From: a virus | DNA length: 64,000 nucleotides | IMG/VR virus record: IMGVR_UViG_3300025009_000068 | Span: 1-64,000 of that record | Reading direction: 5' to 3' (one strand) | In this document: piece after piece, positions 1 through 64,000 of the stretch | Numbering within the stretch: position 1 is the first letter of the stretch | Layout of the letters: every line of letters begins with the position of its first letter | Translations under genes and position numbers: made by a program | Notes under the pieces: model-generated | Database searches by the model: none | Told to the model about the DNA's origin: nothing | Seen by the model: only the letters and a program-made list of their open reading frames with translations

Positions 1-260
1 ACGGAAAGTTCTTCCATCTCCCTCTTCCTCATTCCGAGAAGGGTGGAGAACGCCCCTTCGAGATAGCCCTGGATCTCCTCGACCGTCATCCCGCGCTGCA
101 CCGCCTGGCTCATGGTGAGTTGTGCCGCGATTGAGGTGAGAAAGGGCTTGCGCGCTCTTATGATCCGACCCCCTCCAAACGTATTCATGCTCAACGTCTT
201 GCCGGTGTTGCATGCCTTGTCCGTGCTGTCCTTGCTGTCCATACCATCGATATCCGCCAT
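1..260 (-). CDS. Partial CDS running off the left edge; N-terminal part resembles the Ros/MucR oligomerisation region
   Basis: Not in the ORF track. RBS AAAGGAGGAG, ATG at 260, open to base 1: MADIDG...FLTSIAAQLTMSQAVQRGMTVEEIQGYLEGAFSTLLGMRKREMEELS. MucR similarity judged by eye. Confidence 0.7.
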   Translation of the reverse strand, partial: MADIDGMDSKDSTDKACNTGKTLSMNTFGGGRIIRARKPFLTSIAAQLTMSQAVQRGMTVEEIQGYLEGAFSTLLGMRKREMEELS

Positions 261-318
261 AGTCTTTCGCTCCTCCTTTCAAGGAATAAATGGTAAATAA
301 TGTTTCATGGACTTGGAG

Positions 319-615
319 TGTGGCGGACAGGATTCGAACCTGCACGTGGAGCCTCGGGTCGCCCAAATGGCTGCCGCATCTGTCTGGTCTATCAGATTGC
401 CAATCCTCGAAGAAAGCCGTATCGAGCTGCATTATCAAACAACACGTAACAGCATTTCTTCACCAAGTATTTCCCCACTGTCCCGGCTCCTCGAAGGAGA
501 GTGCTTTATAAGACTATGATGTCTCTGCATCAATACGGCATCTCTCTTTTCAGGGCTAATCTAGCGTCTACCGGTTGACGACCTTATCATCGTCAACACA
601 TTCCGCCACCGCCAC
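319..615 (-). ncRNA. ~297-nt tRNA-like structured RNA (class II/Leu-like ends, expanded anticodon arm)
   Basis: Acceptor GTGGCGG (615-609) pairs with CCGCCAC (326-320), followed by A. D-arm TGGCGGAAT...GGTAGACGC. T-arm GCAGG-TTCGAAT-CCTGT (343-327). Long internal helix AGATT/AATCT and GCCGTATTGA/TCGATACGGC. Confidence 0.75.
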
Positions 616-646
616 ATCAATCTTCCACAAGTATTCCATCAACGCC

Positions 647-676
647 AATATCTCACGAGAAAAACATGTAAGTCAA
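647..676 (-). promoter_or_regulatory. Putative sigma70 promoter, leftward
   Basis: TTGACT-18 nt-GATATT with TG extension, about 25-30 nt upstream of the tRNA-like RNA. Confidence 0.5.
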
Positions 677-710
677 GCACTATTTGCGGAATATTTTAGT
701 GAAAAACATC

Positions 711-738
711 TTGCATTCTGGATTTTTTTTGGTAGGAT
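711..738 (+). promoter_or_regulatory. Putative sigma70 promoter, rightward
   Basis: TTGCAT-16 nt-TAGGAT with TGn extension, upstream of the HTH gene. Confidence 0.5.
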
Positions 739-803
739 TGTGGTGGAATTTGTGAAAATGAAAGGTGAAGGATGATAACCTCGAATGGAAGGAGCATATA
801 CGA

Positions 804-1169
804 ATGAAAGATCAAGACAGCCTGGACGGCCAGAATACGTCCCATCAAGCAGGCCAAGCATCATCGCCCCCATCGCCGCCCCCATCGCCGCCCCCATCGC
901 CGCCCCCATCGCCGCCCCTCCACCCTTCCCAGTCCACCATCATCCCCTCCAAGCCACTCAGAGCCCATGAGGAAACGCTCGCCAAAATAGACCCGCGCCT
1001 CCGCAAAATCTACGAGCACTACGGCACATGGGCCAGAGTTGCCAAGAAGTTCGGATACACCGAGCGCGGGATTGCTTCGTGGGCCAGGAAGGGGATTCCG
1101 GAGTGCCGGGAAGGTAGGGTTGATGAGGTGGTGCGGGAGATTGAGGGGAAGAAGGCAAGAAAGCAATAA
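804..1169 (+). CDS. Cro-like HTH regulator with Pro/Ser-rich N-terminus
   Basis: YGTWARVAKKFGYTERGIASWARKGIP HTH pattern; GAAGGAG RBS before ATG 804; first gene after the divergent promoters. Confidence 0.7.
   Translation: MKDQDSLDGQNTSHQAGQASSPPSPPPSPPPSPPPSPPLHPSQSTIIPSKPLRAHEETLAKIDPRLRKIYEHYGTWARVAKKFGYTERGIASWARKGIPECREGRVDEVVREIEGKKARKQ
860..918 (+). repeat. 12-bp tandem repeat (CCCCATCGCCGC) x~4 encoding SPPP
   Basis: Directly visible. Confidence 0.9.
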
Positions 1170-1223
1170 TGGAGAGCTGGACAGCCCGGTCAGGAATAGC
1201 CTTGAAAGGAGAGAATCAAAGCC

Positions 1224-2741
1224 ATGAGCAAAACAAATACTACACCATCACCATCACCATCTTTTAAGCCCAAACCTTCACCACCACACCTCGCCACCCC
1301 TTCCCCGGCAATATACTACCGCTCATCCGCCTACCCCTTCGGAGATTTGGTGCCAAGAGCAATCCAGGTAAAATGCAACGTATCATCTTCCACGCCGGGC
1401 AGCACGGCACACGTCACCGAAGGATGCGAATATGACGCCTGGGTGGACGGTGACGGGAATGTGTCGGCCGATCTTATGAGTGGCGCAAGGCTTCCGCTTG
1501 ATCCGGAGCAGTACAAGGTCATTAAGTGGTGGGTGGTTGATGATAGGAGGTCAATAAATGAGGATGGCGCCCGAGTTGACCACGCTTGGCTTCACAAGGA
1601 AGGCTGGCACCCCACTTCGGAAAACATCAACGCCCTGCCCCCTCCTCTTCGAAGGTATATCCACGATCTTGAAACGAACTGTGATCCCGCTGGAATCATT
1701 GCGGAGAATACTGCGAAATCAGATCAGATCATGCAGCTCAGCGTTGCGCTTGGTAAAGAAAAAGACGAGGTTGTAGGGCTCACAAAGGAAAGCAATAGCC
1801 TCATAATCAGAAACGCTATTGTGGAAGAGGAATACAATCTGTTGTGCAGGGAAAAGTCGGAGGTCAAAGACAAACTGACCGAGCGAGAAGTGGAGCTCGA
1901 TGAGTGCAAGGAAGAGTTGGCCAGGAAGGATAAAGAGATTGCATGGCAGGAGGGTGAGATTGCATGGAAAACAAGGAAGCTCTCCAAAAAGAATAAGGTG
2001 GTTTCGATTCTGAGCCGAAAGCTACTACTCGTTCTCGAGGAGAAGCTGGCCGAGAAGGGGATGAGGCCGACACATGAGTATTATCCATCCTTCTCTATCC
2101 CATCCACCCCCTCCATCCCCTCTACGTCCCAGGAAGCGCAGGTGATGAGGCTCAGCGAAAGCCTTGCCAGAATGCACATGAATCACGAAGATCTTGGAAG
2201 GAATTACCGTGAGGTTGAGAAAGAGCGGAATGCGTTAAAGAAAGAACGGGATGCCTTGAAAGAAAAGATCCTCTCTTCCGAAAACGATAAAATCGTTTTC
2301 ATTCTCACGACTGGTAGTGGATCAGATGGCGACGAGTGGGATGTAATTAGTCTTCACGCTACTAGAAAAAGTGCTGAGTTAGCCAAAAACAAATATGAAG
2401 CGCCCCGTCCACGAAATGACGGAAGCACTTATTCCTTCGATGCTCAAATAGAGGAATGGAAAGTAGAAGATTATTCACTCATTGCTTCTAAACCTTCCAA
2501 GCTCAGGATGGACTTTCACGATCTCCTCGGAGCCATAATAGAAAACCTTGCCGACGGCTACTCCATTGAGATCAATGCCGAGAAGGGGGAATGCTCGATC
2601 AACCTCCTCGACTTCGAGGGCAACGATGTGGAGTTCTGCCGAGATGACTTATCGGATGCCGGGGTTGTCGTGGAGGCTATCAGGGAGTCAAATAGGAGGA
2701 GTGAAAAGAACAAGAAAAACGAAGATGGTGAAGGGCATTAA
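1224..2741 (+). CDS. Mosaic phage hypothetical protein with central coiled coil
   Basis: 505 aa, RBS AAAGGAGAG; several small-phage-protein-like segments plus heptad repeats. Confidence 0.7.
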   Translation: MSKTNTTPSPSPSFKPKPSPPHLATPSPAIYYRSSAYPFGDLVPRAIQVKCNVSSSTPGSTAHVTEGCEYDAWVDGDGNVSADLMSGARLPLDPEQYKVIKWWVVDDRRSINEDGARVDHAWLHKEGWHPTSENINALPPPLRRYIHDLETNCDPAGIIAENTAKSDQIMQLSVALGKEKDEVVGLTKESNSLIIRNAIVEEEYNLLCREKSEVKDKLTEREVELDECKEELARKDKEIAWQEGEIAWKTRKLSKKNKVVSILSRKLLLVLEEKLAEKGMRPTHEYYPSFSIPSTPSIPSTSQEAQVMRLSESLARMHMNHEDLGRNYREVEKERNALKKERDALKEKILSSENDKIVFILTTGSGSDGDEWDVISLHATRKSAELAKNKYEAPRPRNDGSTYSFDAQIEEWKVEDYSLIASKPSKLRMDFHDLLGAIIENLADGYSIEINAEKGECSINLLDFEGNDVEFCRDDLSDAGVVVEAIRESNRRSEKNKKNEDGEGH

Positions 2742-2757
2742 TGTGATGCCTGAGTGA

Positions 2758-2793
2758 GTCGCTCCCCACTCAGGGGGGGGCGTGGATTGAAAC
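2758..2793 (+). CRISPR. Solitary type I-C-like CRISPR repeat (no array)
   Basis: GTCGCTCCCCACTCAGGGGGGGGCGTGGATTGAAAC: GTCGC start, GC hairpin, GTGGATTGAAAC end; intergenic. Confidence 0.75.
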
Positions 2794-2862
2794 AAGATAG
2801 ACGATGAGCGTGACATTACTGACATCTCTCAACCAATCACCGCAAAGAAGGAGCAAAACAAA

Positions 2863-3303
2863 ATGTCGCAGAACAGACAACCCAATCAACCAACCCCAAT
2901 GAGCTTCGATAACCTGGCCGGCGGCGCCCTGGCTGAACGCTTCGAGCATGTACTCGAGCAGGTCCTGAAGAACATGCAGGACCCCAACACCAAGGCCACG
3001 ACGGTTCGCAAGATCACCCTCACCGTTTCCCTCAAATCCGACGAAGAGCGCGAGCTCGTGGACATCACTCATGACGTGTCCGCCAAGTTGGCCCCGCTGA
3101 AATCGTACCCCACCAAGGGCTACCTGGGTATCAAGAATGGATGTCCCGTGATGTACGAATCGGCTGACCCGAAGCAAATGCACATGCGGGATCAGTTGCG
3201 GGAGGAAGAGGCGCGACTGGAGGAAGCGAGAGAAGCTGAGAAGAAGGGCCGTGAAGAGGGGAAGGTTGTGTCAATGCCTGGAAGGGAGGTGGCTGCTGAG
3301 TAG
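2863..3303 (+). CDS. Conserved phage protein (family often labelled 'replication terminator protein')
   Basis: LAGGALAERF...NMQDPNT...RKITL...KLAP motif; AAGGAG RBS. Confidence 0.75.
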   Translation: MSQNRQPNQPTPMSFDNLAGGALAERFEHVLEQVLKNMQDPNTKATTVRKITLTVSLKSDEERELVDITHDVSAKLAPLKSYPTKGYLGIKNGCPVMYESADPKQMHMRDQLREEEARLEEAREAEKKGREEGKVVSMPGREVAAE

Positions 3304-3391
3304 GAGGGCGGGAGCGCGACGCACCTCATCGCAGCAAGAAAATAGGGTAGACAAATAAACAAGGGCTCAGTGAATGAGAAAGGAAAAGTAC

Positions 3392-3757
3392 ATGAATGCA
3401 AAATTGGCAACAGTGGCAACGATGATCATTATCGTCATGATTTTGATGGCTTCCCAGGTCAGCGCCATAAAGGTCGGAGATATCGAAGAGGGATTGGAAA
3501 AGTCAAAAGATCTGCAATCCGCGATTAACTACCTTGTCTGCGTGGAAGACCAGGTCAACCCGAAAAAAGACAAGGAGAAATCCGACGCATCATCAAGCAC
3601 TTCAACGAGCTCGTATCTCCTCATTGCCACCGGATGCACATGCGATTACGCATGCCGCTCCACGCTAAAGGATACTGACTTTGCGGGAATGGTCTCCAGC
3701 ATGAAGGAGATCATCAAGAAAGCCAAAGATCAATTAACGGTGGGAGAAAAGCCCTAG
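3392..3757 (+). CDS. Secreted hypothetical protein
   Basis: Hydrophobic N-terminus ending QVSA; four Cys. Confidence 0.6.
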   Translation: MNAKLATVATMIIIVMILMASQVSAIKVGDIEEGLEKSKDLQSAINYLVCVEDQVNPKKDKEKSDASSSTSTSSYLLIATGCTCDYACRSTLKDTDFAGMVSSMKEIIKKAKDQLTVGEKP

Positions 3758-3841
3758 CCAGCGCATGAACCCAAAATAAACCACAAAGGAATAAATGCAT
3801 TCACCATCACCACCACCACCAAACGAAAGGAGCACGACACC

Positions 3842-4597
3842 ATGATAGCAACAGCCATTCAGAAACTGCTCGACATCGCACAACCGGAGATCATCCCGGC
3901 GCTCGGAAGGACCTACAGCTCAAAGCCGATCCACCCTGTTTACGAGCCGAAGCCCGACACCATCCATCTCTCTTCTCTCGCCGGCCTCGTGGACTATTAC
4001 AACGGGGAGGGGGCGAGCGTTCTCGGCAGAGAAGGCGATGATATCCTTGACATCCCGGACATCGGACCCGGCTTCTTCCACGTCGAAAACTTCAACACGG
4101 TGTCCATTCTCTCCAACCTCCACGGCTCATGGAAGCAGCGCACCTGCTTCGCCACCTCCACCGCAGACCTCTTCGATCCCTTCACCTTCAATCGCTTCCT
4201 GTCCCACGAAGAGTTCATGATCGGCCTGCAAACCCGCTTCATTCAGACCGACACCACGCGCCAGCTTCTGCAACTCCTCGGCAATATCAAGGATTCGGCC
4301 GTCAAGACCACGGTGGACGACGGAGTATCTCAGAAAGTGCAGACCAACCAAGGCATTTCCCTCGTGGAAGAAATCCGGCTTCCCAACCCGGTGGCCTTGA
4401 AGCCGTTCAGGACCTTCATCGAGATCGATCAGCCCGAGTCGCTGTTCGTGCTGCGGCTCCAAGGAAGCGCTCAGGGCAAGATGCCGAGTTGTGCTTTGTA
4501 CGAGGCCGACGGCGGGGCCTGGAAGGTGGAGGCCATGGCCGGGATCAAGGGGTATTTGGAAGGGGCGTTGCCTGACGGGGTTGTTGTGGTGGCGTAG
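3842..4597 (+). CDS. Conserved phage protein that usually accompanies the 2863 family
   Basis: LPNPVALKPFRTFIEIDQPES...ALYEADGGAW motif; AAAGGAG RBS. Confidence 0.8.
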   Translation: MIATAIQKLLDIAQPEIIPALGRTYSSKPIHPVYEPKPDTIHLSSLAGLVDYYNGEGASVLGREGDDILDIPDIGPGFFHVENFNTVSILSNLHGSWKQRTCFATSTADLFDPFTFNRFLSHEEFMIGLQTRFIQTDTTRQLLQLLGNIKDSAVKTTVDDGVSQKVQTNQGISLVEEIRLPNPVALKPFRTFIEIDQPESLFVLRLQGSAQGKMPSCALYEADGGAWKVEAMAGIKGYLEGALPDGVVVVA

Positions 4598-4677
4598 GAG
4601 GGATGGGAGGAGTGAAGGAATAAGGTAGAGATAAGTAGGGCCGTGATTTTAGGCCGCGAGGCCGGGAGGTAATCGAA

Positions 4678-5034
4678 GTGGCCAGTAAAAAGCCTGGGAA
4701 ATATGCCAATGTTAAGGGGTATGACCCAGGGCCATTTTGGCCAGAAGCAAAGCCGCTGTCCGAGTTGGATGAAACCGACCGATGTTTCCTAAGGGCAGCC
4801 AACGGAGGCGTGGACGTGTGGTGCCCTCTCGACGCGGATGCTATCGACAGCATTCTGTCGGGCCGCAAGAGATCACATTGTGCTCGGGATGGTCATCTCA
4901 AATTGGGAAGCATGGTCAGGTTTTTCGACCCGGAAGCGAAGAAGCATGTGGATGTTCGAGTGACCGATGTCGGGCTTCCATTCAAAAATCTGAGATGCGG
5001 GCCAATCGTAAAGGTGGAATTTGAGCCCGTCTAA
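4678..5034 (+). CDS. Hypothetical protein, possible ASCH/PUA-like C-terminal domain; cassette-like
   Basis: GGGAGG RBS + GTG; IDSILSGRKRS...VRVTDV; stop codon lies inside the attC R'' box. Confidence 0.55.
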   Translation: MASKKPGKYANVKGYDPGPFWPEAKPLSELDETDRCFLRAANGGVDVWCPLDADAIDSILSGRKRSHCARDGHLKLGSMVRFFDPEAKKHVDVRVTDVGLPFKNLRCGPIVKVEFEPV

Positions 5035-5121
5035 CCCGGCAATGAACCAGACGGGCGCCACGCCTGGCAGTCGTAAGGCGTGAGTCTGTAAAGGCGCCCG
5101 CTGGTTATCGCCACGTTAGAC
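5029..5121 (+). mobile_element. Solitary integron attC-like recombination site
   Basis: R'' GTCTAAC, L''/L' AACCAGAC/GCTGGTT with an unpaired base, inner GGGCGCC/GGCGCCC stem, R' GTTAGAC. Confidence 0.75.
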
Positions 5122-5202
5122 GGGCACGGCAGGTAAAGGGGGGAAGGGCAAAACAAGGAAGCCCTTCCCCCCTTCAAGGATATAAAGAGGAGAATCATCG
5201 CC

Positions 5203-5814
5203 ATGTTTTTTCAAAAGGCCAGAAGAATCAAGGAACTGGAAAAAGCACTTGCAAGGTCGGATGAAACCACGAACAAGATCATCGAGGAAGCCGAAACAGA
5301 CATGCAAGTCCGCCAGAACAAGGCCATCAACGCCTTGAAGGAAAGGTATGCGGAAGACCTCATGGGGAAGATCGAGAAGGTCAAGGCCGCGCTAAAGGAA
5401 GAGCACGACACTAAAATCTCGGCCTTGAAGGAAAAACACTCCGCCGCAATATCCTCACTTCAAGGCAAACTCCGCGATCAGTCCGAGGCCGATGCGCTTC
5501 TCTCCGCGGTTCACTTGGTTGCCGAGGTCGCGAGAAGTAGAGGTATGGAGTCGAGGACGGACAAGGAGAAAATTGCCGACCTCGAGAAGAAACTGGAAGA
5601 GAATGCGAAGAACTGGAGAATTCAGGCGGAGGCGATACGGTCGGGCCTTGGAGGCTTGGCCACGCAGCAACAGCAGCATCTTCAATTCGGATATCCTTTT
5701 GGCCTGCTGGGCGAAAGTCTTGGCTCTCCGTTTGGAGATGCGATCAAAGTCGCTGACATTTTGCCACTTGAACCCGGACAAGTTCGGCCACGCATTCGGT
5801 GGAGAGAGCCCTGA
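5203..5814 (+). CDS. Coiled-coil hypothetical protein
   Basis: GAGGAG RBS; K/E/A-rich heptads. Confidence 0.7.
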   Translation: MFFQKARRIKELEKALARSDETTNKIIEEAETDMQVRQNKAINALKERYAEDLMGKIEKVKAALKEEHDTKISALKEKHSAAISSLQGKLRDQSEADALLSAVHLVAEVARSRGMESRTDKEKIADLEKKLEENAKNWRIQAEAIRSGLGGLATQQQQHLQFGYPFGLLGESLGSPFGDAIKVADILPLEPGQVRPRIRWREP

Positions 5815-6100
5815 ATACGAGCACGAGATAGAGCGATGCGACGAAACGCTTGGTCGGGTGCTCAGCGGCATCGACCGTGAGAGAACGCACGTCATGGTCA
5901 TCTCGGACCATGGTTTCGACGGGGCCGAGTTTCGCCATCTCAACGCTCCGTGGTCCTGGTGTGCTACGGACATTCCGTTGCGTCAACGGTGGGCCGATGG
6001 AGGGGCCTGCACCGTTGACGTGTATCTGACCGTGCTTGAGTGGTTTGATGTGCCAGCACGAAAAGAACTGCCCCAACTTCGAGGGAGGTCACTTCTGTAA
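5738..6100 (+). pseudogene. C-terminal fragment of an alkaline phosphatase/nucleotide pyrophosphatase superfamily gene
   Basis: PDKFGHAFG and VISDHG metal-ligand motifs and GRSLL end; N-terminal half absent; overlaps the 5203 gene in another frame. Confidence 0.65.
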
Positions 6101-6141
6101 TCAAGGATCTCAAAGATCTCAATGATCTCAAGGATCTTGAA
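6101..6141. repeat. 9-bp degenerate tandem repeat (CAAnGATCT) x4 at the convergent gene junction
   Basis: tcaaggatctcaaagatctcaatgatctcaaggatct. Confidence 0.75.
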
Positions 6142-8794
6142 AATACTTCCAGTCCGACATCTCAAACCCGACAAGCAGGGCCGGCACCTCGACGCCGGTC
6201 CCTACTTGATCGATTGCAAAGGTAACGCTACCTCCCGTCGGAAGATATGCAACCCCTCGATCAACCTCAAGCTCGACCGGGATAAACGCCGTCCAATCCC
6301 CGGTCCCGCCTCCGCCAACCAACTTTGTCGTGGTGCTCACAGGGCTTCCGGTCCCGTCGGCGCCCAGGTTGTTTCGATAACCAATCTTCAGGCTGGCGTA
6401 ATCCGTGTTGTCTGCTACCAGTCCTCCCCACTCCGGAACTATCCACGCTTGCTTGATGAATTTGTAATCCGGAGTTGCCCTAGCAAGAGTGAATTCCCGT
6501 GTGGTCCCGATTATGGATACATTTACCTCTGCGGAGTTGCTCACGGCGCTCAGCGTCAAATCTGTTGCGTTTCTACCTAAAACAGTAAAGGGTCCGGTGG
6601 TTGCAAATCCAGCACTGACATACACAAGAGATCCAGGTGGAAAATTAGTAGTATAGGCAAGTCCGGTAACGACCTCGGTTGCCCCGTCGGTATCCCCGGT
6701 CACATCTTTCCCGCAGGCCGGGACGCGCGCCGTATAAGTCTGAGCCGTTAAATCATGGATTTGTCCCTGGCCAATATCGGTCTTGACGTAGACCGTGGCC
6801 GAAGCTGCGGGAGTCCCCGTTGGAACCTCGGCCGACACAGGGCCAAGAGTTATTTCCTGGAATTCATCCAGCAAGCTTTTCACATAAACCGAATTCGCAG
6901 GACCTCCCGGAGACTGGTATGTGATACCGCCGACATAGCTACTTTCCGCTCCATCGAACAGAATTCCATAGGATGGGACAAGGTAGCTGCTCGCTCCGAA
7001 TTGCCCCGAAGCAAGATGCACGGAAGCACCAACGTCATTCCCGGCCCCGTTCCAGCATTCACCAACCACAATCCCGGCATAATTCTCTTCCATTTCCACC
7101 ACATGAAACCTGTCGATGAAAATGGTTTTGATCTCGCCCTGATTGTAATTGGCGTCAGCCGAGCTCTCGCCGTCGGCAACGATATTCCCAACGGTCATCA
7201 AATGCTGATCGGTGTTCCAGGCGTCTCCGTTTTCATCATTACCAGCCAAGCTCACAGTGCCGTGAAGGAAGAAATCCTGGAAAGCCAGTTCGTGCATGTT
7301 GGGTCCGGTTTCCCCCGCTCCGCCCCGGTTCAGCACACGGATTCCTCTCCACCTCGAGTAGCCCAATTGGAAAACCCCGGTATGCTTCAGGTGGTTATGC
7401 GAGCCCGTTCCAACCGCATTCCTCCCAATCTCGTATGCGGCGTGGCTGGCCGCAAAGTTTTCGCTTGCCGTGCCCCCCGTGGCCTCGTAGCCACAGTTTT
7501 GCATCCTGATATTGTGGAACTGGCATTGCTGCATCACATTGCCCGTAACCACGTCATCATATGTGACGCCGAACGGGTCACAGGCCTTCATGCCGGAGCC
7601 CTTGATGTTCGCGTAAAATATATTGTCGAGCTGAACATCCGAATTCTGCCCGGTAAAGACCAAGCCATGACACTGATAGTCCCGACCCCCTCCTTCAAAG
7701 GTAACATTCTTCATCACGAACCCATTGTCATGGGCCGTGGTCCACCAATTGGACGGCGTGCCCCTGTCCGTACTATTCACGGTCATCATGGCCGTCCAGG
7801 CCGCAAGCCCGGCCTTTGGAGAAAACACCGTCCCATAGGTCATGTCCCCGATTATGGAAATCGGCTTTGCATCAACCAATATGCCGGTTGCAAGATAATA
7901 TGCCCCATTCTCGGCATCCAGCCGGCCATGCTGCACAAGGGCTTCTATTGCGCTGTTCCACGCAATCCCAGAATCAACGGTGTTGTCTCCAGCCGTCGCC
8001 CCCCACCATTCCGGGCGCACCCGATTGAGGCCGACAACCTCTCCGGATAATGCGTCGAATATCTGCCATCCACAATCAACGATCCCGGAAAGAGAGGACA
8101 AGGTTCCCGGGAAGGTGAGCGTATTCCCGTCGGGCTCTATCATCGCTCCCTTATGGATTTCGAGCTCCACTTCCTCGGAAATGGTCAGGTTCCCGGTAAG
8201 GACATAGTTTGTCGTCTTCGCCGGGAGGACGACCCTGGCCTGAATTCCCGCCGAATCAAGGTACTCGTTTATGTCGGCAAGGCTGTAATCGTCTAATGCC
8301 CCGGCAACCCCGACCGCTGATTGATCGACTGCAAAGACGTTCACGTAGTACACATGGTCGATGGGGTTTCTGAGCTTGTCCTCAATGATGCTCGACGTGA
8401 GCCTGCATCCTATCCCGGTCCCGACGGCCCATTCTCTCGCAACGGTCCCTTCCTTCCCGCGCTCGACGGTCAGGATGTCCCCTACCCGCTCGGTGATATA
8501 GACGATCTCTTTGTTGTCCGAGGCGTCATATAGCGTTGCCGGCGCATAGGTCCCCGCGGTGGCGGTCGGGTCGGGGAAGAGCGCGCCCGTTCCGGGGTTG
8601 ACGGTTATGGAGGTTGCGGCCGCCGTTATGGTGGTGGCTATGCGCGAGGTCGCGTTGTTGGTGGTGATCACCTTTTCGTAGGCTTGAGCGTGAGAGAGGA
8701 AGGGCAGAGAGATAAGGCCTTGAAAGAGAAGGGCAGAAACAAAAATAAGAATTTGAATCATGTTTCTCATATTATGTAGCGACTGAAATGACAT
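6128..8794 (-). CDS. Tail spike/fibre with beta-helix (pectate-lyase-like) region and N-terminal signal peptide
   Basis: AAGGGG RBS before ATG 8794; N-domain paralogous to 31571-32131; VRPEWWGA..GD..DS..AW..AI tailspike motif. Confidence 0.8.
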   Translation of the reverse strand: MSFQSLHNMRNMIQILIFVSALLFQGLISLPFLSHAQAYEKVITTNNATSRIATTITAAATSITVNPGTGALFPDPTATAGTYAPATLYDASDNKEIVYITERVGDILTVERGKEGTVAREWAVGTGIGCRLTSSIIEDKLRNPIDHVYYVNVFAVDQSAVGVAGALDDYSLADINEYLDSAGIQARVVLPAKTTNYVLTGNLTISEEVELEIHKGAMIEPDGNTLTFPGTLSSLSGIVDCGWQIFDALSGEVVGLNRVRPEWWGATAGDNTVDSGIAWNSAIEALVQHGRLDAENGAYYLATGILVDAKPISIIGDMTYGTVFSPKAGLAAWTAMMTVNSTDRGTPSNWWTTAHDNGFVMKNVTFEGGGRDYQCHGLVFTGQNSDVQLDNIFYANIKGSGMKACDPFGVTYDDVVTGNVMQQCQFHNIRMQNCGYEATGGTASENFAASHAAYEIGRNAVGTGSHNHLKHTGVFQLGYSRWRGIRVLNRGGAGETGPNMHELAFQDFFLHGTVSLAGNDENGDAWNTDQHLMTVGNIVADGESSADANYNQGEIKTIFIDRFHVVEMEENYAGIVVGECWNGAGNDVGASVHLASGQFGASSYLVPSYGILFDGAESSYVGGITYQSPGGPANSVYVKSLLDEFQEITLGPVSAEVPTGTPAASATVYVKTDIGQGQIHDLTAQTYTARVPACGKDVTGDTDGATEVVTGLAYTTNFPPGSLVYVSAGFATTGPFTVLGRNATDLTLSAVSNSAEVNVSIIGTTREFTLARATPDYKFIKQAWIVPEWGGLVADNTDYASLKIGYRNNLGADGTGSPVSTTTKLVGGGGTGDWTAFIPVELEVDRGVAYLPTGGSVTFAIDQVGTGVEVPALLVGFEMSDWKYFQDP

Positions 8795-8807
8795 TGATCT
8801 TCCCCTT

Positions 8808-8978
8808 TCAAAGTTGACAGGTTGGAGAAACGCCGACAAATCCCAAGAAGGAAAGAAACATGCCGACAACAGCAAAAATAAAGAGCCATGCCATAATTGC
8901 CTCTTCCCCATATTTGCGGCACAGTCCCCCGATGCACCCCATGGATAACAACAACATAATCCAGAGCCTCAAACTCAC
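8808..8978 (-). CDS. Small two-TM membrane protein (56 aa)
   Basis: GAGGAGAGG RBS + GTG; two hydrophobic stretches. Confidence 0.55.
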   Translation of the reverse strand: MSLRLWIMLLLSMGCIGGLCRKYGEEAIMAWLFIFAVVGMFLSFLGFVGVSPTCQL

Positions 8979-9000
8979 TATTCCTCTCCTCTTTTTATCG

Positions 9001-12000
9001 TCATTTGAACGCAGCCTTGGTGCTATCATAAACATCTCTGGCTAATTCATTTTTGCTTCTTGTAAGCTCATCAATACTTTTCCGTTTCATTTCTGGCGTG
9101 AGATCCCTACGAAGATGAATGTTTCTGATCTCCTGATCAATCATACTGAATTGTCTTTGCACCTTATTAAAAGTGTCTTTGTATGTCAATTTACGTCGTT
9201 CCCGCTCGATAAGCTCTCCAGCTTTTCCTGGCTCCATGGTTTTCTCATAGCGTCTGACCGTGGCATAAAGCTGGTCAACCTCGCGGATCATCTCGTACAT
9301 GGAAGTGACATACTTGGTGTGGCGGGCCGGGTCTTCCTGAACGAACCGGCGAATGACAGGAAGGTCATCCAGGCGGCTAGCTGGAGGGTCCGGATAATCA
9401 TACATCCATCGCACGGCGACATCGGACGCCATAAGTGCATATGTCCCGAGCGTCCCGAAGTAGCCGCGCATGAAGGCCTCCATCCTCTTAGGGGAAACGT
9501 TGGTGGCTTCCCCGATCACGGACACGGTTTCCCCGGTCCATGGGTCGCGGCGCGCTCCTGGTTGCAAGGCTTGCAGGGACTGTCCCTCAATTGGACGTCC
9601 AGTGAAAAAGCTCTTGTTGGCATACTGCTCAATCATTGGCCCAATGAGCTGCGGAGGCTGCCACGAGAAAGTTTGATTCAGCGTGAACAGCATGCGCCTG
9701 GCAAACTCTTTCGAAGTCCCTTCCCCAAGCCACCACTCGGCCAGCCTCTCCGGGATGGTGGAGAAGATGGCGCCCACCTCGAAGGGTTTGGGGAGACGGA
9801 AATGCTCATCAAGGACAAAGAAGTGATAGTAGTTGTCCCGATCCCATTCCTCAAGCTCCTTATACCTGTCATCATCCGCATTCATGGCATACAAGGCAAG
9901 GGTAGCCCCCATGAGGATCATCCCCTTCGTGGCAAACCCCCTGGGGTTCTCGCGGTATCCATGGTAAAGGCGCTGCGCTCCCTGGAGCCTGGCCCCGAAG
10001 AAGGGAACCGTCTCGCAGAGGAATTTGATGGTCATCCAGTCACCGCGCTTCGAGTAATCCATGATGCGCTTGGCTTCATAGGCCGCTTCGACGTGAGCAC
10101 CGCCACGGGCTCGGATATTGGCATAAATCTGTGTTCTGGTCGCATTCTCGAATCGGCTTCCAAACTTCTCCCAGAACGCCCACATTTTCTTTACGCTGTT
10201 AAGCACCGTTGACCCGTCAACCTTGTATTTCTTGTTGAGCTTCTCAACTTCTCGCTTGGCTGCCTCCAAATCATGCCCAAAAGCATACCCTCCGGAGAAG
10301 GCAGCTCCAGACGCCTGCATCGCCACATAATCCTCATCTTCACGAAAAGTCTTTATCGCCCCCTTCACGGAATCCACCCCGGCCTTGAAGTCGGGGGAAA
10401 CCACCCATGCACTCAAGGTATCTCGAGTAAGGTTGGCGATCATGAAGCCAGGGTCAGCGGTGACGCCCCGAGTAAGGAGTCGCTTGGCTGTCCGCATGGC
10501 CTTCATGGCTGGACCTCCCCATGGGCGCTCGTTCACCGCCGAGAGCGACCGCAATACAAGCGAATCCTGAATGTGGTAATAGACTGGCTTCCCATCGCGC
10601 AAAACGTGAATCACATCGGGACCCTGGGGCTTGGTCATCTGGAACATTCGGTACAGGCTCTGAAGAGACTTGAAATCGAGCAAGCTGGTATCGATACCCA
10701 TGGATTCCAGGAGCGGACCATACTCGGCCTCGACTATCTTCTTGATCTGATTCCCCGGAACAATGGCGGGCTTGAACTGATTCTTGGCTTTGACCGCAAC
10801 ACCCATTTTCTCGGCGGCCTGGATGGAAAGCTCGGTTGCGTGGTTTTTGACGCTGGCGTCCACGAGGTGAGAAAAGTTCATCATGATGTTGACGAATATG
10901 TCCCCAAGCCTCGATTCACCGCCTTTGAGCTTCTTGATGCCACTGTACTGACTTGCGACGGAGTTTTTATTTCGTGGCCCTTTGAGCCCTTGAGTTTCTT
11001 CCATGATCCGGTAGAATGGCACGTACTCGTCGTGGTCCCAGAGAAGACGCTCTTCGGCGTTGATTACTCCACTCGCCTCCGCGAAGTCGAGAACCCCCTT
11101 CTTGAAGGCAATGTAGTCGGCTTCCACCTTAAGGAACTTGGCCTTGTTTTCGGGAAGGGTGATGATGCGCTTGAGTGCCTTGATCTCAGCGTCGGTGAAG
11201 TAGTTCTCGCGGCCCTCGGCCATGAGCTTCTCGGCGCGCTTTCCGACCATCCATCCGAGGAACATGTCAAGTTGGTCGGCCACGGGCTCGAAGACTTGGG
11301 CGAGCCCCTTGTTCCTGGTTGGGGTCCATACGGCGCCTTCCTTCCATTGGGGCACGCCGTGGTTCATCATGGTCGCCAGCATATCCCCGAGAGATGTGGT
11401 CATGGTGGCTGCGACGTATGGGTCTTCCTGGATCCTGGATGCGTTGCTGGCCGTGTCGATCCCGGCTGATTTCGCAAGTGCCTTGAGGGATGCGAACCTA
11501 TCGAAAATGCCCTGCTCGGCCTTGAGCTTCCAGTTGTCGAGAGCGGCGTCGAGCTTCTCCTTCGTTGTTTTTTGGGCCGGGCCGATTTTGTTCAGGGCGG
11601 CATCGATTTCGGCGTCTCCGGTCGAGGCGCGTTGAGCTTTGGCGCGAGACCAGTTTGGGAATTTAGGAAGCTGGGGCAGGCGGATTGCGCCTTGCTCGCT
11701 TTGAAGGGGAGGGGTTAGGGCGGAGCGAAGTTGCTCGGGTTGCTTCTGCTGCCCTTGCTGCTCGGGCTGCTTCCCCGCCGCCTCCCCTTCCGGGCTCAGG
11801 GCCGAGACTATCTGGTCGGAGTTGAAGACGACGTATTCAACGACAGTCTTATCTCTTTTGCCAATTACCCCATCAAAGCCTTGGGATTTCAACGACGCAA
11901 TGTCTTTAGGGGAAAGATTAGCGGAAGCACCTGTATCAAAATCAACGATCTTGGGATTTTTAATAGCCAGATAAACCTGATGCACGCCTGGAACATCGGC

Positions 12001-15000
12001 TTGATCCGCAAACACGCTGGCCAATCTTGCGTTAGGAGTGAAGTAAAATCCACCGTTGCCGCCTCGCCTGTCCGGCTTATTTTTGAATTCTCCTATTGCT
12101 GCTTCGCCACCATGGAATACGGCAAGCGGTTCCCCATCCTCCCCAACAACCCGAGTCCCCGCAAGCTTCGCCTTCGCTGATTCAGGGAGATCCTTGGGAG
12201 CAACAGCCATCTGAGTCTCACCGTCCCCAAACCGCACAATGGCGTCCTCGGGCGCGATGTTTTCGGAAGAGTAGGGCGGCGTTGCCCGGCGTTGCTCCGG
12301 GGTCAGGTTGGATCGGGATGCTACGTCCCTGGCTTCTATTTCTCCGGCGAGACGATTGTAAATGGAGAATGCTGCCGTTTGTCCAACATCTCCACCAAAA
12401 ACGGATCTAACGCTAGTCCATGTCGGCTTCTCAGATTTAATTCTGTCGATTGCGGTTTCAAACTCTTTTGGATGTTGCTGTTTTATCTTTTCAATTAATG
12501 GAGCCCCGCCTCGAGCGAAGTCTTCAAGTTTTTGGATGGCGTGCTGGATCTCATGAAGGAGATCTTTTTTAAGATTCGTATTTAGATCTTTACCTAACTC
12601 AGCAAACACCTCTTTGCTCGGATATCGAATCTCAATCTTGTTCGATCTGGGACTATAAGACCCCGATATTTTGGAACCATCAGGATTCTCAAGAAACGTA
12701 AGTCCCAGCTTCCTTAATTCTGGATACTGTTTGAAAAGTTCAGGATGATCCAAAATATCATCAAGTGTCATTCCATATCGTTGGGAAACATCTACGGCCG
12801 CTCTCCATTTGTCTACTCCTAAGCCTTCAAATTTCCCCTTCCTATAAACATGAAACCCGTCATCAGATTCCTTGAACTTAAACTCCTTGGGCAGTATCTC
12901 ATCTGCTTTCTTTATCCTCGCCCCACTATCATCAATCTCAAATTTTTCCCTTTTGTCATACAAACTAGAGAACTTTCCCTCGGCCTTGTCCCACCATTGC
13001 GCCTTCGGCCCAGCAAAGGTCCCCCACTCATTCTTCACGGCATCAGGCAGCTTCGCGTAAGCCCGTTGCGCGGCGGCGAAGATCTTCAGCACGTACCGGC
13101 GCACGGCGTCGAAGGCGTCCCCGAGAACGCGAGACAGCTCTTCCTTGAAGGTGCGGGCCGTGTTGTGGCCGCGGGCGATTATACGGGCTCCCAGGTCGGT
13201 CAGGCGGGGCATGATGCGCGGCATCAACTCTTCTATGCTGGCCTTGGCCGCGCGGATTTCTCGGATCAACTCGTCTACCGGGAAGCCTGAGTATAGGTTG
13301 GTGGTGCCTTGTCCGCCTGGCGCTTGCCATGAATACAGAGGCAACAAGTCAAGCTCAGACTCGGCGAATACCTTGTCCATTTCTTCCTTATCTACGTTTT
13401 CAATGCTGAGCTCGGCAGTGAATACGGCATTTTCCATGGTCCTTTCACCAGATGCCAAAGCCAGCCCACTCTGCTTGTCCACCACGACCCATGGGTATGC
13501 TCCGTCAATCTTGTAAGCGAACGCTTCTCGCCCATCGGGAAGGCCCTTCACCTTCACAGCTTTTCCGCTCACGCGCTTTGCGGCCTGGCCTCCATCGGCA
13601 TCAACTACGGTCGTGAAGAACTCGGAGTATCCAGCCTTGTGGGTGATCTTCTCTTCGGGGTTAGTGATTTTGATTTTGGGAACGCCTTGAAGGGTGGGTG
13701 CTTGCCTATCTTCCTGCTCTCTCTCTTCTTTGGCGTTTCCGCCCTCCATCTCTTCTGCGCCAACACGCCCACTCCCCTGGAAGGGAGCCACGTCATCCAC
13801 AATGGGCCTGCTCTTTGTAACCTTGTCCAGAACCTGCCCGGCATCCGTTCCCGTAGGAATGAAATAGCGAGTCTTCCAATTGACGCGCTCCGTGAAAACC
13901 CCGGCCCGCGCAAGCTCCGCATCGAAGTTAAAGTTCGGCCCAACAATTTCGATCCTCATTTCCCCGGACACGCGAGACTCTTTTACCGTCCACCCGTTCG
14001 AAAGCTCAAGCCGGTGCCCTTGGCCAAGAAGTTGAATCGCCCTGTCCGTTGGGTATTCAGCCGTCGTTCTCGATGCTCCAAGGTTCCTCAGCGTATTGGA
14101 CAGGTCCTCCCGGTTGATGAGCCTCCCGAGAAATCGCTGCCCCTTGTCGGTCTGAATCCTGACAATCCTCGCCTTCCCGGTAAGCCGGTCCCAGATCGGA
14201 AGGATGGCGCCAGAGATCAAGTGTGTGCGCTGCGTGACCATCTTGGGAACCTTGTCATACTCATCGTTCCATAGCTTTTCAGCCTCTTCTTTTTCTACCC
14301 TCCTCCACTTCTTCTCGTCATCCAGATCAATAGTCTCGACGTTTTGATGCCTGCTCGACGGGGCCGTGAGAAGCGCTTCGTTCACCACATCACCGCTCGA
14401 CTTGGTTCTAAGCTTTTCCGAGCCTCGCCCCCAAACATTTTTGCTCCGAAGGTTCTGGTAATATCCCTTCCTGGCAACCTTGCCGCTCTCTTCCCATGAA
14501 ACAACGGGCGTCGGGTTGGACACGTCGAGCTCCACATACTTCGTTTCGGCCCCCGACTTCTCGTCGGTATGGACGGTCTGCTCGCTCACCAATTCGATCT
14601 TCGCGGCCTTCAAGTTCTCTAGCCCCTGGTCGAGCGTTCCATTCTCGATCTCGCGTCGAACAATGGCATCCATCTCTTTCGAGAAGGCATCAAACACGGC
14701 ATTCTGAGTATCGTATTTCAAGGAAAGGAGACGGTTCAGGAACTGCGTCATTGGTGGAGACGCCGCCGCCTGCATACCATTATCATTCCTGAGCTTCATT
14801 CCGGTTTGAAGCTCGAAGTCATCAACGCTCACCCCGGAAATCTCGCCATCATGCAGCAGGTTCTTCAAGAACTTCTGCAACGCCTCGGTTGCGTACTCAC
14901 TTTCCAGATTGTCCCGTGCGCTGAAGAATCCCTGACTTCCTGTTTGCCTCTGGCCTTTGGTGAGTGCCCCAAGCTGGTCAAGGCGCCGAGCGATGGAAGA

Positions 15001-18000
15001 AAGAAACCGCTTCTGTCCTTTAAGGTCCGTCGTAACCAGGAGATAATGAGGGGCCTGCTTCTGATTGGTCCGGTGCGTCCGACCGAATCCTTGCACTGCA
15101 ACATCCGCTCGCCACCCTGCTTGAACCAGGAAGTGGATACGCTTCTTCTGGTTTTTCGCCTTCAAGTCGGCGTGATAACTGAGCCCGGTCCCGCCGGCCG
15201 TTGAGAAGACAAGGATATTTTTCTCCCCTTCCTGGAACGCCTGTGCGTCGGTTTCGGTCTTGGCCTTGCTACGCTTTTCTCGTACCCTCTTCCCGGATTC
15301 ATCGGTAACGACCCGCTGCGTTCTCCCGGTCACTTCGGCAACGTCCTTCACGCCAAACTCATTCAGGATCATTTCAAGCGGCCCATCGGGAACACGGATG
15401 CTTCCAAGCTGATCGAGAAGCCTCTCCTTCATGGCTTCGGCCGTCCGGTTCACAACCGGGTTCCCGTTGGCATCCAACACGGGGCGGCTCTTCACATTCC
15501 CGTCCTCATCTGCGTATTGCTCATACTGGAAGATGGGGAAGCTCCGTTCGATGTACTGCATAAGCTGATCGCGCGGCGTGAGATCGAGGTCTTCCAGAGA
15601 TTCATCTTCTTCCAGGTTCGCCATAGCCCGGCCAAGACTTGCCTCGTTCGTATTCACGAGCTGGATCACGCAGGCGTTCCCGCTCTCAAGCTCTTTATTC
15701 ATCCTGGAAATGACGGAAGGCATCTGAATGGAAGTGATGATCTGGTTAAAAAACCTCTGATGAGATCCCCAAAAAGCGGACATTGCCGCGCTCTTGGCAC
15801 GACCGTCCATGGTTTTTCCGTCTTCATCCACGACTCCGGTTTCTTGAAGGGCTTCATTCAGGTTGTTCAGAACGGTTTGCCATCCTTCGGCCAGCTTGTC
15901 GTAAATGTCACGTTGGTCGGCGGTAAGGACGTGCTCGAGCTTGTCATAGGTCACATCGTGGAAGGAGAGAGAGCGGGCAAGATATTTCCCCATGGATTTC
16001 ATGTCGCGGGACACAAGCTCCATGGCCGCGATGCCGCCCGATTGAATTTGACCCACGAAGGCTTGCACGGAAGGAAAGGGAGTGCCAGTGCCCCAAAGCC
16101 CAAGGCGCTTGGCGTAGGCAAGGTTCATGACTTCCGTTGCGCCGGTTGCGGACACGTAGACCACTCGTGCGTTGGGAAGTTTGTCTTGAAGCTCGATTAC
16201 GGCGAGTGCTGTCTTGGACGGGTCTTTCCGTCCGCGCTGTCCCTGGACCTGCAAGGCGTTCCCGGCGCGATGCGATTCATCAAGTGCGATCACTCCATCG
16301 AAATCCGCACCTAACCATGCAACCACTTGATCAATGCGGCGCTTCCCGGACTTGCCCTGCTCACCCTTCGCGGCCATCTTGAGCGTGTCGTAGGTTCCGA
16401 AGAGAATCCCCTCGGAGGCGTTGATGGACGAAGTTGCCTTGACTTTGCCAAGCTCAAAGATTTTCTCTGCGTCGTCACCAATTCCTTCAGTGTCGCGGCG
16501 AGCATCCTTGAAGAGGGAAGAATTTGCGCTGAGCCACACACCTTTCTTGCGGCCCTTGTTCCAATTATCGAGGAAGACACCGGCTATCTCCCTTCCCTTG
16601 CCGACACCGGTTCCGTCGCCAATAAAGAACCCCTGCCGCTCCCCACCTTCAAGGATGGTATCGTGGGCCTGCCCGGCGCGCACAATCGTTTCCATCTGGG
16701 CATCGGAGAGATTGCCGGCAGCAAGAACTTCCTTAGGAATTGACGGGACATAATCGGCGGGAGGGGCCTCAACGGAAGCCATGGCAGCACTCTCGACAAG
16801 ATTGCCGGGGTGCGCTTTGGTACCCGCTACTTTCACGGAAGGCTTGTATGCGTCGTAAACGGAATCTGAGAGGGCTTCAGCTTGAGTTTCGGCTTTGGCC
16901 ATGGAGACTTCTAATCGCTGTTGCTGGCGTAGTCCGGCCTCGCGGTCGCTATCATCCTTTCCTCGACCTGGCCTATCAACTCGAGTGCCTGGCTCACCGG
17001 AGACTTGCTCGGATTGCGGAGAAGCTCCACCCGGTCTCCCGCCTCGCTTTCCCCCGTCAGCACCTTCATCACTTCTTCCGGGCTCCACCGGCTCATTGAC
17101 CTCACCGTCTCGCTTACCCGGCTGTCGAGGTCGAGGCTCTTGTTGTCCAGAGCCCACAACATCAACTGAAGACTGTGGAGTAACGATGGGTCTTGGCTCT
17201 GTTTGGCCTTCTTGAGCGCCTTGAGCGCGGCCCGGTTGAGCTTGTGAAGATTCAGCGCCTTGACTTGTCTTGGATCGTTGGCGTGCATTTCTCACTCCAA
17301 GTAAGAGGGGCAATGCTTCTGTCACATCTTCAACACTGCCTTTGATTATATTATCGAAACCCGGCCCCGTTTTGTCAATGACAATCACGCGATTATCAAA
17401 CGTGGTTCCATATTTCTGATATCCCTTTCCCGATAGGCCAATGTCGGCCAGGACGGTGTACTTCTTCCCGATCTTGGCGAACCAGTCCCGGAAGGAGGGA
17501 GCGTCCACCGACATGCCGCGCCCGACGATGGCAACGAGGCGCCCGCGGTCTTCAAGGCGATTCAATGCCTGCTCGATATGCCGAGCCGCATTCATGGTGT
17601 TACGCTGCCCCTTGATGCGTCCAGCCGTGGAAGAAAAGGGAGGGTTCATGACGACTACGGTAGGTTTTACGTCATCGAGCAGAACATTGTCCAGTTGCTC
17701 GGCATTCTCGGTAAACACCCGGTCGAAGCCCATCTCTTCAAGGATGGCGGCGCGGCGCGGCGAAAGCTCATTCACGAAGACTTTTGCACCTGCGTTCTTG
17801 GCGAACACGGCAAGCCCGCCAATGCCCGCCGATGGCTCGATGGCCGTGTCTTGTTCGTTTACGTTCGCAACCCAGGAAGCAAGATAGGCCAGGGGTGGAG
17901 GCGTCGAGAACTGCTGAAATTCATCCATTTCCTCTGTACGCTTGGATTGCGTCGGTAGCTTGGCAATGAGGTTTTGAAGTTCTTTGACTTTTTGCTCAGC

Positions 18001-21000
18001 TTCCTGAAGGGTGTGGTTGGACGGATTCATAGTAAGATCTGACGCGAGGATAGCCTGATTTACGCCCATCTCCATTGCGTCATAGGCATCCTTTGGAGTG
18101 TATTTGCCTTGAGCCTGCGTTCCACTGAATGCTTTGTCGGCTTCGGAGAAAAGATCCTGCCAGGTGAAGGATTCCTTCCGCGCGACCTTCCCTTTTACCC
18201 AGGTTGCAAGACGTTGGCTGGAAGATGCGGCAGGAGCTTGTTCCTCTTCTCTGGACGCATCAGCCATGGACTTCGCGGGGGTGACCGGGGCAGGTGCGGA
18301 GGGTTCTGGTTCAAGAGCGTCTTCGCTCTTGGGCTTCTCCGCCTCCACCTCCTCAACCGTCATGAACTGCTCGTCGATGTATCCTGGACGCAACACAAAG
18401 GATTGGACCCGCATTCCCCCTTCAAGGATGTAGCGAGCGCCCTTGTCGTCGGAGTAGATCGTATCCCCGTCCCTGTTCTTTCCGACGATTATTCGTTGGG
18501 GTCCTGGCTGAGCGGTCTGCTCAGACTTCTCTGCGACATTCTCATCCTTCCCTGCCTTCTCCCCTCCAATCCCCAACGCCGCCCGTACCGCGGCCTCGTT
18601 CTTCTTGGGGAACACCCATCCCTTGTGCTTGCCGTTGTAGAGCCCGCTGTGCTGCTTCAAGACGGGGGCGATGCGGTCCTTGTTCGCAGTGTAGTCGCCC
18701 TTCACGATTATGGACTTGGTGTCCAGGTCTGAGACTGTTAGGGTGGGGGGAGTGGAAGAGGCAGGTTGAACGGGGGAGGATGTCGTTGGCCGAGAAGAGA
18801 GAGGGGGCTCTTCCTTTGCTGCTGGCTCTTCCTCCACTTCCTTCTCTGCCACGGCAACCGGCTCAGCTTTCTCCTTGAGCGGCTTCCGAGCGGCGGTCTC
18901 GGCCGTCGGCCCGGTGCGGGTCTGCTTCGGCGTTACGGGGGGAGGGGCGGCGGGCAGTGCTGCGGGAGCTTCTGGTTTCTTTACCAACTTCCCAGTTTCC
19001 GTATCGACTACCAACCCATCACGCTGAGAATTTCCGAAATACCGGATCTCAACCGGGATGTCTTTTAGCCCGGCCTCAACAGCAGCACGAACACGGTGAT
19101 TCCCCTCGGAGATATGGACCTTCCCGTCCTTCTCCTTGAAGATGATGATGGGCTCCTTGACGCCGTTTTGCTTCACGTCCTGAACGAAAGCATTCCACTT
19201 CGCTGTGCCATATCCTCCGGTTCGATCTCTCTTGAATAGAAGGTGCTCGTCATTCTCTCCCGGCAGACCAACTATCTCTCGAGGATCAATCATCCCGCGA
19301 TCTGACCGGGTGGTATCGGTGCGTCCAGCATTCCAGTCCGGAGGGCCTTCATCGATGCGTGTTTTCCATTTCGGCTTCTCGGATTCTGCACTTCCCTTCT
19401 CCGCCTTCTCCTTCCCAGCCTGCTCTCGATCCTTGCGCTCCTGGTCAAGCCGCTTCCGCTCGGCCAATTGCTCGGCAAGCCCGGCCGCGAAGGGGAGATC
19501 AACATCCTCCTTCTGCTTCACTACGCCCTGCTCGGTCTCAATAACCTTCGGCACCTTCTTGCCTACAGGCTTCGTGGCATCGCCGCCCTTGAGCCATGCC
19601 TTGAATTCCGGCATGGTGAATTCGGTTATGGCGCCAAGGCCCTGCCACCCTTCCGGGTAATTGGCAAGGTAGGTTCCTAGTGCCTGCTGCTCGTCCTTTC
19701 CACCAGCTACGGCCTTCAATTCATCGAACTTGCCGGTTTCGGGATTTATCTGGTCGATAATGAACACCGGAAGTTTTGCATCCAGCGTCTTGTCTCCGGT
19801 CAGATTATCCGTCCGCACGAACACGTCGAGCAGGTCCTTGTCGCGGCCACGAACCCCCTTGATCCTGCCGTAATGCGCCTCTTTTATGACACGCTGCCAC
19901 TTCGGGGGGTCGTGATTCACGTCTTTCCGGACGGAGCCGATGGGACTTTCTATGGAGATCGGGATTCCCTGGAAGGAGAAGTGGCCGAGCTCTGCGTTGT
20001 CGGCTTTAATCTGCGGGGTCGTGGGTTGTGGCTTGTCGTTCAGCGGGGAGCTTGCTGCTTCGTGGGCGGCTATGTCGAGCGGCGTTTTCAGGGACTGCTG
20101 GGCTATGGATACGGGGTTTTCTTGTTCTGACTGCTGGCCTTGAAGAGGAGGGGCTTCTCCTTCGAGGCCTTCTCGCGTTGTTTGTCCTTCGAGGCCAGCC
20201 GGTTCTCCCTGCCCTACTTCTTCGGCGGTTCCTTGACGTGCCGCTTCCCCACCGGGTTCCTCGGATTTTGGGAATTCCAGATCTTGGCCGCCTTCTCCTG
20301 CGCCTTGTCCCTGGACATTCCCTCCCGGATAAACCTGTCCCTCATCGCTTCGTATCCCTTGGGCATCGGGTGCTTCTCCTTTCATTGCCTCTTGCGGCTC
20401 TTGTTGCGGCTCTTGTTGTGGCATGGCAAGAGGCTGTCTCGCGGCAGTTTGCGGAGTCGGGGTTGTGCGTTGGGCCGGTCCTCCAGGCGTCGGTACTTCC
20501 GGTCGCGCAAGAATGGCCTCGGGAGAGTACCGCTCTTCCTGGACGCCCTGCCTTACCGGGGTGCGCGTCGCGGCCTCTCCTGTCACGAGCTGTGACGGAT
20601 TAATCTGGTCGTAATACGCCTTGATCGAGTTAAAGATTTTGAGCTTGTTGCTCCTATCCTTCAAGGAAATTTTGCGAGAGTCGGCGTATTCAAGCATCTG
20701 ATCCCGGTTCATGCCGCGCAGGTCGGGGACCATCATGCGCCAATTCTGAGTCGGGGAAGGAAGTCTTGGAACGCCTTCAGGAGCTGGCTCGCCAGGATAC
20801 CCCTCCGGGGGAGCGGGAAGTCCAAAGCGCTCTTGCGGTGCTTCGATTCCGATGCGCTCCACGCGCTGAAGCTCTGGAAAGCCTTTTGGCCCTGAAGGAG
20901 GAGTGGCCGGCTGCCCGGTGTCGCCTGTATCTTCCGACCCTGCTCCACCTTCCCCGCCAGTCCCGCCTTGCCCTCTTCTCCCCTGTGCCGCCGTTCCAAG

Positions 21001-22731
21001 CCCGGCAAAGAAAAGTGAAGTGGCGGCCGTTGACGGAATCGATTCAAGCGCGGCTTGTCCAGGGGTTGGCGTTGGCATCCCGGCGCTCTCCCTGGCCGCC
21101 GCCTGCACTGCTGCCGTCGGGGCCTCGGTTGCTATCTCGACGGGAGCGATTTTCAATACATTGCCCACATACCTTCGGATCAATCCCTTGACCGGTTCAG
21201 TAAGGTTTCCCCCGAAGAGCTTAAGCATCTTCATTTCAAGAAGATCGCTGGAGGCTTCAAATGCTGTCTCGGCAATGGCCGCGACAACCGCTTCATCGTA
21301 TGCTTCTTCCCTGGGAATTCCAAGCTTTTCCGCGTCTTCCATGAACCGGTCATACTCGGCCAAGCCAAAGAGCGCAGCACCACTGGTCACATACCCCGCG
21401 AGCGCTCCCGCTGCACCACCAAACAACGCACCGGTTACGGTGGCCGGAAGCCTGGTGGACACGGAATGGCTGAAACTTCTCGCCCCTTCGTATGCCCACT
21501 TTCGATATCCGCCCATGCCTTCTTCTTGCGCCGCCTTTGATGGCTTCTCGAGTGTCCACCTCTTCCGTTTTGCTTCGAGGTCAGAGAGCATGGAAGAAGT
21601 GTCTACTCCCATGACTCGGCCCGCGCGAAGGTATGTTTCGGCTGCATCAGGTCCACCAGCCAGCATTCCGGATGCGATATCCCCAAACAGGCTTCCACCT
21701 TTTCCGGCATCAGCCATTCCAACGCCAGGAGGTCCAAGCAATTCAGTCGCCATGTCGTCAACGGCGCTTTCCCAAGCTTCTCTTCGCTTCTGCGCGGCAA
21801 TGTCCTCCGGGGTCTGCATGCCGATCAAGCCGAGGGCGCGGCGGCGCGTTTCCAGGGAGGCCGGCGGGGCGTTGGCCGTGAAGGGTTGGAGGCCTAGGAG
21901 ACCTTGCCCCTCGATGCCGCGACTACCTTGCCCTTCGCTGCCGGCACCGGCTTTGTGGCGAGAGAGCCATCCGGCCACGGCGTCAACGCCCTGCTGCCAG
22001 TCTCCGAAGTTCTTCATGTTCCCGGCATCGTCATTTCCAACATTTCCGGGATTGAATGTCCTGGCTCCCTTCCCGCGCGTTCCGTATGAACTATCCTGCC
22101 TCATGAGCGCCAGAACGACAAAAGGGTCAACGTTGTACCTGCTGGCAGAGGAAGCCACCATTGATCCGGTCACGGGGCTCCCAGGGGCCACGGATTGGAT
22201 GTGGGTGTCTATGGCCTCGATGGAACTGAGACTGGAAAGCTCGTTTGCATATCTGGCAACGCTTTGTTCGTGCCGTGGATCGGTAGCGTATCTTGATATG
22301 TCGTAGCCGCGGACTACTCCACCTTGCGGCCCAACATCAATGCTGCCATCGGAAAGACCGCCAGCCAGCCCGCGAGATGTCGTGCGTCGTGTCGTGCGCG
22401 GCTCAGGGGCGGGTCCGAAGAGTTGCTCTGCCAGGGCGTCGATTTGGGATGCCTTGAAGGTGGTGGGGATTGGTGATGTGGGCGAGGCTTGCGGAGCCTG
22501 GAAGACTGGTGAGGCTTGCGATGGAATGAATGGCTGCTCTGTCGTGCCCATTGGGTCGGACTGGATCGTCGGCGCGGCGGCGGTGGGTAGTGGGCTGGCT
22601 GGTGCTGCCGGTGCTTCAGGTAATGCGGTATCAATGGGCGTTGTGGCAGTCGCTGGCTGTGTTGCGGCAGTTGCGGGAGGGCCGAGAAGCTCAGCCGCCA
22701 TTTCATCGATCAATCGTCCATCGTAGGCCAT
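9001..22731 (-). CDS. Giant DarB-like polyvalent (probably injected) protein, 4576 aa
   Basis: Lysozyme-like (YNVDPFVVLALMRQDSSYG), inorganic pyrophosphatase-like (HYGRIKG..GRDKD.LDVF), ParB/Srx (EGNHR), adenine MTase (EPSAG, NPPF), strawberry-notch helicase (GDGTGVGKGR, DESH, GRTHR), LPD23/HEXXH (HEIQH), ART-like (FHG..FYFT..EYVVF), LPD38-like C-terminus (LPKPFE). Confidence 0.92.
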   Translation of the reverse strand: MAYDGRLIDEMAAELLGPPATAATQPATATTPIDTALPEAPAAPASPLPTAAAPTIQSDPMGTTEQPFIPSQASPVFQAPQASPTSPIPTTFKASQIDALAEQLFGPAPEPRTTRRTTSRGLAGGLSDGSIDVGPQGGVVRGYDISRYATDPRHEQSVARYANELSSLSSIEAIDTHIQSVAPGSPVTGSMVASSASRYNVDPFVVLALMRQDSSYGTRGKGARTFNPGNVGNDDAGNMKNFGDWQQGVDAVAGWLSRHKAGAGSEGQGSRGIEGQGLLGLQPFTANAPPASLETRRRALGLIGMQTPEDIAAQKRREAWESAVDDMATELLGPPGVGMADAGKGGSLFGDIASGMLAGGPDAAETYLRAGRVMGVDTSSMLSDLEAKRKRWTLEKPSKAAQEEGMGGYRKWAYEGARSFSHSVSTRLPATVTGALFGGAAGALAGYVTSGAALFGLAEYDRFMEDAEKLGIPREEAYDEAVVAAIAETAFEASSDLLEMKMLKLFGGNLTEPVKGLIRRYVGNVLKIAPVEIATEAPTAAVQAAARESAGMPTPTPGQAALESIPSTAATSLFFAGLGTAAQGRRGQGGTGGEGGAGSEDTGDTGQPATPPSGPKGFPELQRVERIGIEAPQERFGLPAPPEGYPGEPAPEGVPRLPSPTQNWRMMVPDLRGMNRDQMLEYADSRKISLKDRSNKLKIFNSIKAYYDQINPSQLVTGEAATRTPVRQGVQEERYSPEAILARPEVPTPGGPAQRTTPTPQTAARQPLAMPQQEPQQEPQEAMKGEAPDAQGIRSDEGQVYPGGNVQGQGAGEGGQDLEFPKSEEPGGEAARQGTAEEVGQGEPAGLEGQTTREGLEGEAPPLQGQQSEQENPVSIAQQSLKTPLDIAAHEAASSPLNDKPQPTTPQIKADNAELGHFSFQGIPISIESPIGSVRKDVNHDPPKWQRVIKEAHYGRIKGVRGRDKDLLDVFVRTDNLTGDKTLDAKLPVFIIDQINPETGKFDELKAVAGGKDEQQALGTYLANYPEGWQGLGAITEFTMPEFKAWLKGGDATKPVGKKVPKVIETEQGVVKQKEDVDLPFAAGLAEQLAERKRLDQERKDREQAGKEKAEKGSAESEKPKWKTRIDEGPPDWNAGRTDTTRSDRGMIDPREIVGLPGENDEHLLFKRDRTGGYGTAKWNAFVQDVKQNGVKEPIIIFKEKDGKVHISEGNHRVRAAVEAGLKDIPVEIRYFGNSQRDGLVVDTETGKLVKKPEAPAALPAAPPPVTPKQTRTGPTAETAARKPLKEKAEPVAVAEKEVEEEPAAKEEPPLSSRPTTSSPVQPASSTPPTLTVSDLDTKSIIVKGDYTANKDRIAPVLKQHSGLYNGKHKGWVFPKKNEAAVRAALGIGGEKAGKDENVAEKSEQTAQPGPQRIIVGKNRDGDTIYSDDKGARYILEGGMRVQSFVLRPGYIDEQFMTVEEVEAEKPKSEDALEPEPSAPAPVTPAKSMADASREEEQAPAASSSQRLATWVKGKVARKESFTWQDLFSEADKAFSGTQAQGKYTPKDAYDAMEMGVNQAILASDLTMNPSNHTLQEAEQKVKELQNLIAKLPTQSKRTEEMDEFQQFSTPPPLAYLASWVANVNEQDTAIEPSAGIGGLAVFAKNAGAKVFVNELSPRRAAILEEMGFDRVFTENAEQLDNVLLDDVKPTVVVMNPPFSSTAGRIKGQRNTMNAARHIEQALNRLEDRGRLVAIVGRGMSVDAPSFRDWFAKIGKKYTVLADIGLSGKGYQKYGTTFDNRVIVIDKTGPGFDNIIKGSVEDVTEALPLLLGVRNARQRSKTSQGAESSQAQPGRAQGAQEGQTEPRPIVTPQSSVDVVGSGQQEPRPRQPGKRDGEVNEPVEPGRSDEGADGGKRGGRPGGASPQSEQVSGEPGTRVDRPGRGKDDSDREAGLRQQQRLEVSMAKAETQAEALSDSVYDAYKPSVKVAGTKAHPGNLVESAAMASVEAPPADYVPSIPKEVLAAGNLSDAQMETIVRAGQAHDTILEGGERQGFFIGDGTGVGKGREIAGVFLDNWNKGRKKGVWLSANSSLFKDARRDTEGIGDDAEKIFELGKVKATSSINASEGILFGTYDTLKMAAKGEQGKSGKRRIDQVVAWLGADFDGVIALDESHRAGNALQVQGQRGRKDPSKTALAVIELQDKLPNARVVYVSATGATEVMNLAYAKRLGLWGTGTPFPSVQAFVGQIQSGGIAAMELVSRDMKSMGKYLARSLSFHDVTYDKLEHVLTADQRDIYDKLAEGWQTVLNNLNEALQETGVVDEDGKTMDGRAKSAAMSAFWGSHQRFFNQIITSIQMPSVISRMNKELESGNACVIQLVNTNEASLGRAMANLEEDESLEDLDLTPRDQLMQYIERSFPIFQYEQYADEDGNVKSRPVLDANGNPVVNRTAEAMKERLLDQLGSIRVPDGPLEMILNEFGVKDVAEVTGRTQRVVTDESGKRVREKRSKAKTETDAQAFQEGEKNILVFSTAGGTGLSYHADLKAKNQKKRIHFLVQAGWRADVAVQGFGRTHRTNQKQAPHYLLVTTDLKGQKRFLSSIARRLDQLGALTKGQRQTGSQGFFSARDNLESEYATEALQKFLKNLLHDGEISGVSVDDFELQTGMKLRNDNGMQAAASPPMTQFLNRLLSLKYDTQNAVFDAFSKEMDAIVRREIENGTLDQGLENLKAAKIELVSEQTVHTDEKSGAETKYVELDVSNPTPVVSWEESGKVARKGYYQNLRSKNVWGRGSEKLRTKSSGDVVNEALLTAPSSRHQNVETIDLDDEKKWRRVEKEEAEKLWNDEYDKVPKMVTQRTHLISGAILPIWDRLTGKARIVRIQTDKGQRFLGRLINREDLSNTLRNLGASRTTAEYPTDRAIQLLGQGHRLELSNGWTVKESRVSGEMRIEIVGPNFNFDAELARAGVFTERVNWKTRYFIPTGTDAGQVLDKVTKSRPIVDDVAPFQGSGRVGAEEMEGGNAKEEREQEDRQAPTLQGVPKIKITNPEEKITHKAGYSEFFTTVVDADGGQAAKRVSGKAVKVKGLPDGREAFAYKIDGAYPWVVVDKQSGLALASGERTMENAVFTAELSIENVDKEEMDKVFAESELDLLPLYSWQAPGGQGTTNLYSGFPVDELIREIRAAKASIEELMPRIMPRLTDLGARIIARGHNTARTFKEELSRVLGDAFDAVRRYVLKIFAAAQRAYAKLPDAVKNEWGTFAGPKAQWWDKAEGKFSSLYDKREKFEIDDSGARIKKADEILPKEFKFKESDDGFHVYRKGKFEGLGVDKWRAAVDVSQRYGMTLDDILDHPELFKQYPELRKLGLTFLENPDGSKISGSYSPRSNKIEIRYPSKEVFAELGKDLNTNLKKDLLHEIQHAIQKLEDFARGGAPLIEKIKQQHPKEFETAIDRIKSEKPTWTSVRSVFGGDVGQTAAFSIYNRLAGEIEARDVASRSNLTPEQRRATPPYSSENIAPEDAIVRFGDGETQMAVAPKDLPESAKAKLAGTRVVGEDGEPLAVFHGGEAAIGEFKNKPDRRGGNGGFYFTPNARLASVFADQADVPGVHQVYLAIKNPKIVDFDTGASANLSPKDIASLKSQGFDGVIGKRDKTVVEYVVFNSDQIVSALSPEGEAAGKQPEQQGQQKQPEQLRSALTPPLQSEQGAIRLPQLPKFPNWSRAKAQRASTGDAEIDAALNKIGPAQKTTKEKLDAALDNWKLKAEQGIFDRFASLKALAKSAGIDTASNASRIQEDPYVAATMTTSLGDMLATMMNHGVPQWKEGAVWTPTRNKGLAQVFEPVADQLDMFLGWMVGKRAEKLMAEGRENYFTDAEIKALKRIITLPENKAKFLKVEADYIAFKKGVLDFAEASGVINAEERLLWDHDEYVPFYRIMEETQGLKGPRNKNSVASQYSGIKKLKGGESRLGDIFVNIMMNFSHLVDASVKNHATELSIQAAEKMGVAVKAKNQFKPAIVPGNQIKKIVEAEYGPLLESMGIDTSLLDFKSLQSLYRMFQMTKPQGPDVIHVLRDGKPVYYHIQDSLVLRSLSAVNERPWGGPAMKAMRTAKRLLTRGVTADPGFMIANLTRDTLSAWVVSPDFKAGVDSVKGAIKTFREDEDYVAMQASGAAFSGGYAFGHDLEAAKREVEKLNKKYKVDGSTVLNSVKKMWAFWEKFGSRFENATRTQIYANIRARGGAHVEAAYEAKRIMDYSKRGDWMTIKFLCETVPFFGARLQGAQRLYHGYRENPRGFATKGMILMGATLALYAMNADDDRYKELEEWDRDNYYHFFVLDEHFRLPKPFEVGAIFSTIPERLAEWWLGEGTSKEFARRMLFTLNQTFSWQPPQLIGPMIEQYANKSFFTGRPIEGQSLQALQPGARRDPWTGETVSVIGEATNVSPKRMEAFMRGYFGTLGTYALMASDVAVRWMYDYPDPPASRLDDLPVIRRFVQEDPARHTKYVTSMYEMIREVDQLYATVRRYEKTMEPGKAGELIERERRKLTYKDTFNKVQRQFSMIDQEIRNIHLRRDLTPEMKRKSIDELTRSKNELARDVYDSTKAAFK
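16911..17288 (-). CDS. Nested out-of-frame gene (125 aa, helical) inside the giant gene
   Basis: TTGGAGTGAGAA-ATG; globular-looking sequence where the host frame is a disordered linker. Confidence 0.65.
   Translation of the reverse strand: MHANDPRQVKALNLHKLNRAALKALKKAKQSQDPSLLHSLQLMLWALDNKSLDLDSRVSETVRSMSRWSPEEVMKVLTGESEAGDRVELLRNPSKSPVSQALELIGQVEERMIATARPDYASNSD
20214..20366 (-). CDS. Nested out-of-frame gene (50 aa, basic) inside the giant gene
   Basis: GAAAGGAGAAGCACCCG-ATG; MPKGYEAMRDRFIREGMSRDKAQEKAAKIWNSQNPRNPVGKRHVKEPPKK*. Confidence 0.7.
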   Translation of the reverse strand: MPKGYEAMRDRFIREGMSRDKAQEKAAKIWNSQNPRNPVGKRHVKEPPKK

Positions 22732-22848
22732 GGGTGGGTGATCCTTCCTGACTTTATGCGTGGATGGTTGCGGACCAGGGCTTTCGGATTTTCAAAATTG
22801 GAAAGTACCAGAGGTTTCTGCCTCTGGAAATGACGGGTGGAACATCCT

Positions 22849-23220
22849 TCATTCAACTGGCTTTCCCGTGAAATCTCTTAACAGTATTTTGAAAAAAGAA
22901 TCGGAATCGTCACTCTCTGGAGAATCAATCTTAGACTTTGCCAGTCGATCAAGATCATCCACTCGCTTTAATGCTGCCCGGATGTCGGAGAAGTCTCGAT
23001 AAAGAATGGGATCTTTTTTCTTGAAGAGGAAAGGGAATATGCTAATCGCAGCATTCAAACTAAGATGATGCCATTCATGTTCTTGCAATCCAGTAATTTC
23101 GGGATGCTCTACATACAACAAGCACCCGAAACGGTTAATATCGTTATCGAACCCAAGTAATTTCACGTTTTCAGCGAAGCCAATTCTTGAATTCAAGACT
23201 TTTATTATCGCTTTTCCCAT
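22849..23220 (-). CDS. AT-rich hypothetical protein (moron-like)
   Basis: GAGGAG RBS; visibly lower GC; own promoter upstream. Confidence 0.7.
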   Translation of the reverse strand: MGKAIIKVLNSRIGFAENVKLLGFDNDINRFGCLLYVEHPEITGLQEHEWHHLSLNAAISIFPFLFKKKDPILYRDFSDIRAALKRVDDLDRLAKSKIDSPESDDSDSFFKILLRDFTGKPVE

Positions 23221-23300
23221 AATATTTCTCCTCTCTCATGTCGTTGATGGTCGTTGATGACCGCTACCCATTCCAGCCCACTAAAACAGGCTACGAATTT

Positions 23301-23329
23301 ATTTTATTTCATGAAAGAGAAGAACGCAA
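23301..23329 (-). promoter_or_regulatory. Internal sigma70 promoter
   Basis: TTGCGT-17 nt-TAAAAT. Confidence 0.6.
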
Positions 23330-23337
23330 TCAACAAA

Positions 23338-25650
23338 TCAACCACCAATGCCACCTCTCGCCAAACCTCTTCCATCTCCCTGCTGATACTCAGGCAACGC
23401 AGTATTATCGCTCTCCCACATAAAAATCGGCGGAATCTTCCCCACCTTCATCCCCATGGCCAGCACCTCGGCCGCAAGCGCCGGGTCCTCGTTCGCCAAA
23501 GCAAAAGCCTCGAAAATGGCGCGGTCCTTCCTTGCTCCCATGGACCGCTCTCCACGCACCACTTGCTGCACGTCCTCGGCCCTGTCTCTCACGGGGAGCT
23601 CGTGCCAGAGTACCGGCGTTCCCCTTCCAGGAATTACCTGGTCGCCCCACTTGTCGGTTATTGGGCGCTGACCGGATTGCTGTGGGGAAGTGGGTTGCTG
23701 CTGAGGCTGGGGAGAAACTTGCTGCTGGGGCTGGAATTGATCCTGCCGAGCGGGCCGCTGAACCTGGAGTCCGCGAGACTGAGGAGCAAGGGGCGTCGTC
23801 ACATTGCCACCCGCAGCCCCACCGCCAACCGCCCCGCCATTCCCTTGAAGGAGAAATTGATTGGCCTTCCCGGAAAACATTGAAAGCGACGGCTGTTGCT
23901 GCTGCTGTTGCTGCTGCTGTTGCTGAGCAACGGGACCCGTTCCAACCGCACCGATTTCAGTTCCTGCGGATAGCCCCTGCTGCCCCTGCTGCCCCTGCGA
24001 CACGGGAATCCCGCTCCGCCGAAAAGTATCCCCGTAAGCCTTGGTTGATCCTTCCGGCGCTCCGCTCATGACAATCCTCGCACGCTCTCCAATGGGAAGG
24101 GATGCGAACGTATCCTCCTTCTGCTGCCTTTCGGCCTCTCCCTCGCGCTCCATGACATACTTGACTCGCTCGCTCAACGGCATTCCAGCCCAGGCCTCGG
24201 GCGCATAGTCTGCCATCATGAGGCCGCGTGCTCCTCCGGCTCCTTGACGGGCAAGAGGGGCGGCCGTGGTTGGCCTGGTGGATAGGCCTCTTTTGCCGGT
24301 AACACCCGGCGCTGTCTCGGCTGCGTATGCCTCGTTTGGGGATATCGCTGACAGGATGCGACTTCCGAGAGATGCCTCTTGCTGGTTGGTCGGCGTGACA
24401 CGAGACGGGACGGAAGGTGCTCTGAAGGGGACGAATGGCGCTTGTTGCGATGCGCCTGCACTACCATCCCCCGTCGATGGAAGCTCCATTTCATCAAGCT
24501 CCTGCATGGTTCGCCCTGAAGGGGATAGGCCTCCTCCCTTCGAGGGTGATGCGTTTCCGGGTGCGCCTGGTGCCCCGCCACCGGGAGATCCCTGCGATAG
24601 TTTCTGAGATATGGCCTCTGCCGCCTTCTTGATCTCTGCTTCGGATTTGTTGGGGTACTTCGCTTTGATCTGGTCATAAACCGATTGAGGATCTCCAGGG
24701 ACTGCTTGGCCTCCCTGCCCGGCACTCCCAGCCCCACCTTCACCGCCACCGCCACCCCACAAAGAAGACTTTCTGAGCTTGTCGGCATAAGCCTTCAGCC
24801 CATCAACCTTCTTCTGTGCCGACTCGGTATCGAAAGAATTCTGGAAAATATTCCCGGCCGCCGCCAGTACCGCGCGCTGATATGCGGCATCGTCTCCCCT
24901 GCTCACCGAATGCATGATCATGTTGGCCTGCACGGGATCGACCCCGAGGGACTCGACATACATCATGGTGTTCTTCTCTTCGGGGGTCGGGGTAAGCCTG
25001 GCCTTCTGAACATCGATGCTTCCCTGGTGCGTTGCCTCGTCAAGCTTGTACCCATGCCCAACATCCAACTTCTCAAGCTCATTGGCCCGCTCAATCCCCA
25101 TCTTCCGAACGTCCCAGGCCTTGTCTTTCATCCACTGAGCTTCCTTGGCCCTGCTCTGCCTGCTTTCCGCGATCCATCCCATGAAATTCTTGGGATTCGC
25201 CAGGGCCATGGGAACCTCCAGCATTTCGTTGATGCTGCCGAACTCCTGTGCATTCCCGGCATCATCGGTAAGGGTGAACGCCTTCACTCCAGTTCTCGGA
25301 TCAACCTTGACGCCGCCCTTGTACTTCCTGCCGTCGGGTACATACCCGTCATAGCTCAGCATATCGGCCACGACTTGGGGGTCCTGCGTCGCCACGGCCC
25401 GCTTTGCCACGGGAAGGAAATCACGCATGAAGGCGTTGTAGTTCTTCTGCTCCTCGAGCCCTTCCATCTTGAGCCCACGCTCGGCCTGAACCAGCGGTTC
25501 ATTCGCCTTCTGCTGGTCGATCTCGCTTTGCAGCCCCTGGTTTACGAGGCCCGCCCGCTGCTGGCCAAGCTCCTGCGTTTGTGCGTCCTGGTAGCCTTTA
25601 TACATCAAACTTGGAGCCGTACCGGATACGATGCCTCCCCATCCAGCCAT
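23338..25650 (-). CDS. Putative internal virion/ejection protein
   Basis: 770 aa, Q/G/A-rich, located between the tail genes and the giant protein. Confidence 0.7.
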   Translation of the reverse strand: MAGWGGIVSGTAPSLMYKGYQDAQTQELGQQRAGLVNQGLQSEIDQQKANEPLVQAERGLKMEGLEEQKNYNAFMRDFLPVAKRAVATQDPQVVADMLSYDGYVPDGRKYKGGVKVDPRTGVKAFTLTDDAGNAQEFGSINEMLEVPMALANPKNFMGWIAESRQSRAKEAQWMKDKAWDVRKMGIERANELEKLDVGHGYKLDEATHQGSIDVQKARLTPTPEEKNTMMYVESLGVDPVQANMIMHSVSRGDDAAYQRAVLAAAGNIFQNSFDTESAQKKVDGLKAYADKLRKSSLWGGGGGEGGAGSAGQGGQAVPGDPQSVYDQIKAKYPNKSEAEIKKAAEAISQKLSQGSPGGGAPGAPGNASPSKGGGLSPSGRTMQELDEMELPSTGDGSAGASQQAPFVPFRAPSVPSRVTPTNQQEASLGSRILSAISPNEAYAAETAPGVTGKRGLSTRPTTAAPLARQGAGGARGLMMADYAPEAWAGMPLSERVKYVMEREGEAERQQKEDTFASLPIGERARIVMSGAPEGSTKAYGDTFRRSGIPVSQGQQGQQGLSAGTEIGAVGTGPVAQQQQQQQQQQQPSLSMFSGKANQFLLQGNGGAVGGGAAGGNVTTPLAPQSRGLQVQRPARQDQFQPQQQVSPQPQQQPTSPQQSGQRPITDKWGDQVIPGRGTPVLWHELPVRDRAEDVQQVVRGERSMGARKDRAIFEAFALANEDPALAAEVLAMGMKVGKIPPIFMWESDNTALPEYQQGDGRGLARGGIGG

Positions 25651-25752
25651 GGACTTTCTCCTTATTGCGATTCACGGTTATTGTGAGTGGTCATTTTATT
25701 TCATAGTTCAATAATTAGGGTAAAAATGAAATAGCATTGCTCGATTCAATTC

Positions 25753-27027
25753 CTACCCCTGCCGCAAAACAATCTCCCCGGAAAGCGGAGCACCATTCCC
25801 CATCAAGGACTTCCCCCCGGAAAGCTCGACCAGCTTTCTCAGCAATTCCGAAATCTCTCCAGCCTGCATCATGTCCATGGGAGGATCTTCACGATTAGCC
25901 GTTCTGCAGGGCACGTTTTTCGGGAATCCGCCTTGAAGGGGAGGGGCTTGCCTGTTCCCTGCGCCATAACCGCCTTCGCCATATCCTTCACCGTCGGCAC
26001 TCATGAGGCCCCTGCCCCTTCCAGGCATCATGCCGCCGCCGCCATCCATTATTCCGCCGCCGCCCCCTCCCCCGCCCTTCCACCGCCCCATCTGCTCCAT
26101 GGTCGCAGGATTTGGAACGATCATCCCGTCAGCGGGCGCAACGAACTCTTCCGGCCCGGCTTCACCGACAATATACCGCTCTCCTTCCCGAACCGGCCCG
26201 CCGTATTCCTTGAACAGCCCTGAAATGTTATTCCACATTCCCTGAAGCGACCCGCTCCCGCTCCCCGTGAGCTGATTCAATCCCTGCCCGAGCCCGTACA
26301 TGCTCTGCGCTCCGTATCCGGCCGCCGTATTTCCGAGGCTCGCGTACTGGCTCGCGGCATTTCCGGCGCCGGCCAGTGCCTGACCTTGAGTGTTCATGGC
26401 CATGTTCCCGACGTTACCGCTTGGAGAGGGATAGGCCAGCCCGCGCTTGATCCCGGCTGCCTGGATGCGCCTCCCCCAACTCACCTCATCCGCCTTATCC
26501 CGAGCCGTCGTTCTCGCCCCGGCGGTCATGGCTGATTGCGCGAGGTCCTGCTGTCTTTGCGCGTCGGCAAACCTCCCGGAATTCGGGTTGATGCCATACC
26601 GGCCAAGGGCGCGCCCGGATTGCTCCCGGGTGTTGTCGAAGCCCTGTGCAACATCGGCCGCGGCCTGGCCCATGAGTGTGTCATACTTCGGCTCTTCCTG
26701 CGCCTGCACCATGATCTTGTGCTCCAGCGGAAGCTGGTCGCGCATGTATGCCCTGGCCACTTGCTTTTGCATGGGAAGGTAGGTATTCAAATAGTCTTTC
26801 GAGAGCTGCCTTTGAATGGGAAGCTCGAATTTCTTCCAGTAATCCCATTGCTCCCCGGACTGCTCCATCATTTGCATGATCAGGGCTGCCTGGGCCTCAG
26901 TAAGCTCCTGCGACGCCCCGTACATATCATCGGCCATTCCCATAGCCTTCTTGCCGTTGAGATAGCTGAAAACCGAGCTTCCTATGGTTGCCGCGCCACT
27001 TATTGCTCCACCCCAGTCAAAGGCCAT
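25753..27027 (-). CDS. Putative ejection/pilot protein
   Basis: G/A-rich N-terminus; YGINPNSGRF and GGPV...YIVGEAGPE motifs. Confidence 0.7.
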   Translation of the reverse strand: MAFDWGGAISGAATIGSSVFSYLNGKKAMGMADDMYGASQELTEAQAALIMQMMEQSGEQWDYWKKFELPIQRQLSKDYLNTYLPMQKQVARAYMRDQLPLEHKIMVQAQEEPKYDTLMGQAAADVAQGFDNTREQSGRALGRYGINPNSGRFADAQRQQDLAQSAMTAGARTTARDKADEVSWGRRIQAAGIKRGLAYPSPSGNVGNMAMNTQGQALAGAGNAASQYASLGNTAAGYGAQSMYGLGQGLNQLTGSGSGSLQGMWNNISGLFKEYGGPVREGERYIVGEAGPEEFVAPADGMIVPNPATMEQMGRWKGGGGGGGGIMDGGGGMMPGRGRGLMSADGEGYGEGGYGAGNRQAPPLQGGFPKNVPCRTANREDPPMDMMQAGEISELLRKLVELSGGKSLMGNGAPLSGEIVLRQG

Positions 27028-27093
27028 GAGCTTTCTCCCTTTTTATTCAAATAATGAGTCGGTCCGGTCAAGAATTGTTACCAGAAGGCTTTC

Positions 27094-27975
27094 TTACCAA
27101 GTAGATCCGCCATCACCCTCGTCACCGGCCCCCTGGCTGTTTCCAGCACCTATGCTTCCTTCCCCGAACCCACCCATGTCTCCGCTGAGTCCGCCATATC
27201 CCTCTCCATAACTCCCTCCACCGCCAAACCCGCTCACACCGGCAACGCCGGCCGCCCCGCCAAATCCTTCGCCAAGTCCGTACCCCCCGAGGTCCTCGCC
27301 GGCAATCGCGGGATCGAAACCAAATCCCATCTTATCGGCAAGCATCCCGACCATTCCAAGTATCCCCGAAACAGGGGTTCCTCCGAACACGCCGAAGCCC
27401 ATTGGATCCATTGCGGCAATCGTGCTCGGCTTATCGACGTTGGTTTTATCAAAGTCTTTTTGCTGCGAATATGAAGCGGCTTGGGATAATGCGCCAAAGC
27501 CTCCGAGGTTGGATAAGGCCCCGAACGCCCCCTGAAGCCCTGAATGAATGTCGCCAATAACCCCACCATAATCTTCCGCGCTATGATGCCCCGGAATCCC
27601 GGCATCAAGGTCCCCGTCAAGATCACCGGTTGCACCCGGCCCGGAAAGCCCTCCGCCAACCCCGGCACTAAAAGATAAGGGATCTATTTGCGCCCTACTT
27701 TGAGAAGCCACACCTCCGGAAGTGCCAACTCCACCTCCAGATCCACCTCCAACTCCACCATCAGTACCCACTCCGCTCCACTGAGAAGCAGACCGATTCT
27801 GCACCAGCCCGATCCCGCCAGTCCTTCCGCCACCCCCACCCGCCGCACCACCCGCCGCACCACCCGCCGCACCACCCTGCCCGGTCAGTCCGCCCATGAG
27901 CCCCGGCATTGGAGGAACCTCACTCGTGTACCGATTCATGAAGTCTGCTTGGAGATTCGGAATCGTAGTCGCCAT
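27094..27975 (-). CDS. Gly-rich putative ejection protein
   Basis: Composition and position; 12-bp repeat encoding GAAG x3. Confidence 0.6.
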   Translation of the reverse strand: MATTIPNLQADFMNRYTSEVPPMPGLMGGLTGQGGAAGGAAGGAAGGGGGRTGGIGLVQNRSASQWSGVGTDGGVGGGSGGGVGTSGGVASQSRAQIDPLSFSAGVGGGLSGPGATGDLDGDLDAGIPGHHSAEDYGGVIGDIHSGLQGAFGALSNLGGFGALSQAASYSQQKDFDKTNVDKPSTIAAMDPMGFGVFGGTPVSGILGMVGMLADKMGFGFDPAIAGEDLGGYGLGEGFGGAAGVAGVSGFGGGGSYGEGYGGLSGDMGGFGEGSIGAGNSQGAGDEGDGGSTW

Positions 27976-28029
27976 GAAGGGGAATCCTTTCTTTTGTGGT
28001 GAAACTATAAAATTCAGGTCTCTTGAGCC

Positions 28030-28977
28030 TTATTTAGCATCCGCAGTCTTCATCCCAAATCCGTCAACCTGGATCGTGAATCCAACATCGAGAAGCACGG
28101 CATCGCTTCCGTAAGTGTCGTCGCCATCCAGAGAATCCCGGAAGACCCTGAAAACTATCTTGGACCTGACCAGTATGCCGCTCCCGGAGACGGCGGCGAA
28201 TGCTGCCCGCTCTGGCTGCCATGCGGTTCCGGATGATGAAGAAACGACATCGATAGTCGTTGGAGCCGCGAAAGCCTCTCCGTCATTCTGCCAGGAATAC
28301 TCGAGCTGCCATTTAACATCCCCGGCCCCGGCAACCGCCGGCATCCAGGAAACAAACGGGATGACATCCGACCCTTCCAAATATCTTCCGGGAAGGAGGA
28401 TTTCTCCGTGAAGCTCCTCTAGCGCGCCGGCCCCGTCGAAGCCGACCCCTATGCAGCTCCCGGCCGCAAACACCGGAACGAGCCCGGCCGCTACCGCTGG
28501 TGCTATCGGGCCGGAAAGGGAAAGGCCGGACACGGAAATGTCCTCGAAAGCTACGGCGCCCTCGGAGAGCTCCACGTTCCCTTCCTCGCCAATCATTACC
28601 CCTGGGATCACGTCAACGGCCCCGCTCTCCCTGTTTACGAAGAGGATCTTTCCGGCATTCTCGGTCCCGGTTTCAAACTCAACATCCTCTAAATCCAAGA
28701 TCCTCATCTCGGACAATCTCTTGTCCGTGGATTCCTTGGTGTAATACGTTTCTTCGTGGCCGTGATCGGTTTCGGCTTTCCCAGACAGTGCCTGGTTGAC
28801 GGATTCAAGCGATTCAACAAACTCGGCATAGCTCTGGTACTTTTCACCGGAATCGGAGGCGCGGTCTCCAAACAGGATCTCGGCCCTCTCCTTCAAGGCT
28901 GTGAGGATGCGGCGAACATCGGGATCTATATTGAGCGGGATGTTTCCGATTGATTTTATCTTGGTGATTTTTGCCAT
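28030..28977 (-). CDS. Tail-associated structural protein
   Basis: Follows the nozzle gene; beta-rich C-terminus (GDVKWQLEYSW...DTYGSDAVL). Confidence 0.65.
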   Translation of the reverse strand: MAKITKIKSIGNIPLNIDPDVRRILTALKERAEILFGDRASDSGEKYQSYAEFVESLESVNQALSGKAETDHGHEETYYTKESTDKRLSEMRILDLEDVEFETGTENAGKILFVNRESGAVDVIPGVMIGEEGNVELSEGAVAFEDISVSGLSLSGPIAPAVAAGLVPVFAAGSCIGVGFDGAGALEELHGEILLPGRYLEGSDVIPFVSWMPAVAGAGDVKWQLEYSWQNDGEAFAAPTTIDVVSSSSGTAWQPERAAFAAVSGSGILVRSKIVFRVFRDSLDGDDTYGSDAVLLDVGFTIQVDGFGMKTADAK

Positions 28978-29025
28978 GATTTATCGTTCTTCCCCTTCAT
29001 CACTCCACTCCACTCCACTCCACTC

Positions 29026-31464
29026 CTACCCTCCAACCTGCACAAGCTCCTCGATGCTGGTAGCAAGACGAACTTCATCGACGTCGATATCGCTCACAAT
29101 ACTGATCTTCCCTTTCCTCCCCCGATACTTTCCGGGAAGGCGGAAGGGCGTGTTCGCTGAAACCATCTTCTGATACTTGAGCTTGAGCACGCTCCCGCCA
29201 CGATCTGCCACAAACAGCCTGAAAAGCAACGTCGGGTCATCGGCCATCTCGACCGGAACATCTTTCAGCTTATCATCATTCACGGCCACGTCATTCATAT
29301 CAAAAGCGTCTATGGACCCGCCCACCCCCTCATCACTATCCATGAGCGCCTCATTCGCGGCAATGACGGCATCCCGGTACGCATCATAAGCGGCCCGCTT
29401 CGCCGCCGGCACCGGATCTCCATAGTCTGCAACCACCTTCGCGGCCCCGAAGTTTACGAGCCCAGGAAACTCATGAACCTTACTTGTCCAAGTGCAGAGC
29501 ATGTTTTGCGTCTCGTGGCCGTCGAGCTTCCGGATCACATAATTCCCCGAGATCTTCTGAACCACGTAAAGGAGACCTTCTTCATGGCTCAAGTATCCTG
29601 CAAGGGAATGATCAAGACGAATGAGCGTTCCCTCAGAGATTCCACCTCCAATAAGGAAACCTTCCCCGCTGTCTCCGCTGTCTCCGCTGCCAAGCCCGCC
29701 GGTCCCGCTCTGTATCATGTCAATATACACGGATTTTATCAGGCTCGACCCGATGGCACGCATCCCTATCCCGTGGCTTCCAATCGATCCGGAGATCTCT
29801 CCTTCACCGAAATAGACCTCAATATTATCCGCTCTCCTGGCTTCCTGGTCGGCCATGAAATTCAGATCGAAATCATAATCATGGTATGCCACATAGTTCT
29901 GATTCAAAAAGAACGAAAGCATGGTCTCTGGCTGCATCATGCGCCACTCGCGCTCCCTGAAAATATCATTCGTTGCAACCCTTGCTCCCCCGGGCCCCAC
30001 TACCAGAACCCCGTCAACCGTAGGGAAGAACACCCCGCTTTCCGTTGTCACCATCCCGCGCTTCGAAAGGCACGGCTTCTGAATGGAGTTGTCGTCAAAG
30101 GCCATGGATGCCGGATCGAGACCGGTGTAGAGCAGGGTCTCCTTGTCGGTTCCGATCACGATGGTGTTTCCCGATGACCCGATTGCAACAATGGATGAAT
30201 TGACCGTCTCCCGGTATCCGGACGGCCAAGCGTAGCACTTGTACGGCACGCACAGGCACAGCTCGTTCGAGTTTTCTCCCTGCCTGAATCCGGCCATGCC
30301 TCCTCCTGGAAGGGGGATGATGCCTATCAAGTCTTCGGGCGGAGGAAGGTAAGTGGACGTGGCAAGGACCTCCCCGAGGTCGGCCGACAAGATCACGTCC
30401 CTGTATGTGGTGTCAGCGACGTCGATTTCATCAACAAACTGATAGACCGCTGCCGACGACCCCGTGTTTACCCGATAGATCCTTCGCTTCGTTATGTGAT
30501 GCTCTGCGCTCAGCGCAACGGATTCCTCGGCGTCGTTCTCGTAGGTGTCAACGAACCCCGAAACATCAACATACCGCTGCCATCCAGCTTCGATATCGTC
30601 GTCTTCCAGGTTGTTGGGATCCGGGTCGGACTCAGCCAGGCGGATAATGATGGAAGTCCCGGTCCATGCCCACTCGCCAACACGAAGCTCGCCGGCGACT
30701 CCATTCCGAAGATAAGCCGCCCCCTTCACGGAAACAGATGACGGAATGAGGTCGAGGGACCCGACAAACCGCCACTCATCAGTCCCGCTGGCAGTGGCCG
30801 CCCATAGCCCCGTTGTGGCATTCAGGCTTTCTTTTCTGTCTGTACCGGCCCAATGATCGATTATCCTCGAAGGAGGGGATTCCGCCCCTTCCTCGCCCCA
30901 ACTGTTGACGTTGGTATAGACGTAGGCGATGGATTGTTGCTCATCGGTAACGCGCTCTATTTTCTCGGGCTCTCCTCCAAGGCATATGGCGTGATATCCG
31001 ACAGCCGACATGCCGATCCCGCCCTTAACGGAATTCTTGTCTATCTTGTAGAGCATTTCCCGCTCGACGATGGGGGCCTTGTCCGGGCGCGGGACTCCAA
31101 GCCGGTAGGATGTGAGGCTTGTTGATGCCGCGGTGTGCCCCGTGATCATGGTGGAATCGAAAATGCGGGGAACGTCCATCCCGGTGACGTAGGTTCTATC
31201 GTCCACGTCGGCTAACGGGCTCTTCACCACGTTCACATCGGAAGTCCAATAGAGCCAGTACGGAGCGGAGCCGAATTTGTAAATGGAGAGCGGTGGAGAA
31301 GCAAGGGTGCCAAGGTTCAGGATATCGACATAGTTCCGGAGCGGCATGATCTTCCCGGAGTAAAGCTTGCAGTTCTTCGCATAGGTCGCCTGATTGTTGG
31401 CAAGGTCTTTCGGGGAGAGGCGCGGGACCTCGCCCGAGAATCCCTTGAACACGAGAGTTGCCAT
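29026..31464 (-). CDS. Tail nozzle/tubular protein
   Basis: FKGFSGEVPRL start; YVYTNVNSWGEE, RRIYR, PCLSKRGMV motifs; AAGGAG RBS. Confidence 0.75.
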   Translation of the reverse strand: MATLVFKGFSGEVPRLSPKDLANNQATYAKNCKLYSGKIMPLRNYVDILNLGTLASPPLSIYKFGSAPYWLYWTSDVNVVKSPLADVDDRTYVTGMDVPRIFDSTMITGHTAASTSLTSYRLGVPRPDKAPIVEREMLYKIDKNSVKGGIGMSAVGYHAICLGGEPEKIERVTDEQQSIAYVYTNVNSWGEEGAESPPSRIIDHWAGTDRKESLNATTGLWAATASGTDEWRFVGSLDLIPSSVSVKGAAYLRNGVAGELRVGEWAWTGTSIIIRLAESDPDPNNLEDDDIEAGWQRYVDVSGFVDTYENDAEESVALSAEHHITKRRIYRVNTGSSAAVYQFVDEIDVADTTYRDVILSADLGEVLATSTYLPPPEDLIGIIPLPGGGMAGFRQGENSNELCLCVPYKCYAWPSGYRETVNSSIVAIGSSGNTIVIGTDKETLLYTGLDPASMAFDDNSIQKPCLSKRGMVTTESGVFFPTVDGVLVVGPGGARVATNDIFREREWRMMQPETMLSFFLNQNYVAYHDYDFDLNFMADQEARRADNIEVYFGEGEISGSIGSHGIGMRAIGSSLIKSVYIDMIQSGTGGLGSGDSGDSGEGFLIGGGISEGTLIRLDHSLAGYLSHEEGLLYVVQKISGNYVIRKLDGHETQNMLCTWTSKVHEFPGLVNFGAAKVVADYGDPVPAAKRAAYDAYRDAVIAANEALMDSDEGVGGSIDAFDMNDVAVNDDKLKDVPVEMADDPTLLFRLFVADRGGSVLKLKYQKMVSANTPFRLPGKYRGRKGKISIVSDIDVDEVRLATSIEELVQVGG

Positions 31465-31492
31465 GAAGGTGGGTGCTCCTTCCTTCCAAGGA

Positions 31493-31535
31493 TTGATCCA
31501 GTCAAGAATTGATCCAGTCAAGAATTGATCGATCA
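31493..31535. repeat. 16-bp tandem repeat TTGATCCAGTCAAGAA x2.5, intergenic
   Basis: Directly visible. Confidence 0.75.
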
Positions 31536-31570
31536 AGGATTTATTGCGCTGAACTACCTCTTGCCTCGAG

Positions 31571-32131
31571 CTACTTCTTGATCACCCGAACATAGATGGT
31601 GAATGTCCCAAGGGTAATGGGCGCCCCGGTGTCGTTCCGCAGAATGTAATGAGCGGTGTTGGCCGATTCTATGTAGTAGCTCGGCTTCATGCCCTGAAGA
31701 TCGACGCTTGCCGATGCGATCACGAAATCACCAAGCTCGGCCTCTGCTACTGCAATATCAACTCCGAGCTCGGCACCGCTTGCAATGGCTCCAGGCGTCC
31801 AGGACTTCGTTTCCACTTCAAGGCCCTGCAGGATCGTGTCGAGGTCGGAAGCCGTGAGCCTGCCTTCGATCAATACGCCGGCCGCCCATGCCCTGGCTTC
31901 CGTGCCCTGCTGGCCCCTGGAAACCGTAAAGGTGTTGCTCGTCCTTGCGGTGCATTTCATGATCTCCCTGTTGCCATCCTCGTCTTCCAGGGTGATCCAC
32001 ATGATTTCGCCCGAGCCTATGGCATAGAACTTACTTGCGTCTCCGGACTGGCATTGAAGGCTTGCCGCCGATCTCGTTATGGCGTTCAGAAGGGTGGATA
32101 CCGCAAAGTTTTTGAATCGTGTCTTTGGCAT
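31571..32131 (-). CDS. Short tail fibre/fibre-anchor protein
   Basis: FKNFAVSTL...EIMKCTAR...RGQQGTEARAW N-terminal fibre domain. Confidence 0.7.
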   Translation of the reverse strand: MPKTRFKNFAVSTLLNAITRSAASLQCQSGDASKFYAIGSGEIMWITLEDEDGNREIMKCTARTSNTFTVSRGQQGTEARAWAAGVLIEGRLTASDLDTILQGLEVETKSWTPGAIASGAELGVDIAVAEAELGDFVIASASVDLQGMKPSYYIESANTAHYILRNDTGAPITLGTFTIYVRVIKK

Positions 32132-32223
32132 TGAATGTTGTCCTTTGCTTTGAAGGGAGGGGCAGTAGTGGTTGTGGTGATGGTGTTGATGGTGAAATTA
32201 AAAATGATGGATCATGGTTTTCG

Positions 32224-32901
32224 TTACCACCGCATCATCTTGGCCTGCCTGGATCGCTTGACATGGCCCACATCGACGGTATGTCTCGCCATGGCTACCC
32301 CGTCTTGAAAGATCGTTTCGTAGTACACGGCAAGCTTGATGTCGCTCCAGTCTGCCTTTGGGATTTTCATGAGGCGTGAGATGGCTCCTGCTGCGATGGT
32401 TTCTAGCCAGTCATTGTAAACGACGTCTCCAACCGCCGTGGCAACAGCCGACGGCTTGAGTGCGGCCTCAACCTCGATAATGTCTGCCGTCGCTTCGTCG
32501 GGAGGAACATAAAGCCTGATGGTTCCTTGAGTCTCGACAAGGTATTGCGTGGGTGTCCCGCTCTCCGCTGATTCCCAGTTCGGAAGGAGATGATCGAGGA
32601 CCTCTCTAGCCGCGGCATCTATGTCGTTCCCGTCATACCTTACCTTCGTTGGAACCACGACCTCCGTTCCGGCATCCACGAGAAGCGTGTACGTCGGCTG
32701 ATCCACGACCGAGGTGAGGGGGCCGAGCCAGTCACGCCATATCGTTGACATGCGGCAAAACTCACGACATGCGTTCCTTATGGCATTTAGAGCTATAACC
32801 ACCGGACACCCAGGGACGTGCGGCAAGACTTCCGGAAGGAAGAGATCGAAGGATACCGACCCTATCGGAGTTACTGATGTTCCCGACCCTGTTCCGCCCA
32901 T
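32224..32901 (-). CDS. Head-tail adaptor-like protein
   Basis: FLPEVLPHVPGCP...ACREFC...IAAGAISRLMKIP motif. Confidence 0.7.
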   Translation of the reverse strand: MGGTGSGTSVTPIGSVSFDLFLPEVLPHVPGCPVVIALNAIRNACREFCRMSTIWRDWLGPLTSVVDQPTYTLLVDAGTEVVVPTKVRYDGNDIDAAAREVLDHLLPNWESAESGTPTQYLVETQGTIRLYVPPDEATADIIEVEAALKPSAVATAVGDVVYNDWLETIAAGAISRLMKIPKADWSDIKLAVYYETIFQDGVAMARHTVDVGHVKRSRQAKMMRW

Positions 32902-32944
32902 TTATATACTATCCTCCATCTGCACTGGTTCACATCCTCCCATT

Positions 32945-33541
32945 CTAAGAAACAACCTCGGTATCGGGATTCGGAGCGAAGTTGTACCCGCTCTTCTGCC
33001 GCCACACATAGACCGTTCCCGCGTCCAGGTTGAATGTAATTGTCCCGGTTTGGTCGGTTCTTCCGGATGCGACTACGTTGTTCCCGGCCTCGTCCGTTGA
33101 AATCCATACATCCACGTCTGCGATGGGAGCCCCGGAAACAGAGTTCGTGATGGTGTACGGCCAGGAGATAGCGCCGGACCCGGAGAGGTTTCCTCCGGTC
33201 GCCGCAAGGTTGAGCTTGGCGGCAACTGTCCCGGCTGTCGCACTCACACTCACGGCTGTCGTCAGTAGAGTTTGAGCCGCGAGAGCTACGTCCCCGGTGC
33301 CGATTGGCTTGTATGCTTCATCTGCCGCATCCGTGCCGGCGTAGCAATAGCCGACGTATTCCTTGGAGAGGTCGTATCCGGCATAGGTGTAGACGTACCA
33401 CCCCGATCCCTTCTCGGTCATTGCCGCCGCATTCACGACCACGGAGCCGTCGGAGATATCTCGCAGGGTGATTGTTGGAGACAGTCCCTCTAGGGGGACA
33501 CCGGAACTTGTAAAGTATGCTCGGAAATCGTTGTATGCCAT
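32945..33541 (-). CDS. Virion structural protein with Ig/transthyretin-like segments
   Basis: PIADVDVWI...GRTDQTG...LDAGTVYVWRQKSGYNF. Confidence 0.6.
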   Translation of the reverse strand: MAYNDFRAYFTSSGVPLEGLSPTITLRDISDGSVVVNAAAMTEKGSGWYVYTYAGYDLSKEYVGYCYAGTDAADEAYKPIGTGDVALAAQTLLTTAVSVSATAGTVAAKLNLAATGGNLSGSGAISWPYTITNSVSGAPIADVDVWISTDEAGNNVVASGRTDQTGTITFNLDAGTVYVWRQKSGYNFAPNPDTEVVS

Positions 33542-33571
33542 AGTAGGTGCTTCCCCTCTCTTCCTCTATTT

Positions 33572-34291
33572 CTATTTATCCACTGCGCCAGACAACAAAA
33601 CATCCACCGCTTTTCGCTCTCCGCTATCCCGCAAATGCACTGGCGCCCACATAGCCACACCCGCGCACCCGAGAGCCGTCACTCGCCTGATCTGAGCGGC
33701 CAAGTGCGGCAGCCAGCCGGTCTCGGTAATCCTGTAATCTTTGTGGACTGCAAGCCCGACCATAGTGCGCGACAAGTCCACCTGTGTTCTGTATCGCCGC
33801 AAAAATACCTGCATGGTGATTGGATCGCCCTCCTTAATGTAGAGTTCAGGGCTCACCCAATCGAACAGGTTGTAAAGCAATTTCACCGTCGGCGCATCCG
33901 TGAAGTCATGCAGGCAATATCCCGCCCAGGCGTGGAGCAGCATGTGAGGATATCTCTCCCGGTAGGCCGTGATTGCGGTCTTGATGGCCGTTCGTTGAAC
34001 AGGAGTATACTTTCCAAGGCAGAATTCATCCAGGCTCAGACCGTCCACGGGATGCCCCTCCGTGGCCTCGATCATAGCTGCCAGGAGTGCGCCGTCAGTA
34101 GCCAGGAGGGTCGATACTTCTGGGACTGTGTGCAGGATGATCTTTCCTTTGTCGCGAAAGTGCTGCTTCTGCTCGGGCGTGGCATGAGCGATGCGAGAGC
34201 AGATGATCCCAGGAGAATCCATCTCAAGCTCGGTGCAGTCTGCCGGTAACATCCAGTGAGTCACCGGCCATGAATATGAAAGAATTGGCAT
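33572..34291 (-). CDS. Hypothetical protein, possibly TIM-barrel glycoside-hydrolase-like
   Basis: AAAGGA RBS; DGLSLDEF, PELY, GVAMW motifs. Confidence 0.5.
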   Translation of the reverse strand: MPILSYSWPVTHWMLPADCTELEMDSPGIICSRIAHATPEQKQHFRDKGKIILHTVPEVSTLLATDGALLAAMIEATEGHPVDGLSLDEFCLGKYTPVQRTAIKTAITAYRERYPHMLLHAWAGYCLHDFTDAPTVKLLYNLFDWVSPELYIKEGDPITMQVFLRRYRTQVDLSRTMVGLAVHKDYRITETGWLPHLAAQIRRVTALGCAGVAMWAPVHLRDSGERKAVDVLLSGAVDK

Positions 34292-34304
34292 GGAATATCC
34301 TTTC

Positions 34305-35597
34305 TTAAAACATAATGACCGCATTGAGTAGCCGGTATGTGATCTCCAGCTTGGGGCGATTCGTGGGCGTGGCATCACCCGAAGCATAGAAAATGTATTG
34401 ATCATCCGTCTCTGTATCCATCTTCAATAGCCACCCGTTTCCTAAATCCATGCCGCCCGTAGTATTCGGAGTGATATTGATAATGACTACGCTGCCGACA
34501 GCCTGAGTCGCCGTCACTGACGCAGTTCCAATGTCTGTTTGCTCACAATCGTTAGCACCGAAACCACCTGCTGTTTGCCAGTTATTTGCAGTGGAATATA
34601 CGGTCCATGTCACCTGATTAAATACGACTACTCTTTTTAGGCGAAACAACCTCAATGTCCGGGCATTGCTAGAATAGTCACCCGAAACCGTAAGTTTCAA
34701 TGACGATGACACTATCTTAATGCTTTTAGGAACACCAGAAAGATCAAGTTTTATTGCACTTCTAGCGGCTCCAGATCCGGCATTAATCTCTCCGGCCTGA
34801 ATGCCTCCTTGGTAGTTGCTAGAAACATCGGAATCGCGGAACATCGCTTCATGCAATGTGGAATTGTCGGGCTGTAAGGTGAAGGTAGGATCAACCACCG
34901 GCCTCGACATCCCCGCAAGATCCGGCAAGAGAAACAAGATGTAACTCTGACCATCAACACTCACAAACTGCGACTGGATCTCCCTCACGTCTACCGGATT
35001 GGCGGCGTCATAGGCCACGGGCCTTCGTAGCACCATCACGACTTTCTCGCCGTCGAGGATCTGGTTACCTGAACGAGTCAATCCCTGAATACCAACTGGG
35101 AAGGCGAACTTCCCAGTTGGGGGCACGTAGCCTCCCTTGAGCTCAATGTCCAGTTTCAGATAGTGTCCGGCATGGGTAATACTCATGTCCGCTTCGGGCC
35201 TGGTCCAGGTCATCCGGTTCCCGCTTCGTTGCGCCCCCGACCACGGGACTTTCACCCAATTGGCAGCAGGCTTGACGTAGGGACATCCGATTTCTATGTA
35301 CTTATTCAGATCCCTCGTAGGATGAATCCGCCTCATTCCGTCGTCGGCGATGGTCGTCATGAGCTTCGACTTCGTTACGGCATGTGGTCTTGCACCGTCG
35401 CCCGAGTCTTTCCAATTCGTCTCGATCCGATTCCACTTCCCGGCTTCCTCGTAGGCTATGGGCGCAGAGTGGATCGTCATCTTGCGGAGTCCGCCGCCAA
35501 GATTCTCGGTCTCGGCGAATTCGCCCACAACGTCGGCGGCATGAACCGGCAAGGCGAGAAGCAATATCCAAAATGCTATTCTCAGAAACATGATCAT
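34305..35597 (-). CDS. Signal-peptide protein with C-terminal DNRLRE/CBM96-like domain
   Basis: MIMFLRIAFWILLLALPVHA; VVDPT linker; RSAIKLDLS...VTW...NRPKLEITY. Confidence 0.7.
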   Translation of the reverse strand: MIMFLRIAFWILLLALPVHAADVVGEFAETENLGGGLRKMTIHSAPIAYEEAGKWNRIETNWKDSGDGARPHAVTKSKLMTTIADDGMRRIHPTRDLNKYIEIGCPYVKPAANWVKVPWSGAQRSGNRMTWTRPEADMSITHAGHYLKLDIELKGGYVPPTGKFAFPVGIQGLTRSGNQILDGEKVVMVLRRPVAYDAANPVDVREIQSQFVSVDGQSYILFLLPDLAGMSRPVVDPTFTLQPDNSTLHEAMFRDSDVSSNYQGGIQAGEINAGSGAARSAIKLDLSGVPKSIKIVSSSLKLTVSGDYSSNARTLRLFRLKRVVVFNQVTWTVYSTANNWQTAGGFGANDCEQTDIGTASVTATQAVGSVVIINITPNTTGGMDLGNGWLLKMDTETDDQYIFYASGDATPTNRPKLEITYRLLNAVIMF

Positions 35598-35608
35598 TAT
35601 CTTCTCCC

Positions 35609-38600
35609 TTACGGCAACCTGAATCCCAACGTCACGGCTCCACCTTCTGTCCCGGTCCCCGCTTCGGTTACGCATGACGCCGTGATCGTGTCTCCGGTCG
35701 CAACGGTTGCGGCCCCGGCCACGGCAGAGATCACAGCGGGCGTGGTGGCATCCTTGCTGTCGTATTCCGTAGCGTCAATGGTAAGATTGGTGGAAAGCAT
35801 TTGTACCGCTGCATCTCTTGTGGCTGCCGCTGAAAGTCTGAATTTCTCAACCTTGAAAGTCGGGTTGTTCGCGCTGGAGACCGTCCCGACTTGAACCGCA
35901 GCGGACACCAGAACCATCCCGTTCATCTCGGCAGGAACTCGGAACATCCCGCTCGTATCGGCAATGACCAGTGCGGCATCGTCGGCGGTCACGAGAAGGT
36001 GAACCATGCGCGTCCCGATGTTGCTGCCAGCCAGGGCGTCGGGGGTTACGGCTGTCGTCGTGCTGGTTCCTGTGTTGACGTCATTCACGCTTGCTGCGGT
36101 CAACCACGCCGGGACATCAAACGTAGGAGCGGCGGCGGCCCCGTTGCTACGGAGATATGTCCCGTCAGCACCAAGAGCCAATTCCGTCGTGTCTCCGCTA
36201 CCGTTGGAATAGAACACTCGCCAAGCGGTTTGATTGTCGAAGTCCGTAAGGTTAGAAACCAGCGGAACACCCATGAATCGAATCCCACCGGCCCCCGTTG
36301 CCGCTTGCATGAATTCAAGGGCGAGATACTGACTCGCCGCAATACTCGACGGAGCCCCGGCCCTATATGCCGTTCCGTAGGTGATGCTGCGCGGAGTCGC
36401 ATCAGCATACAGAACTACAATAAACCTGGTTCCCACTAGCCCGTTCGTTGGGTTGGATAGTTCTATGTCCCCAGTCAATTCTCCTACCTGGACCACACCG
36501 CCGAGAGAAAGATCAATCGACCGAGGCGTTGCATAGGCCAAGGACTGAGAAGTGTTGTCCTCGCCCTCGAGCACGAAAACGGGAGCATGATAGGCGACTG
36601 CTCCCGCAGTGATATTGGCATCAAGGGCCGGGTACACCGAACAAGCCAGCGTGTCATAGTTGCACGTCCCAATGGTAGCCGTATGCGTCGAGGCATCGTC
36701 CATCGTGAGATCCACGACCATGCCTGGAAATGCGTCCGTAGCCGAACTGAGTACCAGCGATGTGGCTCCATTTGTTCCGGTAGCCGTAGTTAAGCTCGTA
36801 TTGAGTGTTCCGAGCGTCCCAGACTCTTTCACGGTCCAGTAAAACGCAGGATTGACGGTCCACATCACCCTAGTTCCCTGCTTCCACGTACCATAAGCCG
36901 TGTTGGGCGCGTTGGCCGCCGACTTCCAGGACTGACCGTTGTAGCGGACAGCGTGATTCATGCCCACCGTCAAATGAGCCGTGGGAGCTATCCCTAGATG
37001 CCATGCGTTTGAGTCGTCGTACTCTATTCCTTGAATGTATTTAGGGCTACTGGTACTTAATACGCGGAAAGAGTAGTCCGGATTCGGGGCGAGTCCTGAC
37101 GCCGGGTAACTATTGGTCCACGCATTTCCTGTGAGAGTTAGTCCTTTTACTCCATCGCGAACCTCAACCCCCAGGGCATTCCAAAACTTTACACCAGAGA
37201 TCACTATCCCGGTAGACCAGTCCCGGATATCAGCCAAGTCACCATCAGGATCACCTCTGACCAAGATGGAACGAGCACCACTGAACGTCTCGATGTCTCC
37301 GCCGCTGATTGTCACTCCGGATGATGCCGTGATGATGAATCCTGGGGAAGCTCCGCCCGCTTCGACATTGGCCCCAAGAAAACTCACACCCTTTGACTTG
37401 TAGAGCGACCATCCCCATCCATCGAGTGGAGTAGCCGTGTAGTAACAGCCATAGGCGCCAGAGTCTGAAATGACCCAGTTGTTACTATTGTTTCCGAGCG
37501 TGAATCCACGCTTACAGTACACGGCCTTGCAGTTGATAACCTGATTGAAGATTGAACTGTAAACGTTGGGAGCAACAACATTCGCGTCAAGATTCATACC
37601 TTCGGTGAATTCCCTGAAATACAGATTCTCAAACTTGCTGTTGATGCAATGCTTCAACTGAATGGCTGTCGCCGGATGCCAAGATACCCCGGCAGAATAT
37701 GCAATGGTGTTCTTGAATTGGAAGTTCCTGAACTCGTAACTTCGGCCAAGGTTACCGGTATCGTCGTCCTTGAAAAGGTATGTAGCCGAATCATTATACA
37801 GCGTGATGTATGTAGTCCTCCACGCCTCGCCTTCAAAGATTATGGTCCTGTACCCTCCGCTCAAGCTGGCGTCGGTCAAATCGAATCCATCATCAACCAC
37901 ATAATTTCCGGCCTTGAACTTGACCTTCGATGCACCTATGAAATAAGCTCCTGTAGTATTTGACAGTGCCTTGTACGCACAAAAAATGGCGTTTTGGTTA
38001 GCGGCCGCATAGGTATAGGTCGTAGTGTCGTATGTTACTATAGCTCCCCACCACTCAGGGCGAACTTCCAAGGCAGATGGCATCAAAACTTCGCCGGGCA
38101 GGCTGCTGAACATCTGCCCGCCATTGTCTTCAATTACGGAGCCCGCCGCGAAGGTGAGAGTATTTGCTGCCGATGTGGTGAGTATTGCGCCGGGAAGAAC
38201 AGTGAACGTCATCCCAGAAGGGATAACCACCGGACCACCAAGCGTCTCAGCTTCGCTCTGCACCAACTTCACATTCGGCGAAAGCCCCAGCGCATCCACG
38301 GCTTCCACCAAGGAAACAAACCATCCCGAGTACACGGTGGAGCCATCAGGAAAGGAAACTTCACTCCCTGTAGCGAATCGCTGCTGGTTCGGTGGATGTT
38401 CTCCGTCGTTATGGATGGTGAGCAAGAGCCCATTCGTATCTATGACAGCACCGGGGGCTTGCGAGAAAACCTTCGTTACGGGGATCTCCATGCTGTCGGT
38501 AAGAGTGAAACTCTTCCCAGTCAATATTCCGTAGTTGGCATCCGTGGTTGCCGCAGTCAGCTCACCTAACGTTCGAACAATGGTGGTGTTCGGAGTTATC

Positions 38601-38719
38601 CTGCCAGGGCCGGCCGTCGTGGATGTCTGAGCAAGACAGAAAGAAGGCAACAGAAATGCGGCCACCAGAACAAAGGAAAGGATTCTTGGAGTTGAGCTTT
38701 TCATTTTCATCGTCATCAT
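35609..38719 (-). CDS. Tail spike with beta-helix domain and N-terminal signal peptide
   Basis: RILSFVLVAAFLLPSFCLA; VRPEWWGA; beta-helix-like repeats; AVTPDAL fibre motif. Confidence 0.8.
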   Translation of the reverse strand: MMTMKMKSSTPRILSFVLVAAFLLPSFCLAQTSTTAGPGRITPNTTIVRTLGELTAATTDANYGILTGKSFTLTDSMEIPVTKVFSQAPGAVIDTNGLLLTIHNDGEHPPNQQRFATGSEVSFPDGSTVYSGWFVSLVEAVDALGLSPNVKLVQSEAETLGGPVVIPSGMTFTVLPGAILTTSAANTLTFAAGSVIEDNGGQMFSSLPGEVLMPSALEVRPEWWGAIVTYDTTTYTYAAANQNAIFCAYKALSNTTGAYFIGASKVKFKAGNYVVDDGFDLTDASLSGGYRTIIFEGEAWRTTYITLYNDSATYLFKDDDTGNLGRSYEFRNFQFKNTIAYSAGVSWHPATAIQLKHCINSKFENLYFREFTEGMNLDANVVAPNVYSSIFNQVINCKAVYCKRGFTLGNNSNNWVISDSGAYGCYYTATPLDGWGWSLYKSKGVSFLGANVEAGGASPGFIITASSGVTISGGDIETFSGARSILVRGDPDGDLADIRDWSTGIVISGVKFWNALGVEVRDGVKGLTLTGNAWTNSYPASGLAPNPDYSFRVLSTSSPKYIQGIEYDDSNAWHLGIAPTAHLTVGMNHAVRYNGQSWKSAANAPNTAYGTWKQGTRVMWTVNPAFYWTVKESGTLGTLNTSLTTATGTNGATSLVLSSATDAFPGMVVDLTMDDASTHTATIGTCNYDTLACSVYPALDANITAGAVAYHAPVFVLEGEDNTSQSLAYATPRSIDLSLGGVVQVGELTGDIELSNPTNGLVGTRFIVVLYADATPRSITYGTAYRAGAPSSIAASQYLALEFMQAATGAGGIRFMGVPLVSNLTDFDNQTAWRVFYSNGSGDTTELALGADGTYLRSNGAAAAPTFDVPAWLTAASVNDVNTGTSTTTAVTPDALAGSNIGTRMVHLLVTADDAALVIADTSGMFRVPAEMNGMVLVSAAVQVGTVSSANNPTFKVEKFRLSAAATRDAAVQMLSTNLTIDATEYDSKDATTPAVISAVAGAATVATGDTITASCVTEAGTGTEGGAVTLGFRLP

Positions 38720-38795
38720 TGCACCTATCTCTGTTTTCATTCCCGTCATCACACCGCTGGCCTTTCTCTACACCACTAGCCCCACACCACTGGTC

Positions 38796-39476
38796 CTACG
38801 CCGCCGGCCTCCGCACTCGAGGATTCGCCCAGCTATCAGCCTGCATCTTGACACCAAGCACCTGATACAGATGCTGCAAATGAAACGCCGCCCTTGCCTG
38901 ATTCGCGGCGCTGTCTATATCCATGGAGAATGCCATCCAAAGAATGGCTTCGTTCAGCGCGGTCTGGTAAATATCCGGAATCCCGATCTCGCTCGTCTCT
39001 CCAGTGCAATCAACCGGGGCCGCGGCAACTACGATCTCGGCATAGGCGGGGGTCGCGGCGTGAACCGGAGGCGTCACATAAAAATGCCTTGGAAACCTTT
39101 CGTCAAAGACATACTCCCGAATCACGGTAGAAGCGGCCTCGGTGTGCCAGCTCAAAGCGTAGCTGTACCTGTCGAGCGTCGCCTTGTCGGTCTTTATGAT
39201 GGGACGTCCTGGTGTCAAGCCGTCGCTCCCCATGTTCCTGATCACTTCGATGAGTCGAACGTCCCCAGTGGGGATGACCTGCTTGGTTCCGGGGGCACAT
39301 TGCATGCTCTTGGGTGTTGCCGTGGCGTCGGGGCGCAGAGATACTATGAAGCGCTGGGATTCATTCAGATACCGCAAGAGCATAGGTTGGGTATAACGAA
39401 CTCGATCTGTCTCTTCCTGAAGCTCGTCAACAATCCTGGACTCCTGGGATATGAAATCGTATGCGGTCAGCGCCAC
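38796..39476 (-). CDS. Head-tail adaptor (DUF6682-like)
   Basis: LLRYLNESQR.IV.LRPDA...GTKQ...VIRNM...FYVTPP. Confidence 0.7.
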   Translation of the reverse strand: MALTAYDFISQESRIVDELQEETDRVRYTQPMLLRYLNESQRFIVSLRPDATATPKSMQCAPGTKQVIPTGDVRLIEVIRNMGSDGLTPGRPIIKTDKATLDRYSYALSWHTEAASTVIREYVFDERFPRHFYVTPPVHAATPAYAEIVVAAAPVDCTGETSEIGIPDIYQTALNEAILWMAFSMDIDSAANQARAAFHLQHLYQVLGVKMQADSWANPRVRRPAA

Positions 39477-39524
39477 GGCAATGCTCCTTTGAAGGGTGGA
39501 GGGAATACTAAATTGAGATGCTCT

Positions 39525-40196
39525 TTATTCCTGCGGGTCAACGGGGCCGTCAAGCTCGATGGTTTCCATGGGACCTGCGGCCTCCATAAGAACAAGCTCC
39601 TTGAAAATCACATCCATGGTCGTGCTCGGGGGAAACTTCACGTTGAAATTCTCCCGGCCGTACTCGCGGAGCTTTGACATATCGCCTTCGATGGTTTTCA
39701 GGTATTCCATGCCTCGTTTGGAAGAGGTGACTTGCTCCGCGAAATCTACATCATCCAGTGCCTGTTGCTCCAAAAGAAAATCACCCTTGGCAAGCATCAC
39801 TGGAGGTGATTGTTCATCAGTCTCCACGATGACCCCGGAAGAAAGGAGCCCGCCCTTCGAGGATAAAGGAGGTATTGCCTCGGGAGGCCCGAGTGCCCCG
39901 GCCGGCAAGAGGTCCGCGAAGGGGGGAGACATTTCAACAGGCGGGGCAGGATCTGCGGACTGAGTGACCGGCTGAGTGAGCCCAACCCCGACGGCCGCGG
40001 CATTTCTCTTCCTGGCCCTGTCCAGCCGGATCCGCTCATTTGCTGCATTCGCCTCTTCCTGGGTTCCCCAAAACGGAACCATGTCGGTTCGGTATTGTTC
40101 GAGCTCCGCGGTGTACGGGAAAACTCTCCCGGTGGTTTTTTGCTGCAAAAAGAGTGGCTTGTTTCTCGGCTTCGGCTTCATGGGTTTCGACTTCAT
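39525..40196 (-). CDS. Hypothetical head-region protein
   Basis: 223-aa ORF with RBS within the structural operon. Confidence 0.6.
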   Translation of the reverse strand: MKSKPMKPKPRNKPLFLQQKTTGRVFPYTAELEQYRTDMVPFWGTQEEANAANERIRLDRARKRNAAAVGVGLTQPVTQSADPAPPVEMSPPFADLLPAGALGPPEAIPPLSSKGGLLSSGVIVETDEQSPPVMLAKGDFLLEQQALDDVDFAEQVTSSKRGMEYLKTIEGDMSKLREYGRENFNVKFPPSTTMDVIFKELVLMEAAGPMETIELDGPVDPQE

Positions 40197-40369
40197 GGTT
40201 GTGCTGTCCTGCCTTTCTCCCGCATTTTACGCTTCGATGTGGGGTGGTAGAAATGGTAGTGATGACGGTGAATGTGATGAATGCCTGGAAGAAAAGTGGC
40301 CACGTTTAGGTGGGGCCTGCCATCTCCCCTTCCAGGCCAATGCTTCGTCATGTCCTGAAATGCTGAATC

Positions 40370-40864
40370 TTAATCGCCTTCCTCGTCGTAATACTTGGTG
40401 ATGTCAATCCAGATATCCACGACTGCCGTATTGTACGTGAGGTTGTCGGGACAGGTGATGGCCATATAGGCTTCGGCGGCATAAAACTTCCCGCCTGCCG
40501 CTCCGTAGGCTTCCGTATTTCCGCCCGTACCACCACCAGTTCCGGCCACGCCATTGATGGAGACGGCTTTCAGCCAGCCATCAGCATCTACGGCTGAGCC
40601 CACGAGGTCGGAATAGTCTCCAATGTGAATGGTGGACGCTTCTCCTTCCGGGGTCACCACGACGAGGTTTGCGCTATGAACCCGGCTCTTGGCCTGGATG
40701 GTCATGAAAACGACAACATCATTTTGCACCGGGGCCGTAACGAGGTCCGCAAAGCTGAATCTCTTGTACGCCACCGAGCGCAAGGAATTGCCGTAGGCCG
40801 GGACACTAAAGGAAGTGCCTCCAAGCCCATTCAAGGCGGTTGCTCTTACATCGTAATTGGACAT
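40370..40864 (-). CDS. Capsid decoration/cement-like protein
   Basis: Directly downstream of the capsid gene; AAGGAGG RBS; beta-rich. Confidence 0.65.
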   Translation of the reverse strand: MSNYDVRATALNGLGGTSFSVPAYGNSLRSVAYKRFSFADLVTAPVQNDVVVFMTIQAKSRVHSANLVVVTPEGEASTIHIGDYSDLVGSAVDADGWLKAVSINGVAGTGGGTGGNTEAYGAAGGKFYAAEAYMAITCPDNLTYNTAVVDIWIDITKYYDEEGD

Positions 40865-41001
40865 GATTGATATACCTCCTTAAAGGTAGTTGGATGGTAG
40901 GATGGTGAAAATGATGAAAAATGAAGTATGCCTTGAATGGGAGGGGCACGGGTTGCTGCCTCCTCTCCTTCAAGGCATACTGTTCTCGATCCTGCGATCT
41001 C

Positions 41002-41937
41002 CTACGTCAACACCGCATTGGCGTACAGGAGCGAAATGGCCTCGGGCCGCACCACCTCGAAGCCGTACACGGCGTAACCGCGCATGAGCTTGCCGAATGT
41101 GGTGGGGCTGGGGATGGCCTCTGACTTCTCCACCTGCATGGCGAAGGTGAGTCCCATCTTGTGGCCGGCCATGATGTAGTAGGCCGTGACACCGGAGCCG
41201 TCCGCGACGTAGGGGACGTTGTTGGTTTTGAAAAGAGAAAAGCGATCTATCTTGCCCACGCGGCCGCCGTTTCGGAGGGTGGACATGGAGTCGCCGGTAA
41301 GGGAAGCGTCCTTTATGTCCGATCGCTTCAGCATGTTCTCGAAAATGGGCGGAAGAAGGACCCACCACCCGCCGTCATCCGGGATGTTCTGCTCATCGAG
41401 GACCGTTCCCATGTGGATGATGTGGTCCAGGATGTTGGTCTTGTCGATGGCGATGGGCGCCCCGCTGGTACCCAGGTTGAACGCTCCACTCTTTACGCCG
41501 GCCGTCGTGCCCTGGTTGTCCGCGTGGATGTCGGCATACATGGCACCGAACACCTGAGTTTCAATCGCCCGCTTCTTGTTTTCGACCGCCACCACCGACC
41601 AGCGGTCGATGATGTTGATGTCGCTCTGGGCCTTGTCGAAATCGTGGACCAAGAAGTTCCAGCCCTTGGCCCGGTCGATGGTCAGGGTTTCCGTGTCGGT
41701 ATCCGGCTTCTGAACGGGGAGCTCGGCGCCGGGCACGGTGTCGAAGATGTTGATGTCGGGGTCTTTCCTGATGATGACCTGGCTGCCAAAGCCGGTGATC
41801 TCGCCTTGATAATCTGTGTTCGAGATAAAGGGAAGACAAAGTGCATCATACAGTCTGACCAGCACTTTTTGACTGAACAGGTAGGGGATGAAAGTCCCCT
41901 GGTAATTGGGATGTCCCGCTGCGGGAATGAAAGCCAT
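41002..41937 (-). CDS. Major capsid protein
   Basis: FIPYLFSQK...NTDYQGEI...RGYAVYGFEVVRPEA pattern; AAGGAG RBS; follows the scaffold gene. Confidence 0.88.
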   Translation of the reverse strand: MAFIPAAGHPNYQGTFIPYLFSQKVLVRLYDALCLPFISNTDYQGEITGFGSQVIIRKDPDINIFDTVPGAELPVQKPDTDTETLTIDRAKGWNFLVHDFDKAQSDINIIDRWSVVAVENKKRAIETQVFGAMYADIHADNQGTTAGVKSGAFNLGTSGAPIAIDKTNILDHIIHMGTVLDEQNIPDDGGWWVLLPPIFENMLKRSDIKDASLTGDSMSTLRNGGRVGKIDRFSLFKTNNVPYVADGSGVTAYYIMAGHKMGLTFAMQVEKSEAIPSPTTFGKLMRGYAVYGFEVVRPEAISLLYANAVLT

Positions 41938-41964
41938 GAGAATATCTCCTTCTTGGGAAATGCG

Positions 41965-42013
41965 AAGCGTGCCATGCATGCTCTGCGGGAATGCTTTGCA
42001 TGCTGGCGCGCTT
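41965..42013. promoter_or_regulatory. Long hairpin upstream of the capsid RBS
   Basis: AAGCGTGCCA-TGCATGC...GCATGC-TGGCGCGCTT inverted repeat. Confidence 0.5.
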
Positions 42014-42095
42014 GGATTATATGGAAGGACAGCGGCTCATCCTCTCGGGTTTATGAATTAGGTTGGCCTTGAAGGTGAGTGTGGTGAAACTGAAT

Positions 42096-43805
42096 CTACA
42101 CCCCCTGCACGAACCGAGCTTCTCCCGACTGCAAGCGCATGTCCGGGAGTTGCCCTTTAACCCTTCCTTCGAGGACGGCGATGTCCATGTCTCTTTTGAT
42201 GGCCGCCCAGGTTGGATCTCTCAGCAATGCTGGATTCTTGGTCATCTTGGTGCTGTGGTCATTAATTTCCTGAATTGTGTACTCCCATTTCACGGGAGGG
42301 GCCTGCGGGGGGTTCCCGGCCATTGGCGACGGTTCAACCATGTACTCCAGGGGGTTATGGGGCTGACCCTGCTGATAATTTTGGCCTTGCTGCTGCCCGT
42401 GATTCCCTTGCTGGAACTGCTGTCCCTGCTGGACCTGCTGGTTGACCTGGGGCCCTATGTAGATGGGCTGCCCAAATTCATCGAACTGCATGAATGTCTG
42501 CTGTTGAGACTGAGGATTCCCTTGCTGACCCTGCTGCACGATCTGCTGCTGCTGACCACTGTTTCCTTGTTGACCTTGCTGGACCTGCTGCTGGTTCTGC
42601 TGGCCCTGCTGCTGACCCTGCCCTTGCTGCCATGATCCATCGGGCGGCTGTTGATTGTTGTGGGGCTGCTGGCTTCCAGGATTCTGCACATTTCCTTGCT
42701 GCTGCCCATTCTGCCGCTGCCCCTGGTTTGATAAAAAGTCCGACCTGAAGGCGTTGTAGCACTCCGCGACGGCCACGGCGTCACCAGCCCCCCATGCCTC
42801 TTCGGCATCCTGCCGGTATGTTCTGACCGACATGGGTTTCCGTTGATCCAGCCAGTTGTGAAAATCGGGCATGTTGTCGATCTGCTGCCATTCGGGACAA
42901 ATCCTTCCAAGCTCGGCATGAAAAGCTCGCTGGGCATTGCCGGCACGCTCGGCGTTGACCTGCTCCACATTGGTCACAACCTTTCGCATTCCCTCGGTTG
43001 TCGCCGCGAGTTGCTGTTGCAGGTTCGCTATGACACCTTCCTGGGACTGCATGTGCTGAACCATCTGCGGCATGATCCTGATCATGGGGGCGAGATCATC
43101 CGGGTAAGTGGCCGCGAGAGTTTCGAAGTCCACTCCGGATAGGTCTATCGGGAATCCCCCGTTTGCACCGGATGCGCCTTGCTGTGTTGCCTGCCCTGCC
43201 TTGCCTTGCTGGCCTTGCTGGTTGAATTGTCCCTGCTGGCCCTGACTTCCTTGCCCTGTCTGGCTGGCCTGCACTGCTCCGCCTTGCCCTGCCTGCATCG
43301 CCTGTTCAAGCTGCACCATACGCTGCTCGAGTGTAGAAGCCTTGGCCTCGAAGGTGGAAGCCCTCTGCTCGGTCTCGCGGAGCTGGTGTTGCAGCCGCGG
43401 GACCTCTGCGTTGTACTTTCCCTGGAGGACCTGGAACTTCTGCTCTGCCGTGCGGTACATGCTTTCCCATTTCCGGTCTTCAGTCGTGATCTGCTGCTGT
43501 GTCTGCTGCTGCGGAGCAAGCTGACCCGGTTGAGGCTGATCCTGCTGAGCCTGGAAGGGAAGGGACTGTTGCTGTTGGGGCTGCTGTGCGGGCTGGCCTG
43601 GCTGCTGCTGCCCTTGCTGACCGGGTTGCGCTGGTTGTGGCGCCGTGGCACCGCCGCCTTCTCCGCCTTGAGCGCCCATGGGAGCCGTGTTCGCCTGGCC
43701 CGGGGGCGATCCCTCGCCGGGCGTCTGCTGCGGTATTCCCAAAGCGTGTTCAATGGCATCGATTTGCTGCTGTGCCTGTTTCACTACGTCGTTCAAGCCG
43801 GACAT
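42096..43805 (-). CDS. Scaffolding protein, extremely Q-rich
   Basis: KFQVLQGKYNAEVPRL and PEWQQID..PDFHNWL motifs, AVLEGRV near C-terminus; AAAAGGAG RBS at ATG 43805. Confidence 0.8.
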   Translation of the reverse strand: MSGLNDVVKQAQQQIDAIEHALGIPQQTPGEGSPPGQANTAPMGAQGGEGGGATAPQPAQPGQQGQQQPGQPAQQPQQQQSLPFQAQQDQPQPGQLAPQQQTQQQITTEDRKWESMYRTAEQKFQVLQGKYNAEVPRLQHQLRETEQRASTFEAKASTLEQRMVQLEQAMQAGQGGAVQASQTGQGSQGQQGQFNQQGQQGKAGQATQQGASGANGGFPIDLSGVDFETLAATYPDDLAPMIRIMPQMVQHMQSQEGVIANLQQQLAATTEGMRKVVTNVEQVNAERAGNAQRAFHAELGRICPEWQQIDNMPDFHNWLDQRKPMSVRTYRQDAEEAWGAGDAVAVAECYNAFRSDFLSNQGQRQNGQQQGNVQNPGSQQPHNNQQPPDGSWQQGQGQQQGQQNQQQVQQGQQGNSGQQQQIVQQGQQGNPQSQQQTFMQFDEFGQPIYIGPQVNQQVQQGQQFQQGNHGQQQGQNYQQGQPHNPLEYMVEPSPMAGNPPQAPPVKWEYTIQEINDHSTKMTKNPALLRDPTWAAIKRDMDIAVLEGRVKGQLPDMRLQSGEARFVQGV

Positions 43806-43819
43806 ACTTTCTCCTTTTG

Positions 43820-44140
43820 AGAGCCTTGAAGGGTGGGGCGGGGAGCAAGGCCGCGCGCTAAGGGTGTTCACCGTGGCGTGGATGATCCACAACCAACATG
43901 GCGAGCCCGGAACCGCGAGCCTGTCCCACTCCCTCCCTTCGAGGTATTCTCTGGTTGTGCCTGGCGGAGCCGAGAAGGGATGGATCTAAGCCACTTCCTC
44001 CACGGTGTTCCGCTCAAGGCAATGCGTTGAGGTGTGTGGTGGTTGATGTGAATGATGGTGCTGATTGTAATGTGATGGTTGATGATTATTTGGAGCCTAG
44101 ACAGCGCCGATAGTCGCCACCGACGTGTTGCCACGGCTCC
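43820..44140 (-). promoter_or_regulatory. Structured 5' leader of the scaffold gene with four AYA/C internal-loop hairpins
   Basis: Base pairing read directly; see finding. Confidence 0.65.
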
Positions 44141-44162
44141 CGTGGATGGAAGTGAAGATATG

Positions 44163-44238
44163 AAAAAAAGTAGATCGCGCGGCCAGGCCCATGCGGGAGT
44201 ATGGGCTCTTCGGGGATCTCTCCCTAGACCGCGCGATC
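44163..44238 (-). terminator. Terminator-like branched hairpin followed by U7
   Basis: GATCGCGCGG/CCGCGCGATC stem, then TTTTTTT on the - strand. Confidence 0.55.
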
Positions 44239-44280
44239 ATTGTATTATCAGTACGCAATCAGCGCAAGGCCAACCTTTGC

Positions 44281-45939
44281 TTAATTATCCCCTAAATTTA
44301 TCCAAGTAACCGTGATGGTCCCATTGGCGGTCAAAGAGTCTGCCGCACCGGTCGTGATGTCGGCATCATCCACTTCCACGTTTAGATACAGATCGATGGC
44401 CGTTGTGTGACCGTCGTGATAAACCTGCTCGGTGACGGTGCTTTGGAAATCAGCGGCAGCAACACTTGCTACCGCCTGAGTGGTTGCCACCGTGGGGACC
44501 CAGTCGTCTTCCGTGGTCGGATTATGCAGGGTAGGGGTAGCCTCTGCTGCCGTAGTGCCGAGCGAGATATCGCCGTCAAAAGCAGCGTCTATCGTTCCTG
44601 ACGCCTCGGTCAGAGTGAGGTCGGCCACGACACCCATGGCGAGCAATCTGCCCTCGGGGAAGTCGTAGATTTTCAGCCCGCCGTAAGCAGCGGCCCCGCC
44701 CGGATCGGTGATTGCAATGGTTGCATTGGTCAACGTGAAGACGGTTTGGCATATCGCCCCAACACATCTTTCCGCAGCCACGACACCGGCACCGGCTCCA
44801 GCTTCTACGCCGGGTGTACCAGCTATAATCACATCATCAAGAGCTGAACCGATGGTGATGGTGTCCTTTACCGAATTGTCCGTTCCGATGTTGTAAGTGG
44901 CTCCCAAGGTTCCGTTTACAGCAAAGATGCCCCCTGCGCTCTCCATGGATACCGTAAGATCGTCGGCAACCGCGAAGTCCATATCATCGGCTGTATCGAG
45001 GGTAATGTCCTCGCCTTCGATATCCACATCATCCAGGGCCGAACCTATGTCTATATCGTCAGCAACCGAATTGTCCGTTCCTATGCTATAAACTGCCCCA
45101 AGGGTCCCGTCGAACGAAGCGATACCGCCTGCGGTCTCCATTCGGACAGTGTAATCATCGGCTACGTTGAATTCCAGGTCGTCCGCTGAGTCCAAGATCA
45201 GGTCATTACCGTAGATGGTGGTGGCATCCTTTGCCGAGCCTATATTAATGGTGTCCGCCGTGGTGTCGTCGGTGCCGATATTGATGGTAAAACCGGACGT
45301 ACCGGTAACAGCAAAAATGCCTCCGGCTGATTCCATGGTAAAGGTCCAGTCATCGGCTACCGTTGCATTGCCATCATCGGCTGTATCGAGGGTAATGTCC
45401 TCTCCTTCAATGTCAACGTCATCCTTTGCAGACCCGATATCGATGTTGTCGGCCGTGGTGTCATCCTCTGCAATGGAGTAAACCAGCCCGGCCGTGCCAT
45501 CAATGTCGATCAACCCAGATGCCGTAGTGCTGGTGATCTGAATGTTGTCCACGGAGCTTACGATGATGTCGCCGCCATTGGTTAGCGTCTCCACCTTTAC
45601 GGAATCGGCCCCTGACCCTTCGCTTGAAATGAGAATGGAAGCGTTTTGGTTTCCGTTGAGATCGAAAATCATGTCCTCGCCGGCAGCACTGGCTGTCACC
45701 GTAAAGATCATGTCACCTGTAGTGTCCACGTCGAGACTGTCCATGGATACAATTTTCCCGCCGCGGGTAATCTCGAGCTTGTTTACGGTGAGGACTTCGT
45801 AGCGAGCCGCCTCCGCGATTGTGATCCCGAGAAAACAAATAATCCCCAGGAAGAGAGTGAGGACCTTGCCGAGGGTTTCCTTTTTGCTGCTTTTGGTGAT
45901 GGTGGTGCTTTGGGTAATTCTTTTGTCAATTCTTTCCAT
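44281..45939 (-). CDS. Accessory virion fibre/decoration-like protein with internal acidic repeats and signal peptide
   Basis: Repeats of IGTD..D.I.IGSA.DDV; C-terminal YDFPEG...DLYLN...GTITVTWINLGD; VLTLFLGIICFLGITIAEA. Confidence 0.7.
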   Translation of the reverse strand: MERIDKRITQSTTITKSSKKETLGKVLTLFLGIICFLGITIAEAARYEVLTVNKLEITRGGKIVSMDSLDVDTTGDMIFTVTASAAGEDMIFDLNGNQNASILISSEGSGADSVKVETLTNGGDIIVSSVDNIQITSTTASGLIDIDGTAGLVYSIAEDDTTADNIDIGSAKDDVDIEGEDITLDTADDGNATVADDWTFTMESAGGIFAVTGTSGFTINIGTDDTTADTINIGSAKDATTIYGNDLILDSADDLEFNVADDYTVRMETAGGIASFDGTLGAVYSIGTDNSVADDIDIGSALDDVDIEGEDITLDTADDMDFAVADDLTVSMESAGGIFAVNGTLGATYNIGTDNSVKDTITIGSALDDVIIAGTPGVEAGAGAGVVAAERCVGAICQTVFTLTNATIAITDPGGAAAYGGLKIYDFPEGRLLAMGVVADLTLTEASGTIDAAFDGDISLGTTAAEATPTLHNPTTEDDWVPTVATTQAVASVAAADFQSTVTEQVYHDGHTTAIDLYLNVEVDDADITTGAADSLTANGTITVTWINLGDN

Positions 45940-45999
45940 TTCGTGGTTCTCCTTTTCTTTTTTTCGTTGTTATGGCTGTAGCATGGTGCATGGTGCATA

Positions 46000-46299
46000 T
46001 TATTTTCGTTGGGGTTTAACCCAAACCCCATGGGTGGTATTCCACGCCTTGCCATGGGCGTTATAGCTCATGATCCGAAACATCAAGAGCCCCTTATCGG
46101 GAGCGCCACGCCAAACGTACTCGGTCTTGGCGCTCCCCGTGTCCCGAATCTCTCCCCATGACCGGCCCCTAGTCGTTGAGATCTGGAGCTTGTAGCCGGT
46201 CGCTCCGGCTGAGGCGTCCCACTCCAACGGGATGTCTGCCGCGAAGGAATAGGACGCAAGAATGATGGTGATAGCTATCGTAAGCAGTATTCTCCCCAT
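46000..46299 (-). CDS. Secreted fibronectin type III-like protein
   Basis: Signal ending SFA; LEWDASAGATGYKL...FRIMSYN. Confidence 0.7.
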   Translation of the reverse strand: MGRILLTIAITIILASYSFAADIPLEWDASAGATGYKLQISTTRGRSWGEIRDTGSAKTEYVWRGAPDKGLLMFRIMSYNAHGKAWNTTHGVWVKPQRK

Positions 46300-46350
46300 C
46301 AATCCTTCTCCGCTCCAACAAAATATCAACGCACCCACCCAACCGTCTCC

Positions 46351-47319
46351 TTAGCTGGCCCCGCCGTCCTCCCATTGGTTTCTATAATTGAGTCCATCTG
46401 CTACCGTGGAGGATCGGTTGTGAAGGCACATATAACTCCCTGCCGTCGCTGGTGAATCTATGCAGTCCCCGGCCCCAATACCCGCCGAGTATGACCCGCC
46501 CACATCACCGTTGAATTGCATCGCGTCAGACACCATATCAACGGTCAACACGGCAGCAGCATCAGTCCGGTAACACGCAAAATAGTTCGCAGTTGCAGGA
46601 TGCCGAATCGTGCCGGCAACGGAAGCATGGAAAACCGAACCGGACTGAGCAGGTCCAGGCCCGAACTGATAGACGTCGTTGATGTCCCAGTTGTTGTCGG
46701 TCCCACCTGCAAGAGTGCAGGTTGCTCCGGTGGCTGTCGAGGCTGTAACCGTGCAGCTTGATGTATCTGTGACGTTGTAGAGCATCATACCAACTTTTGC
46801 AGAGGTGGCGCTTGAATCGTCGGCATGGATCAGCGTCGCACTGTCATCGGTTGTGGTGTGAACGCCGGATGGTGCGGTCAGAATAATGGTATCCATGAGG
46901 CGCGGAGCCTTGGTCTCCACCGCAGTCTCAAGATCCTGAAACGCTTCCGGGAGCTTGGGGTCATCTCTGACTGTTGACCCCGTGAATGTCCCGTAAGTGT
47001 TACCAGGAACTAAAGCCACGGATGTGCTTGAAGCTGCCGCAGCCTCAGCATTTGTGGCGGTCTCGATCTTCCCTGCCACTGTCGAGGATGCGGCAGGGAC
47101 ACCAGCGACCACATCTATAGACCCAACCCCGCCAGTCTCACTCAACGCTCCATTGGAAACCTGAATTTCATAAACAGGCTTCTTGCTGGGACTTCCATCA
47201 GGCTCGGAAACAAGAATGCGGCCTCGCGCGGCATGGGAGCAAGGAAGATGAAATGATACGACAAAAAAGCATGCGATAAAAAATGTAAACAGCAAATATT
47301 TATATGATTTCATGCCCAT
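46351..47319 (-). CDS. Accessory fibre-like protein with signal peptide
   Basis: KYLLFTFFIACFFVVSFHLPCSHA; ASSTVAGKIETATNAE fibre motif. Confidence 0.7.
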   Translation of the reverse strand: MGMKSYKYLLFTFFIACFFVVSFHLPCSHAARGRILVSEPDGSPSKKPVYEIQVSNGALSETGGVGSIDVVAGVPAASSTVAGKIETATNAEAAAASSTSVALVPGNTYGTFTGSTVRDDPKLPEAFQDLETAVETKAPRLMDTIILTAPSGVHTTTDDSATLIHADDSSATSAKVGMMLYNVTDTSSCTVTASTATGATCTLAGGTDNNWDINDVYQFGPGPAQSGSVFHASVAGTIRHPATANYFACYRTDAAAVLTVDMVSDAMQFNGDVGGSYSAGIGAGDCIDSPATAGSYMCLHNRSSTVADGLNYRNQWEDGGAS

Positions 47320-47344
47320 GCAACTCCTTTGATGACTTCTATTC

Positions 47345-47857
47345 CTATGGCCTCTCAATATCAATGTAGATCACTCCGCCGTTCGCTGCCCCGGCAGCAC
47401 TAACAGCCACCGTGACCTTCTCAAAAATCCACAACTCTCCCAGCACGGGGAGCGCGGGCTCGGTCACAGTGGCGCTGCGATTGTCCAAACTCCCGCCATC
47501 CAGATCGATTCCCGTAGCTGCCCCAGAGAGAGAAATGTCGTAAGCTGCATCCGGAGCGAGAGCACCCCCCGACGGATCGGTGATAAACTGGTCAATGCGG
47601 CCAAGAAGTGGAATGGCGGTGGTGCATGCGTAGGCCCCGGCTCCATCCGATGTCCAGGCTATTGCATAGCGCGTGGTATGGCCATGGGTCGAGGGAGTGA
47701 GGGAGCAATCCACGGCATGAGAGACTGACGGGAACGAAAGGAGTGCCATAAAAATGAGAATGGAGGCCACAGCCATGGTAGCGGCCGCTGTCAGGATTGC
47801 CTTGAAGGGTGGAATCCCTCTCCTCTTCGCCGTATTTACCTTTATCACTCTCTTCAT
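47345..47857 (-). CDS. Accessory virion-type protein with signal peptide
   Basis: Long hydrophobic region ending VSHA; WTSDG...APDAAYDISL...DNRS motif. Confidence 0.7.
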   Translation of the reverse strand: MKRVIKVNTAKRRGIPPFKAILTAAATMAVASILIFMALLSFPSVSHAVDCSLTPSTHGHTTRYAIAWTSDGAGAYACTTAIPLLGRIDQFITDPSGGALAPDAAYDISLSGAATGIDLDGGSLDNRSATVTEPALPVLGELWIFEKVTVAVSAAGAANGGVIYIDIERP

Positions 47858-47861
47858 GGCC

Positions 47862-48155
47862 TTATCTCCCTTTCCCTTGGAGCACGTCAAGTGCCGTAAG
47901 TTTCGCCGTCAAAATATCCGAAAGAATGCGAGCGGCCCCCTGGGACCTCACCAGGGCGTCCCCGCTGCACTCCACGCATTGCATTGCCATTTCCCGGTAA
48001 AGCCGCTGCTCCCATTGAAGGATGGTTTTGAATTGCTGGTCTTGGGATAGCTTGGAGATCGCCAGCAGCACGCGCCGGTCTTCTTCCTTCTCGGGATTGA
48101 GTTGCTCGAGAAAATAAAGAGAGGGGGTTATCGTTGCTGCATTTGCCATGGTCAT
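47862..48155 (-). CDS. Small post-portal protein
   Basis: Overlaps the portal stop; RSQGAARIL motif. Confidence 0.65.
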   Translation of the reverse strand: MTMANAATITPSLYFLEQLNPEKEEDRRVLLAISKLSQDQQFKTILQWEQRLYREMAMQCVECSGDALVRSQGAARILSDILTAKLTALDVLQGKGR

Positions 48156-50656
48156 TATTGCACCCCCCCACCATTTCCGGCACGGGCCATCATTGCCTGG
48201 AAGTCAGCCCCGCCTCCACGAACACCAGCCTGATTCATCTGCTGCGGTGCGATTATTGGTGGGCCGGCCGCTCCGTTTCCGCCTTGAAGGGGAGGGGACT
48301 GTCTGACGTTGCCACCGCCCGCGCCACCTTGTCCGCCGCCCTGCCCCTGCCCGGCCTCCATCAGCGCCTGAGCCATGACCTCCATGGGAATCCCGAGCCG
48401 CTCAGAAAGCACGCCCAGCATGGCCACCACTTTTTGCTGCTCCTGCTCTGCCGCCACGGCATCTTCATCCGGAATCAACCCGGAAAGATCGATATCCAAG
48501 CTCTCGACAGCGCTCCTCACAAGCTCGGCCATTGCGGGCTTCCCGAGGATTTCGAGGATGATCGGAGATCGCAATGCCAACGACATGAACTCGTTCAGCC
48601 GGATCTGCCGCTGCTCCTCGACTATGAGTGCCGTGCTCCCGCGCGGAACAACAAACACATCCCCCTTCAAGGCATGATCCGAATCGTAAAGCATGACATG
48701 GTATGCGTGCTGCCTGACCGACGGCACCGTAATCCCGTCGTCGATGTGGAAGATCACGGACTTTATCCCCTTGCCGGCGGCATTCATAAGCATGCTGAGT
48801 CCCGTGGCAGTGCGCGCGGCCCCGGAGCTCTCCGACATGCCGTACACGTAATTCGGTATCCCCGTGCTCTCTCCCGCCTGCTTGGCCCAGTAGTCGTAAA
48901 CTTTTAAGAGCATGTCGGTCATGGGGTTTGGCGAGAAGAACTGAATAGGGATGGCGCTTCCCCCATTTGGGTCCCGCTTGAACTGCCACACCTTCCAGGG
49001 GGAAAACTCGTCTGATTTCTCGCCGGGCATGAGCCGTGACGCATCGGTTATGGCAACCTGCGGTCCCGAAGCCATTCCCATATTATTGACCACCGACCGC
49101 GCCGCGGCGTTGCACATATACTGCTCTGGAGCCATGACTTCCGGGAGGGCTTTCCCCCAAATCGAGCCAGGAACGTTTTCGAAGCTGGCGGAATAGTAAG
49201 GGCGATTCCCAAGCGGGTCGGGATTCACTATGGCCTTGATGACATATTGACCAACGGCCCGCGCACAGACCTGATATTCCCTTTCAGGCTCAATCGGCTC
49301 GACCTTCGTGACCATGGCGCCCGGCCGGCGCTCGGCACTTACATGCTCCCTCATTCCCCATTCGATGAGCAAGCTTCCCTGGACGGAGCCCCAGAAGATC
49401 AAAGAGTCCATTTTCCCTTCAGGATCCGAAGTGTATTCCTCTTCCCGGCTCTCTAATCGAGCGCGCTCCTGATCCTGGTAATCCCACTCGCGGTAACCGG
49501 TGCGCCCGTAGTGCTGCAAGCAAAGCCGAATCTGCTCGGAGTGATAGCCTGGAGTCCCGGCGAGGGATGCAAGCTCGGACCTGGAAATGGAATCCCGCTC
49601 CAGGAGATACCCATCCTGCAAGGTCCGGGCCCCTGGTGAAGGGAAGATGTCGAAAGGGGAAACGCGGTCATATTCCTTCACGAGCTTCTTTTCGACACGC
49701 ATTTCCGGGTTCATCAAGTCTTGTGAGTGGTCCCAGACAATCCTGGCCTTCCTGCGGATCGTCGGGCCTTTAAGGAAAGCCGTTGGGAATGTGGCGATGT
49801 CGTAGAGCAGAGAATCGAGCGCGGAATACCACCCGCCTTCCTTGAAGTCGTCATCAACCTTTTCCTCGAGCTTGTCCGACCGCTTCTTTCCTTCCTCGTC
49901 ATAAGTCGCGGAAAGCTTCTCCTTCATTTTCTCGATGCGAGTCCGCAACTCTTCGGATGATATCGGGGCACCGGCCTCGAGGATTTCACGCTGAGCCTCG
50001 ACAACCAGACGCTGCTCGAGCTGCGGTGAAAGCGTGGGGATCGGAGTTGCATTGAGAGAAAAAGGCTTCCCGCCGGGCGGGCGAAGAATGTCACGGCACC
50101 AGCTTTCGAGCGCACGACATTTGATGTTGGTGATCATAATAAAGACTTCCGAGCCACCACGGGACTGAATGAGGGTAAGCTCGTCGGCCTCGTATTCCCC
50201 GAGGCGCTGCCGCAAGCATTTAAGCAGGCGCGGCTGAATGGATTGCTGCTTGGCGTTTCGCGCGGCCTCGAAGCATGTGCGAATGTGGGTTCCAATGGAG
50301 AGAATCTGCTGCTGGTTTTGGAGCTTCTCTGCCTCGGCCTGCTGGACTTGCATGCGTGAGTGGTAATCCAGCTCATCGTTTGAGATGAGGCGCATGTAGG
50401 GCTGAGGAGGAAGAGAAGACGGCGGAGGCGGTTGGTAAGGCGGATAGGGCTGGGAAGGAGAGAGAAGCCTTGAAGGTGGAAGGCCTTGCTGCGGCGCTGC
50501 TTGTGATGCCTGGCCGGTAGGCATTTGCTGTGCCTGCCCCACCTGGAATACCGGCACGGCTTGCTGTCTCATCCATCCCTGTTGGAGCCCGCCGCCACCA
50601 CCCATGCCGCCTACCATATTGATTTCTCCGTGGAGGTTGGATTTTTTGTGCACCAA
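48155..50656 (-). CDS. Portal protein
   Basis: RVSPFDIFPSP, PGSIWG, NNMGMASGPQV, ARTATGLSMLM motifs; follows TerL. Confidence 0.88.
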   Translation of the reverse strand: MVHKKSNLHGEINMVGGMGGGGGLQQGWMRQQAVPVFQVGQAQQMPTGQASQAAPQQGLPPSRLLSPSQPYPPYQPPPPSSLPPQPYMRLISNDELDYHSRMQVQQAEAEKLQNQQQILSIGTHIRTCFEAARNAKQQSIQPRLLKCLRQRLGEYEADELTLIQSRGGSEVFIMITNIKCRALESWCRDILRPPGGKPFSLNATPIPTLSPQLEQRLVVEAQREILEAGAPISSEELRTRIEKMKEKLSATYDEEGKKRSDKLEEKVDDDFKEGGWYSALDSLLYDIATFPTAFLKGPTIRRKARIVWDHSQDLMNPEMRVEKKLVKEYDRVSPFDIFPSPGARTLQDGYLLERDSISRSELASLAGTPGYHSEQIRLCLQHYGRTGYREWDYQDQERARLESREEEYTSDPEGKMDSLIFWGSVQGSLLIEWGMREHVSAERRPGAMVTKVEPIEPEREYQVCARAVGQYVIKAIVNPDPLGNRPYYSASFENVPGSIWGKALPEVMAPEQYMCNAAARSVVNNMGMASGPQVAITDASRLMPGEKSDEFSPWKVWQFKRDPNGGSAIPIQFFSPNPMTDMLLKVYDYWAKQAGESTGIPNYVYGMSESSGAARTATGLSMLMNAAGKGIKSVIFHIDDGITVPSVRQHAYHVMLYDSDHALKGDVFVVPRGSTALIVEEQRQIRLNEFMSLALRSPIILEILGKPAMAELVRSAVESLDIDLSGLIPDEDAVAAEQEQQKVVAMLGVLSERLGIPMEVMAQALMEAGQGQGGGQGGAGGGNVRQSPPLQGGNGAAGPPIIAPQQMNQAGVRGGGADFQAMMARAGNGGGVQ

Positions 50657-50728
50657 TTGGATATTGTTGACATTTTTGAATCAATTCCACCTTCAAGGTT
50701 ATATTTCTGGTTATATTTCTCTGCCATT

Positions 50729-52393
50729 TTACATCTTCCCAACCTTGAAAGCCTTGAAAGCCCCGGCGTGCGTCTCCACCCCGCTCCCGCCGAGCGCCAC
50801 GTCAAACCGATGCCCCATGGCGAGCTGCTGAAAAGCGTCGGCCCCATGCGCGTGCTCATCTTCAACGGGACTGCTGCTATATTGCTGCATGGCCTCGTTC
50901 CACTTTCGCCGGTAGTTTTCCAGGTGGATGATGCCCCTCTCGCACTTCTGCTCATCGAACCAGCAAAGGGGAAGAATTACCCGGGCGGCCTCGATGGAGT
51001 CAGCCTTGGCCTGCACTCTCGGAATGGTCTGGAAGTGGATACCGAGGCCGGCCGCGATTGCCTTCCGGCTCCTGCCCTGCTCATCTAGCACTCGAGTCTC
51101 GATATCGTGAGGGGCGTAGTGAGTGCCATACCTGTAGCCACTCTGCTGCATGCCTTGCGCGCCGTTCGCGCCGTTCGCGCCGTTCGCTCCTTGCAAGCCC
51201 CGCAAACCCTGCCCTTGCTGCCGCTTAACCAGTTCGTCCCGATAGTAAGCAAATCCTTCTCCGGAGAACTCGAAATACTCAATGACGTGGATCTCTTTCA
51301 CCACGCTCTGCGTGAACCAAATCGCCATGTATCCGTCGAGCCCAAGGTCCCACCAGGTGTCCACCAGCAAATTCGGCTGATAGGGCACCCGGCAGATCCT
51401 GCCATCCGACCGAACTTTTGCCATCTCGGACGCCCAGAAGGCGCCCTCGATCTGCTGCTCAAAAGCCTCCTCGGGGGTGGAAGGATACTCGGACTTGATC
51501 TTGTCCCCGAGGTCCTCTTTCTTCTTGATGTACCATGCTTTCTGATTGTGCGTGAGGCGAAGGCCAGGGCACGCCATCTCGGTCAGGGCGAAATACTGGA
51601 TCATGGTCTGTGGAATGGGAACGATGCGAGCATCCTCGTCCGAGAGCACATTCTTGGGATCGTCGGGCCATCCAAAGAAGTGCATCTTCCAGTCGAGTTG
51701 AGTAAGGCGATTTCCTTGACGCTGGTTGTTCAGGGCCTTTTGAGAGTAATCGTAGAAATATCCGGCCCGGCCCTCGGCTGTAGATTCGATGATGGTAACT
51801 TCGCCAACATGAACTGTATTCAGGGCTCCGGTTACAATTTCCTGCGCTTTGTCGGGATGCTTCGCACAGATTTTCCCAAACTCAGAAACGAGAAGGTATT
51901 GAAGAGTGCCGGACCGCATTGACCGACCAACGCGAATGCACGAGTCGTTTTCAAAGTGGAGCTCGTTCTTGGCCTCCGTCTTCGAGGGCTTAATCGCCTT
52001 CCGGAATTGATCCGGCAAATTGTCATAGGCGAAGCGGACCTTGTTCACGAAGATCTTGATAACGTCCGCATCGGTGTGAGCAATGATCCCAGCTTCAACG
52101 CATGAGTTGAAGAGGCAGCAATCAAGGAAGAAAATGCAGACGGCGGTTGTTATGCCGTGCTGCCTGGATTTCAGGACAATGTTTTTGTGCCAAAGCCCTT
52201 TCAGGAGACGGAATTGCCGCTGATTCAGGCGGAACCGCACCTTCTTCCCGGATTCGTTTTTCACAAAGTAAAGGTGATTCAGCCGCCAGTATTGGCTTGA
52301 GACAAGGGCCTCCTCTTCTTGGAAGGGATAGTCCTCGTTGGGAAGGGATTGCGTTTCAATCGCCGAAGATCCCGCCTGTCCAGCCTGCATCAC
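50729..52393 (-). CDS. terL: Terminase large subunit
   Basis: LKSRQHGITT Walker A, LLVSE Walker B, IESTAEG, WDLG and HGADAF nuclease motifs. Confidence 0.92.
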   Translation of the reverse strand: MMQAGQAGSSAIETQSLPNEDYPFQEEEALVSSQYWRLNHLYFVKNESGKKVRFRLNQRQFRLLKGLWHKNIVLKSRQHGITTAVCIFFLDCCLFNSCVEAGIIAHTDADVIKIFVNKVRFAYDNLPDQFRKAIKPSKTEAKNELHFENDSCIRVGRSMRSGTLQYLLVSEFGKICAKHPDKAQEIVTGALNTVHVGEVTIIESTAEGRAGYFYDYSQKALNNQRQGNRLTQLDWKMHFFGWPDDPKNVLSDEDARIVPIPQTMIQYFALTEMACPGLRLTHNQKAWYIKKKEDLGDKIKSEYPSTPEEAFEQQIEGAFWASEMAKVRSDGRICRVPYQPNLLVDTWWDLGLDGYMAIWFTQSVVKEIHVIEYFEFSGEGFAYYRDELVKRQQGQGLRGLQGANGANGANGAQGMQQSGYRYGTHYAPHDIETRVLDEQGRSRKAIAAGLGIHFQTIPRVQAKADSIEAARVILPLCWFDEQKCERGIIHLENYRRKWNEAMQQYSSSPVEDEHAHGADAFQQLAMGHRFDVALGGSGVETHAGAFKAFKVGKM

Positions 52394-52396
52394 CCC

Positions 52397-52834
52397 TTAC
52401 CGCCCTTTCTTTCTTTCCTTGTAGAACCGGTGCCGATTGATTTTGACGATGAACTCCATCTTCTCGGCATCGTCCACCCAGCTTGGATCACACCCGACGG
52501 CACAGTAATGCGTGGCCCCCTTCACCGGATCAACAGTAGCCCCGGCAAGCGCAAGTTGAGCCACGGCCAAGCACGCAGGATCATAGTAGCCCTGAATCAC
52601 CATGCGCTCCAGCCCCGGAAGGTTGGGATCGCCAGGGTTGAAGCAAGAGAACTGTTTTGGTTTCAGGATCACGGATTTGACGGAGTTTCCCCACCAGGAG
52701 GGGTGGAGGGCGCGATTCAGGACGACATGAGCAACGGCGAGCTTCCCGATGGGAGGTTCCCCGCGAGCCTCGCCCCACAGGAGAAGGGTTAAAAGCTCGG
52801 GAGCAGAAAGATCGTCAAAGTCCATTGTCGCCAT
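52397..52834 (-). CDS. Cell wall hydrolase (SleB/Hydrolase_2), probable endolysin
   Basis: WGEARGE...AVAHVVLNR...QFSCFN...GATHY...HRFY. Confidence 0.88.
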   Translation of the reverse strand: MATMDFDDLSAPELLTLLLWGEARGEPPIGKLAVAHVVLNRALHPSWWGNSVKSVILKPKQFSCFNPGDPNLPGLERMVIQGYYDPACLAVAQLALAGATVDPVKGATHYCAVGCDPSWVDDAEKMEFIVKINRHRFYKERKKGR

Positions 52835-52863
52835 GGATTTCTCCTTCTTGGTGGAGTTGCCAG

Positions 52864-52970
52864 ATCGCGCTTCACCGTCAGCCGTTATCGCGCTTCACCG
52901 TCAGCCGTTATCGCGCTTCACCGTCAGCCGTTATCGCGCTTCACCGTCAGCCATTCTCACGCTTCACTCT
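52864..52970. repeat. 23-bp tandem repeat ATCGCGCTTCACCGTCAGCCGTT x4 plus a degenerate fifth copy
   Basis: Units start at 52864, 52887, 52910, 52933 and 52956; intergenic. Confidence 0.92.
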
Positions 52971-53563
52971 CGGCCGCGCTCGGCCTCATAGACATGCTCA
53001 TCCGGCCATCCACCCCTCTCGGCCGGCAGTCCCCGGGTCTTTCCGTCGATCTTTGCAATCAAGGCCTTCAATCCCAACTCGCCCGACATCTCTACCTTTT
53101 CGCTCCGAGGCATCCTGGAAAGGATGAAATCCCTGTCATGGTGAGAAAGCTTCCCGCCGAGCGCCGCAAGGAAGAGGTTCGCCATTTCCATCCCGGCCGC
53201 GATCTCTCGCACGGTGTTGATGGCCCAGTCTCGCGTGTAGTTGCCCTGGGGCTGCTCGATGCAGTAGAGGATCCTGAACGCGAGCACGACATCCGGGGAT
53301 GCCTGGAAGAGGAGTTGCTTGAGATTGTCGGCGGCCGTGTTGTTCCTGGCTATGGACGCAGGGATATCAACCGGCGGCTGCTCCGGTGCGGGCGGAATGC
53401 CGTAGGGGTAAATCGAGTCGGGAGGAATTGCGGCGCCGCCTACGCTGGCACCACCCTCCATAGAAGAGGAGGGGAGCGACAAAGCGAATGGATCATGCAG
53501 GTTACCCGGACTCGGTATCCCTGGAAGGGGAGGGGCTGGTGGCTTAGCTCTGGACGCTGACAT
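52964..53563 (-). CDS. Putative terminase small subunit
   Basis: Position upstream of TerL; KVEMSGELGLKALIAKIDGKTRGLP C-terminus. Confidence 0.45.
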   Translation of the reverse strand: MSASRAKPPAPPLPGIPSPGNLHDPFALSLPSSSMEGGASVGGAAIPPDSIYPYGIPPAPEQPPVDIPASIARNNTAADNLKQLLFQASPDVVLAFRILYCIEQPQGNYTRDWAINTVREIAAGMEMANLFLAALGGKLSHHDRDFILSRMPRSEKVEMSGELGLKALIAKIDGKTRGLPAERGGWPDEHVYEAERGRE

Positions 53564-53578
53564 CGTATGCTCTCCTCG

Positions 53579-53872
53579 TTACCCTCTCCCCATCTGCCCC
53601 GTGAAAATCTTGGGATGCGCGATCATGATCTGGCTCCCGGCATCCTTCCCTTCCCGGCACTGCTGCATGTAGTGCTTCACCACGGCACGGTTGATGTCCG
53701 CCATAAGTTGGAAGAATGCGTTGGGGTCGTTGGGAAAGCCCGTGACGGAGATCTGGCCGTCCGTGAAAAGCTTTGCCTGGAGGTGAAAGACCGCCTTGGG
53801 CTCGGAGTTTGGTGCCGAGCTGCCATAATTCTCGTTGTTGCCATTGCTACCGCTACCCTCTTGACTGGCCAT
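53579..53872 (-). CDS. Hypothetical protein
   Basis: GGGAG RBS; in operon. Confidence 0.6.
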   Translation of the reverse strand: MASQEGSGSNGNNENYGSSAPNSEPKAVFHLQAKLFTDGQISVTGFPNDPNAFFQLMADINRAVVKHYMQQCREGKDAGSQIMIAHPKIFTGQMGRG

Positions 53873-53953
53873 GTCGTATTTTCTCCCGCAAGAAAATTTG
53901 TTGAATGGATAAAATATCTTGTAACTGGAATCAGAATTCCCCTTCCCGTGCCA

Positions 53954-54325
53954 TCACCCGTCTCCCTGCTGCTCGGCATCGCAACTCTCGACCTTTCGCT
54001 CAGCCACGATCTCGGCAACCTTTGCGGCCTCAACCGTGCCGGTAATGGCCCCGCTGGTTCGCAACCGAATCCAGATGGCGGCTACTCCGTCACAAAGCGT
54101 CAACACGGCCGGAATGGCAACAGCAAGCGCCGTGCTGATGGTCTGCATGTCCTCCGCGCTCATCGCACTATAAAGGCCCAGCGCGGAAAGCAGCGTGACT
54201 CCGGTCTTGATGAGTTGGTAAAGGATCGATTGAGACTTGTACCAGTCCTTATTCCCCTCGACCGTTGCAACCGTGCCCTTGACTTCGGGCGCCGCCTTGA
54301 GTAGTTGCCACCAGGAGACATTCAT
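53954..54325 (-). CDS. Holin-like membrane protein
   Basis: KDWYKSQSI...two hydrophobic helices...IRLRT. Confidence 0.6.
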   Translation of the reverse strand: MNVSWWQLLKAAPEVKGTVATVEGNKDWYKSQSILYQLIKTGVTLLSALGLYSAMSAEDMQTISTALAVAIPAVLTLCDGVAAIWIRLRTSGAITGTVEAAKVAEIVAERKVESCDAEQQGDG

Positions 54326-54350
54326 CGCTTCACTCCGCCTCTCACTTTCG

Positions 54351-54833
54351 TCACTTCACCTTCGAAGCCAGGTCCACTCCGCCACAGAACGCATCCAGGA
54401 ATCCAAGCCACTTCGCCACATGCTCCATCGTGGGCGCCTTTTCACTCTTGAGCCCCATGACGCGCACCATGTCATTAAGCAGAAGCGCCACGAAAACCTT
54501 GTCGGTCTTGGTGCTCGCCACCCAGATCTGGCCGATCTGCTCTTCGATTAGCCCCTGAATGACAAGCGGGTCGTCTCCAGTCTGGATCACATCCTTTACG
54601 GTGCAGGTCGTCAACGTGACGTGCCGATACTCGGGAAGGTAGGCATAGGCCGCGAACCCAGCCTTCTCTGCAATGCTTTCAACGGTGTCCTGCACGGACA
54701 TGCCTGCGCATCCTCCAAGAATGGAAAGCGATACCATGAAGGTGGAGGTGAGCGCCATGAAGGCGAAGATTCCTACCATGATGTTCCAGAAATGACTATG
54801 CTTGATGATTCTTTCCGTGTTCATGCTGTTCAT
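54351..54833 (-). CDS. Lipoprotein in the lysis region
   Basis: Hydrophobic stretch plus lipobox LGGC. Confidence 0.6.
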   Translation of the reverse strand: MNSMNTERIIKHSHFWNIMVGIFAFMALTSTFMVSLSILGGCAGMSVQDTVESIAEKAGFAAYAYLPEYRHVTLTTCTVKDVIQTGDDPLVIQGLIEEQIGQIWVASTKTDKVFVALLLNDMVRVMGLKSEKAPTMEHVAKWLGFLDAFCGGVDLASKVK

Positions 54834-54879
54834 GATGATTTCCCCCATTTTTGATTTTTCCACGTTTTTAATTCGGTTC

Positions 54880-55254
54880 TCACTTATCCCCTTTCCAAAT
54901 CTTCTCAATGCTCGCCCGGATCTGCCGGCGATCGTCTTTACTCTCTCCATCCGCGACTTTCAGCGCCGCGATCTCCCGAGTGTTGACCTCCGTCGCAATC
55001 CTCATGTGCTGCAACTGCTCATTTATGCTCATGATTTGAGGGTATAACACCGACCAGATTGTGAGCAGAAATGAACCGGTGACGCACAGGATGCCATAGC
55101 CCGTCCAGCGAATCCATTTGAGGTCGGTCATGGCTGTTGTGAGTAAGGCCGCGAACTCCGGATGAAAATCACATGTTTCACACTCGGTTTGGTTACCATT
55201 ATGACTCGACCTCTGCATTGCAGTTTCATCCTCGTGGATTGCTCTGTCTCTCAT
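54880..55254 (-). CDS. Single-TM coiled-coil protein (lysis-associated)
   Basis: TM helix followed by heptads. Confidence 0.6.
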   Translation of the reverse strand: MRDRAIHEDETAMQRSSHNGNQTECETCDFHPEFAALLTTAMTDLKWIRWTGYGILCVTGSFLLTIWSVLYPQIMSINEQLQHMRIATEVNTREIAALKVADGESKDDRRQIRASIEKIWKGDK

Positions 55255-55260
55255 TGAAGT

Positions 55261-56670
55261 CTATGCTCCCGCTGCCATCGCATCGACCGCCACTACATGC
55301 CGCTGCCATCGCTGGAGCTCCATAGCCAAAATAGCCTCGACCGCCGGGCCACGAACCGCCGCATGATCCTCTAAGCTTGGAAGAGGGAGGAGAACTGACT
55401 CGGGCTCGAAAGACCGCTCTTCGGAATCTGCCGTTGCCGCTTCTGCCTTTAATGCTTCCACCTTTATCGCCTCTTCCTTCATTCTCCTATCCATGTCCGC
55501 TAATCTCATTCCACCACTCAAGATCCCGCGCAAATCCAGCTCAGCATCCAGCGTCATCGAAGCGCGGTTGGAGGCCGAAAAAACCAAGGGAAGAATGGAG
55601 GCAACGTCAACAGTAACGCCGCCACGCTCCTCACTTCCCTCACCCTTCAAGGCCTCTCTCCACTCTTCGCTCTCCAACTCAACACTCGCATACATGGCCT
55701 CCGCTACTCTCCCGCGCAACACGTCAGGATCAATCCGCGCATGTCGGCAGCACCAGGCCAGTGTGAACGGGATTTGATCTTGCTGGATACCCTCTTCCAC
55801 TTCTTCGCCTGTTGCACCCCCAGCCCTGCCAATCCCACCGCCAGCCCTGCCGGTCCCGTGAAAAACCTCGAAGGGAGGAATCCCGGGGGCCCGGGGCGAA
55901 AACCACTCTTCCGATGGAAGCGCGATCCAATCGTCCCCGAACAAATCACCCGGCCGCCGCCCGGCAATCTCGGCCATGGCTACCTGCCGCGCCCGGAGAA
56001 ACGTGGTCCGAATCGCTGTCTGAATAATGCGCTGCGCCGTGAGCCTGAGAATCGTGGCGGGCTCCATGTCGAGAGCATCGCTGCAAAACAGGATGGAGAT
56101 TTTCGGGCCATAGTTACGCTGTAGGAACTGCCTTGAAAGAGGGGACGGTGTAGTATAGTGATCCGAGGATGGCATCCTGCGAACCGGAGGGACGTATGCT
56201 TCCGGGCCGCCTGGACAAGCTTCACGCTCAGCCTCGACGGCATTGCGCTCGGTCCATGTCCCCCACACAGCGCCATACTGCTTATTCTTCATCCTTTTCC
56301 AGCTCACCGCATGAGCTTGTGCTCGGCTATGGACCACGCCGACCAGCGTCTGCCATATCCCGCCGCCAAACCACTCGGCCCCGTCCTCGCCATCGAGGAA
56401 CCAGGCTCCAAGCTCGAGCCAAAGGTCCCGCTCCAAGGTCTCGTGGACTATTCCGCTCACCGGCCAGAGCGCCACGACCGTCGCATCCTCCACGGCTTGG
56501 GCGAGTACGGCAGCCGCCAGGGACCTCGTTGAGTCATAGATGAGCGAGCATGGCGACGCAAAGCCCATGATGTCTTCGTGGTAGTTTACAAAGCTGCCCG
56601 CGCTTCCCGCTCGCTTGGCTTGCGCCGATGATGCTGGCGACGCCGGTGACGCTGGACGATCTCCCCCCAT
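55261..56670 (-). CDS. Hypothetical protein, first gene of the late operon
   Basis: 469-aa ORF with GAGG RBS. Confidence 0.65.
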   Translation of the reverse strand: MGGDRPASPASPASSAQAKRAGSAGSFVNYHEDIMGFASPCSLIYDSTRSLAAAVLAQAVEDATVVALWPVSGIVHETLERDLWLELGAWFLDGEDGAEWFGGGIWQTLVGVVHSRAQAHAVSWKRMKNKQYGAVWGTWTERNAVEAEREACPGGPEAYVPPVRRMPSSDHYTTPSPLSRQFLQRNYGPKISILFCSDALDMEPATILRLTAQRIIQTAIRTTFLRARQVAMAEIAGRRPGDLFGDDWIALPSEEWFSPRAPGIPPFEVFHGTGRAGGGIGRAGGATGEEVEEGIQQDQIPFTLAWCCRHARIDPDVLRGRVAEAMYASVELESEEWREALKGEGSEERGGVTVDVASILPLVFSASNRASMTLDAELDLRGILSGGMRLADMDRRMKEEAIKVEALKAEAATADSEERSFEPESVLLPLPSLEDHAAVRGPAVEAILAMELQRWQRHVVAVDAMAAGA

Positions 56671-56869
56671 TTTCCTCTAAGCCCTCCTCCCCTTCAAGGC
56701 TTGCTGTGTCTGTATTTCTCACCGTTCTCGACCCATTCCCCGGCAAAATACTGTTCTTGGAGCATTATCATACAGGTGAGGATGACATACGGCCAGAAAA
56801 ACCTTGAAGGAATGAATTTGTGTTGGGATAGATGGGCATGTCAGGGCGGGGTGGTGCAGAATCGGTGCA

Positions 56870-56944
56870 GAAACGAAGAAAAGGCGGGGCGAGTGGCTCC
56901 GAACCGGTGGGTAAGGCCGATTTGTGAGCGGAGCACTCGCCCCT
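56870..56944 (-). terminator. Intrinsic terminator-like hairpin in the late leader
   Basis: GGGGCGAGT-GCTCCG...CGGAGC-ACTCGCCCC followed by CCTTTTCTTCGTTT. Confidence 0.6.
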
Positions 56945-57365
56945 GGAGGAAGAGGGGGTTGAAGGGTGAAGCCTTGAAACTTTCGTCGGGAACCATTCCG
57001 GTAAGCTCAGTAAGTCCTTGAAAGGAGGAGGGAAACAAGGGCTTACTCCTCTTCCCGGAAAAAGGACAGATCTCCCCATCGTAGCATGGGTGGGACCTCT
57101 CCTGCGGCGTCCCCGTGGCGGCCGTGGTCCGACCCCACGCGCGGACGATTGCACATTTGCCTCGAAGATGTCAAGTCCTTGTCAAGTCCTCGGAAATTCC
57201 CTCTCTTCAAGGTCATACCATTAAATGGTCATACCAACAAAAGGTCGGACAACCTTACCAATAAAAACTATGTTACTGGAATTGCTTGTGTTTTTTTCTA
57301 TTTTTTCCTTACCAATTTTATATTCCGTGAAATTATTGGGGAATTGTTTCCGCAAAAAATAATTC

Positions 57366-57394
57366 TTGACTTCCGAAAACGGAAGTATTAAGGT
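57366..57394 (+). promoter_or_regulatory. Sigma70 promoter with palindromic operator in the spacer
   Basis: TTGACT-17 nt-TAAGGT; ACTTCCG-AAAA-CGGAAGT at 57369-57386. Confidence 0.65.
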
Positions 57395-57514
57395 GTTTTT
57401 GACGGTTAATTTTCACGGAAAAAAAGAAAAAAGTTGAAAAAGATGTTTTTTTCTGTGTAAGTTTGGTGAAGGTTGGAAGGAATTACAAGTCGTTACTGTA
57501 AAGGAGAAACGGAC

Positions 57515-57733
57515 ATGCTGAAATGCGAGAACCCAAAAATGGAAAAGAAGACTCTGGCTGCGTTTCGTGCGTTGCACCCAGGCCGCAGCGTCAAGTGGAG
57601 TGCATGGTTTGAGCATGGACAACTTTGGATCTGCGGAACCAACGGCGCACAGTACAGCGTGGTGGATGCTGAAGGACCTGGAAGTGTGGATGGGTTTGAC
57701 TTTGAGCTTGTGACCGAGCCCGATGAAGATTAG
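57515..57733 (+). CDS. Small early hypothetical protein
   Basis: AAAGGAG RBS. Confidence 0.7.
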   Translation: MLKCENPKMEKKTLAAFRALHPGRSVKWSAWFEHGQLWICGTNGAQYSVVDAEGPGSVDGFDFELVTEPDED

Positions 57734-57818
57734 CCATGATTCCTTTTAGCGCGCCCGGCCCACCCGGAGCCGATGATCCGGGCATAACCAGCAACACCAA
57801 CAACCAAGAAATGGAGAA

Positions 57819-58151
57819 ATGACCATGACCGAGTACAGCAACCCCAGGATGAGCGCAACAATCGAGAATTGGCCGAGCGGATCAAGGAAAGTGACAGCGG
57901 TCTTCGCAATCGAAAAACACCCGAAGAAAGGCGAGCGAGCTACCCGGCAGACTACCGGGGCCGTCAAGAAGCTCACATATTCCACGAAGGCCCGCATCGT
58001 GGACGGCTCCGACGGGCGCACCTACATCGCCGCGCTTTCCTCCACTTACAGGATCATCACGATTATGAATGGAGACATGAAATACCATCACGAATCGTTC
58101 CACCATGACGACCCGAGATATCCTGATCTCCTCTTGGCATTGTTTTCCTGA
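57819..58151 (+). CDS. Small early hypothetical protein
   Basis: YSNPRMSATIENWPSG...IVDGSDGRTYI; RBS. Confidence 0.7.
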   Translation: MTMTEYSNPRMSATIENWPSGSRKVTAVFAIEKHPKKGERATRQTTGAVKKLTYSTKARIVDGSDGRTYIAALSSTYRIITIMNGDMKYHHESFHHDDPRYPDLLLALFS

Positions 58152-58254
58152 TTTCCCCCTACGCTCTCGACCTGGACACCGGGAGCGCGGGGAGAAGGCA
58201 GGGGAAGCAGTAACGATGACCAATCACACCACAAACGAAAGGGAGAGAGCCACA

Positions 58255-58431
58255 ATGACCACAAGCAAAGCCAAAAAACTTTACCGAAACTTGATAGAGA
58301 ACTGGAGCATGGCCATTGAGGATGGATTCCCGACTCTCGCAACTGATTATTCCGAGGAAGCCAAGAAGCTCAGGGCACGGTATCCTGAGTGTGATGAGCC
58401 CTACAACGAAGAGGAGGAGGTAAACCATTAG
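58255..58431 (+). CDS. Small hypothetical protein
   Basis: AAAGGGAG RBS. Confidence 0.55.
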   Translation: MTTSKAKKLYRNLIENWSMAIEDGFPTLATDYSEEAKKLRARYPECDEPYNEEEEVNH

Positions 58432-58433
58432 CC

Positions 58434-58658
58434 ATGCCACCCATAGAAGATGAATCCAGCCCCACCCAGTACACTCCACAATGGCGCTCGGCACCCTACG
58501 CCCTGCGCCTGATCGGCAGGCTCCACGATCTGAAGCGCAACGACCCGAAGCCGAGCGAGCCAACGCCTTCCCGTGAAGGGTCAATGCCTACTCTTGGGGC
58601 AGAAGCCTCGGCACCGACCCGAAAGCTGACCATCATTAGAAAAAAGAACAAACCATAG
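58434..58658 (+). CDS. Small hypothetical protein
   Basis: GGAGG RBS; in operon. Confidence 0.45.
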   Translation: MPPIEDESSPTQYTPQWRSAPYALRLIGRLHDLKRNDPKPSEPTPSREGSMPTLGAEASAPTRKLTIIRKKNKP

Positions 58659-58673
58659 AAAAGGAGATCCATT

Positions 58674-59093
58674 ATGGCTCACTACAAAAGAAATAAAAAA
58701 CTCGTTACCCGTCACCTCATGGCAGAGCGGGCGCTCGGTTCAGAAATCGAAAGTTCTGGTATCGTCACGGCATTTGACGACACCGATTTTGAGGCCGGAA
58801 AATGTTGTAATGGGGGCCATTACAGATTCTGGATAGAGTATCAATTTATTGGCAATTCCACATGGAAGCTGGTTTTCGGAAACAGTTCCGATTTTGAAAG
58901 TTGTTCGAATTGTGGTGATTTTGCTCGCGACCGCCATGAAGGGCTGACAGAAGATGGCGACGGATGGGAAAGTTACTGCCCAGTCAAGACAATCTCCACC
59001 ATGGAACTTGTTCACGAACTGAAGAGAATAGACTCCTCCACTCGTGCATGCAACTACTACCCTGAAGAAAAAGCCGAATACTGGAGACTCTAA
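58674..59093 (+). CDS. Hypothetical protein with Cys motifs
   Basis: AAAGGAG RBS; CC and CxxC. Confidence 0.65.
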   Translation: MAHYKRNKKLVTRHLMAERALGSEIESSGIVTAFDDTDFEAGKCCNGGHYRFWIEYQFIGNSTWKLVFGNSSDFESCSNCGDFARDRHEGLTEDGDGWESYCPVKTISTMELVHELKRIDSSTRACNYYPEEKAEYWRL

Positions 59094-59135
59094 GCGATTA
59101 CTAAATGCACTAAAAGAGGAAGGACAAAAAACAAC

Positions 59136-59342
59136 ATGGACTTGAATGACGACATCGCTTATTGGGAACAGATTAGGATGAGGTGGGAAGCCGAATTGAG
59201 GGACTACCCGGAGACGACACTCCTAACGAAAAAGAAAATAAATGGGTTGACTCGCAGGATAAACCGGATGATGTCATTGCGTGAGGAGGTGGACGCACTC
59301 AGAAAAGACACAAAAAAATTCATCGATGAGTTTTTCTCCTGA
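59136..59342 (+). CDS. Small coiled-coil protein
   Basis: AAGGA RBS. Confidence 0.6.
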   Translation: MDLNDDIAYWEQIRMRWEAELRDYPETTLLTKKKINGLTRRINRMMSLREEVDALRKDTKKFIDEFFS

Positions 59343-59425
59343 TTAAGGCCGAGCCCCCAACCTTCGTGGGCGGGGCTGAGCGCAAACGAACAATAATAAT
59401 ACGGAGGAAGAAAGGATAATCAACC

Positions 59426-59743
59426 ATGCCACTCTACAACGCAAAAGGCGAACAAATCCTCTCCCCGGCCGCCGCCGCCCGAGCAACCGGAATGACCGAC
59501 CGATGGATCCGGATGATGATGACCGAGGAGAAGGTCAGGTCCTCCCTGGAAGGGGGGAGGCGATTCGTGGTGGTGAGCAGCTTGCGGGAGCGGCTGCTTG
59601 AAATGCGAGGGAAGCGGGAAGAAATTGTCGCGAAGAATGGAGGGTACGGAGAAGAAGGGAGAAAGGCGTTGAGGAGGAGGAGGGAAGACAGGTACTGGGA
59701 AGGGAAAATGAAGAAGTTTTTGGAGAATGAGATTGTTGACTGA
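59426..59743 (+). CDS. Excisionase/MerR-like HTH DNA-binding protein
   Basis: LSPAAAARATGMTDRWIRMM...GGRRFV. Confidence 0.7.
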   Translation: MPLYNAKGEQILSPAAAARATGMTDRWIRMMMTEEKVRSSLEGGRRFVVVSSLRERLLEMRGKREEIVAKNGGYGEEGRKALRRRREDRYWEGKMKKFLENEIVD

Positions 59744-59771
59744 GCACATTACCTTGAAAAGGAGAAATGCC

Positions 59772-60266
59772 ATGACGACCACTACCATGACGACCATTGC
59801 CGAGAAACATAGCACTCAACTCTCCACGCAGATTGCAACCCAGCCAGCTACGCAGCCAGAAATTCCCCCCTTCTCGGCCCCGCTCCACCTGCCCCTTGCG
59901 AACGCCTATTGGCATCAGGGCGTGAGGTCCTGGACGCGATGTCGTCACCTTGCCGTTGAGCACATGATGCCCATACTCGCCGCGAGGGGAAAGAGGAATG
60001 AGGATTCATCCGTTTCCTCTGCCTCCTTCGCTCTTGGCGCCATTCCCCACTTCTCCCCGGAGTACCCGGCCTTCCTGCGACGCGAAATCTTCCGTAAGGA
60101 CCACGCCGCAGACCCCGGCAACAACCCTTTCCCGGTTGACGGAGGAGACCTGGCATGCATTTTCGAGGATGTAACTTACGTTGCAATCCGGCCTGAGTGG
60201 GATCGGGTGACCATCATGGGTGGAATGGGGAGGGGCGGAGTTAAGAGCGAGAGCGCGCGGAGGTGA
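59772..60266 (+). CDS. Hypothetical protein
   Basis: AAAAGGAG RBS. Confidence 0.6.
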   Translation: MTTTTMTTIAEKHSTQLSTQIATQPATQPEIPPFSAPLHLPLANAYWHQGVRSWTRCRHLAVEHMMPILAARGKRNEDSSVSSASFALGAIPHFSPEYPAFLRREIFRKDHAADPGNNPFPVDGGDLACIFEDVTYVAIRPEWDRVTIMGGMGRGGVKSESARR

Positions 60267-60342
60267 GAGAGCGAGGATAAAACGTCGAAAGCAGACAAAA
60301 GCCTTAAGGGAAAGGGGCCTTACTTTCTTGACCTCCTCACCT

Positions 60343-60819
60343 TCAAGGCTTTTTCTTTTTATTTTCCCCGTCATGTCTCTCGCCCTCCCGCGCCATATAC
60401 TCCTCGATCCAAGTTTCAATATCCTCATCCCTAACCGCCCACCACCCTTTCCCGGGAAGCTGCTTCGCCGGCAGCCCGGCCTGGGCCACGAGCTTTTTTA
60501 CGGTCTCGGGACAAAACGGCCTCGAAGGAGAGAGCCTGCGCCCAATGGAGCGGAGCGTGCGGTGCGTGTGGTCCGGCACAGGAGGGAGCGATGCGATGTT
60601 TGGCCGCGGGATCTCATGGCGGAGAGCGTCCGTGATCTCCGAATGGCAGGCCGAGGCGGTGAATTTCAGGAGGCGGGATACTGTTTTTTCTATTGAGGAT
60701 GGCGGGGAGGGTTGCACTGCGGGTGGTTGTGTGAGTGGTTTCGCTGCTGGTTTCGCCGCCGCCGCTTCCCCTCGAAGGGTGGTGATTGGCTTTCCTTGAG
60801 GTGATGGTCTTCGCGCCAT
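60343..60819 (-). CDS. Excisionase-like HTH DNA-binding protein
   Basis: LRSIG...CPETVKKLV..GLPAKQLPGKGWW...IETWIE. Confidence 0.6.
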   Translation of the reverse strand: MARRPSPQGKPITTLRGEAAAAKPAAKPLTQPPAVQPSPPSSIEKTVSRLLKFTASACHSEITDALRHEIPRPNIASLPPVPDHTHRTLRSIGRRLSPSRPFCPETVKKLVAQAGLPAKQLPGKGWWAVRDEDIETWIEEYMAREGERHDGENKKKKP

Positions 60820-60822
60820 GGC

Positions 60823-61062
60823 TTATCCTTTCTTCTGCTCTTTGAGAAGCTTGGCCAACACCACGCATGCGGCCACCGTACTATGATAGCTCCCACGATT
60901 TCGATATTCCTCTCTGGCCACCCGCTGCAAACCCAGAAGATCCTCCCTCCCCTTCCCGGCATAAAGCTCATGTGCTTTTCTGAGCGCCATCGCAAAATTG
61001 AAATCGTGGATGCTGTTTTCTGCGTCTGAGGCCTCGACGCGAATCAGTGCTTCAATGTCCAT
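60823..61062 (-). CDS. Hypothetical protein
   Basis: Tight operon spacing with RBS. Confidence 0.6.
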   Translation of the reverse strand: MDIEALIRVEASDAENSIHDFNFAMALRKAHELYAGKGREDLLGLQRVAREEYRNRGSYHSTVAACVVLAKLLKEQKKG

Positions 61063-61065
61063 GGC

Positions 61066-61758
61066 TTATCCCTCCCTATCCTTGATTTCCTCTCTCTTCA
61101 AGGCCTTCATCTCCCGCTCCCGCTTCCTCCACTCGACATTGAGCGCGGTCCATGCCAGGTCGAGCCGGGCCTGTATTCCACTTGAAGATGGAGAGCGGGA
61201 CCCGCCACCTACGTCTTCGCTTTCTTTCCTTCCACCGTTCCCACCCCCATCTTCTCCCCCTTCCAAGCCATCCTTGTCCTTCCCTCCTCCCCCGCAAATC
61301 TCCCCGAAAAACCTCCGCCTCTCCCCGTCCCCCGAGAATATCATGAGCTGCTCGACAATTTCAAATCCGTCGAAATGGTCAACCAGGATCAGCACCTGGT
61401 GCCGGGTATCGAGCGCGCGGAAAGCAAATCCGAACTCCTCGACAATGCGGTGCTCCTTCTTTGCCGTCGAGGGAATGTAACAGGGCCCCTCGGATACGAC
61501 GTGGACGCCTCCCGTGTGAACATCATAGCGCAGGCACTGCATGGACGGCGGAAGGGAAAAGGCCCGCCCGGCGATGCGGATGGACTCGTACTCGGCCCAG
61601 CGGGAAACTAGAGAGCCGAGATAGACTAGGCGGTCAGGGGAGACTGCATCGCTGGCGCTGGAGACTTGGCGGTCGTTGTCGCTGCTTCCGCTATTTTGGC
61701 CCAAGGCCGATTCCCCCTTCCCGGCATTCACCTCTCTTGTGACCATCCAAAACCCCAT
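61066..61758 (-). CDS. Hypothetical protein
   Basis: 230-aa ORF in operon. Confidence 0.55.
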   Translation of the reverse strand: MGFWMVTREVNAGKGESALGQNSGSSDNDRQVSSASDAVSPDRLVYLGSLVSRWAEYESIRIAGRAFSLPPSMQCLRYDVHTGGVHVVSEGPCYIPSTAKKEHRIVEEFGFAFRALDTRHQVLILVDHFDGFEIVEQLMIFSGDGERRRFFGEICGGGGKDKDGLEGGEDGGGNGGRKESEDVGGGSRSPSSSGIQARLDLAWTALNVEWRKREREMKALKREEIKDREG

Positions 61759-62071
61759 AAAAAACCATTTTCCACCCGGCCTCGATCCATTGCGCCCGCT
61801 GGTAACCGTCCATGGCTATCTCCAGATCGTGGATCTTCCTCATCTGCCGAATGCGCCGGTCTATCTCTTCCTGGCGCTCGGTGCTGGTGTCTGAATCCGG
61901 GTGGGCAACGTCATAACACCACGAACACAGGCCCGGCGTGGGTTGCTCGCGCTCCGTGTTGTTGCAGCGGCGACAGGGAAGGGTGATGGTTGTCTTTGCT
62001 TGATTTGATTGCAATTTTTCAACCGCAATCTCCGAGGTAGTCTCTGGGGTGGCCTCTAAAACAGTGTCCAT
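61691..62071 (-). CDS. Zn-finger-like hypothetical protein
   Basis: CRRC...CSWC. Confidence 0.55.
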   Translation of the reverse strand: MDTVLEATPETTSEIAVEKLQSNQAKTTITLPCRRCNNTEREQPTPGLCSWCYDVAHPDSDTSTERQEEIDRRIRQMRKIHDLEIAMDGYQRAQWIEAGWKMVFYGVLDGHKRGECREGGIGLGPK

Positions 62072-62443
62072 CTATGCCTCCATCATCGACAAAAAGTCCA
62101 CGCGATGCAAAACCATGGTCCTGCACTCCCAACACCGATCCATGAGCGCAAGCCTGGCGGCCTCCGGGTCTGCCTTCCACTCGCGCTCCTCGTCGGTCAA
62201 ATAGCTAAAATCCGGCTGCTCAATCGGAGAGTTGTGGTTCCCTCCCCTTCGCAGCATTTCCGCCACGAGCTCGTCATGCCTCGCTTTGTAGTTGGCTGGC
62301 TCGAAACAGTTGTTGGTGAGGTATTTTCCGGGGCGCATCTTCTTGATGGTCCACTTCTTCTCGTGCTTATGGTGCTCGAAATGCGCGCCGTTGAGATGCT
62401 GTTGGCAGAGGTATCTTGGATCGATTGTTGGCCTTGCGTTCAT
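62072..62443 (-). CDS. Pyrimidine-dimer DNA glycosylase (T4 endonuclease V/DenV) family protein
   Basis: LCQQHLNGAHFEHH...RHDELVAEMLRRGGNHNSP. Confidence 0.7.
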   Translation of the reverse strand: MNARPTIDPRYLCQQHLNGAHFEHHKHEKKWTIKKMRPGKYLTNNCFEPANYKARHDELVAEMLRRGGNHNSPIEQPDFSYLTDEEREWKADPEAARLALMDRCWECRTMVLHRVDFLSMMEA

Positions 62444-62472
62444 GGTTTTCTATCCCTCCTTCTCGCCATCCC

Positions 62473-63018
62473 TCACCCCTCCCTAACCACAACAACGCAC
62501 CGGCTCTTCCCCTCCCCGACCCGCACCGACTCCATGACCACGCGCCGAACGAACCGCGGCGAATCCCCGGCCAAGATTTTCACGGTGACAAGCCCGTCAA
62601 TGATCATTTTCAGCGTTGCCGACAAATTGTCCGCGTCGTACATTCTGGCACCCTTGGCAAAGCAGCCGAAGCATTCTACTGTGACCGGATATCGCCCACC
62701 CCACCGAGCAAGCCTTTGCTTCCTGGCCTCGCGCGCTATGAGGTGCTGCCATTTGATTTTAAGCTTGATCCTATCTTTTGTGGTGAGCTTTCCGTGGAAT
62801 TCGTTGGTTGACGGGGCTATGGCCGGGACATGGAAGTGGAAGAAGAAGGGGGAGACTGGTTGAGGGGCGAGTTGAGAATGATGGGATGAAGCAGGTTGAG
62901 AAGGCGGAGTAGGGACATGGATGTATGGAGTAATCAGCGATTCCGATAGGGTGGTGATGGTGGAAGATATGGTAGCAGGCGATTTGATCACGGCGTTTTC
63001 TCCCTTTAAGGATTGCAC
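62473..63018 (-). CDS. RusA-like Holliday junction resolvase
   Basis: PSTNE...DADNL...KMIIDGLV...ILAGDSPRFV. Confidence 0.72.
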   Translation of the reverse strand: MQSLKGENAVIKSPATISSTITTLSESLITPYIHVPTPPSQPASSHHSQLAPQPVSPFFFHFHVPAIAPSTNEFHGKLTTKDRIKLKIKWQHLIAREARKQRLARWGGRYPVTVECFGCFAKGARMYDADNLSATLKMIIDGLVTVKILAGDSPRFVRRVVMESVRVGEGKSRCVVVVREG

Positions 63019-63041
63019 TTCTGCTCGCTCCTACTCAGGCA

Positions 63042-63314
63042 CTACTCAACGAACTTCGGATCTGTCTCCTTCAAGGCATATCCAGATGAAATATACGTGC
63101 ATTCCACCCACTCAATCTCTTTTTCCTTCAACATTTCGTCAAGCAGTTTTACGGCGTCTTCAGACTCCATGCCATGACGTTTGTGGAGTTGATATTGAAG
63201 CTCGTCCAGCGGGGCCGGGGCCATGTAAGCCGCCGTGTGCCACCAGATGTAATGCAGCGCCGTTTCTTTTGGCGTTCTTTGAACGTCCTTCTTTGTCGAT
63301 TTCGATCCAGTCAA
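63042..63314 (-). CDS. Small winged-helix-like hypothetical protein
   Basis: Overlaps the upstream gene's stop. Confidence 0.5.
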   Translation of the reverse strand: MTGSKSTKKDVQRTPKETALHYIWWHTAAYMAPAPLDELQYQLHKRHGMESEDAVKLLDEMLKEKEIEWVECTYISSGYALKETDPKFVE

Positions 63315-63790
63315 GGTTCCCCCTCCCTTCCAAGCAATCCCTCAATCCAAGCCTTCACCTCTTCCAAGCTTCTCGCCACCTTAACATGATGGCCGAGCGC
63401 ACTCAAATGCTGAATCGTTTCCTTTTGCTCCTTCGTCGGGTACTCATTTTTCTTTTTTAACTCGAGCCAGGCGGTGACGGCTCTTGGAAGCGCGACAACC
63501 AAGTCAAGGAAGCCAGGGACGTTTGCTCGCTTCGATCTATCATGGTGGTAGTACCAGTGCCGCTCATCAAGCCAATCCTCCACCTCTTTTTGGAGATCCG
63601 ATTCCTTGCCCTCTGTTGCCTCGAAGAGAGGGGGCTCTTTGATGTCGTTTTTGGCCTCTTCAGCGCATTCATGCTTCTTCCCACCCATTCCCCTGCACCG
63701 AGGGCAGATCGACTGAGATGCAGCATAATTCGCACCGCAGCGTTGGCAGGAAATGACAGTGAGGTCCGCGAGGAAGGATGGGGGCGTCAT
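63311..63790 (-). CDS. VRR-NUC domain nuclease with N-terminal Zn ribbon
   Basis: ESDLQ...PGFLDL...WLELK...TKEQ; CQRC..CPRC. Confidence 0.8.
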   Translation of the reverse strand: MTPPSFLADLTVISCQRCGANYAASQSICPRCRGMGGKKHECAEEAKNDIKEPPLFEATEGKESDLQKEVEDWLDERHWYYHHDRSKRANVPGFLDLVVALPRAVTAWLELKKKNEYPTKEQKETIQHLSALGHHVKVARSLEEVKAWIEGLLGREGEP

Positions 63791-64000
63791 GGCTTCGTGC
63801 TCTCCCACTCTTCAAGGGCGTCAAACTCATCCCGCCTCATCGCCTTCCTTGTGATCTTGAGCGCGGGCTCGTGGTCATTATTGCCGCCCACCGCACCTCC
63901 ACCGCTGCCGGCCCCTCCCGCCCCGCCGCCGGCCCGCAAAAACTTATCCACCATGCCCCGGACCTCCTCGACGTCGTCACATAGTACACTCACCCGCTTG
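63787..64000 (-). CDS. 3' part of a CDS entering from the right edge
   Basis: Open frame to base 64000; ATGA overlap with the VRR-NUC gene. Confidence 0.6.
   Translation of the reverse strand, partial: KRVSVLCDDVEEVRGMVDKFLRAGGGAGGAGSGGGAVGGNNDHEPALKITRKAMRRDEFDALEEWESTKP

Follow-up and report, generated by a model that had tools for sequence, protein, structure and literature searches.

A 36-nt element in the genome of an uncultured groundwater phage is, judged by its sequence, a genuine type I-C CRISPR repeat that the phage carries as a single copy. We tentatively read it as a solitary repeat unit (SRU) acting as an RNA anti-CRISPR in the manner of RacrIC1, the best explanation we can offer, held with a confidence somewhat below an even call. 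The phage is represented by the IMG/VR record IMGVR_UViG_3300025009_000068 (89,432 bp), which CheckV rates as complete and whose first 64 kb form the stretch of DNA analysed here, referred to as the window. The record encodes a terminase, portal/adaptor, internal virion and tail-fibre proteins, and a family search showed a tyrosine integrase to be absent. Public sequencing runs with matches to this stretch of phage DNA are groundwater and soil metagenomes. Since the terminase is only about 42% identical to those of cultured phages, the host of the phage cannot be read from its relatives.

The repeat and its surroundings

The preliminary description had pointed out a 36-nt intergenic repeat on the transcribed strand of an early operon, and the repeat is indeed present as described (Table 1). 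It lies inside a 121-nt gap on the same strand as both flanking genes, starting 16 nt past the stop codon of the upstream ORF (2739-2741) and ending 69 nt before the ATG at 2863. The minimum free energy structure of the repeat hairpin is identical to its centroid structure (-15.8 kcal/mol), and the geometry matches that of I-C repeats, which have a stem of 7-8 bp, a 5' overhang of 2 nt and a 3' overhang of 11 nt (cf. PMC8524198).

Table 1. Positions of the repeat, its parts and the neighbouring genes in the window
Feature	Positions	Strand	Basis or remark
First gene of the rightward operon, 134 aa	765-1169	+	weak HTH/transcriptional-regulator-like PHROG matches, E ~1e-3
Upstream ORF, 505 aa, no family match	1224-2741	+	stop 16 nt before the repeat
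Heptamer CCTGAGT, exact reverse complement of the loop ACTCAGG	2749-2755	+	sequence
Solitary type I-C CRISPR repeat unit, 36 nt	2758-2793	+	exact sequence; covariance model; sole significant match in the whole phage
GT overhang of the repeat	2758-2759	+	sequence
5' stem arm CGCTCCCC	2760-2767	+	sequence
Repeat hairpin, 8-bp stem (2760-2767 with 2775-2782)	2760-2782	+	RNA fold
Loop ACTCAGG, enlarged to 7 nt	2768-2774	+	sequence
G run, 8 G	2773-2780	+	sequence
3' stem arm GGGGGGCG, one G.U pair	2775-2782	+	sequence
3' tail TGGATTGAAAC, 11 nt; would-be crRNA 5' handle	2783-2793	+	identical in all aligned host repeats
Leader of the downstream gene ('guide-like' stretch)	2794-2862	+	RBS AAGGAG at 2848-2853; sequence
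Downstream ORF, 146 aa, phrog_997 'replication terminator'	2863-3303	+	PHROGs annotation

Gene order makes an early operon plausible; no sigma-70-like promoter was predicted within 250 nt of the repeat. Searches of the flanking proteins against Pfam, PHROGs, the PDB (by sequence) and the ESM Atlas gave nothing useful, and no recognisable acr or aca gene was found beside the repeat. Acrs may nevertheless be among the neighbouring proteins without a family match. The 134-aa product encoded two genes upstream of the repeat may regulate the operon, whether as an aca-like protein or in another way. Further downstream, an ORF at 5492-6100 (+) encodes a type I phosphodiesterase/nucleotide pyrophosphatase domain (PF01663, E 1.3e-12); it overlaps an alternative ORF at 5203-5814, leaving the gene call in this region in doubt.

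The heptamer that precedes the repeat allows for an alternative, weaker hairpin with the loop, while RNA folding still favours the repeat hairpin. This complementarity could reflect an alternative pairing or be the trace of a template-switch mutation.

Type I-C identity and solitary state

Bacterial repeats were searched with a pattern consisting of the first 10 and the last 19 bases of the phage repeat, with the loop left free. The pattern matched in at least 120 bacterial genome stretches, mostly in arrays with up to 119 copies per 8 kb, and from the retrieved array stretches we extracted 1,975 host repeats comprising 61 variants. The first 10 nt, the stem base and the 11-nt tail of the phage repeat are identical to the host repeats, both conserved termini are present (5' GTCGC... 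and 3' ...GTGGATTGAAAC, the latter within the 11-nt tail), and the stem variant GGGGGGCG with its G.U pair is common among host repeats. All five genomes with such arrays that were checked encode cas5d, in at least three cases on the array's own contig at a distance of a few kb. Because arrays with this repeat are accompanied by cas5d, we assign the repeat subfamily to type I-C.

Scored with a covariance model of 41 host repeat variants, the phage repeat obtained 49 bits (E ~2e-11), with a runner-up of 11.5 bits in the window; canonical copies in other viruses reached 55-57 bits by the same model. The Rfam family CRISPR-DR9 gave a sub-threshold score of 22.4 bits (E 0.018) on the phage repeat, and Rfam at the gathering threshold returned no match. 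The I-C identity assumed at the outset is thus borne out, both by the termini shared with cas5d-linked arrays and by the covariance score.

A chance look-alike, or an assembly artefact in which a host array was fused to phage sequence, would be a trivial explanation for such an element. Sequencing through the G run is difficult, and one contig of this phage from a metagenome stops within it. Against this stand the E value of ~2e-11, the presence of only one repeat without any spacer-repeat series, and the fact that the two junctions of the repeat recur in an independent relative of 85 kb as well as in contigs of other runs. The independent assemblies effectively refute chance and artefact alike, and we consider their probability negligible.

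The repeat occurs once in the window and once in the entire 89,432-bp record. With model filters switched off no second or degenerate repeat was detected in the window (best other match 11.5 bits), nothing above about 13 bits was found elsewhere in the whole phage, and mismatch scans for half-repeats found nothing in the phage. The model gave one significant match per genome both in the phage and in its relative UViG_3300002097_000027. Since the same model picks up degenerate partner repeats, at 21-31 bits, in other IMG/VR viruses with this subfamily, the absence of a partner in the phage is meaningful. Family searches over the 89-kb record gave no match for Cas5d, Cas7 or Cas8c (Csd1). The lack of a second copy and of cas genes, reported earlier for the window, therefore extends to the whole phage, in the case of cas genes as far as these three families are concerned. 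From its sequence the element counts as an SRU under the operational definition, being intergenic on a viral contig with neither a full or partial repeat nearby nor cas genes. One further candidate, an Rfam DR10 match at 2826-2859 (32 nt past the repeat, E 0.65), was judged to be due to chance because it overlaps the RBS, is without a hairpin and is invisible to the I-C model.

The repeat points to a host whose type I-C system belongs to the GTCGCTCCCC subfamily. In this sense the repeat is a host clue, as had been proposed, but a weak one, since repeats with the same ends are spread over many phyla, among them Chloroflexota, Acidobacteriota, Lentisphaerota, Bacillota, Bacteroidota, Desulfobacterota, Planctomycetota and Spirochaetota. 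In addition, the 1,796 spacers taken from 120 array pieces gave no credible match to the phage, the best reaching 22/24, which is at chance level.

Loop enlargement and conservation

All 1,975 host repeats are 32-35 nt long with loops of 3-6 nt, none of them having 36 nt. The longer loop stated in the preliminary description is therefore confirmed: the phage repeat has a loop of 7 nt (36 nt in total), and that of the relative UViG_3300002097_000027 measures 9 nt (38 nt in total), the G run comprising 8 G in the former and 10 G in the latter. All differences between the phage repeat and the host repeats are confined to the loop and the G run. The variation in the length of the G run may be partly technical. 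Of the host variants retrieved, one in a Bacteroidales MAG (L128) comes closest: it is 34 nt long, has the loop ACTTA and differs from the phage repeat by one loop base and two G. Among other IMG/VR viruses no loop-enlarged repeat of this subfamily was found besides that of the relative, and a metagenome scan with the 5' half and the loop yielded nothing beyond a piece of this phage (L143) and a degenerate array that is unrelated and has another tail. The latter is located on the 107-kb metagenome contig ULYE01019536.1 (L142:8200-8700); its copies vary and end in GAGAATTGAAA(T/A), not in GTGGATTGAAAC.

The sole close relative in IMG/VR, UViG_3300002097_000027 (G001, 85 kb), carries the repeat at the same place, and the repeat is thus present in two phage lineages. 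The two genomes form a mosaic in which about 60% aligns at about 90% identity, with several perfectly identical blocks. These blocks are 1.2-4.3 kb long, include 1610-2891, 32139-33364 and 42746-47022, and suggest, as far as can be read from the sequences, a recent recombination between the lineages. The repeat itself lies inside the near-identical block 1610-2891 (~1.3 kb), in which the two phages differ by one mismatch and a GG indel. Since conservation is regional, covering the whole of this block, it is uninformative on selection acting on the repeat.

A profile search revealed no intermediate relatives in IMG/VR. The repeat is carried by metagenome contigs from several groundwater and soil studies, the 10-G form being found in contigs of the runs X5 and X12. 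In run X15 a relative of about 91% identity is present, of which one contig matches only from 2776 on and another departs after 2701; the region 2701-2776 may therefore differ in this relative. Homologues of the downstream protein (P0002-P0007) are 57-89% identical, and for each of the two flanking genes more distant homologues were detected by protein searches in assemblies of ENA, Logan and JGI, one contig of 140,584 nt being listed for both P0009 and P0005.

These observations bear on the view that the repeat is a neutral relic, gained by recombination with a host array or by stray integration and persisting without function in a short intergenic gap. Consistent with a relic, the only relative with retrievable DNA is identical over ~1.3 kb around the repeat with no sign of repeat-specific selection, the loop and the G run have drifted beyond the host range, and neither acr neighbours nor a nearby promoter were found. 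On the other hand, all positions needed for recognition by Cas5d are intact, the orientation is sense, and the published SRU class is enriched near acr genes, its tested members being functional (PMC10651486). We consider a relic unlikely, while giving it serious weight.

Possible functions of the repeat RNA

Under the RNA anti-CRISPR explanation, the phage lineage would have captured an I-C repeat from a bacterial array and kept it as a solitary unit in its rightward operon. The repeat would be co-transcribed with the flanking genes and fold into its hairpin, exposing the stem base and the UGGAUUGAAAC tail. In a host with a type I-C system, Cas5d (Cas5c), the I-C endonuclease, would bind the hairpin and probably cut it, the predicted cleavage site being located between 2782 and 2783. 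From the resulting 11-nt handle Cas7 would assemble on a phage RNA lacking a proper repeat at its 3' side, and Cas5d and Cas7 would be tied up in useless complexes, lowering type I-C interference in the mode of a Racr.

The accounts of Cas5c/Cas5d processing given in PMC5965381 and PMC8524198 describe an enzyme that recognises the stem at its base together with the 3' overhang, in which the UGG directly after the cut matters most, and a cleavage that yields an 11-nt 5' tag. According to the same accounts changes in the loop are tolerated, in contrast to changes in the stem base or the UGG tail. In the phage repeat these determinants, the stem base and the 11-nt UGGAUUGAAAC tail, are intact. 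What argues against a decoy is the loop of 7-9 nt, beyond the range of the 1,975 host repeats, together with the lack of a predicted promoter within 250 nt, the lack of a recognisable acr or aca neighbour and a conservation that is regional. As to its class, the earlier proposal of a candidate RNA anti-CRISPR stands: a genuine, solitary, sense-oriented I-C repeat on a phage without cas genes fits the published SRUs and Racr candidates. Inhibition of immunity by the phage repeat would be an extension of this likeness.

A guide-like RNA released from the stretch downstream of the repeat had been suggested as well. Here the handle together with the next 32-35 nt (from 2794) would be loaded into the host Cascade as a crRNA-like RNA, which might act on the host, silencing a cas or toxin promoter as a Cracr does, or be directed against competing phages in the way of a mini-array. 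In its favour, unique sequence comes after the intact 5' handle required by Cas5 and Cas7, crRNA-like regulators of viruses, some of them of type I-C, have been described (10.1101/2024.10.29.618823), and mini-arrays are present in other IMG/VR viruses with this repeat subfamily. However, the phage has no second repeat, not even a degenerate one. The downstream stretch, searched against other phages and I-C loci as had been proposed, gave no protospacer in any of the sequence sets covered, namely IMG/VR, the GenBank phage collection, 120 pieces of I-C loci and the phage's own genome; the I-C locus pieces also lack a TTC-flanked seed match. Moreover, the repeat-less junction reads TGA instead of a TTC PAM, the repeat flanks are not duplicated (p ~0.2), and the same stretch must also serve as leader and RBS region of the next gene. 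With no second repeat and no target in the collections searched, the suggestion found no support, and a one-repeat guide appears quite improbable to us. A homing-type cassette was also considered and found no support either, given the junction without a TTC PAM and the non-duplicated flanks (p ~0.2).

The phage might also use the RNA in cis for its own purposes, either as a stabilising or processing hairpin between cistrons or as a switch of the downstream gene that depends on Cas5d and Cas7. The location of the repeat inside an operon and ahead of the downstream RBS would suit such a role. Cas7 polymerising from the handle could presumably reach the RBS at 2848-2853, and the upstream heptamer complementary to the loop provides an alternative fold. 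Yet no U tract follows the hairpin, which therefore is not an intrinsic terminator; a plain hairpin would not need exact identity with a CRISPR repeat, and folds of the wider region are no better than those of shuffled sequences (z -0.7 to -1.2). We give a cis-acting element little credence.

A far-reaching version of these ideas, which we regard as very unlikely, holds that the repeat is a built-in sensor or switch and not, or not only, a decoy, or else a one-repeat guide whose target belongs to an as yet unsequenced host or rival phage. As a sensor, in a host with an active I-C system, the RNA could be cut by Cas5d at 2782/2783 and Cas7 could coat the leader of the phrog_997 gene. Expression of the phage gene could thereby depend on the CRISPR state of the host, and the slippery run of 8-10 G in the loop could tune the response.

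Returning to the RNA decoy, an active repeat would add an environmental example from groundwater to the RNA anti-CRISPRs. It would also imply that the gene ahead of an I-C decoy in an operon need not be a known Acr but can encode a large protein without family assignment, and that the loop can be enlarged while the parts recognised by Cas5d are left untouched, amounting to a natural mutagenesis experiment on what Cas5d needs. The neighbouring genes would then be candidates for anti-defence functions. As both the class and its mechanism have already been published, no new question is opened by the phage repeat, the enlarged and length-variable loop being its only modest peculiarity.

Comparison with known systems

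SRUs have been described on viruses and plasmids (Faure et al. 2019, as cited in PMC10651486), and the SRUFinder catalogue comprises 2,103 viral SRUs (PMC10651486). Among the entries listed in the IMG/VR3 table of that paper many are of type I-C; the contig of our phage was not found in the portion of the catalogue examined. In IMG/VR we found 15 contigs with canonical copies of this exact repeat subfamily, five of which look solitary.

Several of the loci encountered have arrangements of their own. In IMGVR_UViG_3300050335_000039 (L207:4826-4922) a lone canonical I-C repeat at 4858-4890 is located between identical 32-nt sequences (tggcagaaaggggg...aaaaaaaa). Such an arrangement suggests either the insertion of a repeat with target duplication or a downstream copy guiding against the upstream one. 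A group of related IMG/VR contigs (L195, L197, L200-L203, L205, L206 and L208) carries a canonical I-C repeat with a degenerate partner about 35 nt upstream, and in several of them degenerate repeats are also found about 600 nt away on the opposite strand; these contigs seem to carry arrays of the same repeat subfamily, either mini-arrays or Cracr-like ones. A chromosomal hybrid mini-array is present in PHAZ01000042.1 (HGW-Deltaproteobacteria-22, L074:2230-2380). Its two spacers measure 32 nt and 34 nt: the first separates a degenerate I-C-like repeat end from a full I-C repeat with an 8-G run, and the second separates this full repeat from a type I-E-like repeat (GTGTTCCCC...GATGAACCG) that follows it.

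Canonical I-C array repeats share the 5' 10 nt, the stem base and the 11-nt handle with the phage unit, but occur in multiple copies of 32-35 nt, whereas the phage unit is a single copy of 36 nt (38 nt in the relative). Cracr and mini-arrays (10.1101/2024.10.29.618823) resemble the proposed decoy in that host Cas proteins are borrowed by a virus-borne, repeat-derived RNA. They differ in having a spacer between two, often degenerate, repeats and an identifiable target, while the phage has one repeat and no target was found.

The closest counterpart is RacrIC1, an I-C RNA anti-CRISPR from a Bifidobacterium pseudocatenulatum prophage (Camara-Wilpert et al. 2023, PMC10651486). It is located 11 nt past acrIC5 and is transcribed together with this gene; by itself it restores plaquing on an I-C strain by several logs (PMC10651486). 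RacrIC1 and the phage repeat have in common that a single I-C repeat is carried by a virus in sense orientation with no cas genes on the element. The distance from the preceding stop codon is similar to that of the phage repeat (11 nt versus 16 nt), and RacrIC1 is co-transcribed without a promoter of its own, as would be expected of the phage repeat. RacrIC1 follows an acrIC5 homologue, whereas the phage repeat follows a 505-aa protein of no known family. The host and I-C system of RacrIC1 are known and its activity has been measured, whereas the phage repeat is a candidate predicted from its sequence and, unlike RacrIC1, has an enlarged loop with a variable G run.

Follow-up and report, generated by a model that had tools for sequence, protein, structure and literature searches.

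The DNA analysed here comes from an uncultured groundwater phage (G000), represented by an IMG/VR record of 89,432 bp, the first 64 kb of which constitute the window. The lineage looks virulent and is without cultured relative. A single close relative (G001) was found, and contigs of four groundwater runs yielded the G001-type strain again and no new relative. Terminase relatives of G000 are P0002 (89%) and P0004 (60%), and the terminase and MucR homologues point to Thermodesulfobacteriota as the likely host group. The gene content includes a giant gene whose polyvalent product of 4,576 aa carries helicase, ParB and methyltransferase-like parts, the major head, portal and terminase genes, and a gene for a primase of the DnaG type (972 aa) that has a zinc ribbon and is probably joined to a helicase. 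Pfam matches to RecD2, an SbcC-like ATPase and a 3'-5' exonuclease were obtained, yet none to RecT, ERF, Rad52, RecA or Gam among the ORFs scanned. A MucR/Ros-type zinc-finger protein is encoded on the minus strand at 88840-89418 of G000 and is present in both phages (E ~2e-24 and 2e-25). No match to a tyrosine recombinase (Phage_integrase) was obtained in either phage and no repressor was identified; a search for T7-type RNA polymerase also matched nothing, as did its control search anywhere.

Scattered through the genes of the phage and the spaces between them is a short, highly iterated word. A preliminary description of the window had listed 25 copies of CCTTSAAGG; all of them are exact and the window contains no others. 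The excess over chance, put there at a background of ~0.5 copies, holds as well, since dinucleotide-preserving shuffles give 0.84 +/- 0.92 (maximum 4; 0/100 reach 25). In the whole genome we counted 37 copies, compared with 2 of the reversed control word and 3.96 expected under an order-3 Markov model. A codon or dipeptide artefact can be rejected: 28 sites lie in 85 ORFs, versus 4.5 +/- 1.9 (max 12 of 500) when codons are shuffled among synonyms within each gene and 1.8 +/- 1.3 when their order is shuffled. One-mismatch variants, already remarked on as frequent, are indeed so, with CCTTCGAGG/CCTCGAAGG at 15 copies versus 2.2 expected, CCTTCCAGG/CCTGGAAGG at 15 versus 3.2 and CTTTCAAGG/CCTTGAAAG at 10 versus 2.3. 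The word family, defined as the upstream tract plus CCTTCVAGG, comprises 59 sites in G000 and 52 in G001 against 2.5 +/- 1.8 expected. This amounts to a 7-fold excess for CCTTCVAGG, ~24-fold when the tract is included, and to a density of 0.66 per kb, with about one site per 1.5-2.4 kb. The two gaps previously reported, at 5.4-13.1 and 28.9-41.0 kb, are real for the exact nine-mer, but variants occupy them at 9777, 30305, 30865, 39854 and 40328. The second top k-mer family, GAGGGATGCCCCGTT, is a 15-bp tandem array coding for a pentapeptide-repeat protein and is unrelated to the word. The sites in the window are compiled in Table 1.

Table 1. Sites of the word in the 64-kb window (canonical form, CCTTSAAGG), with strand and context.
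Form	Position	Strand	Context
Variant CCTTCGAGG	489..497	-	G-free tract; within tRNA-like RNA region
Variant CCTTCCAGG	3277..3285	-	G-free tract; kept in G001
Variant CCTTCCAGG	4518..4526	-	G-free tract; kept in G001
Canonical	5171..5179	+	Intergenic; pyrimidine tract forms 3' arm of hairpin
Canonical	5333..5341	-	ORF 5203-5814; kept in G001
Canonical	5423..5431	-	ORF 5203-5814; kept in G001
Variant CCTTCGAGG	9777..9785	-	Giant gene
Canonical	13143..13151	-	Giant gene; one G in tract; kept in G001
Canonical	13685..13693	-	Giant gene
Variant CCTTCCAGG	13776..13784	-	G in tract
Canonical	16646..16654	+	Giant gene, antisense
Canonical	18419..18427	+	Giant gene, antisense; kept in G001
Variant CCTTCCAGG	19968..19976	-	Kept in G001
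Variant CCTTCGAGG	20159..20167	+	Lost in G001 through one C/T change
Variant CCTTCGAGG	20186..20194	+	G in tract
Canonical	20658..20666	+	Giant gene
Canonical	22452..22460	-	Giant gene; kept in G001
Variant CCTTCCAGG	23623..23631	+	G in tract
Canonical	23843..23851	-	ORF 23338-25650
Variant CCTTCGAGG	24537..24545	+	Homology break point 43 nt away
Canonical, long form AAGCCCCTCCCCTTCAAGGC	25931..25939	-	Kept in G001
Variant CCTTCCAGG	26017..26025	+	G in tract
Canonical	28890..28898	+	Kept in G001
Variant CCTTCCAGG	30305..30313	-	Kept in G001
Variant CCTTCGAGG	30865..30873	-	G001 reads CCTTCAAGG
Variant CCTTCGAGG	39854..39862	+	G in tract
Variant CCTTCCAGG	40328..40336	+	Kept in G001
Canonical	40967..40975	+	26 nt past major head gene; long hairpin with degenerate inverted copy
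Canonical	42067..42075	-	Intergenic; edge of 98.8%-identical block
Variant CCTTCGAGG	42166..42174	+	Kept in G001
Variant CCTTCGAGG	43346..43354	-	Kept in G001
Variant CCTTCCAGG	43550..43558	-	Kept in G001
Canonical	43824..43832	-	Kept in G001
Variant CCTTCGAGG	43936..43944	+	Kept in G001
Canonical	47800..47808	-	Kept despite 28% flank difference
Canonical	48282..48290	-	Portal gene; kept in G001
Canonical	48664..48672	+	Portal gene; absent from G001
Variant CCTTCCAGG	48991..48999	+	Kept in G001
Canonical	50468..50476	-	Kept despite 28% flank difference
Canonical	50690..50698	+	Terminase-portal spacer; at homology break point
Variant CCTTCCAGG	53520..53528	-	G001 reads CCTTCAAGG, despite 47% flank difference
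Canonical	55644..55652	+	Kept in G001
Variant CCTTCGAGG	55866..55874	-	Kept despite 34% flank difference
Canonical	56691..56699	+	20 nt upstream of ORF 55261-56670; kept in G001
Canonical	56802..56810	-	Kept in G001
Variant CCTTCCAGG	59545..59553	-	Absent from G001
Canonical	60340..60348	+	Closes hairpin, then T-rich run
Variant CCTTCGAGG	60520..60528	-	DNA not common to G001
Variant CCTTCGAGG	60770..60778	-	DNA not common to G001
Canonical	63068..63076	+	DNA not common to G001; G in tract

The nine-mer had been described as a palindrome. We found that it is not one. When the canonical sites are oriented so that the central base reads C, positions -6 to -1 hold a G in only 3/222 bases over the 37 sites, and the +1 position is C in 27/37, while the mirror flank displays nothing comparable to the G-free tract. 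The sites of G001 have the same one-sided flank pattern. Moreover, position 6 accepts A, G or C (37, 15 and 15 sites), and the G and C variants keep the G-free upstream tract, whereas position 4, its mirror, accepts no change. Because position 6 is free, 30/67 sites are without the TTSAA core. The word thus oriented is 5'-HHHHH-CCTTC-V-AGG-(C)-3', a one-directional run of 14 bases with a G-free upstream part, and sequence preference around it extends over ~16 nt. The palindromic look of CCTTSAAGG is incidental, merely the commonest filling of the free position. A palindrome or hairpin as the unit would require a one-base loop, which is impossible, and an inverted partner accompanies only ~10/37 canonical sites. 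Two half-sites with variable spacing can be discarded too, as CCTTC(N0,2,3)AGG is not enriched. Poxvirus-type topoisomerase IB sites have the form (C/T)CCTT, which is contained in ~83% of our sites. However, no type IB topoisomerase is encoded, the family (PF01028) having no match in G000 or G001 although control genomes were matched. Tyrosine recombinase sites were discarded as well, since that enzyme is not encoded either.

As the preliminary description had stated, copies occur in intergenic DNA and in different reading frames; the canonical ones use all three frames and run both with and against the genes. Among the 59 family sites of G000, 49 (~80%) lie inside ORFs, and 34% lie near gene ends versus 30% of the genome. 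Since 27 sites are co-oriented with their gene, 22 are opposed and 10 are intergenic, the word is read as DNA and not as RNA. A promoter or terminator is rejected in view of the missing orientation rule and because no conserved second element accompanies the word; consensus scans for such a function showed nothing. Neighbouring sites tend to alternate between strands, with 39 runs versus 29.8 expected in G000 (P=0.009) and 34 versus 25.6 in G001 (P=0.007), at all distance classes; this is a moderate statistic, and the phages do not provide independent samples. Such alternation is as expected of a signal that must face both ways. Even spacing was not seen (CV 1.15 and 1.55, with gaps of 9.5 and 13.5 kb), nor was it significant on each strand taken separately, where there is ~1 site per 3 kb, and no long-range strand switch was seen along the genome. 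Skew around the sites is a local effect, within 100 nt, and is probably due to hairpin partners. Indeed, some sites form tight inverted pairs, 21-52 nt apart. One intergenic pair, 84333/84385, lies between convergent genes, and hairpin contexts also surround 40967 and 60340, the latter with a T run. Two of the four tightest pairs are located inside two genes annotated as regulators (MucR and HTH_17).

Comparison of G000 with G001 reveals how well the word is kept. Family membership is retained by 37 of 43 aligned sites. Changes at the fixed positions amount to 7/344 (2%) compared with 14.5% in the +/-60-nt flanks (binomial 2e-15), whereas the free position changed in 7/43, and sites persist where 34-48% of the flanks differ. 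The fixed positions are therefore under purifying selection and, as the word is shielded from mutation, something reads it. DNA absent from G001 makes up 39% of the genome (35 kb) and holds 16/59 sites, somewhat fewer than its share (P=0.06). The break points in homology between G000 and G001 fall near the sites more often than expected, with 16/66 within 100 nt versus 7.8 (P=0.011) and, inside genes, 7/29 versus 3.1 (P=0.049). A test for jumps in identity at recombination joints gave no significant result (P ~0.11-0.15).

Among the phages examined, the word is confined to G000 and G001, more distant relatives having 0-1 family sites. Its 19-mer form was found elsewhere among viruses only in G001, and its 16-mer form in 27 other viral contigs, as a single copy in each. 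A search for other phages through the pair pattern returned chance hits and coding tandem repeats. Five bacterial genomes, a set not aimed at the likely host group, contain 13-27 family sites per 2.3-4.7 Mb, which corresponds to a background of about 1 per 100-350 kb. The form CCCCTTCAAGGC is present in at most 7 copies in each of 301 genomes of one phylum, again not aimed at that group, versus 10 in the phage. The 17-mer form occurs in at least 116 metagenome contigs, not aimed at Thermodesulfobacteriota; those among the listed matches are singletons or carriers of another element, and none is dense. Literature matches to the nine-mer are primers only.

Short words that are dense throughout a genome, such as Chi, uptake sequences, KOPS and HIP1, belong to the few kinds of sequence signal that betray a genome-wide DNA transaction before the enzyme is known. 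Our preferred candidate, to which we give a probability of roughly 0.3, is a Chi-like role, in which the polar word would signal to a helicase-nuclease tracking along the DNA. The protein recognising it would travel along the duplex and could approach from either side. The enzyme would enter at a DNA end or break and, on meeting a correctly oriented copy, would stop degrading and pass the end to recombination. It could be a host enzyme of the RecBCD or AddAB type, or it could be formed by the RecD2, SbcC-like and exonuclease genes of the phage. A dense two-way array might thereby protect the phage DNA and support recombination-dependent replication. Several features are consistent with this proposal. 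The word is short and asymmetric, with a one-sided flank, and its eight fixed bases with one free position have the size and format of known Chi words. In addition, it is under purifying selection, its excess is not a codon or dipeptide effect, it is read on DNA, its strands alternate in both phages, and homology break points lie near it. The phage also encodes RecD2, the SbcC-like ATPase and the exonuclease, but none of the recombinases searched for, nor Gam, was matched among the ORFs scanned. It has been reported that host Chi is over-represented in phages without their own recombinase or RecBCD inhibitor, including the virulent T5 (PMC3784561).

Other observations fit less well with a Chi-like signal. 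For Chi, 0.2 per kb and observed/expected ratios of ~2.3-4.8 have been quoted (PMC3784561), figures exceeded by both the density and the excess of our word. The sequence preference of ~16 nt is longer than that of any known Chi, and tight inverted pairs and hairpin contexts are foreign to Chi. Lambdoid phages carry their Chi copies mainly between the replication origin and cos (PMC3784561), whereas the present sites are spread over the genome. Furthermore, the identity-jump test fell short of significance, and the alternation relies on a moderate statistic in two phages that are not independent.

The word might instead be bound as an asymmetric duplex, by a monomer of a sequence-specific protein encoded by the phage, for which the MucR/Ros-type zinc finger is the candidate. 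We regard this as possible but rather unlikely. The protein could have a role in global timing or silencing, in genome architecture, or in marking phage DNA as self. The confinement of the word to G000 and G001 is what a private reader of this kind would lead one to expect. Both phages carry the MucR/Ros protein, which is 70% identical overall and nearly identical in the zinc-finger domain, and G002, a complete distant relative without the word, is also without the protein. In Ros-type zinc fingers, a single domain suffices for DNA binding. The preference described for MucR/Ros proteins is AT-rich DNA, however, and the word is not AT-rich. A phage with a 55%-identical MucR domain has 0 sites in 126 kb. 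Likewise, a static duplex binder offers no reason for the strand alternation, and the predominance of sites in genes, with no orientation rule, is unlike operators or stoperators. The location of two of the four tightest pairs in regulator genes would seem to favour such a protein, but the pair in the MucR gene sits in a variable linker, where writing the word costs little, and is therefore no evidence of autoregulation; the HTH_17 gene holding the other pair has no counterpart in G001. There is nonetheless a precedent in a phage repressor that acts as a monomer and recognises ~20-30 asymmetric 13-mers spread over a genome (PMC9283540). The preliminary description had offered, as one of two explanations, that a protein of the phage or the host binds the motif, and this part of its reading fits the purifying selection on the sites.

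It is also conceivable, but unlikely, that the word is a private 'self' mark of the lineage, acting as a polar signal for the DNA-tracking machinery of the phage itself. This machinery could consist of the RecD2, SbcC-like and exonuclease genes or of the injected giant polyvalent protein. Phage DNA would then be spared or repaired while unmarked host DNA is degraded, and the whole would constitute a phage-encoded Chi system independent of host Chi.

We consider it improbable that the phage primase uses the word to start on its template. Under this reading, a purine-rich primer would be made on the pyrimidine-rich strand, and lagging strands growing either way could be served because both strands carry copies. 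The sites are strand-specific and interleave on the two strands at ~1 per 3 kb per strand, the phage has a DnaG-type primase with a zinc ribbon, and some primases prefer pyrimidine-rich templates. Nevertheless, DnaG-type primases read trinucleotides rather than 14-16 nt, and the two phages, although they have the same word, share only 54% identity in the primase domain, of which no further relative was found in IMG/VR. Moreover, the spacing is random to clustered and not significantly even on either strand, and no strand switch marks an origin.

A similarly slight probability is attached to a word common to the host genome, either an uptake signal or another 'self' word, from which the phage would gain by resembling host DNA or which host machinery would drive into it. 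Such a word would account for the ~9-10-nt core with a weaker flank, for copies in both orientations and in all frames of genes, for the inverted pairs built into intergenic hairpins and for the density. The somewhat lower number of sites in DNA absent from G001 is as if copies accumulated with residence time. On the other hand, no dense array was found in the 5 + 301 bacterial genomes sampled, a set not aimed at the likely host group, or among the listed metagenome matches, and we know of no way in which an uptake signal could benefit a virulent phage.

The least probable explanation, and the other one offered by the preliminary description, is that a bias of methylation-linked or very-short-patch repair has produced a HIP1-like word around a palindromic TTSAA core. 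The excess is genome-wide, frame-independent and positionally conserved, as for HIP1 (PMC4390886), and the giant protein contains a divergent Rossmann-fold segment, the sole methyltransferase-like stretch of the phage. This very doubtful account is contradicted by the asymmetry of the word, by the sites devoid of TTSAA and by the lack of any match in G000 or G001 to the C5, N4/N6 and N6 DNA methyltransferase families (PF00145, PF01555, PF02384). C-to-T near-miss words are enriched, whereas a drive by deamination repair would deplete them, and of the near-miss classes only AGH at the 3' end is depleted (9-10 versus 19.4).

The signal described here is unusually clean, being asymmetric, with one free position, a ~24-fold excess and a conservation seven times better than that of its surroundings. 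If the reader is a helicase-nuclease, as in the Chi-like proposal, no dense two-way array of the Chi type would have been described before for a phage of a non-model host, and the Chi word of an uncultured groundwater bacterium would be in hand. Should a phage protein read it, the word would represent a novel means by which a phage labels its DNA as its own. In either case the word is a lineage marker and, with a candidate host genome at hand, HHHHHCCTTCVAGG provides a direct test of host assignment.

The word differs from the iterated words TCCAGAC(R), WTACTSAGY and CAGTACTG, and each of the known systems shares only part of its properties. The DUS of Neisseriaceae and the USS of Pasteurellaceae have a ~9-12-nt core with a weaker flank and occur roughly once per kb. 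Like our word, they run in either direction, lie within genes and also form inverted pairs in terminator-like hairpins, but they are a feature of competent bacterial genomes, whereas the present word is known only from two phages. HIP1 (GCGATCGC) and the alternate HIPs of cyanobacteria are likewise genome-wide and frame-independent, with copies better conserved than their surroundings (PMC4390886). Unlike the phage word, which is asymmetric and has no matching methyltransferase family, HIPs are true palindromes of cellular genomes with cognate methyltransferases (PMC4390886). The stoperators of Cluster A mycobacteriophages (L5 gp71-type) are also asymmetric words of 13-14 bp, present in tens per genome (PMC9283540, PMC6550527) and read by one monomeric phage protein (PMC9283540). 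However, stoperators occupy promoters and short gaps between genes and are oriented according to transcription, and neither applies here. Chi in phage genomes is, like the word, short, asymmetric, present in coding DNA and independent of genes on the DNA (PMC3784561). What defines Chi is its surplus and strand skew in the host chromosome. Compared with Chi, the word is several-fold denser and more in excess, has a preference of ~16 nt, and is interleaved on both strands instead of being concentrated between origin and cos (PMC3784561).

All 25 CCTTSAAGG starts listed in the preliminary description proved to be exact, and the window holds no further copy; dinucleotide-preserving shuffles predict 0.84 ± 0.92. 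In the whole 89,432-bp record of this uncultured groundwater phage (G000), we counted 37 copies, versus 2 for a reversed control word and 3.96 expected from an order-3 Markov model. The excess survives the refuting test named beforehand, a codon- and dipeptide-preserving shuffle: 28 sites lie within 85 ORFs, whereas shuffling synonymous codons within each gene yields 4.5 ± 1.9 (maximum 12 in 500) and shuffling codon order 1.8 ± 1.3. Sites occupy all three frames, sense and antisense, as well as spacers. Altogether, the observation of an iterated word is confirmed and strengthened.

The palindrome, however, is not the unit. When copies are oriented so that the central base reads as C, the six upstream positions are mostly C or T, with G in only 3 of 222 bases, and the base directly 3' is C in 27 of the 37 canonical copies. 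The mirror flank of these copies shows no comparable G-avoidance or base preference. Two one-mismatch variants are enriched, as had been noticed (CCTTCGAGG, 15 versus 2.2 expected; CCTTCCAGG, 15 versus 3.2), and both keep the G-free tract on the same side as canonical copies. No enrichment was found for changes at mirror position 4 among one-mismatch words, or for spacings between CCTTC and AGG other than the word's own. Because the flank is one-sided, position 6 free, position 4 fixed and the spacing single, the unit is the asymmetric word 5'-HHHHH-CCTTC-V-AGG-(C)-3', where H is not G and V is not T. CCTTSAAGG merely reflects the base found most often at the free position. The word spans about 14-16 nt; its eight fixed positions account for ~16 bits, and the compositional flank comes on top of these. 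The family it defines has 59 sites in G000, compared with 2.5 ± 1.8 in order-3 Markov simulations; 43 lie in the window, or 50 when G is tolerated in the tract.

The one close relative is G001 (IMGVR_UViG_3300002097_000027; 85,285 bp). Its terminase is 82% identical to that of G000, and the two genomes share ~54 kb of alignable DNA at 69-99% identity. G001 carries 32 canonical copies (control word, 0) and 52 family sites, with a flank that is one-sided in the same way. In aligned DNA, 37 of 43 family sites are still family members in G001; one more apparent loss (5166-5179) reflects a single-base alignment gap within a run of C, with a canonical G001 site there, at 61625. At the eight fixed positions, 7 of 344 comparisons show a difference (2.0%), whereas the ±60-nt flanks differ at 14.5% (binomial 2e-15), and sites persist even where 34-48% of flanking bases differ. 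At the free position, 7 of the 43 sites differ, with only A, G or C as substitutes, and tract positions vary between the phages but never to G. Both phages have private sites, some in unshared DNA, and G000-only DNA holds 16 sites in 35 kb. Since fixed positions are conserved and private sites occur in unshared DNA, either selection or a restoring drive preserves the word, and its density is upheld separately from gene to gene. Among relatives whose terminase is ≤48% identical, we counted 0-1 family sites per 5-21 kb. Altogether, the word is selected, asymmetric, lineage-specific and genome-wide, with a putative reader.

Some regions stand apart. Window positions 30900-40300, 9.5 kb of virion and tail genes, are almost word-free in both phages and 88-93% identical between them; this stretch may be a more recent acquisition than the remaining genome. 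The virion module of the G001-type strain, which also turned up in four groundwater runs, is longer by 2,137 bases at 47046-47159 and by 823 at 49069-49071; none of this additional DNA contains the word. Only patches of the giant polyvalent protein can be aligned between G000 and G001, though copies of the word are dense in each version.

Groundwater metagenomes are the source of the phage. Its record (54.6% G+C; CheckV completeness 100%) encodes a podovirus-like gene set, including an internal virion protein, a tail fibre, a DnaG-type primase and two HNH endonucleases; no integrase family matched. The giant protein also has a weak Rossmann (methyltransferase-like) segment. Terminase identity to any cultured phage is at best ≤44%. 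The nearest named cellular homologues of the terminase and MucR protein come from Desulfobacterales, Syntrophobacteraceae and Thermodesulfobacteriota MAGs (for the MucR protein alone, from the latter two), a similarity that gives only a hint of a host of such a type. In the pentapeptide-repeat gene, a 15-bp unit (minus strand, GAGGGATGCCCCGTT) is repeated ~25 times in tandem, giving rise to the genome's top 10-12-mers. The pentapeptide-repeat fold is a DNA mimic in Qnr/MfpA. This gene has no G001 counterpart, and neither the radical-SAM-like ORF nor the DUF1643 gene is present there. Most copies of the word contain (C/T)CCTT, but a poxvirus-type topoisomerase IB site was rejected, as no type IB topoisomerase is encoded.

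Features of the phage genome and selected sites (record coordinates)
Feature	Position	Strand	Remarks
Family site CCTTCGAGG	489-497	-	inside 314-615 region; a plus-strand RNA from there would carry the purine-strand form of the word
Giant polyvalent protein, 4,576 aa	9001-22731	-	pyrophosphatase (InPase), ParB_N, Strawberry-notch helicase (AAA_34 + Helicase_C_4), ADP-ribosyltransferase (ART-PolyVal), LPD38
Major head protein	41002-41979
Portal	48155-50656
Large terminase	50729-52393
Pentapeptide-repeat protein, 259 aa	72864-73643	+	outside window; Pfam E=7e-24
Radical-SAM-like ORF (242 aa, weak match) adjoining DUF1643 protein	84866-86242	-	outside window; DUF1643 E=1e-45
MucR/Ros-type zinc-finger regulator	88840-89418	-	outside window; Pfam E=4e-24
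Hairpin-arm examples	5171, 40967, 60340, 78035, 84333/84385

Orientation of the 59 family sites is unrelated to transcription (27 co-oriented with the gene, 22 opposed, 10 intergenic), which argues against an RNA-level signal, promoter, terminator or stoperator. Strand totals are about equal (25 and 34), and neighbouring sites switch strand beyond chance in both G000 (39 runs versus 29.8 expected; P=0.009) and G001 (34 versus 25.6; P=0.007), with alternation present at <150 bp, 150-1000 bp and >1 kb between neighbours. Distances between sites range from random to clustered, and the word is scarce over 30.9-40.3 kb. In spacers, the word often forms one hairpin arm, opposite a second, sometimes degenerate, inverted copy, which looks like a cheap way of placing it. 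A directional, gene-indifferent, density-selected signal interleaved on both strands would fit a DNA-tracking protein arriving from either side. By analogy, we tentatively propose a Chi-like signal for such a protein, with a probability of roughly 30%. Phages without their own recombinase or RecBCD inhibitor, the virulent T5 among them, over-represent host Chi (PMC3784561). No Pfam-recognisable recombinase or Gam was found among the G000 ORFs scanned; the phage does encode a RecD2 helicase, an SbcC-like ATPase and a 3'-5' exonuclease. Alignment break points between the phages lie within 100 nt of sites in 16 of 66 cases versus 7.8 expected (P=0.011), and in 7 of 29 versus 3.1 inside genes (P=0.049); identity jumps across sites, tested between G000 and G001, were not significant.

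Binding by a phage DNA-binding protein is a rather doubtful alternative. The candidate is the MucR-type zinc finger: G000 and G001 both conserve it, and a complete relative lacking the word lacks it as well, yet zero sites occur in a phage whose MucR-type domain is 55% identical. An inverted pair lies in a phage-specific linker insertion of the MucR protein, seemingly because this variable linker is a cheap place for the word. That the word is a priming signal seems improbable, since the primase domain is merely 54% identical between the phages.

We give equally little credence to an uptake-type word shared with the host. Five bacterial genomes, a sample not aimed at the likely host group, have 13-27 family sites per 2.3-4.7 Mb, 100-200x sparser than the phage. 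The 12-mer CCCCTTCAAGGC reaches ≤7 copies in each of 301 genomes of one phylum, not chosen as the likely host's, versus 10 in the phage. A 19-mer form was found in IMG/VR only in G001, a 16-mer form in 27 other viral contigs, one copy apiece, and a 17-mer form in metagenome contigs, among the matches listed, as singletons plus a distinct hairpin element. The latter, CCCTCCCC-TTCAA-GGGGAGGG followed by GGGGTGGGGATGGGG, occurs in high-G+C environmental contigs (11 among the matches listed), often paired with a second CCCCTCCCCTTCAAGGC copy ~77 nt away. It matched no Rfam family and was rejected as a different element. IMGVR_UViG_3300008255_004712 (10,966 bp, 68% G+C) has 13 canonical CCTTCAAGG sites, 12 of them within a ~45-bp repeat built on the perfect palindrome CTCTCCCCTCCTTCAAGGAGGGGA...AAGGGGTGGTCCGC; this repeat looks like a REP- or MITE-type element, of another family than the phage word. 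Finally, the HIP-like product of methylation or repair suggested in the preliminary description is very unlikely, as searches for C5, N4/N6 and N6 methyltransferase families gave no match and C-to-T near-miss words are enriched, not depleted.

The likeness to Chi is drawn from phage genomes. Unlike Chi, the phage word has tight inverted pairs; its excess and density are above those reported for Chi, and its sequence preference is longer than that of any known Chi. Altogether, the word is of the same kind as the iterated genomic words Chi, uptake sequences, HIP1 and stoperators, while sharing the full set of tested defining features with none of them.

Follow-up and report, generated by a model that had tools for sequence, protein, structure and literature searches.

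Seven spike, fibre and accessory proteins of an uncultured, short-tailed groundwater phage (89-kb genome) begin with Sec-type leaders, and one of them, a spike, also has a standard tail-docking domain. The sequences strongly support these as real Sec-type leaders that were added to virion-type proteins, because the junction of a leader swap relative to a sister phage falls on the cleavage site, homologues without a leader begin where the mature protein is predicted to begin, and relatives exchange signal-peptidase I and lipoprotein leaders. This bears out the observation made in an earlier note on this DNA, that Sec-type signal peptides occur on its virion-type proteins. Since the leaders look like genuine secretion signals, the parts that bear them probably mature outside the cytoplasm, the compartment in which the core is built. 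Our preferred explanation, to which we give about an even chance, is that Sec-type signals were grafted onto phage appendage modules that are exported and matured outside the cytoplasm, with the spike that has the docking domain joining the particle at lysis.

Seven leaders and a leaderless core

The seven genes lie on the minus strand of the window, the whole 64,000-nucleotide stretch of DNA analysed here, and are named by the position of their start. The spike/fibre gene 8794 (6128–8794, 888 aa) has the leader MSFQSLHNMRNMIQILIFVSALLFQGLISLPFLSHAQA in codons 1–38 (8681–8794), followed by YEK; a tail-anchor domain occupies approximately residues 41–142 (8369–8674) and precedes a pectate-lyase-like body with an RPEWWGA motif. 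The second spike-like gene, 38719 (35609–38719, 1036 aa), is directly downstream of an SU10-type adaptor gene (paralogue 1) and has the leader MMTMKMKSSTPRILSFVLVAAFLLPSFCLA in codons 1–30 (38630–38719; predicted cut CLA/QTS). The DNRLRE-domain protein 35597 (34305–35597, 430 aa) starts with MIMFLRIAFWILLLALPVHA (codons 1–20, 35538–35597; predicted cut VHA/ADV). The leader of 47857 (47345–47857, 170 aa) takes up codons 1–48 (47714–47857) and ends in ASILIFMALLSFPSVSHA (predicted cut SHA/VDC), and those of 47319 (46351–47319, 322 aa) and 46299 (46000–46299, 99 aa) are MGMKSYKYLLFTFFIACFFVVSFHLPCSHA (codons 1–30, 47230–47319; predicted cut SHA/ARG) and MGRILLTIAITIILASYSFA (codons 1–20, 46240–46299; predicted cut SFA/ADI). 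Finally, the repeat fibre 45939 (44281–45939, 552 aa) has a leader of 44 codons (45808–45939) that ends in LTLFLGIICFLGITIAEA, at AEA/ARY, and a C-terminal jelly-roll knob at approximately residues 380–552. Promoter and terminator signals were not in excess around the leader-bearing genes, which is consistent with their co-transcription with the late genes.

Late proteins were scored with a strict rule: a basic n-region, an uncharged core with a Kyte-Doolittle mean of at least 2.7, small residues at −3/−1 and no later membrane span. Seven of 27 late proteins passed, exactly those named beforehand in the earlier note. Of shuffled N-termini 0.8% passed, and of 10,684 internal positions in these proteins, treated as pseudo-N-termini, none did. 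A GGAG/AGGA-type ribosome-binding site is found 5–12 nt upstream of all seven starts, the weakest being that of 38719. The starts indeed appear to lie at the leaders and not downstream of them: 45939, 47319, 46299 and 38719 have no in-frame start codon just behind the leader, and the start used in 45939 is the sole start codon within its first 70 codons. The single candidate behind the leader of 8794 is a GTG at 8671, three codons past the cleavage site, where the sister phage G001 has GTA; no ribosome-binding site is suitably spaced from this GTG. Small residues occupy −3/−1 in all seven leaders, most with Pro or Ser just before. Four h-regions measure 10–16 residues; those of 8794 (approximately 21 residues), 47857 (22) and 45939 (17, next to an almost absent c-region) exceed what is typical of cleaved signals.

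The core proteins had been described as lacking leaders, and the strict rule was negative for each. They include the portal (48155–50614; tblastn matches to portals annotated in Rhizobium and HMO-2011-type phages), the major capsid protein (41002–41937; Pfam Phage_capsid_4), two SU10-type adaptors (Pfam PF24175; paralogue 1, 38796–39476, E 2.3e-21; paralogue 2, 32224–32901, E 3.5e-8) and a nozzle-like core tail/virion protein (29026–31536), whose sole strong family match is phrog_511 (E 1e-99), annotated 'internal virion protein'. All of these are encoded on the minus strand. Gly-rich internal proteins and a 4,576-aa protein were also negative, and the wall hydrolase (52397–52834; Hydrolase_2) has no leader. 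The presence of multiple Cys, offered earlier as a pointer to periplasmic folding, fails to discriminate because the leaderless portal, nozzle-like protein and terminase are equally Cys-rich. A leaderless protein of 315 aa appears fibre-like by eye; a family search gave no match for it.

Evolutionary behaviour of the leaders

As had been noticed, the 8794 spike shares its anchor domain with a leaderless paralogue (31571–32131, minus strand, 186 aa) whose gene has an adaptor gene on one side and the nozzle-like gene on the other. Residues 46–142 of the spike align with residues 8–102 of the paralogue (36% identity, BLASTP E 7e-12), and the offset of exactly 38 residues equals the leader length. 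PHROG tail-fibre N-domains match the paralogue from residue 3–6, while phrog_6427 and phrog_8469 match the spike from profile position 6 at residue 44–45. In the AF2 model of the spike the leader forms a separate helix and the anchor has a pLDDT above 90. In the PDB, this model comes closest to the tail fibre of phage GP4, from the solved structure of its portal-tail complex (8jov); the anchor matches this fibre both in sequence (E 3e-10) and in fold (Foldseek E 7.8e-8, TM 0.76, 34% identity). The domain behind the leader resembles that in the fibre of GP4, a Ralstonia podophage, and more generally T7 gp17-type anchors, and like fibres of this type (PHROGs 8469, 6427 and 30299) the spike continues from the anchor into a variable receptor-binding or enzymatic body. 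Whereas the anchor lies at residues 2–8 in the GP4 fibre and in approximately 145 of the best 150 of 8,110 relatives, it is preceded in 8794 by the 38-residue leader; two of these best 150 have a leader on the anchor. As a counterpoint to docking, the leaderless paralogue could take these anchor sites while still in the cytoplasm.

From YEKVITT onward, the G001 spike is 97% identical to the 8794 spike. Its leader is unrelated in sequence, yet signal-like, and DNA homology between the two genes starts exactly at the Ala(−1) codon. The description of both spikes as beta-helix proteins is tentative: it relies on a PEWWGA-type motif and on look-alikes in the protein atlas, and Pfam gave no match.

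Pfam, PHROG and NCBIfam profiles detected no recognisable docking domain in the six other proteins, and no anchor domain was recognisable in the 38719 spike. Three homologues of this spike were found, and those in G002 (L004, from position 20939) and P0155 have leaders too, with other sequences. The 35597 protein matches NCBIfam NF033679 (43.7 bits against a cut-off of 34) and, below the cut-off, Pfam Disaggr_repeat. Approximately 110 of 120 relatives lack a leader and start at the predicted mature end of the 35597 protein. The leader-bearing relatives are the nearest ones, and their leaders are unrelated in sequence.

The 47857 leader has a conserved twin Arg in its long n-region and an h-region whose first half is rich in Ala and Thr. 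It is 50% identical, with indels, to that of the G001 orthologue, while the mature part, which has two conserved Cys, is approximately 90% identical. The G001 counterpart of 47319 has the same leader and the same ends around a beta-helix insert that brings it to 1017 aa; 47319 itself weakly matches phrog_24595 ('virion structural protein', E 3.5e-5). The 46299 protein is identical in G001, and its mature part looks FN3-like by eye, for which profile searches gave no supporting match. For the 45939 fibre, an AF2 model searched with Foldseek matched carbohydrate-binding modules and the short-tail-fibre domain of cyanophage A-1(L) (8ke9). Leaders are present on 27 of its 30 homologues of similar length, and lipoboxes in two; the leaders in this family are unrelated in sequence and many have Gln at +1. 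The 45939 leader may be a signal-anchor because its c-region is very short. The sequence of its h-region is conserved across proteins with different bodies, which appears to suit a functional membrane anchor better than a cleaved signal.

Loci with a leader-bearing member of these families (L029, L084 and L107) each contain three to six more leader-bearing neighbours, whereas loci of leaderless members (L057, L061, L076 and L031) do not. The leaderless forms occupy ordinary virion-gene positions. This pattern suggests that the trait operates at the level of the genome.

Proposed export and competing explanations

We infer that this phage lineage grafts Sec-type signal peptides onto otherwise ordinary appendage modules. 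Late in infection, the structural operon would yield precursors that the host Sec machinery carries across the inner membrane and that are cut after the A/S/V/C-x-A site. Signal peptidase I would cleave most leaders; that of 45939, and perhaps that of 47857, may remain as a membrane anchor. The periplasm would be the folding site of the mature proteins, and the cytoplasm the place where capsid, adaptor, nozzle and internal proteins are built. Once its leader is removed, the 8794 spike would begin precisely at the canonical N-terminus of a GP4/T7-type tail-anchor domain, and it would most likely dock on finished particles after lysis has opened the inner membrane. Binding of the six others may go through still unrecognised partners, or these proteins may work unattached on the envelope or on extracellular polysaccharide, with roles in egress or receptor removal. 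We found no paper describing such an export route for phage spike or fibre parts.

The signals could also be genuine without the exported proteins ever joining particles, a reading that we consider possible but rather doubtful. They would be free enzymes and lectins, either periplasmic or secreted, that ease egress by removing capsule, extracellular polysaccharide or matrix, or that take away or cover receptors, with superinfecting phage and progeny spared loss on infected cells and debris. The lack of a recognisable docking domain in six of the seven fits such roles, as do folds typical of extracellular carbohydrate-active or carbohydrate-binding proteins (the CBM-like knob, the DNRLRE/disaggregatase repeat and the pectate-lyase-like look-alikes). 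The leaderless anchor paralogue and the fibre-like 315-aa protein could supply the particle's fibres, and lambda Lom and Bor, T5 Llp and Cor are established exported surface factors. However, the 8794 spike retains a complete tail-anchor domain, unneeded by a free enzyme, and it hardly differs from the G001 orthologue once the mature part has begun. Both spike-like enzymes bear leaders, so that the particle would have no depolymerase. The virion-gene positions of leaderless relatives and the virion proteomics of phage phi18:3, which records leader-bearing proteins, also argue against purely free proteins.

Export with uncleaved N-termini is unlikely as a general explanation. The proteins would then be held inactive or concentrated until lysis, by signal-anchors on the outer face of the inner membrane or with SAR-like release on depolarisation. 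The long h-regions of 47857, 8794 and 45939 point this way, as do the near absence of a c-region and the conserved h-region in 45939 and the Ala/Thr-rich stretch in 47857, which recalls SAR domains. On the other hand, all seven leaders have cleavage-type residues, the four shorter h-regions are too short for a stable span, and it is the predicted cleavage site, rather than the point where the hydrophobic core ends, at which the swap breakpoint falls and leaderless homologues begin. Slightly less probable still is that export is partial or an evolutionary leftover, and that normal assembly in the cytoplasm draws on enough precursor remaining there, or on a leaderless isoform initiated internally. 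Sec capacity may be impaired in late-infection cells, and the GTG behind the 8794 cleavage site would offer such a start, but this codon is not kept in G001, four of the other genes have none, and leaders that are maintained and replaced by new functional-looking ones indicate selection on export. That wrong start codons or chance hydrophobic N-termini without an export role created the pattern is close to refuted. Our rules are crude, and in their loose form they pick up spurious ORFs as well, yet no internal position passed the strict form, the starts are supported by ribosome-binding sites, and signal-like character survives complete sequence turnover in orthologues and homologues.

Known systems and a possible two-compartment assembly

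Late endolysins exported by Sec or SAR signals, such as Lys44 of the Oenococcus phage fOg44, Lyz of P1 and R21 of phage 21, await lysis outside the cytoplasm. These are single wall-acting lysis enzymes, whereas the set exported here would consist of receptor-binding and virion-type modules, and the phage's own wall hydrolase is leaderless, unlike Sec/SAR endolysins. Virion proteins of filamentous phages (pIII and pVIII), PRD1 and PM2 pass through Sec or YidC, and their assembly takes place at the inner membrane or beyond it. They belong to other virus realms with membrane-based assembly, while the core of the present phage (terminase, portal, adaptor and nozzle) is that of an HK97-type podovirus. 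Lom, Bor, Llp and Cor have genes among the tail genes and signal peptides that direct them to the host envelope as surface or exclusion factors; they are small outer-membrane proteins or lipoproteins that often have a promoter of their own and are expressed in lysogens. In contrast to these moron proteins, the leader-bearing proteins are fibre, spike and lectin modules of 99–1036 aa, one with a tail anchor, and lack a promoter or terminator excess. Lom is named in PMC12309495.

A similar split between leaderless core and leader-bearing appendages is found in the cultured Cellulophaga baltica podophage phi18:3 (NC_021794). Its gp085, gp086 and gp087 are large late proteins with textbook leaders (ending FGYS/QV, GVSA/QT and GLNA/QT), and in its record they are called structural or tail proteins on the basis of virion MS/MS; the other MS-detected virion proteins, from the core, are leaderless. 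No sequence similarity was detected between gp085–087 and the proteins of the window, and phi18:3 differs in its Bacteroidota host, Gln at +1 and lack of Shine-Dalgarno use. Its MS/MS detection could stem from co-purifying secreted proteins. We found no paper discussing these leaders.

For the six proteins without a docking domain, roles as free depolymerases or exclusion factors are about as likely as joining particles. Considering that the anchor domain of the 8794 spike is intact and that the leader-bearing proteins of phi18:3 are MS/MS-annotated as structural, the idea that exported proteins may join particles at lysis gains plausibility, which would amount to the two-compartment assembly that the earlier note envisaged.

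Predicted export signals in the late operon

The source virus record is 89,432 bp long and complete according to CheckV, and the window is its first 64 kb. The late operon lies on the minus strand and runs from ~52.8 kb to 6.1 kb. It begins with a terminase, a portal, four small or medium-sized genes, a Gln-rich scaffold-like protein and a capsid protein (Pfam Phage_capsid_4). These are followed by two SU10-type adaptor paralogues, a nozzle-like protein (phrog_511), Gly-rich internal proteins, a 4,576-aa protein and a terminal spike gene. The portal is 25-31% identical to those of Rhizobium phage TM3_14A and HMO-2011-type podophages. In IMG/VR we identified two relatives: the sister phage G001 (IMGVR_UViG_3300002097_000027; 85 kb, portal 82% identical) and G002, a 30 kb fragment with a portal 72% identical. 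Proteins identical to those of the window are also encoded on a 140-kb contig, which our metagenome scan did not return. An intein-like insert (CLTGDTVV...HNS), ~270 aa long and with Cys-rich and HNH-like motifs, is present in the portal gene of G001 (L003 8329-11586) and absent from the window portal.

An earlier note had listed seven late proteins with leaders, that is, predicted Sec-type signal peptides: the spikes starting at 8794 and 38719, the DNRLRE protein at 35597, the repeat fibre at 45939, and the proteins at 47857, 47319 and 46299. All seven N-termini read from the sequence as it had described, and every start has a GGAG/AGGA-type ribosome-binding site. We applied a rule-based test for a basic n-region, a highly hydrophobic uncharged core, small -3/-1 residues and no later membrane span, calibrated on internal positions, shuffled N-termini and homologues. 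The strict rule flagged seven of the 27 late proteins, exactly the seven listed. When internal positions of these proteins were taken as N-termini, none of 10,684 was flagged; among shuffled N-termini the rate was 0.8%. The portal, capsid, adaptors, nozzle-like and internal proteins were negative, in agreement with the note's claim that core proteins lack leaders, as were the terminase and wall hydrolase. Since the loose rule is permissive, we put weight on comparative evidence and not on the score.

All seven leaders have at least one Lys or Arg before the hydrophobic core and a net charge of at least 0. The h-region spans 10-16 residues in 35597, 38719, 46299 and 47319 (the Sec-type criterion is ~7-15), and 17-22 residues, the range of membrane anchors, in 45939, 8794 and 47857. 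The cleavage sites, marked here by a slash (AQA/Y, CLA/Q, VHA/A, SHA/V, SHA/A, SFA/A and AEA/A), have small neutral residues at -3/-1 and no Pro at +1. Translation starting behind the leader, which the note had named as a counter-indication, finds little room in these genes. An alternative downstream start is absent for four leaders; the 45939 start is the sole start codon among the first 70 codons, and a start codon just behind the leader is absent from 47319, 46299 and 38719. The sole candidate in the 8794 spike, a GTG three codons past the cleavage site, is GTA in G001. This removes the only candidate leaderless internal start, which we excluded.

Other types of signal were also considered. 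A lipoprotein signal for signal peptidase II was rejected, as the lipobox [LVI][ASTVI][GAS]C occurs in none of the seven; the Cys of 38719 stands at -3 (PSFCLA). A conserved RR is found only in 47857 (KRRGIPPFK; KKRRSSPFK in G001), but the residues that follow it do not fit the Tat motif S/T-R-R-x-F-L-K, which stands ahead of a weakly hydrophobic h-region, and a Tat signal was rejected. The note had also taken multiple cysteines as a mark of export, an argument that fails because cytoplasmic core proteins are equally Cys-rich. Judging from the sequences, the seven leaders are very probably genuine export signals. Outside the note's list, a 121-aa early-region protein (3392-3757, plus strand) has a textbook signal peptide (MNAKLATVATMIIIVMILMASQVSA/IKV) and is 94% conserved in G001.

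The genes that bear leaders are packed within the late operon. A consensus scan, in itself weak evidence, found six promoter-like sites against 8.8 expected from shuffling and 11 terminator-like sites against 12.9. We therefore rejected autonomous moron units of the Lom/Bor/Llp/Cor type, which encode small envelope proteins: promoters and terminators are not in excess, and the proteins are fibre and spike modules of 99-1036 aa.

Leader exchange ahead of conserved mature proteins

The 8794 spike and its counterpart in G001 share 97% identity from YEKVITT onward, and DNA homology at this gene starts exactly at the Ala(-1) codon. The G001 leader (MQRQKPTPSWPFMALLVAFSFFAASFSFQFQSPSISNA) is unrelated to that of the window, yet it is likewise basic, then hydrophobic, then small-x-small. 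In the window, 200 bp (8795-9000, minus strand) separate the spike from the 4,576-aa gene; this stretch is missing in G001, where the spike starts 49 nt past the giant gene. The leader replacement was accompanied by an indel. Inside this stretch lies a 75-aa hydrophobic ORF (8808-9035).

The note had further claimed that the 8794 spike shares its tail-anchor domain with the leaderless 186-aa paralogue at 31571-32131. This was borne out: spike residues 46-142 align with paralogue residues 8-102. Spike and paralogue positions are shifted by 38 residues, as many as the leader contains, which indicates that the leader has been added in front of a standard N-terminal domain. With phmmer, 1.84 billion representatives were searched exhaustively, yielding 8,110 relatives of the anchor. 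Among the best 150 of these, the domain starts at residues 2-8 in about 145, and a signal-like leader precedes it in only two (P0159 and P0165), for which no genomic context was found among viral contigs. In the 8794 precursor the domain begins at residue 41-46, not at the extreme N-terminus. Removal of the 38-residue leader is predicted to place it at the very N-terminus, as in the leaderless relatives.

An AF2 model of spike residues 1-180 (45-sequence alignment, mean pLDDT 83.5) has the leader as a separate helix (4-28), which a linker modelled with low confidence connects to a compact domain whose pLDDT exceeds 90. The anchor resembles podovirus tail-fibre N-domains in both sequence and fold (phrog_8469/6427). 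The top match in the PDB is the tail fibre from the portal-tail complex of the Ralstonia podophage GP4 (8jov; Foldseek E 7.8e-8, TM 0.76; phmmer E 3e-10). This match to a solved portal-tail fibre indicates that the 8794 spike carries a true particle-docking domain. The bodies of the 8794 and 38719 spikes had no match in Pfam and PDB sequence searches; their beta-helix label is a lead from a PEWWGA-type motif read by eye and from atlas look-alikes (Beta_helix, Pect-lyase_RHGA_epim).

The 35597 protein (34305-35597, minus strand) matches the DNRLRE family NF033679 of NCBIfam over residues 253-420, scoring 43.7 bits (cut-off 34). Of 120 homologues, about 110 lack a leader and open with M-x-L..E.DELGGGR, a start that aligns with the predicted mature end of the window protein, ADVVGEFAETENLGGG. 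The few leader-bearing members are the nearest relatives of 35597, and their leaders are mutually unrelated. Between the window and G001, the leader is identical at 12 of 22 positions and the mature part is about 85% identical. The G001 orthologue (26319.., L009/L028) has a further in-frame hydrophobic segment with a strong ribosome-binding site upstream of the leader (MTGFLITFIGIVLWVLF...), which may form part of a two-segment precursor or encode a small membrane peptide of its own.

For 47857, identity between the window and G001 is 50% in the leader, with indels, and about 90% in the mature part. Wherever leaders differ between these two phages, divergence is faster in the leader than in the mature part. 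Homologues of the 38719 spike in G002 and P0155 keep a leader of different sequence. The 47857 leader (47714-47857, minus strand) includes the conserved twin Arg and PFKAIL, and PFKAIL also opens the otherwise different leader of P0155, which hints at leader exchange between genes. The 47319 protein (46351-47319) is 322 aa long, versus 1017 aa for its G001 orthologue (L003 12383-15436). The latter shares the leader and N-part of the window protein; next comes a beta-helix insert with 44% identity to a portion of the 38719 spike, and then a C-part that is 98% identical. By alignment, an enzyme domain has been gained or lost as a module within the head-gene cluster.

Classic leaders of unrelated sequence occur in 27 of 30 homologues of similar length to the 45939 fibre, many with Gln at +1; two homologues (P0017 and P0025) have lipoboxes. 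In the AF2 model of this fibre, the middle is disordered or made of repeats, and the C-terminal end forms a jelly-roll that matches carbohydrate-binding modules, a short-tail-fibre domain of cyanophage A-1(L) and Bdellovibrio Bd1399. In a wider metagenome sample, proteins with this knob are mostly leaderless, ~200 aa long and encoded right behind the capsid gene. The leader-bearing minority includes a subgroup with diverse leaders and a conserved mature start, ETDY/ETDP. Unlike the other leaders of the seven, that of 45939 has a conserved h-region: LTLFLGI(I/V)CFLGI is kept in L004 11863-13740, P0004 and P0029, whose bodies diverge after about residue 60. This h-region may work as a membrane anchor or belong to a mobile N-terminal module.

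Comparing homologues with and without leaders, as the note had proposed, came out in its favour: leaderless forms begin at the mature end, and leaders are swapped yet keep their tripartite character. At the level of sequence, we count three clean comparative proofs, namely the swap at the cleavage codon, the 38-residue anchor offset and, in three families, the pairing of forms that bear a leader with forms that lack one.

Distribution across phages and clues to the host

G001 and G002 resemble the window in their leader-bearing structural genes. Locus L029 has four further leader-bearing genes in its structural region, and in L084 and L107 the capsid gene is followed by an unbroken run of four to six; most of these neighbours had no match in PHROG and Pfam. 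In four loci with leaderless family members (L057, L061, L076 and L031), further leader-bearing structural genes are absent. Rhizobium phage TM3_14A, the closest cultured relative by portal, has no leader on the structural-region genes examined. As judged from these loci, leader presence is a genome-level trait. Among cultured phages, we found no homologue of the 47319 or 35597 proteins, and the only match to the 45939 knob was a leaderless 201-aa relative in Pseudomonas phage Rollin.

In two low-GC uncultured podophages, a nozzle/tail protein (phrog_376, E 1e-168; L023 12712-15006 and L027 12768-15071) starts with MK, a hydrophobic stretch and LFA/Y. Its gene is ATGA-coupled to the adaptor gene, and the protein is ~16 residues longer than the family profile. 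A leader-like N-terminus on a core tail protein would be far harder to explain than one on accessory spikes.

Among named genomes, a match was obtained only in an Anaerolineales MAG (L032; DCVA01000018.1, Chloroflexota), where a leaderless DNRLRE relative lies a few kb from a CRISPR array and cas1; this is insufficient for host assignment. In the window, a protein with one membrane span and a coiled coil (54880-55254, minus strand) is followed by a 160-aa protein with the lipobox LSILGG/C (54351-54833, minus strand), near a Hydrolase_2 wall hydrolase (52397-52834). From these features the two may be a spanin-like pair and, if so, would point to a host with an outer membrane.

Possible fate of the putatively exported proteins

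Tailed-phage assembly is held to be wholly cytoplasmic. Our literature search found no paper describing leader-bearing tail spikes or fibres. Signal-peptide genes in phages are the subject of general remarks only, for P. gingivalis phages (PMC10367356) and with lambda Lom named as an example (PMC12309495). The window apparently represents one instance of a recurrent, undescribed trait and is not unique.

Whether the exported proteins join particles can be weighed on several grounds. Three observations favour joining: the 8794 spike has kept its anchor and shares 97% identity with the G001 orthologue from the first residue of the predicted mature form; leaders are present on both of the genome's spike-like enzymes; and leaderless forms of the same families occupy ordinary virion-gene positions. 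The cultured Cellulophaga phage phi18:3 also speaks for it. Its gp085, gp086 and gp087 bear textbook leaders with Gln directly behind them, and its record lists the three as structural/tail proteins 'based on experimental MS/MS proteomics analysis'. Leaders are absent from the remaining virion proteins that MS detected in this phage, and gp085-087 had no match in PHROG and Pfam. MS detection can, on the other hand, reflect co-purification. Also counting against joining, six of the seven window proteins lack a recognisable docking domain, and the leaderless 186-aa anchor paralogue could occupy the sites in the cytoplasm.

On these latter grounds the exported proteins might never join a particle at all, which we consider unlikely. 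The leader of 45939, perhaps also that of 47857, speaks against joining too, as its long h-region, minimal c-region and occurrence with different bodies fit a stable signal-anchor better. Less probable still, in our view, are readings in which the anchors stay uncleaved, export is only partial or the leaders are an artefact. We give about an even chance to a mixed model: the spike with the anchor would dock at lysis, and the remaining proteins would either attach by way of other partners or work unattached.

We propose more tentatively that some tailed phages finish their particles outside the cytoplasm, as a lineage- or host-level trait. Sec-exported receptor-binding spikes and fibres processed by signal peptidase would fold in the periplasm and dock on cores at lysis; the capsid-tail cores, built in the cytoplasm, would meet them only when the inner membrane is breached. 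This two-compartment route would occur in many uncultured phages and in cultured Cellulophaga phages, and may reach core tail proteins in some lineages, such as the nozzle-like proteins of L023 and L027 with their leader-like N-termini.

Leader swaps at the cleavage site, together with paired leaderless and leader-bearing forms per family, provide a sequence-only criterion for recognizing such phages, and phi18:3 is a cultured system suited to direct testing of the export idea. Annotation pipelines and host-range protein engineering assume leaderless fibres, and recombinant depolymerases from such phages would need leader removal or an export host. If appendages with standard docking domains pass through the periplasm, lysis would be coupled to particle completion and infectivity would depend on the host Sec system and signal peptidase. 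Spikes could gain oxidative folding, metal loading or glycosylation, unavailable in the cytoplasm, and the same enzymes could remodel the infected cell's own surface from within.
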